Origin: Saccostrea cucullata
Taxonomy: Eukaryota
Assembly: GCF_032062105.1 (NCBI RefSeq)
Contig: NW_026919375.1
Coordinates: 62,001 to 126,000, forward strand
Length of the DNA stretch: 64,000 nucleotides
Direction: 5' to 3'
The notes below the pieces were generated by a model. It did no database searches and was not told the DNA's origin. It was given only the letters and a program-made list of their open reading frames with translations. Made by a program: the position numbers and the translations under genes. This document shows, in pieces, positions 1-64,000 of this stretch (positions within the stretch are counted from its first letter, which is position 1; every line of letters begins with the position of its first letter).

Positions 1-899
1 TTAATATTATTGACAATACGTTCAAAGATTTAGTTCCACGAACCTTATTATATACATGGTCAAACATTGATGTGTTTATTCTAGACTATTTCTTCATTCT
101 CGAAAAATAACCCCCTACACTGATTTTTTTTTTTTTTTTGGGGGGGGGGACTTTAAAATGGACAAAAAACAAACGTTCTACCAGTTCACTTTAATGCCAC
201 AAAAATTATATTTGTAGACTTTTAATGTCTGTATTAGACAAAATTGTAATCCAGCCCATAAACTTTTTTCAGATACTTTGTTTTAAAAGATACTATGGTT
301 CCTTTTTTCATTTACATCATGTTTAGAGAACTTTTTTCCTTTTATCTATGCTGACAGGTACATTTTTCGAGTTTATGAAGTTTCTAGGGTTATAAAATTT
401 CTTTATATTTAATATTTGAATGCAGCTCTTATTTATCTCTTAGTGAAGAATAAAAACATTTCTTAAAATACTTTTTTTTTTATTTAGTAGTCTCATCTAC
501 AGCCAAAAAGGGCCAGGTTGATTTTTGTACAGCCTTTTTGAATTTCTAGATTTCTTACTTTAAGGATAAATTAATGGTGAGACGTCTTTCTCGGGTTTTA
601 AAACTTTTAAAACAACTAGGCCCACATGTACATTAGCTTTGCTGGTTACGCATGGTTTCTTTCAGAGAAGGCTTTTAGAGAATTTAGGTTGGTATGTATG
701 TTGGGCTTCCGTGTTTGTACGAGTTTCGCGTGTATTCTATTTTATGCATTTTTGCTTCAATTTTTTATCCTCAGACTACTATAACAAATTAGTTTATTAA
801 ATATAAAATTTTACTTTATATTGTAAGTAAAACTTCATTTAAATATAAAATTCTCGAAAATAATACTGACTTAATTTATTAACTGTGAAACATAGTTAC

Positions 900-1214
900 C
901 TGTCTAGCAACCGGGGCCACGGCGTAATCACACACCGGGCCAAAAAAAGCGTGCACGGTCCCGCTATAGCGAAATTTGATGGCCTCGTTCATGGCGATCC
1001 CAATGTGACACTTTGTGTCTGCGTAGCTGACGTTAAACTTGACGTCAGGAACTAAGGCCTTCTGGACCCGCTCAATCCCTATCTCTATCGCCGGAAGTAG
1101 TTTATCGTCAGAGAAAAGGCGGTAGCTGTCGTTTGGGAGCAAGACCGCCATCTGTACCTCGGTCTCAGACGACACAGAAGAAAACACAAACGTCAGAATA
1201 CACAATAGTAACAT
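900..1214 (-). CDS. NPR3-like: Natriuretic peptide receptor-like, module B, first coding exon with signal peptide; continues beyond the left edge of the window
   Basis: ATG at 1214 in Kozak-like gtcaccATG; leader MLLLCILTFVFSSVSS; AVLLPNDSYRLFS...LPAIEI...YADTKC...FFGPVCDYAVAPVARQ. Donor CAG|GTAACT after 900 (315 nt, phase 0). Confidence 0.9.
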
Positions 1215-2379
1215 GGTGACTTTTAACGACTCAGACACTTAATTGACTGTTTTTCACACTCTGGAATTCTGGGATAAAATCAAGAATCCTGATTCAATAA
1301 CGCATTCTGTCTCAACTGTGGAAGAATTTTATTTGAATGGATGTACTCCAAATTCCATCTTCAACACAGTGTTCACAACATTCAGAATCCACTGATTGTA
1401 ATGAAATTCAAGGTAAGTGTTTTCGCCCCTAATGACTGTCCGACCAACTTAAGTTTTGCAGACTGTGGAAACATTGCCACTCTATAAATATTTCTACTGG
1501 GCCCCCTCCGGAATCGATACTCCAGGAACTGGCGCGGTTTGACCATTTTCCGTATAAAGTTCCACTAGCCTTGGTTGTTACAGCAGACCCCTTAAACTCT
1601 TTATGGACAGGTGGAATAATATTGGTGCTTATTCAGGTAATGCAGTATGTCTGACAGCTGAAGGCACGCCGTCATCCTTTGCTTGTTTTCTCATACAGAT
1701 TGTTTGAAATTTAAGTACCATATGCTCGTAGCATTTGCTAATTTAATTCACACAATTAGCGAAAAGTATACGTGTACAATCGGTTTATTATTTTTATTCA
1801 TATCATAATTTAAATCTTGTGTTATCTTTAATGCGATATCAAAACGGCTGCTGCTTATTTTTTGTGAAAAAGAAGGAAGAAAAAGACACTTCAATCGTAT
1901 TCCAGCACTGAGTATCTTCACTGATAAATAAGAGGCATTTCAAACCACATTCCGCTGGTCGCCGTACATGTAACTACTTATCCTATTATGTTTAACAACT
2001 GTTACACTTCTGCGCTTTGTTGAATTAAACGAAGTCACATAAGGGGGTTTTGTCGACATTGAGCTCGTTAATACTGCAGTGATAGCGACGGATGAACCAG
2101 CAGTCGGGAGAATGTACATGTTTTTATTTATTAAATTTTTCTCATTTTCATGTTTTCCAAAATAAAATTTGAGACAAGGCCTCTGAGGCTCTGACCAATG
2201 ATGTAGGTTCGATTGAGAATAAAGATTTCTTTTAATTAAAAGGGAAAAAAGTAAAATTAATTTTTAATGGCAGATTGTGGATATCATTAGCCCCGTGATT
2301 TTATTTTTATTTATTTGATGAATAAACCTTTTTAAAGCTTGAGCTTAAGAGCATGTCAGCATATTGTATTACACATACT

Positions 2380-2912
2380 TAAATGTGCCTGTAATGATAT
2401 CTGATTTATTGGTATTTAAACGTGTCTGTCATGATCGATATTTTGTACATAAATCAAATGTGCCGCTTATATAATCTGGTTAATAAATACTTATATGTGG
2501 ATGCAATGTTGTCCGGTTTAAAGGTATGAAATTTGCCTGCAATGATGACTTATTTGTATTTAAGTGTGCATGTTATGATATATAGGTTACTTATATTAAA
2601 TTGTACCTGTGACGAGTCGACAGGATGCTCACTTCTCCATGGCACCTGATCCCACCTCTGATGTTTTGGAGGTTCGAGTTTGCTCTGCTCCTGATCTGTA
2701 TTGTTAGAATGGATATTTGATCCTGAACACTGTTCATTATCTCCATATTTTTTGTCAATGTATTAATATCTGGTTCATTGGAATCAAATGCACCTCCGAT
2801 AACATCTGGTTTACATGTATTTGAAATATTCTGGTTTATTGATATCTCAGTATATATGTTATGATATCTTATGTATGTTATGATATTTTGTTTACTGGTA
2901 TTTAAATAGGCC
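2380..2912. repeat. Old degenerate ~38-bp minisatellite interrupted by a dispersed repeat
   Basis: Recurrent AAATGTGCCTGTAATGATATCTGGTTTATTGGTATTT-like units on both sides of 2608-2752; one stray unit near 3252-3285. Confidence 0.65.
2608..2752 (+). mobile_element. Dispersed ~150-bp repeat (SINE-like or retroelement 3' tail), family S, copy 1
   Basis: TGTGAC..GTCGACAGGATGCTCACT..GGCACCTGATCCCACCTCTGATGTTTTGGAGG..TTTGCTCTGCTCC..TTATCTCCATATTT shared with copies near 8732, 15940, 23935 (-), 31299 (-) and 45245. Confidence 0.75.
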
Positions 2913-5900
2913 TCGCCAGAAATAAAGACATCGTGTTAAAAAAAATTAAATTGATAGTTTTTTAATATAATTAAGAAGATAATTGAGTTATGTTTATTCA
3001 TTATTTATATAACAAATCTGAAGCTTAATATATCTCGTAATCACATATTTAGAAATTTTACTGACCATAGAATTGAATGTAAATCTTACTTGCGTTTTTC
3101 ATTTCAGGATTAAAAAAAAATCAGGGTATTAAAATCGATATATTTATATATATATAAACACTCGGAAAAAAATACTATGAAAGGGCAAGGGGAGGAAGAA
3201 GCGTTTTTCGAAGATGGGTTTATTGATAAGTATATATTTTAATTTTATTAATTTTGTTTACTGGTATTTAAACAGGCATGTAATTGACACCTTTATGAAA
3301 TTTATATGTATGTAATGAACAATTTTTCTTAAAATGTAGGTGCACATTTGTGTAAAGCGTATAGACCGATGATAATCATATTGGATTTCTATCATATAAT
3401 AATTCAATAACTGGTATATCAGTCACAATTCATTGAAAAATTATATATAAATACCATTTTTATCCGCCATATCATTAATGATTATGCATTAGAAATGCTC
3501 ATTTTCTTTGAAGACGAGTATATATCTGATTTATGCATTATATTCAATATAAATTTTCCAAGTTATTATACAGAGATAAGTTAAAGCATTGCGTACACAT
3601 TAAAATCCAATATACTTCTAGATCTCCAGATATAACAGCTGAGCACCTGTTAGAGATACGGAAACTTAAAAGGGAAAATAATTCATCGCTATAGAAATAT
3701 GAGTATGATATTTATACAAAATAAATTATTTAATCTTTCCTATCCAGAGAAAAATGTAGCATTTTTAATATAGCCAACAGAAGGTATTAATCAATTTTAA
3801 TTAATTGACTCTCTCCCCGTGACCGTGTCTGAGAAGATCACAAACAAGACCAAGGTTTGACTCCGTTAATTCCCCGGGAATTCAGTAAATTGTATATAAT
3901 CTGAGGTAATGGACGTTGTTTTTTAAGTATTGGGTAAAATTATATACAGCTCTAAATCAATTAATGTAAACCTTAAATGCGGCAAATAGAAGCTTAAGTG
4001 CTAGTGTAATCGACTGAAAAGGCTCGTACGGTGAAAGGCTCTCCTCAATGTTATGTCAATATTAAGATATCTGCCATCAGGCCTTAATGTTTTCATACAT
4101 TGCGATACATGAGAGCACGAGAATTGACTCGGATAATTAAATGACTGAAAAACTATAAATCGATCCGACGATATTTTAAGATGAATTGGTTTGTAATACA
4201 AAAGTATAACTCTCGCTTCTAAAAGGTCATCAGAGCCCAGAAGTTATACGTTTTGAAACAAAGAGGACCGCGGAGTGTTCCATCATTCCCTTTATCTAGC
4301 AAGCAGGGACAGCAGATGTTTACATTGAACAGTTCTACCTTTTGGATATAACATTAATATAATATATAATTGCTGTACGAATTTGATTCATATTGTTGTC
4401 AAACCCATACAATGAACATTAATAAATATGCCACAGTATTTCATGAAGGACAAGAAGGCACATAGGCCATGATGCTTACCTGTCAGTCAAAACCATAGGA
4501 GTTCTCTTAATAAGAAAATGTGCAGAAATGAATCCCAAGTCGAGCCATGACCTTTACTATTAAATGTGTAGTAACGGGTGGCGACACTATATTCATATAT
4601 ATGATCATAGTTTAATATCGGAATGAATAGCCGTATAAGGAAAAATCGTCAAGTAAGAAAATGCATAAATATCTGCCCAAAAAGTATAGAATCGTCTGTT
4701 TAAATAATGACACCTGGGATTAAGAGCATCAGAGGGGCAATATCTTTCGTTCATAAAGAGAAGCCAAACATTTGTTGGGCAAATCTTTTTAAGAACGGCA
4801 TTGTGCCACGACAGTCAGAAGAATCTTTATAAGATAGATTCGAGTTTCTGATTCTCGGGTTTAGATGAGAACTCAATATCCGGACAAATGAACAAATAGA
4901 AACAATATTAGTATTACTAAGTACTGTAAATATTATTGTAAAGTCACTAATAATCAGTAGTCAAATTTTTATGGAACAATTCCTAATAATCTTTGTTGAC
5001 TAGAGTTAGTCAGTCCGTACTTTCAGAATTTTCTGTCAAACTAATAATTTTTTAATGTGAATACCTTGAATAAGTCTTAAACTAACTAAAACACCCATAA
5101 AAGACATATCTTTGCAGATTAATTTTCATACAACATGTCTCAGAGCACATACCTCTAAAAAAAACAACAGCCAAAATTAAACATAAAGAAGTGTGATATC
5201 ATATTTCGTTTCGTTAAGTATCAAATCACATCAAATTTATGTTAAAACTTATGGAGATCAAAAATATTCATTTGCCAAGAGAATATTTGAAATTTACTGC
5301 AAAACATTAACAAACTGATGTTGAATCTGTCCATGTCTTTCAGAAAAAAATCTCAAAATATCTTCATTTTTTATAATTCTAAAAATACAACCTGTTTAGA
5401 TGCCATTTTTTCTTTGAAACTTTTAAGAATTATATCTAATGTTAACAAAAATACATACTTTATTATGGTTGGCCAGAGAATTTTAACAAAACAGTCTTTT
5501 GAAGACGTATACCCCCAATTTTTGGAATATAAATTTTTTCAATTATTCATTGCAAAATTTTTAAAAAGAAATAATTAAATGGATTATATAGGCTTTAAAT
5601 CAATAAAAATAGATCTCAGGTTAGTTTGCTTAAAAGAAAATTAAAAAGATTTAGGTCCATAAAAGCAATTAAGAATCTTGTGTCTGTGTATGTACTAAAT
5701 GACATACAGATCTTATGGACAAAGTGCAAAGTGTTAATTCCATAAATAATGTATATTAAATGCTTTGTATGCACAATAACACTATAATAAATAAATATAT
5801 ACTTGCTTAATCATTTTCAATCACCCAAAAAGATTTAATATCAATAGACAAGTGAAAATCAGAATTTTGTATTGATGTGTAAAATTAGAACCGGATCCGT

Positions 5901-8731
5901 AAAAGTGTGGGCCTTCCTTAAGAGTCAGACCTCTTAGGGCCCTCACTCTACAACATCGGCACCTTCTGCGATACGGGGCCTTTGTTGTTATACGGTCTCA
6001 TCCGAAGGACCGGTCTCAAAGTCCGATAGTAGATTCCAAGTAACCCTTAACGAAAGGGATCAACATCTTCATCAAAATTTAAAGCTCTTAAGTAAACTCA
6101 TTTTAATGCTGGCGCACATAGTAGGTTCAGTTTGGTTTTTGTCATAAATCTTTCGGGCTTTGGTGAGGTAACAATATATAGTCAAATTATTTCAGGTAAA
6201 TAAAGGAGAGGGGGATGTCAGTTGAGCGTTGTGGCCAAGGGGTCTTTTGAGTCATGTCTGACCAGTGCCATGACTGATTTGAGTTCTTCCTTCCAAATAA
6301 AAGTAGCCCTGAATTGATTCCTCTTTATAAATTAAGATTATAACCAAGATAGTGCTAGGTATTTCTCTAAACGAAAATTCCTATTCAAATGAAATGATGA
6401 AGACTTTCATTATCCCGAAACGTAACAACTCCGAGAAGCCACCATTGATTCTTGACACGAACCAAATCTTCATCAATCACTGATTTTTGACACGTTATAT
6501 AACCCTCGCTAGTGTCTAAGCCTATCATTGGCAGAAGCAAACGATAGAGCCCGATGAAATCCATTCACTGCATCAACAACAAGCTAATTCCTCTATGAGG
6601 GAACTAGTGCAGTCTACAATTGCCTTCCAAAACACTACAGGTTACTAGGTATAATGGGATAGGTGTAATACCGGTTTACTCCAAGGAACCGTTCTCATTC
6701 TCATCAACAGTTGAAATATTTTTCAATATTTTTTGATGTTACATTAATAAAATTAATAGATAAAATTTATATAAGTACACATGCATTTAACTAGTTATTT
6801 TTTATCAACAAACGACGACGTAAAATACTTTTTATATAACCAGAAAAAGACTCGAATGCTCAAACTATGGCATGTTCATGTATAATAAAACGTTGTCAGC
6901 CAAATCATAATGTGATTGAGACCGCTGTCAGCTAATTCCGGATCTCCTGAGTAAGCCTGTCATGGTTTTTCTATTAATCTTTTTAAAATACTTCCGCTGA
7001 ATTTGAATAGCACTCGATGCAAATCCGGATAAAAATTATATTTAAAAGACTTCACAGTGTTTCCATGTTCAGTTACGTCTATTTGATGTTAATTAGAGTT
7101 GACGAGGAATCTTAGTAACAAAGGAAATAGTTTTATATGGAAACTGATAAGTTCAAAGTATGGCGATATTTGTCAGCGCGTGGCGGTTTATGGTATAGCA
7201 CTAATGTAAGAATCTCCTACAGAGAAGTAAAATCAGTAGATAACTAAATGCCGGAGGAGGTCTCGGAGGACCTATTCCGGGATCACCCTGATTCTATCTC
7301 CACTGGCCGCCTAGCATGGCTCGGCTTATTTAAATAGTACCCTATCTCGGAAAAAATATCTCGAGCTGGTCCCTAAAGAAATTCCAGTATTATCGTACAG
7401 ACAAATAGAATTCCATTAGCAAGATTTTCTTTTCTCCACAATTGGTAAATATCGTCTGTCACGATGAATGTGATTTTATCAAACAATCTAAATTATTTTA
7501 TTAGAGAAACTAAATATTGGGCTGCGTGATGCTAGGGACTTATGCGGCGGACTTTGTTCGATAACAATTCAAAGGATAGCTAGGGCTACAGCAGCGGCAG
7601 AGTAGGAGCGCAGCCTGGTGTAGAATAACGCACGGTATTTACACAGCACCGACACGAATACTGCTAATTACAGCAGCTCTCTCGATATAACAGGGGGACC
7701 GTTATTCTATGCTGTATTAGATAGTTTTGACTATAATTAGATTTCAAGAATTAATATAATAAATTATCTAAGAGAAAAAATAAATCCTTTTATCAATAAT
7801 TAGCAATATTTGCAAAACTAATGAAGCAAGAGTAATACACCATGCCATGCACGTCGTTTTACAGGAATGTTTTGATTTTTCATATGTAGCTTTTTCAGAT
7901 GAATGAGTAAAATTGTGTGTGTTTTTCGAAGGATTTTGCTACACTATAAATCATAATAGTGTTTATTATAATTAAGCCACTGAGTTGATTTTTTTTTTTT
8001 TAAATTCTGTTACAAAAGTACATTTTGAATGCTTTTTTCATAACCACTTTTAATTTCGTTAATTATTTCGTCAAGCTCTTATTCGTTCTAATACGTAATA
8101 TCCTGAGTACCTCGCAGTTATCTAAATTACTACCGCTCTTTTGCAGGGGGGTCGAGAAAGCTCTAACACTCGCAGGATTTCTGGGGCACATGACATTGTT
8201 TACAGTAGTGACAATCGAATGATTCAAACAATCTTATGCCGAAAGTACAATATATTGCCAAGGATTAGACTCCAAATAGTAGATTGTCAAATAAGGAAAG
8301 TTTAGAATATTTTATCAGCCTTAAATTGTGACGATTTTCAATGAAAATTTAATGAGAAGAGTCCGATTAATTAAAAATATCGTTTAAAATGTTACATTTT
8401 AGGATTAGCTCCTCTCAAAAATTGATTAGGCTGGTTTAGCGATTGTTTAGCAAGGTATTCAACCGGGATTTTTAACTTATCTCTCCTTATCAATTCGACA
8501 ATGATCGATCTTGCATTGTATTCAATAGCACATTTGCCCCCATTCAACAGATGTTTCCTACCTCCACTGCGAAAGAGTTCCGCTAAGTTAAGTAATGGCG
8601 ATATCAAGTATTCACGCCTTTCCGTGCTCAGTTGCTAATTTTAGGTTTCCTGTTTATTGTTGGGCCATAATTAAAAACCATTTATTTCCCTTTGCCTAAT
8701 ATTTCTCTCTGTTTGCCTTATCATGACAATG

Positions 8732-8847
8732 AGCACGCGGCAGGTATAACCGGTCGTCAGGGGTTGCTTACTCATCACAGGCACCTGATCTCACACCACT
8801 GATTCTTGAAAAAGTTCGTGTTTGCTCTGCTCCCAATTCGTATAATG
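8732..8847 (+). mobile_element. Family S repeat copy, 3'-truncated by the adjacent Helentron-like element
   Basis: GCACGCGGCAGGTATAACCGGTCGTCAGGGGTTGCTTACTC..GGCACCTGATCTCACACC..TTTGCTCTGCTCC. Confidence 0.7.
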
Positions 8848-9766
8848 TTGTTGTCCCCAGATTTCGCGAAAGTTCATTCGTCTGTCCGGCTGTCAGTCTG
8901 TAGTTCTGTTCGTACATCACAAAAACTTTAACCTTGGTCATATCTTTTGAACGAGAAGAAATTGGGGCTTTCATATTATACATGTATATTACCTGTGACA
9001 GACCTTTCTAAATACACTATGTTTTCCCCCTGTGACCTTCACCTTGAAGTTTGACTAACGTTTTAAAAAGAATTAACATTATGATTGGTCTTTCTTAATA
9101 CACTATGATTTTTTACCCTCGTCACCTGACCTTGAAGTTTGACCTACTATTAAATAACTTTAATCTTTCTCATGACTATTACGGCTTTTAAATTAAATCT
9201 GTGTATTACCTGTGACAAGATCTTTCTAAATACACTATAATTTTTACCCTGTGACCTTGACCTTGAAGTTTGTCCTACTTTTGAAAAATTAAAGACATAA
9301 ATTGGCCATAACTTTTGAATGAGAAGAGATAGGGCTTTCATATTAAACATGTGTATTATCTGTCATAAGACCTTTCTAAATAAACTATGATTTTTTGAGC
9401 TCGTGACTTGACTTTGAAGTATGACATACTTTTCAAAAAGTTTAACCTTGCTCATGGATTTTGAATGAGAAGCTAAAGGACTTTTATATTAAAACTGTGT
9501 ATTGCTTGTGATAAGACCTTTCTAAGTAAACTTTGATTTTGATTTTGTGACAGTGTCCTTGAAGTTTTACCCGATTTTCAAAAATGTTAATTTTTCCTTA
9601 TAAGTTTTGATTGAGAAGAGATAGGGCTTTCATATTTGACATGTGCATTTCCTGTGACAAGATATTTTTGAGAATGCTAAGATTTCTGACCCCGTGACCG
9701 TAGCTTTCACGATGGACCTAATTTTCAAAACTAGAGTGTTCCAAGGAACGCGTGTGTCGCTTGCTT
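8848..9766 (+). mobile_element. Helentron/DINE-like non-autonomous element (TGACCTTGA family) with ~150-bp internal tandem repeats
   Basis: 5' TTGTCCCC..TTCGCGAAA, GTCT/GTCC microsatellite, repeated TGTGACAAGACCTTTCT..TGACCTTGACCTTGAAGTTTGAC units; same family as 25182-26334 in the opposite orientation. Confidence 0.75.
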
Positions 9767-9866
9767 TTAGCTTCTTTCAAGATGTAACTAAATCTAAGAG
9801 TGGTTACCTATTTATATGCTACTAGCTTATACAGTATTTCAGGCAAATAAAATCTAGCATGATAGT

Positions 9867-11379
9867 TATTATTATTATTATTATTATACACAATTTATAA
9901 AGCGCTAAATATAATATAAAATTACTCTAAAGCGCTGTACATAAAATATAAGCATAGAAATATAAGCATAAAACATAAAAATTACAAGCACTATAGGACT
10001 AAAAATACATGTCAAAGCCGTAAGAATACACATAAATAAACTTTTAAAAGATTACAAATTAAAGCTATAAGAATATACATAAATAAACTTTTAAAAAGAT
10101 AAGAAATATTTATACATGTTAATTGCTGTAATGTCCCATGTTATAAGATAATTTAAATTTAAAAATTCAAAACAAATAAGAGTAGCTTCTTAGGAATAAT
10201 CTGGGTATGCAGTAGTAAATAAATAAGTTTTTAATAATTTTTTAAAACGAATAAAATTTCTTTCCAATCTCAAAGTTTGAGGAAGACTGTTCCACAATGT
10301 TGCACTAGTCACGTCGAATCGCCTGTCGCCATATGATTTAGTCCGCGCACGCGACTGAACAAGGAACATGGAGTTCTCTGAGCGTAGAGATCTTCTAGGC
10401 GTGTAAACCTGAACCAGTTCTTGTATATATAGTGGTGATGTTCCGTTTAAAGCTTTAAAAGTCTGTAGAAGCAGCTTGTACTGGATTCGATGTTCTACGG
10501 GAAGCCAATGTAAGTTGACTAACACAGGTGTTATATGATCATGTTTCTTTGTACGAGTAATTATTCTGGCGGCCGTATTTTGAATCTGTTGAAGTTTTGT
10601 TAAGGAACTGGTGCATATACCGTATAGTAAGGCATTGCCATAATCTAGACGGGAAATAACAAGTGAGCATACCAGGGTTTTACACGCGCTCTCTGATATT
10701 AAAGGTCGAATGCGTCCAATATTTCGCAGTTGATGGTAACATGACTTGGTAATGTTTCGGATTTGGTTATCCATGTTCAGCACAGAATCAAAGAAAACAC
10801 CTAAATTTTTCACACATGATGAGACTTTAATTTTATTCCCGTCAAAATTGATGCTAACTTCATTAAAATGATGAATTCTGTGTTTTGGGGCAAAGATAAT
10901 AAGCTCCGTTTTTTCTTGATTTATCTTTAGAAAGTTAGAGCGCATCCAAGAACTTATATCGGAAAGGCAAGTTTGCAAACGAGATGCTACGTCTATCCAG
11001 TTGCTAGTAGGTGCTATTGCCATATACAGCTGAGTATCATCTGCATAACACTGGAAACTCATGTTGTGTTTTCGGCATATATCACAAATTGGCTTAGCAA
11101 ACAGGCTGTAAAGCTTAGGTCCAAGGACCGATCCCTGGGGAACGCCAAATTGTAGATGAAAGTCTCTAGACTCGGATGAACCTATAGCAATACGTTGGTG
11201 CCGATCGCTTAGGTATGATCGTATCCATGACAAGGCCGCACCAGTTATACCAAACGAAAATTCTAGGCGATTGATAAGAATATTATGATCAATCACATCG
11301 AAGGCTGCAGATAAGTCCAGCATTAACAGAACAACACTTGAACCCTTGTCTAGCGCTGATGTTATATCATGGTGGACTC
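9867..11379 (-). mobile_element. 5'-truncated LINE of the L2/Crack (CR1 group) type
   Basis: RT ORF, then an AT-rich 3'UTR ending in AGCGCT...AGCGCT and a (TAA)n tail at ~9867-9886. The frame opens abruptly at ~11377 (VHHDITSALDKGSSVVLLMLD). No clear TSD. Confidence 0.9.
10190..11377 (-). CDS. LINE ORF2 fragment: reverse transcriptase and C-terminal region (no endonuclease)
   Basis: Motifs LDLSAAFDVIDH, GVPQGSVLGP, YADDTQLY, KNLGVFFD, SRLDYGNALL, HITPVLVNLHWLPV; ~395 codons without a stop. Confidence 0.9.
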   Translation of the reverse strand, partial: VHHDITSALDKGSSVVLLMLDLSAAFDVIDHNILINRLEFSFGITGAALSWIRSYLSDRHQRIAIGSSESRDFHLQFGVPQGSVLGPKLYSLFAKPICDICRKHNMSFQCYADDTQLYMAIAPTSNWIDVASRLQTCLSDISSWMRSNFLKINQEKTELIIFAPKHRIHHFNEVSINFDGNKIKVSSCVKNLGVFFDSVLNMDNQIRNITKSCYHQLRNIGRIRPLISESACKTLVCSLVISRLDYGNALLYGICTSSLTKLQQIQNTAARIITRTKKHDHITPVLVNLHWLPVEHRIQYKLLLQTFKALNGTSPLYIQELVQVYTPRRSLRSENSMFLVQSRARTKSYGDRRFDVTSATLWNSLPQTLRLERNFIRFKKLLKTYLFTTAYPDYS

Positions 11380-12389
11380 ATAAATGCACAAAAATATCAA
11401 CACATAATATAGGACTGCGATAGAGTCTGTCAATCCAAAAAAATCTATTCCCAACCCTCAAATGAATAATTAAATTGAAATCATTATAAATAATCATTTA
11501 TCAGTTGACATGTGTTAATACATGTACGTGTTTCAAAGTCTTTACGCCAACTGTCACTCTACATGATCCGTTGTGGCATCCCTATCCCAAAGTATTTTAA
11601 AATTCATAATATTTAAAGTAACACAATGAGTCAAACTCGTGTGCTTCTTTTAAGATATCTGTAGCATACAGAGACAGACTTATGAGTATATAGCTAAGAT
11701 ATGACAAATAAACTGCAAGAAAAGACTGCACAATATAATTGCCGGAAAAACAAAGGTTGTATCAAACGTTTCGCTGTTTTCGTGTATGTCAAGGTCACGC
11801 CTCTTTTATTTTAGCTCAAACTTGTAAACAACATTCAACTGGAGCATGCAAAGGTGAGAAATATGTTTTAACAACTTTTTAAAAAGATTACTTCAAAATT
11901 TTGGTCTACTTACATCCATTCTTGGGTACTTGAAACCATGGTACATGTAACTATGGCAAGTTATTCAACTTTTCGTTATTTGGCATACTAAAATTAGTTT
12001 TACTTTTATTTTTCTCCTTAAGGAGGCTGGAGGGTCAACAAATTAACCACCAGATTTAACTTATATTTTTTACGTTATTTGGCATGCTGAAATTATTTTA
12101 CTTTTATTTTTCTCCTTATAATTAGAATTTTTAGGTTCTGAAACCTGTAATTTTCTGAAACCTAATACTTTTAGGAATTGAACAAAATTTACACGGATCA
12201 TGCAAAAATTATACATTTGTCATTTTTCCCCTTCGTGCGTCACGGTGTCTCTTTAAATATCAGTTTGTGTGGTTACTGAAAATCATAAAGTTTCTAAGAA
12301 CAGTATAAACATGTATTAATGTTTATTATCAACACCGCCACTCAAAATTCAAAAGTCTATCGTTAATGAAATTGTCCGGGGTATTCTTT

Positions 12390-12750
12390 GTTAAGTAGGT
12401 CAAAGGTCAAGGTAAAGTGAATTGTAAAGTTGGATATTTTTAATATTTTCTGCATCGGTCAAGGGGAGAGTCACGAAGTCGGTAACCATGGCAATCTACA
12501 AATACCACTGTGCCAAGTTATAAATTTGCAAAATATCACGTCCACATCTCTTGCAGTTCTTGAGATACATGGTGTGACACAGACAGACCGACAGACAGAC
12601 AGACGCTGTTTAAAGTGATCTTTAAAGAAAGAAAATCAGCTTCAGTGACAATTTTTGAAAGGCATACGAAAGGGCGTTCATATTTGACACAATCTGCTAT
12701 AAAAAAAAAAAACAGCATCTCATCCACAAAGACCCCGAAAGGGGGGACTT
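12390..12750. mobile_element. Fragments of the TGACCTTGA-family element
   Basis: GGTCAAAGGTCAAGG and (CAGA)n at ~12579-12606; 12715-12747 is the reverse complement of the terminal region at 25208-25248. Confidence 0.5.
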
Positions 12751-12825
12751 TCTTCTTTGAATTTATATATTTTTGTTTGTTTCAATAGATTTTTGAGATC
12801 ATATTCAGTTTTTAAGTTGGGGAAC

Positions 12826-12994
12826 TTAAACTCGGTTATAACGAAGTCACTGGAACCTGTGAATTTATTTCGCTATATCTGTAATTCGTTATATCCGTAT
12901 AAAAAATTCGTAACATTTGTATAGTTGGGGAGAAATTTAAATAAATTTTGCTATTTCGAAATATCCGTGCTCGCACTAATCGAGTTTTACTGTA
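12826..12994. mobile_element. Degenerate pogo/Tigger-like MITE
   Basis: AAACTCGGTTATAACGAA at left, internal TTCGTTATATCCG repeats, right end ATCGAGTTTTACTG followed by TA. Confidence 0.55.
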
Positions 12995-13834
12995 ACCACT
13001 GGCGTCCCAGATTTACGTTTTTGAAACATTTTTTCCCTACCCTATATCGATTTTATTTGTATTGATGGTTTTGATGATTTAATGTCTTTTCTCGTACCAT
13101 CTCTGTTTTGATGCTGCATTTTAAACCAGTACTTCCCATATGAATGACCGGTTTAATCATATTAAAGTTCTCGAGCATGTTTATTCTAAAGCAACTGTGG
13201 TTATCAGATCTGCATGTTTGTCGAGCGTCCAGTCTAAACTTGCACTATTGTTGCATATAGAGATGTACACAATATTTGTTTGATGTGAGACTGCCTTTGT
13301 TAAACATAACATTCGTTGAAGTGAACTTTATAATATTTGATTAGCTTTGTTTTGATGTTAGCATGAAAGGATTTTCTGAAATGAGTACATCCTTCATTTA
13401 CTTTTTCCCTTTGCTACAGTATATTTGGAAACCAATTACTGCTAATCTCTCCGTGAAAAATTTACCTTAACAACAAAGAAAACACTAAGTCCCTTTACCA
13501 ATGCTCTGATTTGAGCCAGATTTAGTGATTGAAATTGGTCAAGTGGTTCTGTGACCCTTTTCAAAAAAAAATCTCACGTCTAAGACAAACATTTTCCTAT
13601 TCTCTAACAATTCTAAGCTGTAGCAGGTAAATGTAACAAAAATCTTGTCTATATATAGATTACATCCCAATAAATGATTTAGAAAATTAATATCTTTGTC
13701 AATCAAAAAATAACAGAGGTGTCAAATTTTTGTCGTGGTAAGATTTTTTGTGAAAAGAGCAACTGGAGAAATTGAAAATGTAAAGTATATGAAACAAACG
13801 ATGGACAAATGAACGGCACTCGGACAGTATTCCT

Positions 13835-13944
13835 GATATATCTCTAGCTGCTGAACTGTAGCTCTCCGGAAAAAATATACTGACTGACCGGACTGTCAAT
13901 ATATATTATTTTCGGAGAGCTACAGTTCTGCACGTAGATCTATC
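13835..13944. mobile_element. ~110-bp hairpin MITE
   Basis: Perfect 16-bp inverted arms GAACTGTAGCTCTCCG (13853-13868) / CGGAGAGCTACAGTTC (13913-13928), extended imperfectly in both directions. Confidence 0.7.
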
Positions 13945-15110
13945 TCATAAACCCCATTTTGCTCAGCATATCGCAATGCTACAGTATATTTGCAAACCAA
14001 TTATACCAACGACTTAAAATCAAAGTATTCTTCAAACATCGTGGAAAATTAATATGGACAACATCAAGCGTAAAGCCAAAAAGTTTAAATCAGATTAATT
14101 TGTATGTATGATTTCATTCAGAATGAAACAAAATATGCTACACTATTTTCACATTTTTGTTACTATCACTCATCTCGTTTAGACAATATAACATGGTTTA
14201 GTCGTGAACATGGTTTAGCTTTGATCGTGACACGCCCTTGATTTTACGTTTTAATGAAAACTATGAATGACAATTTTCATTAGGTTTAGACTGCTCGATG
14301 GTTTTAATTAAAGAAACTCCATGAATGACCAGAAATATACGCTCAGTGTAGGTTTTAACGATTTCCGTAGATTGCGACCGCAGCATATGGAACGATATAG
14401 AGACCTCAGATCTCAGACTCAAGTTAGCTAGCGAAGGTCTCATCATTCAATGTGCCTTAGGGGTAAAATTAGCCATCGCATATATATTTAAGATACTCTA
14501 ACTCCTGACATATAAGATTAAAGCATTTTGTTACCCAGGACATTGACGTCGTGCTGAAAGACATAATGATTTCTTTTAGAACATTATACAATGTAATTCT
14601 TAGGCAGAATTAGACCAATTTTTAAATTCGTAATTAATTTAGATCCTCGTCCAACATGTCCAAGGATCACACTAATGTTGTTGATTATAATTAGATATTA
14701 TATATGTTTCCTAACGGAGATATTTACTTTGCATCGCTATGAAACCTTGATTCACTTTTTGTTTGATCGGTATTCTTTCCACATCTCCTTAAAAGGTAAT
14801 ATTGGTTTTTAAAAAAAGAGCAATGGTATTATTCTTGATTTAAGGTAATCGTGAATGCTTCATTGGTACAAAACTAAGTACGGTTGTACGTACCTCACAA
14901 CTTGTGCCTTGAATCACAAATTTTAAAATTGCTAATTTTTCATACATATGCAACATCTGCTCTTTGAAATATACAATAACAATTATATCACTGGTAAAGA
15001 ATACTGTAATATTTTATGATTTGGAAATTAGTACAACCTGTTGCACTACGTACAACCTATGCCAATAGCTGTTACATTGTACAGTCATCGAAATGACAGT
15101 TTAGATGCAT

Positions 15111-15583
15111 AAACAAGACGCTCATGGGTCATAACGTTCACCTGAGTAACGAATTGCCCCTTTATTGTTATTTAACAATTTTTTCCGTAGATTTTTCTTA
15201 CATATACTCATGTCAAAATTTGTTCACACATTCGGGACCAACATTACCTAAGGGGATCATTATTTGCACAAAATTGTATCTGCTCTATGCCAGGTGGCTT
15301 TCGTTTATGTGCATCATTTCTTGCACAGTGCTTTTTAAGAAAAAGATACTTATATTACATCACTCAGTTTTTACTATTAGTTAAATATCTCTACTCGGAA
15401 GACGTATGTATGGCCCTTTGAATTGAGTTCACTTGAATCCTCTTCACCAAAGTATTCTCTGTGCCAAGTTTGACTCAGTGGTTGTGGAGAAAAAGATGAA
15501 ATTAAAGTTTACGACGACAGCGGCAGACAACGGACAAATATCAGAAAACTTCAGTTGGGCTTTCGGCTCAAATGATTTCAAAA
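15111..15583 (-). mobile_element. Degenerate Helitron-N/HINE element, same family as 38621-39536
   Basis: Starts AAACAAGACGCTCATGGGTCATAACGTTCACCTGAG and ends TCAGAAAACTTCAGTTGGGCTTTCGGCTCA, the reverse complements of the two ends of the 38621 element. More degenerate copies lie near 13440-13830 and 22128-22570. Confidence 0.7.
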
Positions 15584-15939
15584 TTGAAAATACCCGTGGC
15601 TTATTCAGAAAATACATAATACATTGTACTACCAAGTCTCTGATCAAATCAACATCCAATACATGTACAAGCGTTTGTCAGATTATGACAGTGAGTAAAC
15701 GGCTTGTGTAATGGGAAATATATTGGTAAGATACCACTGATCGCAATGTGATAATGAATAAGGAACGTCTACAACTAAATTGTAAAATTATGTATAACGG
15801 GTCCAAACTTTAAGTCTCTGCTGGGGATAAGTTGGACAAAGGCGGAAAAATTTGTGACATTCAAATCGAAAATATCAATACATCATCTCTGGTTTAAAGC
15901 AGTTTATTTTTTTATCCGTCAAATCCCGGTCATGTCTAG

Positions 15940-16108
15940 GGGCGCATGGCGGGTGTGACCGGTTGGCAGGAGATACTCACTCCTCATCGGCACCTGGTCT
16001 CACCCTTAATGTTTTTGGAGGTCTGTGCTTACGTTGCTCCAAATTTTTTTTACAATTGTTTATAGAACTTTAAAGTTTGAATACTGCTTTTTATCTCCAT
16101 ATATTTCA
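15940..16108 (+). mobile_element. Family S repeat copy
   Basis: GCATGGCGGGTGTGACCGGTTGGCAGGAGATACTCACTCCTC..GGCACCTGGTCTCACCC..TTATCTCCATATATTTCAT. Confidence 0.75.
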
Positions 16109-19100
16109 TTGCCTCATAGCAAATGGAGCACTTAGAAGGACATTGATTTCTGAAATGAATAAATACATTATATATTTTTCTTACTTCTTCAAAGACTGTA
16201 ATGCAATAATAAAGATTATGCTTCAATTTCTTTATTAAATATTTTATGGGATCGGGGGTATGATTTCATTTATTTTCATCATGGAATTCTCGTAATGGTA
16301 TTTAATTTTAGCAACCGCAATGCAGTGGTTAATTTTAGCATCAAAGTCGCAGATAGATATCAGTTTAAGTGTTATTGAATGTCCGACTGTCTTAATAAAT
16401 TAAACCACTAAAGATTATATCTACAAATGGTGTAGGAGTTTTGGAACAGTGTTTCGGTAGCTTTCATGATTTGAAAATCTCACTCTGTGCACTTATGGAC
16501 AATAGTTCAACTGATTCTGACTTTAATTTAACTGTTTGGTAAACCAGTTCATTAAAAGATTATATCATGTACATTTTATTGATTGATACTTGAATTAAAA
16601 TGTAAGGCAAAGTTCTTGAACAGTGTAATAACTACAAGGAATACCGGTAAAACAAAATTTTTAAATTACAATATCTACTTCATGAAATTCGCCTTAAAAT
16701 TATAAATGTTCATAAATCTACACCTCCACATACTAAATGCTTTATTTGACAGGGGTATAAAAAAGTTCAACTGCACCATAAAATTAAAACCGCTTTAACT
16801 TCGATAAATTTAATTTTACTGTTTGGTAACGAAACATCATAAATTTTATTTTCTAATAAATTAGTAATGTTTTTGTGAGCTATGTTATGTCCAGGCGGCG
16901 CAACCTCGAACATGACGTTTTTTCGATCTGAGTATTACCAAGAAAAAAAAAACATTTCACAATACAGTAAACTACATGTACTTTTAAATTTATTGATTGA
17001 CTTTTAGAAACTTGAATTAATCGTTAAAAGTAGTTGACACTGAGAAAAAGCGAAAAGATTCGACTTTGAACCTTTTTTTTTTTTTTTTTTCTGTCAACTT
17101 TTTTTTTGCCTGGCCCCCCCCCACCCCGCCACTGTTCAATAAAATTAGCAATTTTTACATAATTCTATAACATTTTATAGTGAATTTGTAAGAAGTGTCC
17201 AAACAATTAAGGGCTTAAAACAAAGAGATAGTTCTTTTTAATTCTATAAAGATTTGCCCCTGAAAAACAATGTGAATGTTTAAACTGGCTACAAACAAAT
17301 AAAATGCATCCAGAATACTTGTTTTTTAATGCCAAAATAGATTCAGAGAGAAAAGAGGTGCACAGTAAATGTAAAATTATAAATGTCAAAAAATCGTTGA
17401 TAAGATTTATTTAATATGCTAATATAACCAAGCGAGGATCTTTCCCAATGTATAAATCCATTTGCAACATTACATGCATTGAAAAGCTGCTTTAAAGTCA
17501 TATGCAGTCCTGTTTTAATTACGAGATAAGTGTTTGAGGTAGAAGAATCAGACATTGAAAGACAATGACGTTGTCTGACGTCATGAAACTGAACGGCAAC
17601 GTTAACAGCGCCGGGTGATCATATAATGTCCTTTCTATTCTATTGTCTTCCCACAAATTTTTATTAAAATAGAAAATTTGGTGTTATGAATTCATTTTTA
17701 TTACATTTTGTTAAATATGAATTTAGTTAAATAAATGAGAAAAATATAAAAACACATTTGTCAGAATGTAACAAAAAGCAGGTATTTTATCTTCAATTTG
17801 TCTAAGATTTCCTTGTTTATTCAGTATAAAACAGTTTTGATACAGGTGAAAAAAACATACAAATAAATTTTATTTTCTAATAAATTCAATAAGCATGATA
17901 ATTTTTGTGTTAATCTCTTTTGTGATTTTGTTATGTGTAGGCTAAGGGCGCAACCAGGTGTTCAAGTTTACTCAATTACCGTGACCATTTTTATGTCACG
18001 TGATCACTCTGTTTAATTAATCGTCTTTATTTGGAAAATTTTTACAACTTTCTTTTGTTAAGAAACTAAATTTGACATCCAAAAATCAGGTGAAAAGTGA
18101 TGGGACGATTTCAAAGAATAAACTTCAGTTATTAAAAATATAAATTCTTTGGATTTTTACAATTTTTATCATATAATATAATTGATTCATTTTCTATTAA
18201 AGCACTCTTTTTATAGAATAAATTTTAAAATATTAAGTATTTTATTGATAAGTATTTTTATGTATTTCCTAAAACAATAAAGTTTTTATTGTTGCATAAG
18301 TTTTATGCTTGAAAGTATTTGTATAGTTTATGGTTGTATGTTTTATTGTAATAAACGGGTTAAGCGACAGTCTCAAATAAATGTAGTGTTTTTAGAAATG
18401 TAATTTGAAATTTAGCGCCATTATATTCATTGTGCGCTCTTTAATATAAGGAGGTAAAAATGTTATTTGTTTGTATCGAAAAGCGCTGGAAAAAAAAAAA
18501 TGTGAGATAAGTTTAAAGCTTTTGATTGTTATGAACCTTTATAATTAAATGATTTTGCAGTTTCCACTTCAATGATCTATGATTAAAGTTAAAAGAAAAG
18601 TGTAAAGTAGATAATGTTTTATTTCAAATTTTCTCTATTTAGTAATTAATGCTACGAGACTGGCCGCTGTAACATTAGTAGTTTAGATTTATATTATATC
18701 TATGTACATGTAATTTTAGATTTCCATTTTACAGGGTAAATGTCCAACCCTTGTACAGTCAAGGATTAACTTTAAAACGTATTTTTATAATATTTTACAT
18801 TGTATTTGTAACTGGTGACTGTTTGTTTATAAGATTATTAAAACAATGACGATTTCAAAGAATAAACTTGTTATTAAAAATATATTATTTCTTTATTCTT
18901 TGGATTTTTACAGCCACCGTAGAGGGCAATCCAAGCAAAATATAGAGCAGTCCAAATAAGGAATATAACCAAGCGAGTGATTCCCCTAATAAATAAAATA
19001 CAACACAAGTTCACGTGTAACCCAAAATATCAACGTGACACTATAATAATTTGGCAAATAATGAACCTATCAAGCTAAAATTTTCAACATTTCTTCATGT

Positions 19101-19477
19101 TTTGTGGTTTCATGTTCCTGTTAAATTTTGAGAGCACGGACCACATAGTACATGTACTAAGTTTATTGCCTCAGTCCACGAACTTTTTGATAACCCATCG
19201 TAGATTCAGTGATGCCATGATTTTACAAGAAGTGAGTACGACTTACAAATCTCAAAAGAGGCGTTGTAAGAACAACCGGTAAACGAACAATCAAAACAAG
19301 GTCTTATAGGAAAAACTGATCGGCTTAACCAGACGCCTGTGGATATCATTTTTCACGACAGTCCTCAGCGAGTATAACCTTGTAAATTCCATATCTCGGC
19401 GCAAAAAAAATCCCTTAAATCAAATGAAAGATCTGTATACTACAAAAACTAATTATTAAATGAAAACACAAAAATTA

Positions 19478-20504
19478 CGAGGGCCGTTCAAAAATTACGC
19501 GGACTGTGCTATTATTTACTCTTACAGACGTCATATAGTTATGGAATTTTACAGAAATATACATCTTAAAGGTTCCAATAAATTTTGGGCAAAATTTCTA
19601 TATTTTAAAAAAATTCTACTAAAATTATCGGTATTTTGATATCGCTGATGGAGAGGTACGGAGCACGACAAAAAATTTAAAGCAAAAGCATGCAGAATCC
19701 AAAATTTAACTCATTCATTTTCTATAATTCGCGATATTTTTCGACAATTTTCTCAAATGTATCTTTAAATTGTTCTGTTATTATGTATTTATATTTCTGG
19801 CGTGATATTTGAAGTACTAACAGAAATAAAGTGATTTTTCTCTTATGCGATTCCAGTGAAAACGACTGTGAAAATGACGTCTCCAGAATTGACGGCGCAC
19901 CACACTTTAGTTAAATTATGTGTAATGCTCAAGATATCGCCAATATAGATCAAAAATATGCAGAATAAAACATGTAGTAAAGTAGGGTATTCGTGACATT
20001 CGTCCACAAATAGCAAGTTGAAATTTTAGACCGTTAGACCTCTGTAAAAAGGCTATACGGGAGGACGGGAAGAAGATTATAGACCAAAACTTTATCCGTA
20101 CTGTAAAGAACGTGATTGAGATTCACCAATATCACACTATATATTATAAATACCTGCATTTTTTTTTGTTTTAAAACAAAAAAAAAATTCTTTACTTGTG
20201 TAATAGATTTTAAGCTTGACAAGAAATATTGTTTGGACGTTGTGTAGATAAGGTAACTCAAACTGTACAGGTACTCTTGGGAAAATGTTTAGAAAATGAA
20301 AAAAAAAGATTTTGCTGCTCCGTGACTTAATGATATGTCTGAAAAATCACTCAAAATTGATACCAATTTACAACATTTTGATGTGAAATTTTGAAGACCA
20401 TATAAGTAAAGATTATTTTATATTATGTGTGACATAGTGCCCGATTATGTCGTCAAATATTTTTTTCTGTGCAACAAGTCCGCGTAATTTTTGAACGGCC
20501 CTCG
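19478..20504. mobile_element. Tc1/mariner-type MITE (1027 bp)
   Basis: Perfect 28-bp TIR CGAGGGCCGTTCAAAAATTACGCGGACT at both ends, TA on each side; no transposase ORF. Confidence 0.92.
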
Positions 20505-20606
20505 TAAAAAAAAAAAAAATCCATAACACGAGTGATCTACCACAAAGTGATCCTGTATATTCAGCGAAAGTATGTCACTCCTGACTCATGGCATAATATA
20601 TACCAT

Positions 20607-21356
20607 AAAGAAGATGGGGGAATAAGGCGGGCGAAGTGCCTATAGTGCGACAGATAAGAACTGAAAAATTTAATCTCAATTATATCTAAATTTTATTTGA
20701 TATTTCATTTAATATTAAAGTATAAGTTTTAATGTAAAATCTATACAATTTACAAAAAGCCTACAAAGACTGAAAATATTTGCCTATGAAAAAGCATACA
20801 CACACTAAAAAGAACAACATAGATCATTTTCTCATACTTTAACAATTTTTTTCAATATGAGTGGGTCTTCCCTCCATTTTTTTGAAAGATAATCCTAAAG
20901 GTTTGCAATATAAAATACATTTTTTGGTTTACAAAAACATGGAGCGAAGACCCACTATACCTTTAAAGTACACTTTTATGACAAAACGTTTGCATCTTTC
21001 CGAGAAATACTTCAAGTCCAGTAAATCAACGGTCATTACACAAACATGATTTAAATGCCTCAATTCAACAATAGTATTATAGCGTAGTGGTTAGCGCGTT
21101 AGTCTCAAAGCAGTATGATATGTCGGATTTTTATATTGCTTGGGGTTCGAGTCCCACGAATACCATCTAATATTTTTATAAAAGAAAAAAAAAATTACGA
21201 GATTTTTTTTTAATCTCAAAATAGGTTTTTTTTCATAATTTCATAAATTTCAATAGTGAGAAGTTAATTCAAATACTCAATTCACGTATTGAATATACTT
21301 TCTTAATATCCGACACTATAGGCATTCTGCCCGCCTTGTTCCCCCCATCTTCTTTT
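20607..21356. mobile_element. Non-autonomous TIR element carrying an internal tRNA-like module
   Basis: ~42-bp imperfect TIRs AAAGAAGATGGGGGAATAAGGCGGGCGAAGTGCCTATAGTG / CACTATAGGCATTCTGCCCGCCTTGTTCCCCCCATCTTCTTTT. Confidence 0.8.
21073..21165 (+). pseudogene. tRNA-derived sequence with Pol III A and B boxes; not a functional tRNA
   Basis: A-box TAGCGTAGTGGTTAGCGCG (21080), B-box GGGGTTCGAGTCCC (~21142), partial acceptor stem GTATT/AATAC; anticodon arm expanded and irregular. Confidence 0.65.
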
Positions 21357-22800
21357 GAGAAGTGACTTTTCGATAACTATACTTGTATAACATGACTCAA
21401 AATCATAATGAAAGATATAAAGAGGTCGTGAACAAACCTATTTTCAAAAGCTGACGAAATATTTGAATTAACTAGGGGGAGGTTAATGCAACGTTGTAAA
21501 TTGTGCATTTACCGCTACCTAATAATATTTTCAAGTCAGATAATATCTTCTGTGAAAAATCTCTCCAACAGAATTCTTGAACTCAAGTGAAAGAACTTCA
21601 AACCACAAAATGACGTTGCAATTCTTTAACTTATCTACAAAATTCTTTAACTCAAGGGCAAGATCTCTCTATAAAATAATGTCTTTTAAAAAGGAAACGA
21701 AGAAGGACTTATTTACTAGCATTTCAAACAAAACCTTCTGTCTCTAACTTTTCTTTATGTTTACCAGACTGGTGCTTATCCATTCAAAGAGACGTAACTG
21801 CAGTTATTATTCAAGATCTCTTGTTAACGCAGTGGAAAAAAAAAATATGTGAAGAATTTCTTTGAATTTTCTGTTTTAAAGAGGTCTTATTAAACATCAT
21901 TTTACATGTACATGTATTTAGTAGAACACATATTTGCATGTGACTTTGAGTGAAGTCATTATTAGAAGGGACGCACAAATAAACATATTTAGAGTAGCTT
22001 CTCTTTATATCTAAAATTTCAGTTTTCGAGTAGCTTCTCTTTATACATGTACAATGTATCTAAAATGTAAGCTTTCGAGGAATTTTTTTTTAAAAAAATT
22101 ACATATACGTACCCAAGGAGATATATCAACAAGAGTTGCTGAGTCACAATGGTCACCTAATTTAAGAGAACTTGCTATATGTTATTATTTTGTTTAAGAC
22201 TGGTTGTCCTCTGTGGCTTCATTCACCTCTGAGGATCATGATACGAACAAACACGAACCTTCTTTATATGGAATGAAGCTTTTGTCTAAGTTTCACGTTT
22301 TCTGGTGTAGTGGTTCTTGAAAAGAAATTTAAAAGATGCCATTAAATTTTCACTATTCTTTTTAAAAAAATATTTTTCCTCCTTAGGAAAAAAAGTTACG
22401 GTTCTTTTTAAAATTGAACAAACCTGAATTCATTTTTTCCAGGGATCATTGTTAAAACTAACTCAGTGGTTTTTCTGAAAAAGTTGAACATGTGAAGAGT
22501 TTACGACTACTATGACAACAATGACTACACACAAAAGCCTTTCTTTTTAATCAGAAAAACCCATCAATTTTAAAATAAAGTTTCCACATACATTTAGATA
22601 AATAATACACATGTTAATTTGATAAAAAATAACCGATATCTGATTATGAACGACAGGTTTAACTCATTGTGGGAGAACAGAAATAATGATGGTATATACT
22701 ACATGTAAGTATTCCAGCTTATGTACCGTGATTGTGGGCTATGTTAAAGATATGCTGATCAATTCAGATTCCTGTAAAAATGAATGCATATTTCTATTGT

Positions 22801-22960
22801 TGCAGGGCTTTGCGGGGGTGGTGGGATACATTTGACGAGTGAGGGATTTAAGAGGCCGTCCCTTGTAGAGAAGAGTTATATTACGATCAATAAATTCTAA
22901 AATTAACAATCTTCATGTATTTAATATATAATTTACCGGTAAGTCCCGCAAAGTGCTGTA
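22801..22960. mobile_element. Possible small degenerate MITE
   Basis: TGCAGGGCTTTGCGGG ... CCCGCAAAGTGCTGTA (13/16 inverted match). Confidence 0.4.
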
Positions 22961-23934
22961 AAAAATTATACAGATTTCTAATCTTTTTTTTTAAAATAAG
23001 GTATTCTATTAAACTATCATTACATGTATCCTGCGAAACGTGTTACGGAAAGAGGAATAACTCTTCTCTTCGAAAATAATCGGTTTAGATACCAATGAAT
23101 ATTGTTCTAGCTTCGTTTAAAAATGCATGAAAAAGATTGCTTGGTGTGAGTACTTTTCGGTTGTAATATAAATGATTTTATGTGAATTTTCCACTCCAGC
23201 TGCAAGTTGATTTTTCTTTAATACAATGTATAACTTTTTTTTTAACTTCGAACGACATGAGAAAATGAACTGTTTCTTAACTGATACTAAATTCAATCAT
23301 TTTTACTATATCAAACAGCGATTTAGTGTTCAGCATAATTCATCCACCTGTAAACATGCTACCAAAAGAACAATTAACATCAAGAATTCACTGCTTAGGA
23401 TTGGGTTTGAGGACTGCTGAATTTTATTCTTCTGTAAAAAAATAAAGAACAGGAAAGGCTGGTTTATAATCATTACAACAGAGCCCAGCAAGAAAAACAT
23501 AGATTTTAATCAACTACTTCTCTTTCAGGGGTTATTAATGATTCTAAATATAGAAGATGGAAAAGTTTTATTTTCAAACATTTATACTGTTCATACGGAG
23601 TATGTTATTGTGATATATTTTATTGGAGCCCGCAGGTAATCTGCAACTGACATGTGCGAGTTAGATTAAAGTGAATCGATGAAGAATATGTTACAAATTT
23701 GATACATGTAATATTAGTGCAAGCAGTCGTAAACACACATTTTTATAATGAAACGCACGAATCAATTACATTAGAACTATCATAAGAATATAATTTTTGC
23801 TAGCAAACTATTTTTTCATGTGGATGATGATCAAACCATCTAAATTCCTAGTTTCATTGTACTGGTATATTTAGTGCTCTCGGTCACCTTGAACAAAAGG
23901 TGTGTCGACGATAATAAGACGAAAAACGAACAGC

Positions 23935-24075
23935 ACAGCATGAGATAAGTCCATTCAAACATTATTAAACAGGAGAAAAGCAAACACGGAACTCACACAC
24001 ATCAAATGTGGGTTCAGGTGCCATTGAGGAGTGAACATCCCTTCCGACCGGTCAAATCTGCCATGTGTTCCTTGT
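23935..24075 (-). mobile_element. Family S repeat copy
   Basis: Reverse complement reads CACATGGCAGATTTGACCGGTCGGAAGGGATGTTCACTCCTCAATGGCACCTGAACCCAC. Confidence 0.7.
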
Positions 24076-25181
24076 TATAACGAAGAATACCAGAAAGCAG
24101 TAAACACTTTGTTAGGTTGCGAATTTCGTTTGAAAGACATTCTCGAAAGTAGCAGGGGGATCGGAAGGTTCGGAACCCGCTGGGACTTTTTAAATTAATT
24201 TTATACAAAAATTGGCCGGCTCAGATGGCGGTTCTTTGCCCACGAACCTTTCAAGCATAATATCTACCAAAGCTTTATGAACATTTCCTCTCAAATGAAC
24301 TTCAATAATAAAAGTGTGATAATTTGACATTGTTTATTCTTGTATATCTATATGTATGACTTTACTTCTGACATACATATAGACCGTTTTCATTTCATTG
24401 ATATGTATTACTGTTTGTTACCAGCAATTAAGCAAAAACTCGCCCATTATCAACCCCCATATTTTAGCTCACCTTTCATTCATGTAATTTTCAACAAAAT
24501 TAATGTTAATAACTTTAACCTGAAGAGACAGAGCTTCCACATGTGTACTTTACACGTGTTGCTTGAAACCTTTACGAATGCTCTTCATATTATAGCATGT
24601 TTTGCTTCAAAATCTTCAACTTTTCAGGATGACGGATAGACAAAACAACTCTATTATACTTCACCAAAACCAAGAAAACCCCAAAAGCAGTGGACCACGT
24701 TTATCTCTCGTTTCTTATAAGTTTTCAGTGCTAGGGTTTCGGAATGCTCAGATCATATATTTGTCTCTCGTCCACATTTTCAGTTATTGAACGCTCAGAA
24801 AGTAATTTGAATCGAAATAACTTATGTAATCTATGTGTTACCCTCTGTTGAGGTACGGGGAGACGATTAATTGTGATCGATAAAGGCTAAGTCTGGCAGA
24901 GGGGCTATTTACTGGGACGTTAACGTTATGGAAGCATTTCTATGTATAAATGTCATAATTATATTCCCAGCAAGAAGTTGTCAGCGCCCAGGCAAAGAAT
25001 TGACACTTGGTTATTTACATACTAGAATGTATTAAACTAAGTGTTTTATTCTTGATATATTGTGATTTTAGACCCATTTGGATGAATTCCACATTTTAAA
25101 AAAATGTCATTTCTAATTTACGTGTTAGTTATATAGACACGCCCAACAACCTAGCCAGTTCCTTAAATATATAATATTGGT

Positions 25182-26334
25182 AACAAGCAAATTCAAAGAA
25201 TTGTGGTCCCCCGCTTTCGGTGTCTTTGTGGGTGAGATGTCATTTTTTATGACATGTTGTGTCTAATATGAACACCAGTCATATGTCATTTATTTAGAAA
25301 TTATCACTGAAGTTGATTTTTTTTAAAAATAAGGTCAATTGTGAAGGTCAAGGTCAAGGGGTAAGAATTCATAGCATGCTCGGAAATATCTTGTCACAGG
25401 TAATGCACATGTCAAATATGAAAGTCCTATCTCTTCTCAATATAAGGAACAAGATGTGTTTGTGAAACACAGATGACCTCGTATGGCAAAATAACAAAGA
25501 TTTAACATTTCTTAAATCAAATGAAATTAATTTGATATTACCCAAAGTAGGGTTTTCAGACAAGAAATACGATTTTGAAATACAAAATCCCAACCCCAGC
25601 CCCCCCCCCCCAACCAATCCCAACCCCTGTTCAAAAGAAAGTTATGGCCAAGGATAAATCTTTGAAAGGTAGGTCAAACTCCTAGGTGAAATGATCTGAG
25701 TTGTTGATTTCTTAAAAAAGGTCACAAGTAATACATATGTGAAGGATGAAAACCCTAACCTTAACCGTTCAATAGTTTTGGCCAAGGTAAAAGTTTTGGA
25801 AAAGTAAGTCAATCTCCAAGATCAAGGTCAAAAGGTCAAAGTTCTTGGTATCCAATGAAAGGTCTTCTCATAAGGATTACATATGTGAAGTACGAAAGCC
25901 CTAGCCCTTACCATTCAAATGTTATGGTCAAGGTTAACCTTTTTTTCATAAGTACGGAAATCTCTAAGGTCAAGGTTAAAAGGTTAAAATTGTTGGTATC
26001 CAATGAAAGGCCTTTACACAAAAAATGCATATGTGAAATATGAAAGTCCTAGTTTCTACCATTCAAAAGATATGGCCAAAGTAAAAATTTGGACTTTTTT
26101 GTGTAAAGTGGGTCAAACTCCAAGGTCAAAAGGTCAAATATGGTGGTACCAAAAAAAGGTCTTCTCACAAGGGATACACAAGTGAAATATGAAAGTCATA
26201 GCTCCACTAAATCAAAAGTTATGGGCAAGGTTAAAGTTTTTGTGACGGACGGACAGTCGGACAGACTGATAGATTGACAGACAGACGAATGAGAATTAAT
26301 GTCCCCTCGCTTTTGCGAAAGCGGGGGACAAAAA
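25182..26334 (-). mobile_element. Helentron/DINE-like non-autonomous element (TGACCTTGA family), composite
   Basis: Ends AACAAGCAAATTCAAAGAATTG (stem-loop)..TCCCCCGCTTTCG and (GACA/GACG)n..GTCCCCTCGCTTTTGCGAAAGCGGGGGACAAAAA (subTIR plus inverted repeat); internal units of ~146-150 bp containing AGGTCAAGGTCA. Confidence 0.8.
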
Positions 26335-39536: not shown

Positions 39537-41459
39537 TATTTTCTACGATTGAAAACGCTACATAAAATAATTCAGATTAAATCAGTTTTTCAGTAATAAA
39601 ACTATGTTTCAAAAGACATAGTTTAAAATTCAGTTGAAAAGAATGTTGGTAAGAAGCTACATAAAAATATAAGACGCTTGAAAAAAGTGATGTTGAATAT
39701 TAAAGACATTGAAATGTATTCTTTTTCCGATACCCCAGTACACGTGATTGGTTTAAGCATACACGACAGTATAATTGATTTGACAAAGAGCCTTGGTAGA
39801 GTATATTATCAGTAAGGTTCAGAACTTCGTCTTGGAATCATTTCTGGTTTACTTAAGATCATGCCAAAGCTCTGTCTCTAACATGTTTGTTGTAACGAAG
39901 TTTCAAATGATGGAAAAGGAACTGAATATCCTTTGTTACGTGGATAACGTGTCGGCCCGTGGCGATTAATTAAAGAAGATGTTATAAGGAAGATGAGAGA
40001 GATTTTTAAAATAACGCCCAATTAGCTATTAATTTAGTTTGACTGGAGAGACGTAGCCGCGATCTACCGGCAGATCTGTCGACACGCGAAAACCCGCCAC
40101 TGCCTGACTCAAGATGAAAGCTCGTCCTCTCACATCAACAGATAGGACCAATGTAAAAATAAAGACGTTTGATTTCTACAAGAGCGCGATATTTTCAAGT
40201 TAATGATTCCAATATGATAAAAGACATTTCTAAATTAGCATACATGACTTTTTCTCTTTTAAGTAAACCGAAATCTAAATATATGTTGATTGAAGTATTG
40301 TTAACCTAGTTATTATAGGTACAGCTGTTGAGTCAAGATCATTATATTATTTTTATAAAGTTAACACATCCCCTTGCAAAACTGTTCTAAAAAATTCTCT
40401 GATTTCACTGACTTTATGAAAAGGTTTCAATAAATACATAAAAGCATACAAGTCCAAGTTCTCTAGGTACTGAATTCAGTAAGCATTTTCAGTAAGCATT
40501 TTCAAAGCATGTATATCTACAAGAAGGATAAGATCTTTAATACTTTAAACTCTTTACTCTGTTGGACATTTCAACTCTTGAATTAATAAGTTTCTTCTAG
40601 ACACCATTTAGCTCTGTAAAAAGTATGAAATCCAAATGATCTGTGTCAACAACTTGTTTTTAACTTTCACAGATCTTGACCTTTAAATATATAAATATTA
40701 TAGTTCTAACCTTTGCACGCTCAATTTCATTGTTGTTAAGGATTTTTTTGCTTTAAATAAAGGTCGCATGACATTTACATGACTGTTTACAACTACGTTT
40801 GACGTTTAATTTGCACTCAATAAATCTGAGTCTGTCAAAACTTCGCTCCACTCAAAATTTTATATAATATACTAAAAACAATGCATGCTTACATTGTATG
40901 ACACATTATATCTTGTTAATGTAATTTGCAACTTGTTCAATTGCATTTTTTTCTTAACCTAAAGCTTTGTGCTGATATGAAACTTCAAAAATTTTATATT
41001 ACTTTTGCCTTTGATTTCCAATACATGTACTGCATACCCACATGCCAGTTTATGTACAATGCTGTACTTGTCCTATACAAATCCAAAAATCAAATACATA
41101 GATACATGTATGTTAGTACACTTTTTAATTCATTGATTCATCAGATAATTTTTATGGCGCCAAAGTCGACTGGAGATACTTGCATTAAACAATATTGAAC
41201 AAATTCCATACATCTGAATTCCGAGGTGGAAAATAATATTTTTTTCATAAGAAACATTTCTCTCCATGTCATGTTTTACCAAACACACTGCTCTGTAAAT
41301 TATGACATTTTGTTTTGACTGAACATTAAGAGCTTTTTTAACTGCAAATATAAAGAATCAATATACAAATCCAAACCACTTAATAGGTGTACACCTTCGT
41401 TATATGCCATTTTTTGTTCCAAACATGTTATGTTTGGCAAGATTTTGTAATCAGTTTAT

Positions 41460-42124
41460 GGTTTCGCCAAGGTCAACAACTCAACATGTCCAAAAATTTA
41501 TTTTTGTAATAGCTCCCTAACTATATGAGCTATAAAGTTAAAACTTTTACAGTTTATAAAGTTATCGTTGATTAACAGATAACAAGTATCACTTGACAAC
41601 AAATACCTAGTAAAAAATATTTATCGAGAATTTTTTTTTAATGCATATATATTTTAAAAATACACCTAATTAATTCCGTGCTTTTAGTGAAAGCCATCAT
41701 TGCAGAAACAAAAAATGTTTATCAATGAAGGGCAAGTTGGACTTCGATAGCCTCTGGTAAGTTGTTTTCCCTGTTTATTTTGTACAAATGTTATGATTTG
41801 AAACTGAAAGTACATTGCAAATGGCGGAGTTTATAGGGGCCTTGTCTTTATACATATCATGCTTTCAATAACGGCCTCTCAGAGATCATTCATGTCCAGC
41901 TTGCTCTTCATTGAAGCATGTGCATTTTTCTTTAAATATGCACATTTTTTGATACAATTTTTATAAAAAAAAATATCTTTTTAAAAATATTTGTTTCAAG
42001 TGATACTTTCTATCTGTTTATCAATAATATATTTATACACTTTAAAAGTTTTAACTTTATACCTCACATAGTTTTGGAGCTATTGCAAAAATAAATTTTT
42101 GGACATGTTTACCTTGACAAAACC
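41460..42124. mobile_element. Foldback element with ~190-bp inverted arms, Kolobok-like ends
   Basis: AACATGTCCAAAAATTTATTTTTGTAATAGCTCC..AAAGTTAAAACTTTTA..AAGTATCACTTGA mirrored at ~41990-42124; TTAT/TTAA flanks with GG..CC termini. Confidence 0.8.
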
Positions 42125-42798
42125 TTAAATGATAATTTTGCAAAATGTTCTTCCCGAGACAATGGACACAACTAAAATGACCTTTTATTTTGGCATTTAA
42201 ATTGATAAAAATTCAAATTGATAAAAATTGACTTCACGTCTCTATATTAATGGAAAGGTTAGAGTTTCTGAAGATATAAGTACCAATATCAATTATCATT
42301 TTTACGCAAATTAACGAGCCATTGTGACGTAATGTTCGCTTTTACTCTTCTTATTCAGCACACTGACTTTGCTTGTTGTCCTGAACCATCAGTCAAATCT
42401 CGTCCGACTTCCGGTAACAGCGCAAACCTTGTCGATTGTACCGAAACGCAGCAGAATTATTGCAGATCATCTCGTTAAAAACTTCCTTTCGGTAACAAAA
42501 TAAGGGGACAGAATAGAACTGAATTCTCATTAAATGTAGCAATGTTGATTATCTTCTCCATAAAAATATTTTTCTGTGTCAATACTTGTTATGAGTGCAG
42601 AATGAACCAACCGAATGCAAAGGTTTGTTTAACGTGAAAAAAAACAACGATAAATTCTATTGTATATATAGATGTACAGGTAAAGCACATCTTGCTGTAG
42701 TTCTCTTGCACTGGTCACATTTAAAAACTCAGAATCCAGAGTACAATATGATAATATATCATATTATTCATTTATTATACTTGTAACGTCCGTAACTT

Positions 42799-43196
42799 AC
42801 AGTGAATCCGGATAGGGCCATGCAGTTCACTATAGCACCATCGAGCATCGTCTGAAAGGTCGAAGGCGCGATAATGCAATGGCGCGATAAGAATGAAACA
42901 ATGGTGCGATAATGATGAAGCGATAGCGCGATGACGATGATGCGATAATGCCATGGCAATGGTGCGATAGCACGATACAGCGGCGATAGTCAATATTGCG
43001 TCAGTGCACTGTCGTCATCGCACTATCGTGCCATCGCTATCGCTTCATCGTACTATCGCACCATCGTCATCGCATTGTCGCGCCATGACTTCATCGTCAT
43101 CGCACCATCGCTTTATAGTCATCGCACTATTGAGCCAAACTTCGATGGTGCAGTGAGGCGATAGTGAACTGCATGGCCCTATCCGTATTCCATATT
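42799..43196. mobile_element. Foldback MITE filled with short GCGAT/ATCGC repeats
   Basis: 30-bp TIR GAATCCGGATAGGGCCATGCAGTTCACTAT (42804-42833) / ATAGTGAACTGCATGGCCCTATCCGTATTC (43161-43190), 29/30 match; left half is GCGAT-rich, right half ATCGC-rich. Confidence 0.88.
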
Positions 43197-43727
43197 ACAG
43201 GGAGGGGGCAGATTTACTGTTTTTGTTGCCATGTGTTAACGTTAAGCTTAAAAATATTCCAGGACCTTAATCTTAATAACTATTGTAAGACAATTATTAA
43301 TTGCAAAAACTTCATTCACAAATTTTCGGTTAAAAATCAATCCGCAGCAATTGATTTTTAGTACATCTATTTTGCAAATAAACTCCAAAACGCTTGCACC
43401 AGGGTTCATACTTTCTCCTCTAGGAATACACTAAGTATAAAGTGATGTCCGTAAACTATATTCAAGTTTCACTCGCATAGTAACTGTAAATTTAACTAAA
43501 AGTGTACTTTCATTTCGGTTAACAGCCTCGAAAAAGCAAAAACGATAGTACTAGTGCTGCGGTGTTTCCGATTTGAGGATCTAGGTTACAGATATTTGAA
43601 ATGAAAATGGCAACAATCAAGCGTTTAATAATTTCATAAAACCTCGTTAATGAATCATTTACATGTAAATCAGTCTGTATTTAAGTGAAATCCAAGAAAT
43701 AAGATGGGGTAATTGAAAGTTAGATGA

Positions 43728-44410
43728 TTATGCCCCCGTAAACGAAGTTTCAGGGGTATATAGTTTTTGTCGTGTCCGTCCGTCTCCCTGTCTCTCTGTC
43801 TGTCTCTCTGTCTCTCTGTTTGTCCGCAAAAACTTTAACCTTGCCCATAACTTTTGATTTAGTTGAGATATGACTTTCATATTTTATTTTTCTGACATAA
43901 CTTGCCAAATAAATTTTGAACTGTCATTTTTAAAACAAAAATTTTAAACTATATTTTTTGGCCATATCTTTTGACGTCAAGAGCAGGACATTTATACTTC
44001 ACATATGTAATGTTTGTTGAGATATTCATGCTTATTCGTGAAAAAACTTTAACCTTGGCTATAACTTTTGAACTAAAAATGTATACTTTATATATGTCAT
44101 CCTTGTGAGAAAATATACTTTTACATTTTATTTTGTAAAAAAGAATGACCATAAATTTTAAAGGGTTAAGGAAATTACATATTGGAAATGTAAATATTGC
44201 TAACAAGAAAATTTGACCCTTTGACCTTAACCTTAGGTTTTACAAAAAAAAATTTTTTAAATGAAAATGGCAACAATCATGCGTTTAATAATTTCATAAA
44301 ACCTCGTTAATGAATCATTTAAATCAGTCTGTATTTAAGTGAAATCTTTTGGAAATAAATTTATTTGCATTTAAGAAAATTGAAATTTAGAGTGTTTCAC
44401 AAACACATTT
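43728..44410 (+). mobile_element. TGACCTTGA-family Helentron-like element, rearranged
   Basis: TTATGCCCCCGTAAACGAAGTTTCAGGGGTATA, GTCC/GTCT microsatellite, AAAACTTTAACCTTG units, 3' GTGTTTCACAAACAC hairpin. Confidence 0.7.
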
Positions 44411-45244
44411 AATTTCTCGATCATATCTATGTGGGATTTTGAAGAAAAATCTTCATGCCATAACCTTTATATTAACGGTCAGTTAATGGAGCCGACTGGG
44501 GTTTTATACATGTGAAAACTACAATATTTAGATAAACTCTTTATTTTTATATCATATATATTTTACATTGACTTCAGTGTACATTCAAGTTTGGGGAAAA
44601 TCTACCGTTCAGGTATTTTTAAGGGACTGTCTCAAAATACAGGTACATTTACTATAGGATGCACAGGAAAGTGCCATTTTTCGCACTTTAAAGCAAATTA
44701 TACAAATACTACAATAGACTTTTTGCTCAAACTATAATATATGATGAGTAATACTATACTGTACATATTAAGTAAGAAACAAATTTCTACCGTCTTGTTT
44801 CCAGAGGGGGCATCTCAAAATGCCAAAATTAAATTGTTTTGAAATCAGTTTTATGAAATTGTAATTTAATTTTAAAACCTGTAATTTCTAACTTTTGTTA
44901 ATCTTTTTTTTAATTTAATGAAAAATATTGCTTTAAAACTGTAAATACACTTCATTTTACCATGATGCGCGAAATATTGCGCAATGGAAAACCTAATCCG
45001 CCCCCTTAAAACTATATGATAGTTTCTGGATTAAATCTGTCAGCAGTGAAAAAAAATATATACCTCGCGCTTGTGCGGGATTTCAACTAGTTCTATAGAA
45101 ATAGATTATAAAGAGTCCGAGGCGAAATTTTTTTTGCAGGCATGCTATAAAAGTTAGTTTGCAGTATCAAGGTAGAAACAGGTACATGTATCTGGTCTTT
45201 TTCAGGTTAACTTTTGATGTCTCATTGGGCTTAAATTCCGATCA

Positions 45245-45395
45245 GCACACGATAGTGTCAACAAGGCATGTTTGCTTCTCCATTACACCTGATCCCACCT
45301 GTAATGTTTATAAAGGCCCCCTTCTGCTCTGCTCAAAATTTTTGTTATTCTGATGGATTTTTAAAATTTATAACTGTGTGTTAACTTCATATTTC
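45245..45395 (+). mobile_element. Family S repeat copy, degenerate
   Basis: CACCTGATCCCACCTGTAATG..TGCTCTGCTC..CTTCATATTTC. Confidence 0.55.
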
Positions 45396-46904
45396 TACTA
45401 AAATACAATTTAAACCACTCACCAAAGATGCAACTTAAGGTAATCATACTTTGTAGAATTGTTTAATGCTAGTAATTTACAGAAGACTGCAGTAAAAACA
45501 TATATCCATCATCCATCAATCAGAATTAAACTGACCGGATATTAACGGATGATTATGTTGTAAGGTGAATATGGAGTCTTGATTATTGAGTCTTTAATGT
45601 TAGAGGTTTTTATGTGGTCCTGTGTTAATGAGCCAGTCATATTTATCTTGAACGGTACAATGCGATATATATTATAATTAATCAAGCATGATATCTTCCA
45701 TCAATCGAGCATGCGGTACACTTAAAACTATAATCCATAAATCACGGACAGTCACCTCATCAACTCATGCATCATTTTCTTTTGAGCTGAGAGTGAAAAG
45801 ATCCTTTACATATAAAATCATTCAAACTCAGTTCTTAATCTCTTTATTAAAGAACGTAAACCGTTATCTATAGAATCTACATTTTGTAAAATTTTGCTGT
45901 TATGATAAATCTCCATTACTTTATATTTTATATTGCTGAACAAAAGGTAAAAAATTCGTAAAAACAGCAAAAATCGATGATCATGATGATACGTGATCTG
46001 TTTGGATTTATGATATTTTTTTGTAATAATTATTGTCAATACACGTTTTTAAATGCCCATGCCTGATAAACAGATTGCAAACTGTGTATCAAATTAAAGT
46101 CTTGGATTGTACATGTATAATCAATGAACACAACATATACATGTAATTAAATGTTAATGGTTTTCAAGAAAATTAATTTACTTTGCTATGGATATAAAGT
46201 TTTGATTTAGCTCACCAAAGTCTAAATCACGCTAAAAATTGAAAGTTAGCAGATGGATTTCCATTATTTCTAATGAAACCAAAAGGTTTATCGTTTTACA
46301 TTCGATACTTAATGGACGAAAAAGAAATTCAATATGTATAGTTTTTTGCATAAGAAGGCAGTGTAATGAAATAAATGTCATCAAATGTCGTCCAGAATTA
46401 AACTGAGTATAGGTTTTAAGCAATATCATTATACTTTTTAACCACCTCGCCTCGCAGCACTACCTGTCTCATTAATGATAAAAATTACAGAAGCCAGGGA
46501 CAATTCACCGCTCAGCAATCACTGATAATTACAGATACTCGCCGATTGTTGGAGTCTAAACCGGAAGATATCGTCACTACAACCGGAAGCGAAACAAAAC
46601 GGGTGACTTTGATGAAAAGTTCGATTCAGCCATCTTGACTAAATGGTAGACAACTTGTCTCCACAAAAAGTGTTGTTCGCCTGAGGTCAACTACAACCAA
46701 AACTAATGCTCGACAAACTCCCAATTATGAGATAAATAATTGTTTCCTCCCCATTTCCATGCTTATCCTTTAACCAGGACACTAAAGGTACATACATTGC
46801 AGCTGTATTTTTTCATGGAATACGTGTCACATAATTTACATCTGTATTCCACAGAGTGGACAAAACTTTACATCGTTTACATTTAGACAGATAAGCTTAT
46901 TCTG

Positions 46905-47025
46905 ATTTGTTTGTTTGATTGTATGTTTATTTACGTCATTCATATAGAGACGTCACCTTATACCGGTGAAGGTATAAATCTATACATAGCACTTTTGGCC
47001 ATTACACAGTGAGAGTTCTTTCATC
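46905..47025 (-). mobile_element. 3' fragment of a probable SINE
   Basis: (TTTG)n tail followed by CATATAGAGACGTCACC..ACCGGTGAAGG..GGCCATT..CAGTGAG.GTTCTTT resembles a common oyster SINE (recalled, not verified). A likely internal fragment lies at ~5945-6040. Confidence 0.5.
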
Positions 47026-48001
47026 GGGCAAATATCATCAGTAATGAGCTATTTGTACAATGCACGTCCATTTCTAAAGGCGTAAATTAAAATTCATTAA
47101 TAGATAAAAATTAAAAATACAGTCATTCATATATGTGTATATGCATATAACGCATGCATTATTCATCATGTTTAAATTTTTCATGTTATAATTTAAATTA
47201 CTTTTTTTATTTTAAATACCTCAAATGAAAAGAAAATGTCAGTATAAACAAGAAAGATTGACTTGCAACTCTCTCTCTCTCTCTCTCCCGTACCAATCAC
47301 CACCTGTCCTTGATAACGACACCAAAGACAACGTCAGTAAATCAAGTTTGATGCAGACGAGACTTTTTTAAACAAAAAAGTGTCACATGAGCATTGAGAA
47401 ACGTTCTTGAGATTTGTACTACGCATGTAAGCCGCTAGTGATTGATATTTTCATAGATTGGCTTGATTACAATGAGCTAAGTATTCAAAAGCTTCATGAC
47501 ACTTTTTGCAGTGTGTTTTAAAGCAACATGGCGTCGATCCCTCTACATCAGGTGGTACTGTCATTGTAACAGAGGACTGAGAGCAAGTAATATACCCACT
47601 TCTCCCTAATACAATAGCATTTAGTAATTAGTTTTGTCTTGTTTGTTCTTTACAAAAACACTCCTGGGTGTCGTTTTTCAGTAACTCAATTATCACAGAA
47701 TGTCTTTGTGCAGTTTACAGCTGGTCTACGCCATATTAATTGAACTCTCTTGTTTAGAGATTTAATACTGAACGAGTGCTAAATTTTACACGGACATTCG
47801 TACTTTTCCATTTTCTTTCAAAATGTAATTTTCTTGGTAAATGAAACTTTTGTTTAAATGTTGTATATGGTGTATGGTGTCTCTGCAGCTTATCTGGCGC
47901 CCTAGACATCGACCTTGTGGAATCCGGATTACTAGATTCCGGAATTATAGGCATCTACCTTGTGAAATCCGGATTAAAAGATTTGTAAAAGCAAAACATA
48001 C

Positions 48002-48430
48002 CTGCATTTTCCCTCCCTATGTCAGTTGTCATCCTATCTAAAAATTCTTCAACCTTTTCAAACTTGGCGTATTCCGGATTACTCGGCATCCCATAATGCA
48101 CTCCGTCGGCGACGATGTGACAGTACTTGTTTGTGATGTAATCTTGTCCGTTTGGGTTGTAGATGATTTTAGTCTTGGACCACCGATACTCGTGCAAAAC
48201 AGCCATTAACATGAGAACTAATGAATTCACACTGGACCCAACCCTGGTCATCAGACGAAATTCCGAGTTCTTTAAGCGAGCGAAGTCACTGGCCATGGCG
48301 CCTGGGGTTATCATTGGGAGGTTCCAGTACTTTATCTGGCGGACAATCGGGGCAGCGGCGTAGTCACAGCAGGGACCGAGGAACAGGTGAACCTCCCTGT
48401 CCACGTAAAACTGTATAGCTTCCTTCATAC
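48002..48430 (-). CDS. NPR3-like: Natriuretic peptide receptor-like, module A, second coding exon
   Basis: Acceptor ctttcgtcAG|GT ATG joins in phase 1 to give CSIEV-G-MKEAIQF. Contains LFLGPCCDYAAAPIVRQIKYWNLPMITPGAMASDF...LMTRV, the ANF_receptor hallmark (cf. NPR3 [30 protein letters not shown]). Donor GCAG|GTATGT after 48002 (429 nt, phase 1). Confidence 0.92.
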
Positions 48431-48697
48431 CTGACGAAAGGAGACCAAAAATGTAATATTGTTAAATTAATTAGAAACAAGTTGTGTTTATGAGTCACTG
48501 ATGCCCCCGTATTAAATGACTAGAGTAAAAAAATTGAAATGCAAGTCAAATCCGAGGTCAAGATCAAAGAGTCAAAATTTTAAGATATCCAGAGAAAAGG
48601 CTTTGTCACAAAGGAAACGTACATCAAAGTCAAATACATGTACATGAATGTGAAGTACGAAGTCATTGCCTCTGTAATAGTTCAAAAACGAAAAAAA

Positions 48698-49018
48698 GGT
48701 CAATAATGTTTGTATATCAGGGAGGGTCTCCAGGTCAATAATGTTTGTATATCAGGGAGGGTCTCCAGGTCAATAATATTTGTATATCAAGGAGGGTCTC
48801 CAGGTCAATAATGTTTGTATATCAGGGAGGGTCTCCAGGTCAATAATGTTTGTATATCATGGAGGGTCCCCAGGTCAATAATGTTTGTTTATCAGGGAGG
48901 GTCTCCAGGTCAATAATGTTTGTATATCAGGGAGGGTCTCCAGGTCAATAATGTTTGTACATGTTTATCAGGGAGAGTTTCCAGGTCAACAATGTTTGTA
49001 TATCAGGGAGGGTCTCCA
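48698..49018. repeat. 35-bp minisatellite, 9 copies
   Basis: Unit GGTCAATAATGTTTGTATATCAGGGAGGGTCTCCA; 9x35 plus one 6-bp insertion = 321 bp. Confidence 0.95.
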
Positions 49019-49172
49019 GCATTGAAGGTTTTTCTTTCAAAAATAGGTTAAATTACAAGGTCAAGATGTTAAAAATGTTTAATTTAAGAGATTTATTCAC
49101 AGAATAAACACATGAAAGCACATGAAAGCACTAGAAAAAATCATTTAAATGAATGGCCAAGATTTAAGTTTG

Positions 49173-49950
49173 TTTTTAGCTCTATTGGTCAGAGACCAGA
49201 AGAGCTTATGCGATAGTAATGCGTCCGTCTGTCTGTCTGTCTGTCTGTCCGTCTGTCTGTAAACAATTTTTTAGAATGCTACTCCTCCTACAGTTTTGGT
49301 CTGATTTCAATATAACTTGGCACACAAGTAGACCACACTAAGATACATAATTCTGTGTATCGGTTTTTGATTTCAATGAACATGTTGCCGTTGTTACTAA
49401 AAATAGAAATTTTTGTGAAATTCTTTCAAAATACTACTCCTCCTACAGTTTTGGTCCGTTTTCAATATAACTTGGCACACAAGTAGACTACACTAAGATA
49501 CATAATTCTGTATATCGGTTTTTGATTTCGATGAACGGTGTTGCCGTTGTTACTAAAAATAGAAATTTTTGTGAAATTCTTTCAAAATACTACTCCTCCT
49601 ACAGTTTTGGTCCGATTTCAATATAACTTGGCACACAAGTAGACTACACTAAGATACATAATTCTATTTATTGGTTTTTGATTTCGATGAAAGGTGTTGC
49701 TGTGGTTATTAAAAATAGAAATTTCTGTTAAATACTCTCTAAATGCTGCTCCAAATAGTTTTAGTCTGATTTTAATATAATGTGGCATGCAAGTAGACTA
49801 CACTAAGAACATAGGAGACTTATAATCAAGGATCATTATTCAATTTATTGCTGTTGTAAAGTTTCAAATTGCAACTACTTAAGTACTTTTCTCTTCTTTT
49901 GCTATAAGTACAAACCAGTAGAGCTTCAGTCTCGACAGAGACTTCTGGTT
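49173..49950 (+). mobile_element. Helentron/DINE-like element with ~155-bp tandem repeats (nested)
   Basis: TTTTTAGCTCTATTGGTCAGAGACCAGAAGAGCT, (GTCT)n, CTACTCCTCCTACAG units at ~49279, 49433, 49590 and (degenerate) 49746; 3' AGAGCT, hairpin AGTCTCGACAGAGACT, then CTGGTT. Confidence 0.85.
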
Positions 49951-50005
49951 TTAATAAAAGGTTAAACTCAAGTTTCGACTCCAAGGTCAAATAATATAAT
50001 GTTAA

Positions 50006-50901
50006 GGTAGGATTCTTCTCTGGTTCCTGACTAGATGAAACATTCAAAGCATATTTGCTTATATGTCTTACATATTGACGTGTAAGGACTTTAAAAGACC
50101 ATACTTTTCTTTCCTCATCACAATTGTATAACTTTAAATAGAAATGGTAAAATGTGTTTGAAAACTAGCAGGTACTATATTTTTGGCGGAATGGTGGCGT
50201 ATGAAAATATCTTCTTTTCTGTCTCTCAAAATTATAATAGAACAATGAATTTAGTTATAATTTTTACACAATCAAAGACTTGGAGAAATTTTCAAATGTA
50301 AGTTAGATTAATAATGAGGGACTAAACTTTCAAAATATATCAATTAAATATGATTTTTCAAATAAACTAGAACTTTATTAGCTTTTGCTATTAAAGTGCA
50401 GAAGCCAAAAATCCATAAAAAGTATTTTTTCTCTATTAATAAAGGATCAAAACTTTTTGTTTTTGTATCATTTTGTACATTTATAAGACTACTTTATTAT
50501 ATGTGAAAATAAGAAAAAGTTAAATATAGGAAGCATATGAAAATAACTAATATATCCTAAAGAAAAACAGAGAAAATTCGGATTAGCCAATATCCAGTTA
50601 AGTTTAATTATTTATGTAAATTTGGTAACATCATGCTATAGACCCGATATAGTAATATGTTTTTATGCAAAAAGAACAATCATTAAACTCTTGAAAAAGA
50701 AGTAGGTATCACATGATTGGCAACAGTTATTTTTTATTTTTAATGTCAAGGAGAAAAATAATGACCTTGACCTGACCTTGCCTCTAATATAAAGCGGTCA
50801 AATTTAATTTCACTGATACTATCACTTACTGATATTGTCTTCTTGATTCTGTGAAAATTTCATTAATTTCTAAATATTAGAAATATGAGAAGAATCCTAC
50901 C
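50006..50901. mobile_element. Kolobok-like MITE with TTAA target duplication (nested)
   Basis: TTAA|GGTAGGATTCTTCTC ... GAGAAGAATCCTACC|TTAA, a perfect 15-bp TIR. Confidence 0.88.
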
Positions 50902-51652
50902 TTAAACCCTGTATAAGAATCTTTTCGCAAAGAAAGCATGAAAACATAAAAACTCTAACCAATCAATTTTTATGGGAAAGATTCAAGTTTTTGCGGACAA
51001 ATAGCTAAACAGACAGACAGACAGATGAATTGACAGACAAAAATCATATGCCCCCGAATCTTGGATTACAGGGGAATAATAACGAGGCCTTACAAAGCTT
51101 ATCGACAAATTATTACTATCATTATTAGAAATATGGAACAGGACATCCTGTACTTTGTTTTACTAGGCAAGGAAATAAGATTTTTTTTTCTTTCTAACTG
51201 CGGTTGATTTGTTAATTTTATCCCACTAAGCAATCGCTTTTGATGTTCTGTGTTATCTTATTAAAAACATTGATATATGTTTTACTTTCAGCTTTCTAAG
51301 TATCTGATCTGTTTTTTCAAAATAAGCTTTAAATTCAGTCACGCAAATACAGCTTCTTAAGTTTATATACTATTTTAATTTGTAAGATAACATAGTCAGA
51401 TATCACTTTGTTAAGCACGCATTCATTATAAAACACGATTTTTTTTTATTAAGGACGCTGATCATTCGGTCAGAAACAATGAGTTTTGAGTTCATCATAT
51501 TAGAGACTCAGTTTTAAAATGAAGTTTGAAATTGAATCTCTTCGTGCCACAATATCCATTTCTACTTATTAATAATACGATCCGAGACAGTTCGAAATAT
51601 CTGAAACCGTCGTGTAACAAGTTAATAGAATTATTGAACACGTCAAAATAAG

Positions 51653-53105
51653 AAAAGCAAATTCAAAGAATTGCGGTCCCCCGCTTACGGTGCCTTAGTC
51701 GGTTAGATGTCATTATTCATGGCATATTAATATTATGTCAAATGATAAGCATCATGTAACAAGTTTCCAACCATTAAATTTGGTTTATATTTAAAGCAGG
51801 GGCCATGACAATCACAATTTTGAAAAAGATTTCAAACACATAACCATGCAAAAGCTGTGTTATGAATTAAATCAGATATGTTAAACACTGTTTTTGTTCA
51901 GAAAAGCATCTTAATATATGTGAAATTGATGGAAACTAAATGCCAAATACAAATCTAATAAAAAATACTGAGAGACAGCGTTAGTAAACAGGTCTGAAAG
52001 TATGGGGACATTCACAATGAAAGATAATGAATTTCAACTAATAATCAGTAGTGCCCCCCACTTTTTAATGAAGAACAAAATCACAGCTATTTTCAAACAT
52101 TAATACAATTTTAAAATTGAAATTGAAAGTAACTTGCCTTGTTCCCCCCCCCCCCCCCCACGAAATATCATAAATGTTTCAAAGAACTAAGCCCCCCCAC
52201 TTTTAACCAAAGAAGGAGCAGATTTCAAAGCATTAATTCATTTTCAGCCTCTATAATATACACTTAGCATGCTTACTTTGGTTACTTAATACCCAGAGCC
52301 AGAGTAGGGGAACATAATAATGAATTTCAACTAATAATCAGTAGTGCCCCCACCCGGAACCTCACACAATTCACAATTTTGGAAGAAAGAATTGTTGCTC
52401 ATCAATAGCTATACAGATAGTTCATCTGCTTAACACCCAGGGCCAGATCTATATGAGAAGATTTTCAAAGACTCGTTTTCACTACACCCTTCTTCATCAT
52501 AACTACTGATTATGTTAGTTTATTTAATACAGCAGAGGAGAAGATTTTCAAAGAATTAGATAAATGTATTTTCACTATATAATCTATATAGCCCCGCCCT
52601 AGCATTAGAACCCCTGACCCTTTGGCGATGAACTTTGGTAAAGGACTCAATGCTTATTACAATCATGCCAACAGTTTGACTGCTTGATTTTTTAAAGATT
52701 GAATTAATTTTAGTGGTTTTTGCCCCACCCCTCAGGCCCCAGGGAGGCAATGACCATGAAATTCAAAATTTTTGTTTCCCTTTACCCATAGATGGTTTAA
52801 ATGCCAAATTTGGTTGAAATTGGTTCAACGGTTCCAGAGAAGAAGCTGAAAATGTTCAAAAGTTGACGAACGACGTACGACGAAAACATTTACATGTAGG
52901 TCAGGTGACCTAAAAATCATAGCATACGTATAGTATACTAATATTAAGAAAGGTATTGTCACAGATTATCATGTGAAATATGAAAGCCATATCTCTTCTT
53001 ATTCAAAAGTTATGACCAGGGTTAAAGTTTTTGTAACAGACTTACAGACGGACAGATGAATGAGATTAAATGCCCATTCGGTTTGCCGAAAGCGGGAGAC
53101 AAAAA
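51653..53105 (-). mobile_element. TGACCTTGA-family element with a nested Cg170-like HINE (~51770-52916)
   Basis: Ends AAGCAAATTCAAAGAATTGCGGTCCCCCGC and GCCGAAAGCGGGAGACAAAAA match 25182/26334; the inner element ends GGTCAGGTGACCTAAAAA at 52916. Confidence 0.7.
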
Positions 53106-55796
53106 TGCACTAAAGATAGTTTAATAAATTATCTTCCATCCTTGCAATAGGGGTAAAACAAAAACAAGTGGTGTTTGAAAATTACATCGTTTTGCACAGA
53201 GTCGCATAACGTTTTGTAAAGACATGAATTGAATTGTGGATAAGTAGCCAGGGCATCAACTTTAGTTGGAAATGTGAGATAATTTGCATAACGGGCAAAT
53301 TCAGAAGTTTTTACAAAATAAACATTAAGAACCTTTCCAACACTGCACAAAAAAGAGTTCTTTTTCTGTGGTATTTTGCAATTACAGTGATATGCCCTTT
53401 GATCTAAATTCAAAAAATTAACTGAAAATCTGTTTTAATCAATTTGTTAGCAATACAAGCATTCTTAACATTTCAAAAGACGAAAAATGCTATGATAAAT
53501 CAATGAAAATCAATGAAGTAATCAACATCGATTTTTGTTGCTTGAGACTGTCGTCTTTTTATAACATTTTTTTCTGGAGGTAAATGCCCCGTAGCATATA
53601 CATGTATTGAAATTAAATTAATAGATACGCTCAAAATTTACATACTTTGTCGATATGTTATTAAACATTTTGGACTGAAAGTTTCTTATAGTTAGATTCA
53701 TGAAAGAAATGCCATAGGACATAAAAGTAACTAGAAATACAGTTTCTAATACAATGTTACAGTACATGTATGTTATTTCTATGACGAGTATATTTGTTAC
53801 TATGGTATACGGTACACCCATCATACTTCTCTGCGGTTTGTATCACTTAGTTATGAGTTTTGATAGGGAGACCAATGTCTCTCGTAAAAAATCTCAAAAC
53901 GAGGAGAAAATAATGAGTTTTAGATGAGCTTGTCAAACGGTGTTCAACAAAGCGGCGTGCAGTCACCTCCCCGGCTAGCAGTATACCTGCGCTCGGGGGT
54001 TCCGTCAACTCATATAATCAATACGATACCCTTGCAAGGGGTAATTCAATCGTAGGGGATACGTTCAATTTTTTAAAAATTTCTTTCTAAAGAAAATGGC
54101 TTTTAAAAATTAAATTGTTTTCTTTTCTCTGTTTTACAGCGAATGTCTTATTTTTTTTCACATTATTTCTCTCTCTCATTAAGATAAGAACGGGGTGGGT
54201 CATGGTAAGAGTAAAAATATTTTAAAATGATTAACTTAGTGGGTTTTTTAATAAGATTTGATAAACATGACAACAGAACGAAAAAGAATTTTGCAAAAAT
54301 TGAATTCTGAATTGAGTTTTCTTGACAGTTTCACATTTGGACACATTAAAAGTTCATAAAAATACGTGCATGTATCTTCAGTGAAATCGTTTTCAAAAAT
54401 TAAATTCTCCTGTACTCTTTAACTTTTGTATGCAGAAAACCTTGTAATATTTATTATTTAATTAAAAACTCACAGCAGCTCTAATTGAAGCTTGAACTTT
54501 ATTAAACAAAATTTGCAGTAATAGACTCAAGGCTGCAGAATCAATTTTCATGTCGAGTCGCCGCATCGTAATAGGAAAATACGCCAGGTAAAATAATAAA
54601 TGCGAAAATAATACCCAGGATTGAATTAGAGAAACTGAAAATTCTAATTGCAAAGTAAGGTGCTCAAACTAGGTCTCGATTAACAGACTAAACCATCAGA
54701 ATGGTAGTGTCTTCCCACAAATTTTTATTAAAATAGAAAATTTGTTTTAATTGAAAAATTCAAATATTTGTAGAGGACAGTAGGGACCAAGTCAAAAAGA
54801 CGTGTCCGGTCTCAGATAAGACCAGGCTAGCTAGTAGCTGCAGCTCTTCAAAAACATTGAGAAACTGGAGAGCTACATTGCCACTCATATAGTAAAAAAC
54901 ATACTTATTGCAAGCAAAAAGTTGCGCTCGGTTCTGGATTTTTTTTTTCAAATTTGATGTATAAAAAAGCTAGATTTCAAAATTATTCGTAGACCCATAT
55001 CTGATTCAACTACATTACTTTGTTCCCTTACAGTTGACATCAGCATGAAACGCCTAGGACCGATTGATCTTACACTCCAAAATGGCAACTTCAAAAGGAA
55101 CACATTCGGATGGTTTCAAACTTAAGTCCAGAAGAGTTATTTTCAACGATAAATGTGAATGTTTTGATGTGGAAATGGTAGACACGGTAAGTTATATTTT
55201 AAGATAATTTAAATTCACTGAGAAATAACTTCTCTGAGTGGCTTTGTACGGCTGTAGCTTTCTGGTCATCAATAATTTTACATTCGAGCGAGCTGCAGAG
55301 TTACTCCATCTACAGCTTGCTAGTTTGTAGTTATTCACGGGAAAAGTACATTAAGCGCACATGTTCAATTACTAAAACACAATAATAGACAGACTCTATC
55401 ACAAACAGCCTATATGAACCAAGTTATATATATTGACGAAAAAAGTACATTGAGAAAATATTTTCAATGAATTTTTAATAACAAATTTATATATATTGTA
55501 TGATACTTTGTCAATAATTTTTGAAAACGTTGGAATTTTTACCGGAAAGGCTCAAGTTAAGTTTATAGCCAGGTAAAGTCTATGATACCTTACAGGTACG
55601 AATTATAACTAAATTAATAGCTTACATTTTATTACTGATACACGTGGTGTAAAATGTTATTGAAATTTTATAGTGTGTGTCAAGGTTTAATATTTATGAA
55701 ACGTCCCTGCGTTACTGGCGAGTCCGGTGTACATGTCAGCTGACTATGTAATCCCCACTGCAAAGAAAACAAGCAAATTCAGAGAATTCGTGTCCC

Positions 55797-56140
55797 CCGT
55801 AGTTTTTCATCTTAAGTAAAAAAAATCGATAAAAAAAAAGCATTGACCGAGTTCACAATTCTGTCCTGTTCAGGTGCAATATCTTCTAGAAGTGGGTGCA
55901 ATATCTCCAATAAATGGATGCAGTAACTCCTATAAATGGATGCGGTATCTTAGTCCGTAGTTTTTCATCTTAAGTAAAAAAAATCGATAAAAAAAAAAGC
56001 ATTGACCGAGTTCACAATTCTGTCCTGTTCAGGTGCAATATCTTCTAGAAGTGGGTGCAATATCTCCAATAAATGGATGCAGTAACTCCTATAAATGGAT
56101 GCAGTAACTCCTATAAATGGATGCAGTAACTCCTATAAAT
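55797..56140. repeat. Recent ~157-bp tandem duplication ending in a 22-bp minisatellite
   Basis: CCGTAGTTTTTCATCTTAAG.. at 55797 and 55954, near identical; CTCCTATAAATGGATGCAGTAA units follow. Confidence 0.9.
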
Positions 56141-56449
56141 ATTCATTCATGTTATGTGTAACGCAAGTATAAATCCCATAATGTTATCGGCATCTGTCTC
56201 CATTGGATGTTTTATTCATGTGAACTCATGTATTTAAGCAGCTATTCCATAATCCTATCTTCTACAAATCACCTACATATATTTTCTAAGATACGGCATT
56301 TTGAGATACTTTATTTCATCTCTTCCAACAAATGCCCCCGACCAGTTATGACCAAAAAAACTCGTTAACTGCTTTATGTGCAGCCCTAATACAATTAAAT
56401 CTAAACTTTAACCTTTTCAAAATATATAATATAAAGATAATTTCAACTA

Positions 56450-56886
56450 CCGTATATACTCGCCTATAAGTCGGTCCGCCTATAAGTCGGTTGTATTTTT
56501 TGACTTTATTTTGGTGGGATTTGCTATTGACCCGCTTATAAGTCGGTACAATTTTTGCCAAAATTTGGTGACAATTTCAAGTAAATCCATTGATGTTTTT
56601 ACCTGGTTTCAATTAATTTTTCTTCGAAATGACGCAGATATTTAATCTTAAATTATTAAGAAAAAAGGCAATGCTCACTTAAAATACAAATAAAATTATT
56701 AAAATATGTAAATACATGTACTTTATATATATAATTTTTCAATTATCTTATATATATATAATCGGAAATATAAGATACTATTTCAGAAAAATACCAATCT
56801 CTTTATGACTCGCCTATAAGTCGGACATAGAGTTTTGGACATAAATTTAACTCCCAAAATACCGACTTATAGGCGAGTATATACGG
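56450..56886. mobile_element. pogo/Tigger-like MITE (437 bp)
   Basis: Perfect 26-bp TIR CCGTATATACTCGCCTATAAGTCGGT with TA on both sides; internal repeats of CGCCTATAAGTCGG. Confidence 0.92.
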
Positions 56887-57427
56887 TACTCTTTTATCGT
56901 AAAGAATGCTTTTACAATAAAAAGCAATGTCATTACCGTGTTTTTTTTTTTAGTCAAACTCTATGCCACTTTGTTCGAGTAGAACCGAAAAAAAAACATG
57001 TAAATAACGATGTCACATATTTGTGTATCCTATCCTAATCAAAACTGGATTAAGATCAAACCATAAAAAATATCAATGTCTTTCCAGTGAGCAGTGAGAG
57101 GATGTAACTAATTAGGAGAATGCAATGTCGAAAAATGTCGTTAACAAATGCGCAACAGATGACGGCGCAGGTAAGACGCAGGCTTAACCTAATGAAAGCA
57201 TTCTAACCCGTCATTGTGTTGAGCTTTTTAACTGAATCATAAAATATATTTGAGGTATAATTATATATCAAGCACAGTTTATTACATCTAAAGAAAACCT
57301 GTAGCGATACAGATGAATTATTCACTTATCCCTTAATGTAGTGTCTTTTTAAGTTTCCCTGTGATATAAATAAGTTATCAATGATCTAAATACTGCTCAG
57401 TGGACCTTATAATTGCCAGATACTTAC

Positions 57428-57680
57428 CCACTTCTATGCTACATTCGGAATCTGCAAAGTTGACGGAGATATTGTGATTTGGGAGCAGTTCCATTTCTCG
57501 GACTTTTTCGTTAGCGATCTCCAGGGCGGGCCTGATCCGCTGGATGGAGAAGAGTCGCCGGTTATCCCGGGGGATGATGGTAGCTATTTTTATCACCTGG
57601 GTATCTTCCTCCATTCTACCTGACACTAAATCTAGCACTAGTAACACTATTGACACTAATAAGTGTAATTTCACAGCCAT
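57428..57680 (-). CDS. NPR3-like: Natriuretic peptide receptor-like (ANF_receptor ectodomain), module A, first coding exon with signal peptide
   Basis: ATG at 57680 in AAAATGG context; hydrophobic leader MAVKLHLLVSIVLLVLDLVSG; IATIIPRDNRRLFSIQRIRPALEIA...FADSEC resembles the vertebrate NPR3 N-terminus ([23 protein letters not shown]...YEDSDC). Donor G|GTAAGT after 57428 (253 nt, phase 1). Exact orthology (NPR3-type vs receptor guanylyl cyclase) cannot be decided here. Confidence 0.88.
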
Positions 57681-60600
57681 TTTAAACTCCACGGCATTCA
57701 ATAAACTCCTCAAATAAAATACCGGAAAGGGCCCTATAGAACGAATTCCCGAAATTGTCGCGATACAGATGAACATTCCATACAACCACCATGTATTTCC
57801 ATCTTCTTACACTAAGGGAAACGTTAAAGAATAAAAAATAGCACAATTAATGATTTAATTAGGATTAAAGGACATTTCTATTTGCCGGCTAAATCCTCTT
57901 TACTCGGATATGAAGTCCTACAAACTCTGAATTCCTCGATCTGAGATTTTTAATGTAACAAACATCATCCACGGCAGAGAATTTTTCTCAATATTGTTTG
58001 CAAAATGAGACTTAGCATTCTTCTCTCTAATCCGGCAGTTTTCATTTGCACATCAGGAAATTCGCTGCCTGAACTTCTTATTACTTGATTAATAAAAAGT
58101 AAGGTCTATGTACCTCCTGGGATACTCACGCTTGCCTGTTGTTAGCGGGATTTTCGTTGTCATTAGGTAGTTGAGTGTAGACGGGGGTAAATGACGAGGT
58201 ACAAGGTACAGCGACAAACTAGGAACTGTTAGAGGACGGTGTCATAGCCAGTTATAATAATCAGTCCAAACGTCAACTCGATCAATAATCCAATTACAAA
58301 ATGTGAATCACCTTAAACTATCATCCTGTGTTAAGCATCCAAAATCTTCAGATTACAAGGAGAGAGCGTCGTCCTTACGTCGTCCTTACAGCATTATATG
58401 CCATCTTAAAATACCGGCGACAAAATCCTGTCATCTTTTTAAATCGTTAAGTAGGGAACTCTGTTGGCTGTCTGTGTGGGTAATGCTGAGGTATGGGCTG
58501 ATGATCTTTTAAATAAATTGAATTCTTTTCAATATCGTTATTTGTTGTGAAGTAAGATACTTTTACAAAGGGAGGCTAGGGTTATAAAGCTCCTCGTGTT
58601 TTCGCCCTCCTCTGGTCCGATGAACGTATTGATCTCGGACAAAGGCCTGCAAATGCTTTTTCGCCTTTGACATGAAATTAATAAAGCACTTGCATTTTTA
58701 TGTATCTACACACTAAATCATCTCTTGATATGAAAATATAACATTCCCCGATATTATTGCTGACCATTGATTTGCTTTTACGACGGGTCGCGAAAACTTA
58801 AGACCCCATATTGTCAATGGAACGCTGGGACTTATTCATCAAGGAAGTTGGTTTCCACCAGTATTTCCTCGAACGCGACCCCCTGATTGGTGGATATTTG
58901 AATAATTCCTGCCTACAACAATATTAAGAAAACTCTAACGGAAATCCTGTGAAGAATGAATCCGAAGGAGATAAGAACAGTTCGGATAACAACACGGGTA
59001 TAATGTGATACAAAGGAGTAGCACATTATCCACTTTATTGAAAAAACACACATCTTAAGATAAATCAATACTGATTTTTATTAAGAAATCCTTATTAAAA
59101 TGTCATTAAAAAAGAAAGCTATTTGAAATGATTTTAAGCTATAAAAAAGCGTTAATAAGTAATATCCCCCTCCTCGAGCCGAATTATTATAGGTTTTGGT
59201 ATTATTCCTGGTTATTCTGTGACGTTTCTATATATACGGAGCGGCAAGCTTCAGATCCAGCCGCCCGCTGTCAATGGCAGACGTCTTTGTGTTATCCTGA
59301 CACCTGACGCTGGACTCGCATCTCAGCTGTAGAAATCGACTTCAATACCTCTCAGTAAATCATACAGACTAATCCCAATCAAAGTGATATTTGACATCAA
59401 TGACAGAACATTTCTTTTTCATTTTCGTTTTAATCAGACAAAATATATTATTTTAATTCCAAGTGCCTCTTTCAACATACAGTAAAAATTAAAAGTAATT
59501 TGTCAAACTTTGATCTATTGCAGCAATCAAGTCGATATTTCCTGCATTCAATGATCTTCAAAGGTTGGATTCCAACTGATATTAAACGCGGCTTTTATTT
59601 CCTGTCCTACATTTGTCAAGACTTGTTCAAATTCTCTTTCAGTCAACCGTAGTGTTTCAAACACTTCCAAAAGATTACTATAATTCCAAACAAAAAAATT
59701 AGTTGTAAATAATAAAGATTTGTGTAATTTCATACATTCGCTTGTAAAACAGTTTTTTTTAAAAAGGGGAATGGCCATGTCCAGCATATTTTAGGCAGAT
59801 GCAATTGCATCGTTTTCGCTTTCCGTCGCTATGTGATTCAGTTAGAATTTAATGATGTTACATGTAGCTCTACGGAATATACATGTATAAATATGATATT
59901 CATACAGTGTTAATGCAGGTACTATAAGGCCTTGTGTTCTAGGGACACTAACTTTTACATGGCTCCAAGAGCACGAACTGAGGACATTAAGTCAAACTTT
60001 CAAATGTAACTTCAAAAATAATGTTGATAATTATTATTAGTTTTGATAATTAACAAAATATTCATCAGTCTGATTTTAAATTTTAAACGAAATTGCGAAG
60101 TTTTAAGATTTATGAAATTCAAGAAATTAAAAATTAAACTTTTTACTTAAGTTTGTTCTCAGTTTATGGTTCTATACCTTCTGCTTTTGATATTTACGAT
60201 ATAGCAGCCACTGGCGGACACCGGTTATTGTAAATAGAATTTTTCTTACAAATGTTGATAATGTTTGTAATATATATTTATATATACATGTATGTATGTA
60301 TGTACATGTATATATAATGCCTTATGCATGTATGAGCTTTCGCTATATGCTTGTAAACATAAACAAAGAGAGATAAATACTGAGTGGGTTATTTTAACAG
60401 AGTGTGATCTGCAGTTTTCCTCTAAATTCTTTCAATTTGTACCATTACCACCCTTTAATTTAATTCCAGTAAAATGATCAAAAGTATTCTTAGACTAACA
60501 CAAGCTTACATTTTACATTTTTCAATAGTAAAGAAGTATTCATATTTAACCAAAAAAATATTATTAATAAACGAGTTTCCATTTTCTGCCCGTTTTGTAG

Positions 60601-61441
60601 AGTGGAGCACTTTGTGTGTGTCAGTCCGTTTGTCTTTCAGTCTGGGAAGAGTCGCACTTACACATCTTCTACAGAATTTTACTGAAATAATACATCTTCT
60701 TACAGATATAAAATCGTCCTTTTATCAAAAATAATTATTATATAGATCGGTTTTAGCGTTAATCAATTGCAAGCAAAATATTCTATCAAAATATATCGAA
60801 TCAATAGATATGAGTAATTGTCCGGTCAATTAAGCAAGAAGGGGGTGGGCTGAAACAAATTGCAACAGAAAATCGTTTTGCAGCATACATATGTATAGAT
60901 CCCAACGAAATTGGAATAAAAAAAATCAAACGAAACCCAATACCGCAACATATTTTGTTGTGTTGTAGTAAAAATTCATTTTTTTTCTTTCAACTAGCTT
61001 TTTTTTTACTTGTTTAGTTCGGAGGGGGGGGGGGGGGCAAAATTACACATTTTCAAAATGACCCTGTTTCTGATGTTATCATTTTTTTCTTTTTATTTCT
61101 GGCACGTCAAATATCAAAATTGTGAAAACGCTGAACAGTGAACGTTGTGCTACAGTACCAGGGATAGAAATTTCTGTGTTCTTCTTTCAAAACACAACTT
61201 TTCAATTAGTTTTGTTTCAATATTAATAATATTTGACACACAGATACATGTAGGTAGCTCTGATGAACAGAATGTTTGCCGCGGACTATATTATAAACAC
61301 TCAACAAGAACATAGCCGCCGGTCAGACTAGTACCAAGAAGAAGAAAAATACTTTAAAAGTAATAAATAAAAAAAATCTCTGAGCACAGAATAACAAAGA
61401 ATACAAGTCACACCATCATAACGTTTTAGTGCATGCTATTT

Positions 61442-62686
61442 AAACAAGAGCTACAGTCTCTAACGACAATGTAGCTCTACTGATTTGCACTGAAAACAAG
61501 GGAAGAGAAAAGTAGCAAGTGGACTTGAAACTTTGCAGCAGCAATAAATAGAATAATGATCTTCGATTTCTGTGGAAAGATTACAATCAGACTAAAACTA
61601 AATCAGAGGAGTAGCCTTTAAAAGAATACAAACATTTTTAGCCGGGCTTATTGCTCAAAGAGCAATTGCCGGCTTATGTGATCCTGTTCAAGGCAGGATG
61701 TTGACCCCATAGTCGCCATTTTAAAGTTATGTGCAAAAATAAAGTTCTTACTCTCAACCGCTTTTGAGATAATACAAACGCTAAATAAAGCAACAAAAAT
61801 AAAACGAAGTTTTATCTATATAAAATAAACATTAGTAGTAATGACTTTCAAAACTTCATAAGTCAAAGAACAAAGTTCATTAGCGTAAGGATTTTTGATA
61901 ATCAGTGTTACCGTAGTTCTCTACACATACGAGGTAAAGCAGGAGAGGGAACCAGACTGGCCTGTTTGTTTACATTCAGCTGCGGTACCAGATTAATTCT
62001 GATTCTGACAAAATTGGACCGTGGTATTAGGATTGAAAAACTCACTGTCAGTGTCTTATCATTTATATTGATAGTTTTAAAATATTTTTTTCATCAGAAT
62101 ATAAACGTGATTCATGTAAGAAATCCATTCTACTCTGTAAATGAGCCCGGCTCTCTCTACTTCTGAGTACTTTGATTATGTTTAGTAATCATGACAACAC
62201 CATTCATCGAAAACGAAATGGATAAATAGAATTATGAATCTTAATGAAGTCAACTTATGTGCCAAGTTATAATGAAATCAAAACAAACTGTAAGAAGTAT
62301 AATCATTTTGAAAGTATTTCACAGATATTTTTTTGTTAAGTAACAATGGCAACAACCTTCTTCGAAATCAAAAATCGATATGTAGAATTATATTTTGTAG
62401 TATAGTCATCTTGTGTGCCAAGTTATTTTGAAATCAGACTAAAACTGTAGGAGCAGTAGTGTTTTAAAAGCATTTCACAGAATTTTCGACCGTTCATTGA
62501 AAATAAAATCCGAATAAACAAAACTATGTATCTTTAGTGAAGTATATTTGTAGGCCAAGTTATATTAAAATCAGACAAAACTGTAAGAGGAGTAGCGTTT
62601 TGAAAAATTGTTTACAGACAGATGGGCAAATAAACGGACGGAGAACAGACACCTTTCTATCGCATAAGCTCTTCTGGTATCTGACA
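61442..62686 (-). mobile_element. Helentron/DINE-like element of the same family as 49173-49950, with a further insert at ~61636-62165
   Basis: 61472-61568 matches the reverse complement of 49826-49925; 62660-62686 TCGCATAAGCTCTTCTGGTATCTGAC matches the reverse complement of its 5' end. TTTTAGCCGGGCTTATTGCTCAAAGAGCAATTGCCGGCT at ~61636 is another HINE-like 5' end. Confidence 0.75.
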
Positions 62687-63827
62687 TAGTTCCATTGATT
62701 GATCAGTATGACATAGTTCCATTGATGGACCAGACATAGTTCCATTGATGGACCAGAATGATAGACATAGTTCCACTGATGATTCAGGATGGTAGACATT
62801 GTTCCATTGATGGTCCAGGGTGTTAGACATAGTTCCATTGATGGTTCAGGATGATAGACATAGTTCCATTGATGGTTCAGGATGATAGACATAGTTCCAC
62901 TGATGGTTCAGGATGGTAGACATTGTTCAATTGATGGTCCAGGGTGTCAGGTTTAGTTCCATTGATGGTCCAGGGTGTTAGACATAGTTGCATTGATGGT
63001 TCAGGATGATAGACATAGTTCCATTGATGGTTCAGGATGATAGACATAGTTCCACTGATGGTTCAGAATGGTAGACATTGTTCCTTTGATCGTCCAGGAT
63101 GACAGACATACTTCCACTGATGGTTCAGGGTGATAGACATAGTTCCATTCATGGTTCAGGGTGTTAGATATAGTTCCATTGATGGTTCAGGGTGTTAGAT
63201 ATAGTTCCATTGATGGTTCAGGATGATAGACATAGTTCCTTTAATGGTTCAGGATGATAGACATAGTTCCATTAATGGTTCAGGATGATAGACATAGTTC
63301 CTTTAATGGTTCAGGATGATACACATAGTTCCATTGATGGTTCAGGATGATAGACATAGTTTCATTGATGGTTCAGGGTGATAGGCATAGTTCCATTAAT
63401 GGTTCAGGATGATACACATAGTTCCATTGATGGTTCAGGATGATAGACATAGTTTCATTAATGGTTCAGGGTGTTAGATATAGTTCCATTGATGGTTCAG
63501 GATGACAGACATAGTAAAATTAATGGTTCAGGGTAATAATAGATCCATGGATGGTCCAGGGTGATAGACGTAGTTCCATGGATGGTCCAGGGTGATAGAC
63601 GTAGTTCCATGGATGGTCCAGGGTGATAGACGTAGTTCCATGGATGGTCCAGGGTGATAGACGTAGTTCCATGGATAGTCCAGGGTGATAGACGTAGTTC
63701 CATGGATGGTCCAGGGTGATAGACGTAGTTCCATGGATAGTCCAGGGTGATAGACGTAGTTCCATGGATGGTCCAGGGTGATAGACGTAGTTCCATGGAT
63801 GGTCCAGGGTGATAGACGTAGTTCCAT
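62683..63827. repeat. 31-bp minisatellite (~36 copies, two sequence phases); resumes at the window end
   Basis: Unit GATAGACATAGTTCCATTGATGGTTCAGGAT, switching to GTGATAGACGTAGTTCCATGGATGGTCCAGG after ~63545; explains the 31-aa periodic ORFs in all three minus frames. Confidence 0.95.
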
Positions 63828-64000
63828 AGAGGAGTGAAGGTGATACATCCGTAAGGAGGTCATCCGTACGAAAGCCCAGAAGGCTCATTCGAGATTCAAG
63901 ATTCGAAATACGAGATTCAAAATTCGAGATTCGAAATTCGATGGTTCAGATGATATTAACCAATCAAAAGGCTCATTGATGGTTCAGGTTGATAGAGACG

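Follow-up and report, generated by a model that had tools for sequence, protein, structure and literature searches.

The window analysed here, the whole stretch of 64,000 nucleotides from Saccostrea cucullata, raises the question of why a single palindromic word, TACATGTA, should be so abundant in it. The host is an AT-rich animal, and the window (AT content, 66.8%) contains natriuretic-peptide-receptor-like exons, a LINE and a 166-bp satellite, presumably oyster-like from its appearance. A preliminary description had listed 35 copies of the word; all 35 coordinates were exact, and one additional copy at 8979 brought the total to 36, dispersed over 1965..61252 at 1 per 1.8 kb, with zero copies in the stretch 23711-35099. 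Shuffling of the window gave an expectation of 1.69 ± 1.41 copies and reached 36 in 0/100 shuffles, bearing out the claim of an at least ten-fold over-representation. The enrichment also persisted against Markov backgrounds, with expectations of 1.8 to 3.9 for orders 0 to 3, 7.6 for order 4, 16.4 for order 5 and 26.9 for order 6, the high-order values being raised because these models absorb the sub-words of the word itself. In the whole assembly (1.17 Gb in 23,869 contigs, apparent haplotig pairs included), 362,932 copies were present versus 125,227 for the backwards control word, a count that is in its turn too high because stacked or CAT-flanked copies overlap that word. Sixty 10-kb stretches from large contigs contained 257 copies, versus expectations of 24.6 (order 2) and 54 (order 4), and TACATGTA was the top word by z-score after simple repeats in this sample. 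Clustering was mild (mean of 4.3 and variance of 6.0 per 10 kb), and ~0.5% of the TA dinucleotides in the genome carry the word.

The preliminary description had proposed that the word arises by insertion of CATGTA at a TA. In a paralogue test, every TA-NNNN-TA word that had a homologue at another place was scored for the fit of that homologue to the word versus a bare TA. The sample was 1.09 Mb in size and non-redundant: 34 loci that were duplicates or second haplotypes had been removed, as they were also before the sister-word, spectrum, ORF and element-census counts. It contained 406 TACATGTA sites, of which 324 were without a homologue and 82 were scored, while 1,200 of 2,231 non-palindromic TA-NNNN-TA words were taken as controls. 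The homologue was 6 bp shorter for 32/82 sites versus 6/372 controls (Fisher p = 6e-21), with three of the 32 being one stacked event and a few lying on poor alignments; another 37/82 were filled in the homologues too, and 13/82 were ambiguous. Empty homologues had TA in 21/32 cases, TG or CA in 8/32 and other letters in 3/32, non-TA letters being expected because divergence was 6 to 31% (homologues were 69 to 94% identical). Alignments of LINE paralogues (L033 versus 29 loci), whose copies are mostly young, exhibited no CATGTA indel. The paralogue test demonstrated that the excess TACATGTA words largely arise as 6-bp insertions at TA, as had been proposed; such insertions are termed scars here.

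Homologue comparison identified three sites of the window as inserts. The site at 43660..43667 (TA+CATGTA) has a 91% identical duplicate with a clean TA at 44320..44321, confirming a pair that had been described; the single homologue elsewhere in the genome (locus L125) of the site at 19149..19156 has TA only; and the homologous repeat copies of the site at 37816..37823 are 6 bp shorter and mostly have CA there. CA is one transition away from TA. A second described pair, 21992/22028, does differ by insertion, but the difference is 13 bp rather than 6 bp and consists of two stacked scars, +6 (CATGTA) and +7 (CAATGTA), at 22044..22058 relative to the empty copy near 21992. Another stacked double scar, TACATGTACATGTA (21903..21916), is without a homologue for comparison. 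The 6-bp insert reported at 48959-48964 in one unit of a 35-bp minisatellite was real, but its letters are TACATGTT (48957..48964) instead; it is probably a decayed scar, ambiguous because another unit (48872) has TT in place of TA. A haplotig of window positions 35001-38600 was searched for and none was found.

Alternatively, the word could be built out of TA-rich and (TATG)n DNA by slippage, by point mutation or through the decay of CpG. Background copies of this sort amount to ~10%, and the window offers examples: the copy at 8979..8986, absent from the earlier list, has no 6-bp gap relative to its repeat homologues, and that at 56713..56720, within a MITE, has as its sole homologue an ungapped TACTTGTA. 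Neither is an insert, and both are probably point-derived, as is one further, LINE-borne site; the copies at 60285 and 60303 sit inside a TATG run. At many empty sites, however, CATG is absent from both flanks, making local copying impossible, and TA palindromes without matching element ends were not inserts (AATT, 1/48; TTAA, 0/36; ATAT, 1/26; TGCA, 1/26). Density of TACATGTA was, moreover, unrelated to CpG level (rho 0.07, p 0.62; 60 × 10 kb), which argues against CpG decay. We attach very little probability to these processes as the maker of TACATGTA; they are refuted as the source of the excess and stand for the background copies.

The bases inserted at TACATGTA scars are the terminal bases (CA..TG) of resident TA-flanked elements. 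There were 150 scored PF13358 matches to Tc1-type transposase (of 1,183 candidates), many without stops, and the TA-flanked TIRs of these elements start CAG, CAC or CT; one element, L013, is a DD34E Tc1 with a 313-aa open frame. Judging by the predicted ORFs, the genome appears to hold a competent Tc1/mariner family. A young repeat family had one TA that was empty, occupied or scarred, depending on the copy. Its 12 matches comprised 1 exact scar, 3 occupied copies and 8 imprecise forms, six of the latter being one subfamily that could alternatively reflect a 2-base substitution. The occupied copies contain an 880-bp element (twice) or a 191-bp MITE (once), with a duplicated TA and CA..TG TIRs; the 880-bp element has a TIR in common with L013 and is 70% identical to it. 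A TA within a satellite had 13 matches: 5 were clean +6 forms, 2 had extra TA units, one was +7, 4 were of other types and the remaining 1/13 adjoined the end of a CAGT element family. As the three-state copies are paralogous, the occupied and scarred states represent independent events. Occupied CA..TG sites were, hence, seen among paralogous repeat copies, and the 142 kb of apparent haplotype pairs yielded no alleles of which one was occupied and the other scarred. Reads of related organisms were swamped by repeats in one comparison and too diverged around two sites in the other. The presence of CA..TG TIRs and a duplicated TA at a scarred repeat TA supported the suggestion that CA..TG-ended Tc1/mariner-type elements are the likely source, whereas the notion of a single source family was contradicted by many CA-ended families and by scars of CT, CC and GG types.

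A prediction peculiar to the excision-scar model is that words derived from other TIR ends should be both enriched and inserted, and this prediction held. Observed and expected counts in 600 kb were 42 and 7.0 for TACTAGTA, 18 and 3.3 for TACCGGTA, and 14 and 2.6 for TAGGCCTA, and 5/12 testable sister sites were +6 inserts (p = 5e-6). TACTAGTA occurred 57,814 times genome-wide versus 38,885 for its control and was missing from the 64-kb window; word matches to TACCGGTA at 16642..16649 and 22934..22941 are candidate scars. A non-autonomous, TA-flanked TIR element with CC..GG ends (56448..56888; 28-bp perfect inverted repeat including the TA) is of the type that would leave TACCGGTA. A second TA-flanked TIR element, at 19476..20506, has CG..CG ends, and we take it to be mariner-like from its end sequence; its predicted scar, TACGCGTA, exhibited no enrichment in 600 kb. 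The length spectrum, with controls of at most 700 words per class, included +7 (TACA-N-TGTA; 6/13 inserts versus 2/190 controls) and +8 (2/10 versus 4/219) classes and a minor +5 class (TACAGTA/TACTGTA; 3/54 versus 1/207, 1.2-fold enriched). For the +4 class (TACATA/TATGTA), 3/221 were inserts versus 1/201 controls, with an observed/expected ratio of ~1.0, and the fully filled 3-nt form, TACAGCTGTA, was not enriched in 600 kb.

We consider it highly probable that most of the excess TACATGTA consists of 6-base TA insertions that are excision scars of CA..TG-ended members of the Tc1/mariner superfamily. Tc1/Tc3 transposase cuts 2 nt inside each element end. A cut at this position would leave a CA-3′ overhang on each flank, and the two overhangs would be unable to pair. 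Germline end-joining would then retain both, with an X-family polymerase filling across the break to generate TA-CA-TG-TA; an occasional extra base at the join would produce the +7 form, and elements ending in CT, CC or GG would yield TACTAGTA, TACCGGTA and TAGGCCTA by the same route. Scars are probably also favoured as targets for new insertions, leading to stacking: 9 stacked scars were observed versus ~1.2 expected, an approximately sevenfold excess, and long TACATGTA arrays were rare (four units in 2 places). Exons resembling those of Pol lambda and Pol beta are present in the genome, and an exon-wise, insensitive search found no Pol mu exon. According to the portion of PMC2396419 available, Pol mu joins non-complementary 3′ overhangs with templated fill-in, best at up to 2 nt, and its activity beyond two nucleotides is weaker and more template-independent; such a limit would fit the +7 minority and the missing filled 3-nt scar. 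Nematodes and flies are without these polymerases in the accessible parts of PMC12828229 and PMC2895639, the former giving PolX as absent from Drosophila and Caenorhabditis. The contrast with C. elegans leads us to hypothesize that the presence of PolX sets the scar type.

CATG could instead be written into TA sites by another process without any element ever having been resident, for example if transposase attacks are aborted, if short fragments of element ends are captured or if a terminal transferase with a sequence bias acts at TA breaks. In 600 kb, resident candidate elements numbered 5 with CA, 6 with CT, 5 with CC and 5 with CG ends, by an automatic census in which some elements are doubtful and from which two tandem-array loci were removed, while excess scars numbered ~232, ~35, ~15 and 0, respectively. 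Scar numbers, hence, did not track resident element numbers by end type, and there were ~45 scars per resident CA element. This ratio, the poor correspondence of scar types to element ends, and the failure to find an occupied/scarred allele pair are what an element-free process has in its favour. We nevertheless regard it as unlikely, since in several classes the inserted letters are identical to the two terminal bases of resident TIRs together with the complement of these, and full elements sit at the same TA that carries scars. If the scars derive from excision, the CA dominance and lack of a CG scar could possibly reflect how abundant the families once were, cut offsets that differ between families, or CpG decay, and ~45 scars per element would need only a few excisions per million element-generations, assuming a mutation rate of 1e-8. 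In scar flanks, the values were 0.50 versus 0.36 for T at +3 and 0.28 versus 0.17 for C at +1; the element flanks for comparison were few (26), with doubtful elements among them.

The preliminary description had portrayed the source as very active and predicted a 6-bp CATGTA peak between haplotypes. The 142 kb of apparent haplotype pairs contained 2,221 substitutions (one contig pair, C0, failed to align), and TACATGTA sites were common to both haplotypes in 29/35 cases and different in 6/35, the latter including a +6 insert next to a substituted base, some small deletions and complex alterations. This 142 kb exhibited no 6-bp indel peak, and none of the differing sites was an entirely clean TA/TACATGTA pair, where ~3.7 gains are estimated at steady state. 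The excess of one-mismatch neighbours of TACATGTA was 207 to 262 versus an exact-word excess of ~232 to 235, and a model of constant gain with neutral decay was calculated to give a ratio near 1.1. This ~1:1 relationship indicated long accumulation rather than a recent burst or strong purifying selection; the portrayal as very active now was, therefore, not sustained, and it is likely that scars built up over a long period and decayed neutrally. These data bear also on the reading of TACATGTA as a selected protein-binding site (Irx homeodomain; bound by PsMyb37 in Phytophthora). While the same word is treated as a transcription-factor site in the available portions of PMC3520976 and PMC11134190, here it was found inserted into repeats, into satellites and into a gene for transposase, and the one-mismatch excess is about that predicted by neutral decay. 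As the origin of the word this reading is largely refuted, and we give it hardly any weight; later co-option of some copies is possible.

Depletion in coding sequence, another expectation, was observed, with 1 TACATGTA site in long ORFs (67 kb) versus 19 to 26 expected, but is no clean test of selection because many of these ORFs are young transposons. As described, the LINE ORF (10190-11377, RVT_1) contains no copy, and the same was found for the two receptor ORFs covered by mapping (47955-48461 and 57378-57806). The preservation of frame that had been noted was also confirmed: the 6-bp insert introduces zero stop codons in any frame, adds the residues MY, HV or TC, and was found in frame in a transposase copy (HNY-MY-INS). 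It brings an ATG on both strands.

One of the commonest 'motifs' of this genome is, hence, likely to be a fossilized trace of transposition and not a signal to which proteins bind. Motif searches should take note that a palindrome ranking highest as a 'binding site' can turn out to be a scar. Micro-insertions driven by transposons would then constitute one of the major sequence-specific kinds of mutation in the genome, and the scars would allow the past movement of DNA transposons to be counted and dated independently of surviving copies, besides providing evidence on the repair pathway acting in an invertebrate germline. More tentatively, and with rather less than even confidence, we propose that the host repair kit sets the scar type, such that every germline exit of a Tc1-type element with 2-nt overhangs would, in PolX lineages, yield a fixed, stop-free +6 palindrome. 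On this view, the ~300,000 sites would form a datable, family-coded log (CA, CT, CC and GG classes) that lasts longer than the elements, and scars would give rise to ATGs, to sites resembling splice donors, to protein insertions of two residues and to binding sites of the Irx/Myb type; the TACATGTA 'regulatory motif' of other eukaryotes may originate in this way.

The concept and mechanism of excision footprints are already known. No description of genome-wide saturation by such scars was found in the literature searched, outside of which lay subscription journals and supplements. New here are a paralogue test with controls, occupied copies for which a resident family can be named, sister scars within a single genome, and the hypothesis on PolX. 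Footprints of the Sleeping Beauty type are 3-nt, TACAGTA/TACTGTA. The superfamily and logic are the same, and the minor +5 class is shared; the weak enrichment of +5 words and the lack of enrichment of TACAGCTGTA set the present genome apart. Phytophthora motif-1/AM-20, a promoter motif, is the same abundant palindrome (PMC3520976, PMC11134190) but, in the portions available, is read as a transcription-factor site with a footprint origin dismissed, whereas an insertion origin was demonstrated here. Joining by Pol mu, as demonstrated for the mammalian enzyme (PMC2396419), would generate exactly the TACATGTA-type product when two overhangs of 2 nt meet, with bases now and then added independently of a template; in the present genome, the exons found were lambda-like and beta-like only. 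C. elegans Tc1 is alike in its TA target, CA..TG ends, scar derived from two terminal bases and end-joining repair. The preliminary description had considered taCATGta the classic Tc1/Tc3 footprint, but it is a rare Tc1 footprint in the available text of PMC3520976 (citing Eide and Anderson 1988), and TATGTA/TACATA (+4) accounts for 78% of C. elegans Tc1 footprints in that of 10.1101/2022.08.01.502254. Thus, +4 is dominant in C. elegans, as far as these excerpts extend, whereas +6 is dominant here and +4 is not detectably an insert; similarly, repair by NHEJ is somatic there, whereas inherited scars are present here in hundreds of thousands.

The scar word TACATGTA was found adjoining the left end of intact Tc1-type elements at two loci elsewhere in the assembly (L025, 1231-1240; L014, 1230-1240), indicating that these elements had inserted at an earlier scar. 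Another scar is located within a copy of a Tc1 transposase gene (L022, 2008-2015) and, by sequence comparison with L013, a resident DD34E Tc1, and L017, is an in-frame gain of two residues. The ends following the TA are CT in Tc1-type families L007-L010, L015, L016 and L028, and these families are candidates for the source of the TACTAGTA scar. At window positions 19476-20506 lies a young element that is bordered by TA and whose TIRs are perfect and end in CG; despite this element and its three relatives in 600 kb, no excess of TACGCGTA or TACGATA was detected. The 562 CGCGCGCG words in the sample of 60 10-kb stretches (L113-L172) reflect a long (CG)n run somewhere within it, unusual for an AT-rich genome.

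No copies of TACATGTA were detected in the 11.4 kb between window positions 23711 and 35099, where about 6 were expected. This interval is rich in repeats and exhibited no CpG shift. Of the window's 31-bp (62732-63827), 166-bp (38872-39322), 156-bp (49275-49813) and 146-bp (9183-9662) tandem arrays, the longer ones form part of very high-copy dispersed repeats.

The scars at window positions 22700, 52891 and 61245 convert the bases 3′ of them into putative splice-donor-like motifs (GTAAGT/GTAGGT). At window positions 60273-60315, a (TATG)n run has one copy of TACATGTA on either side, and scars may seed microsatellites.
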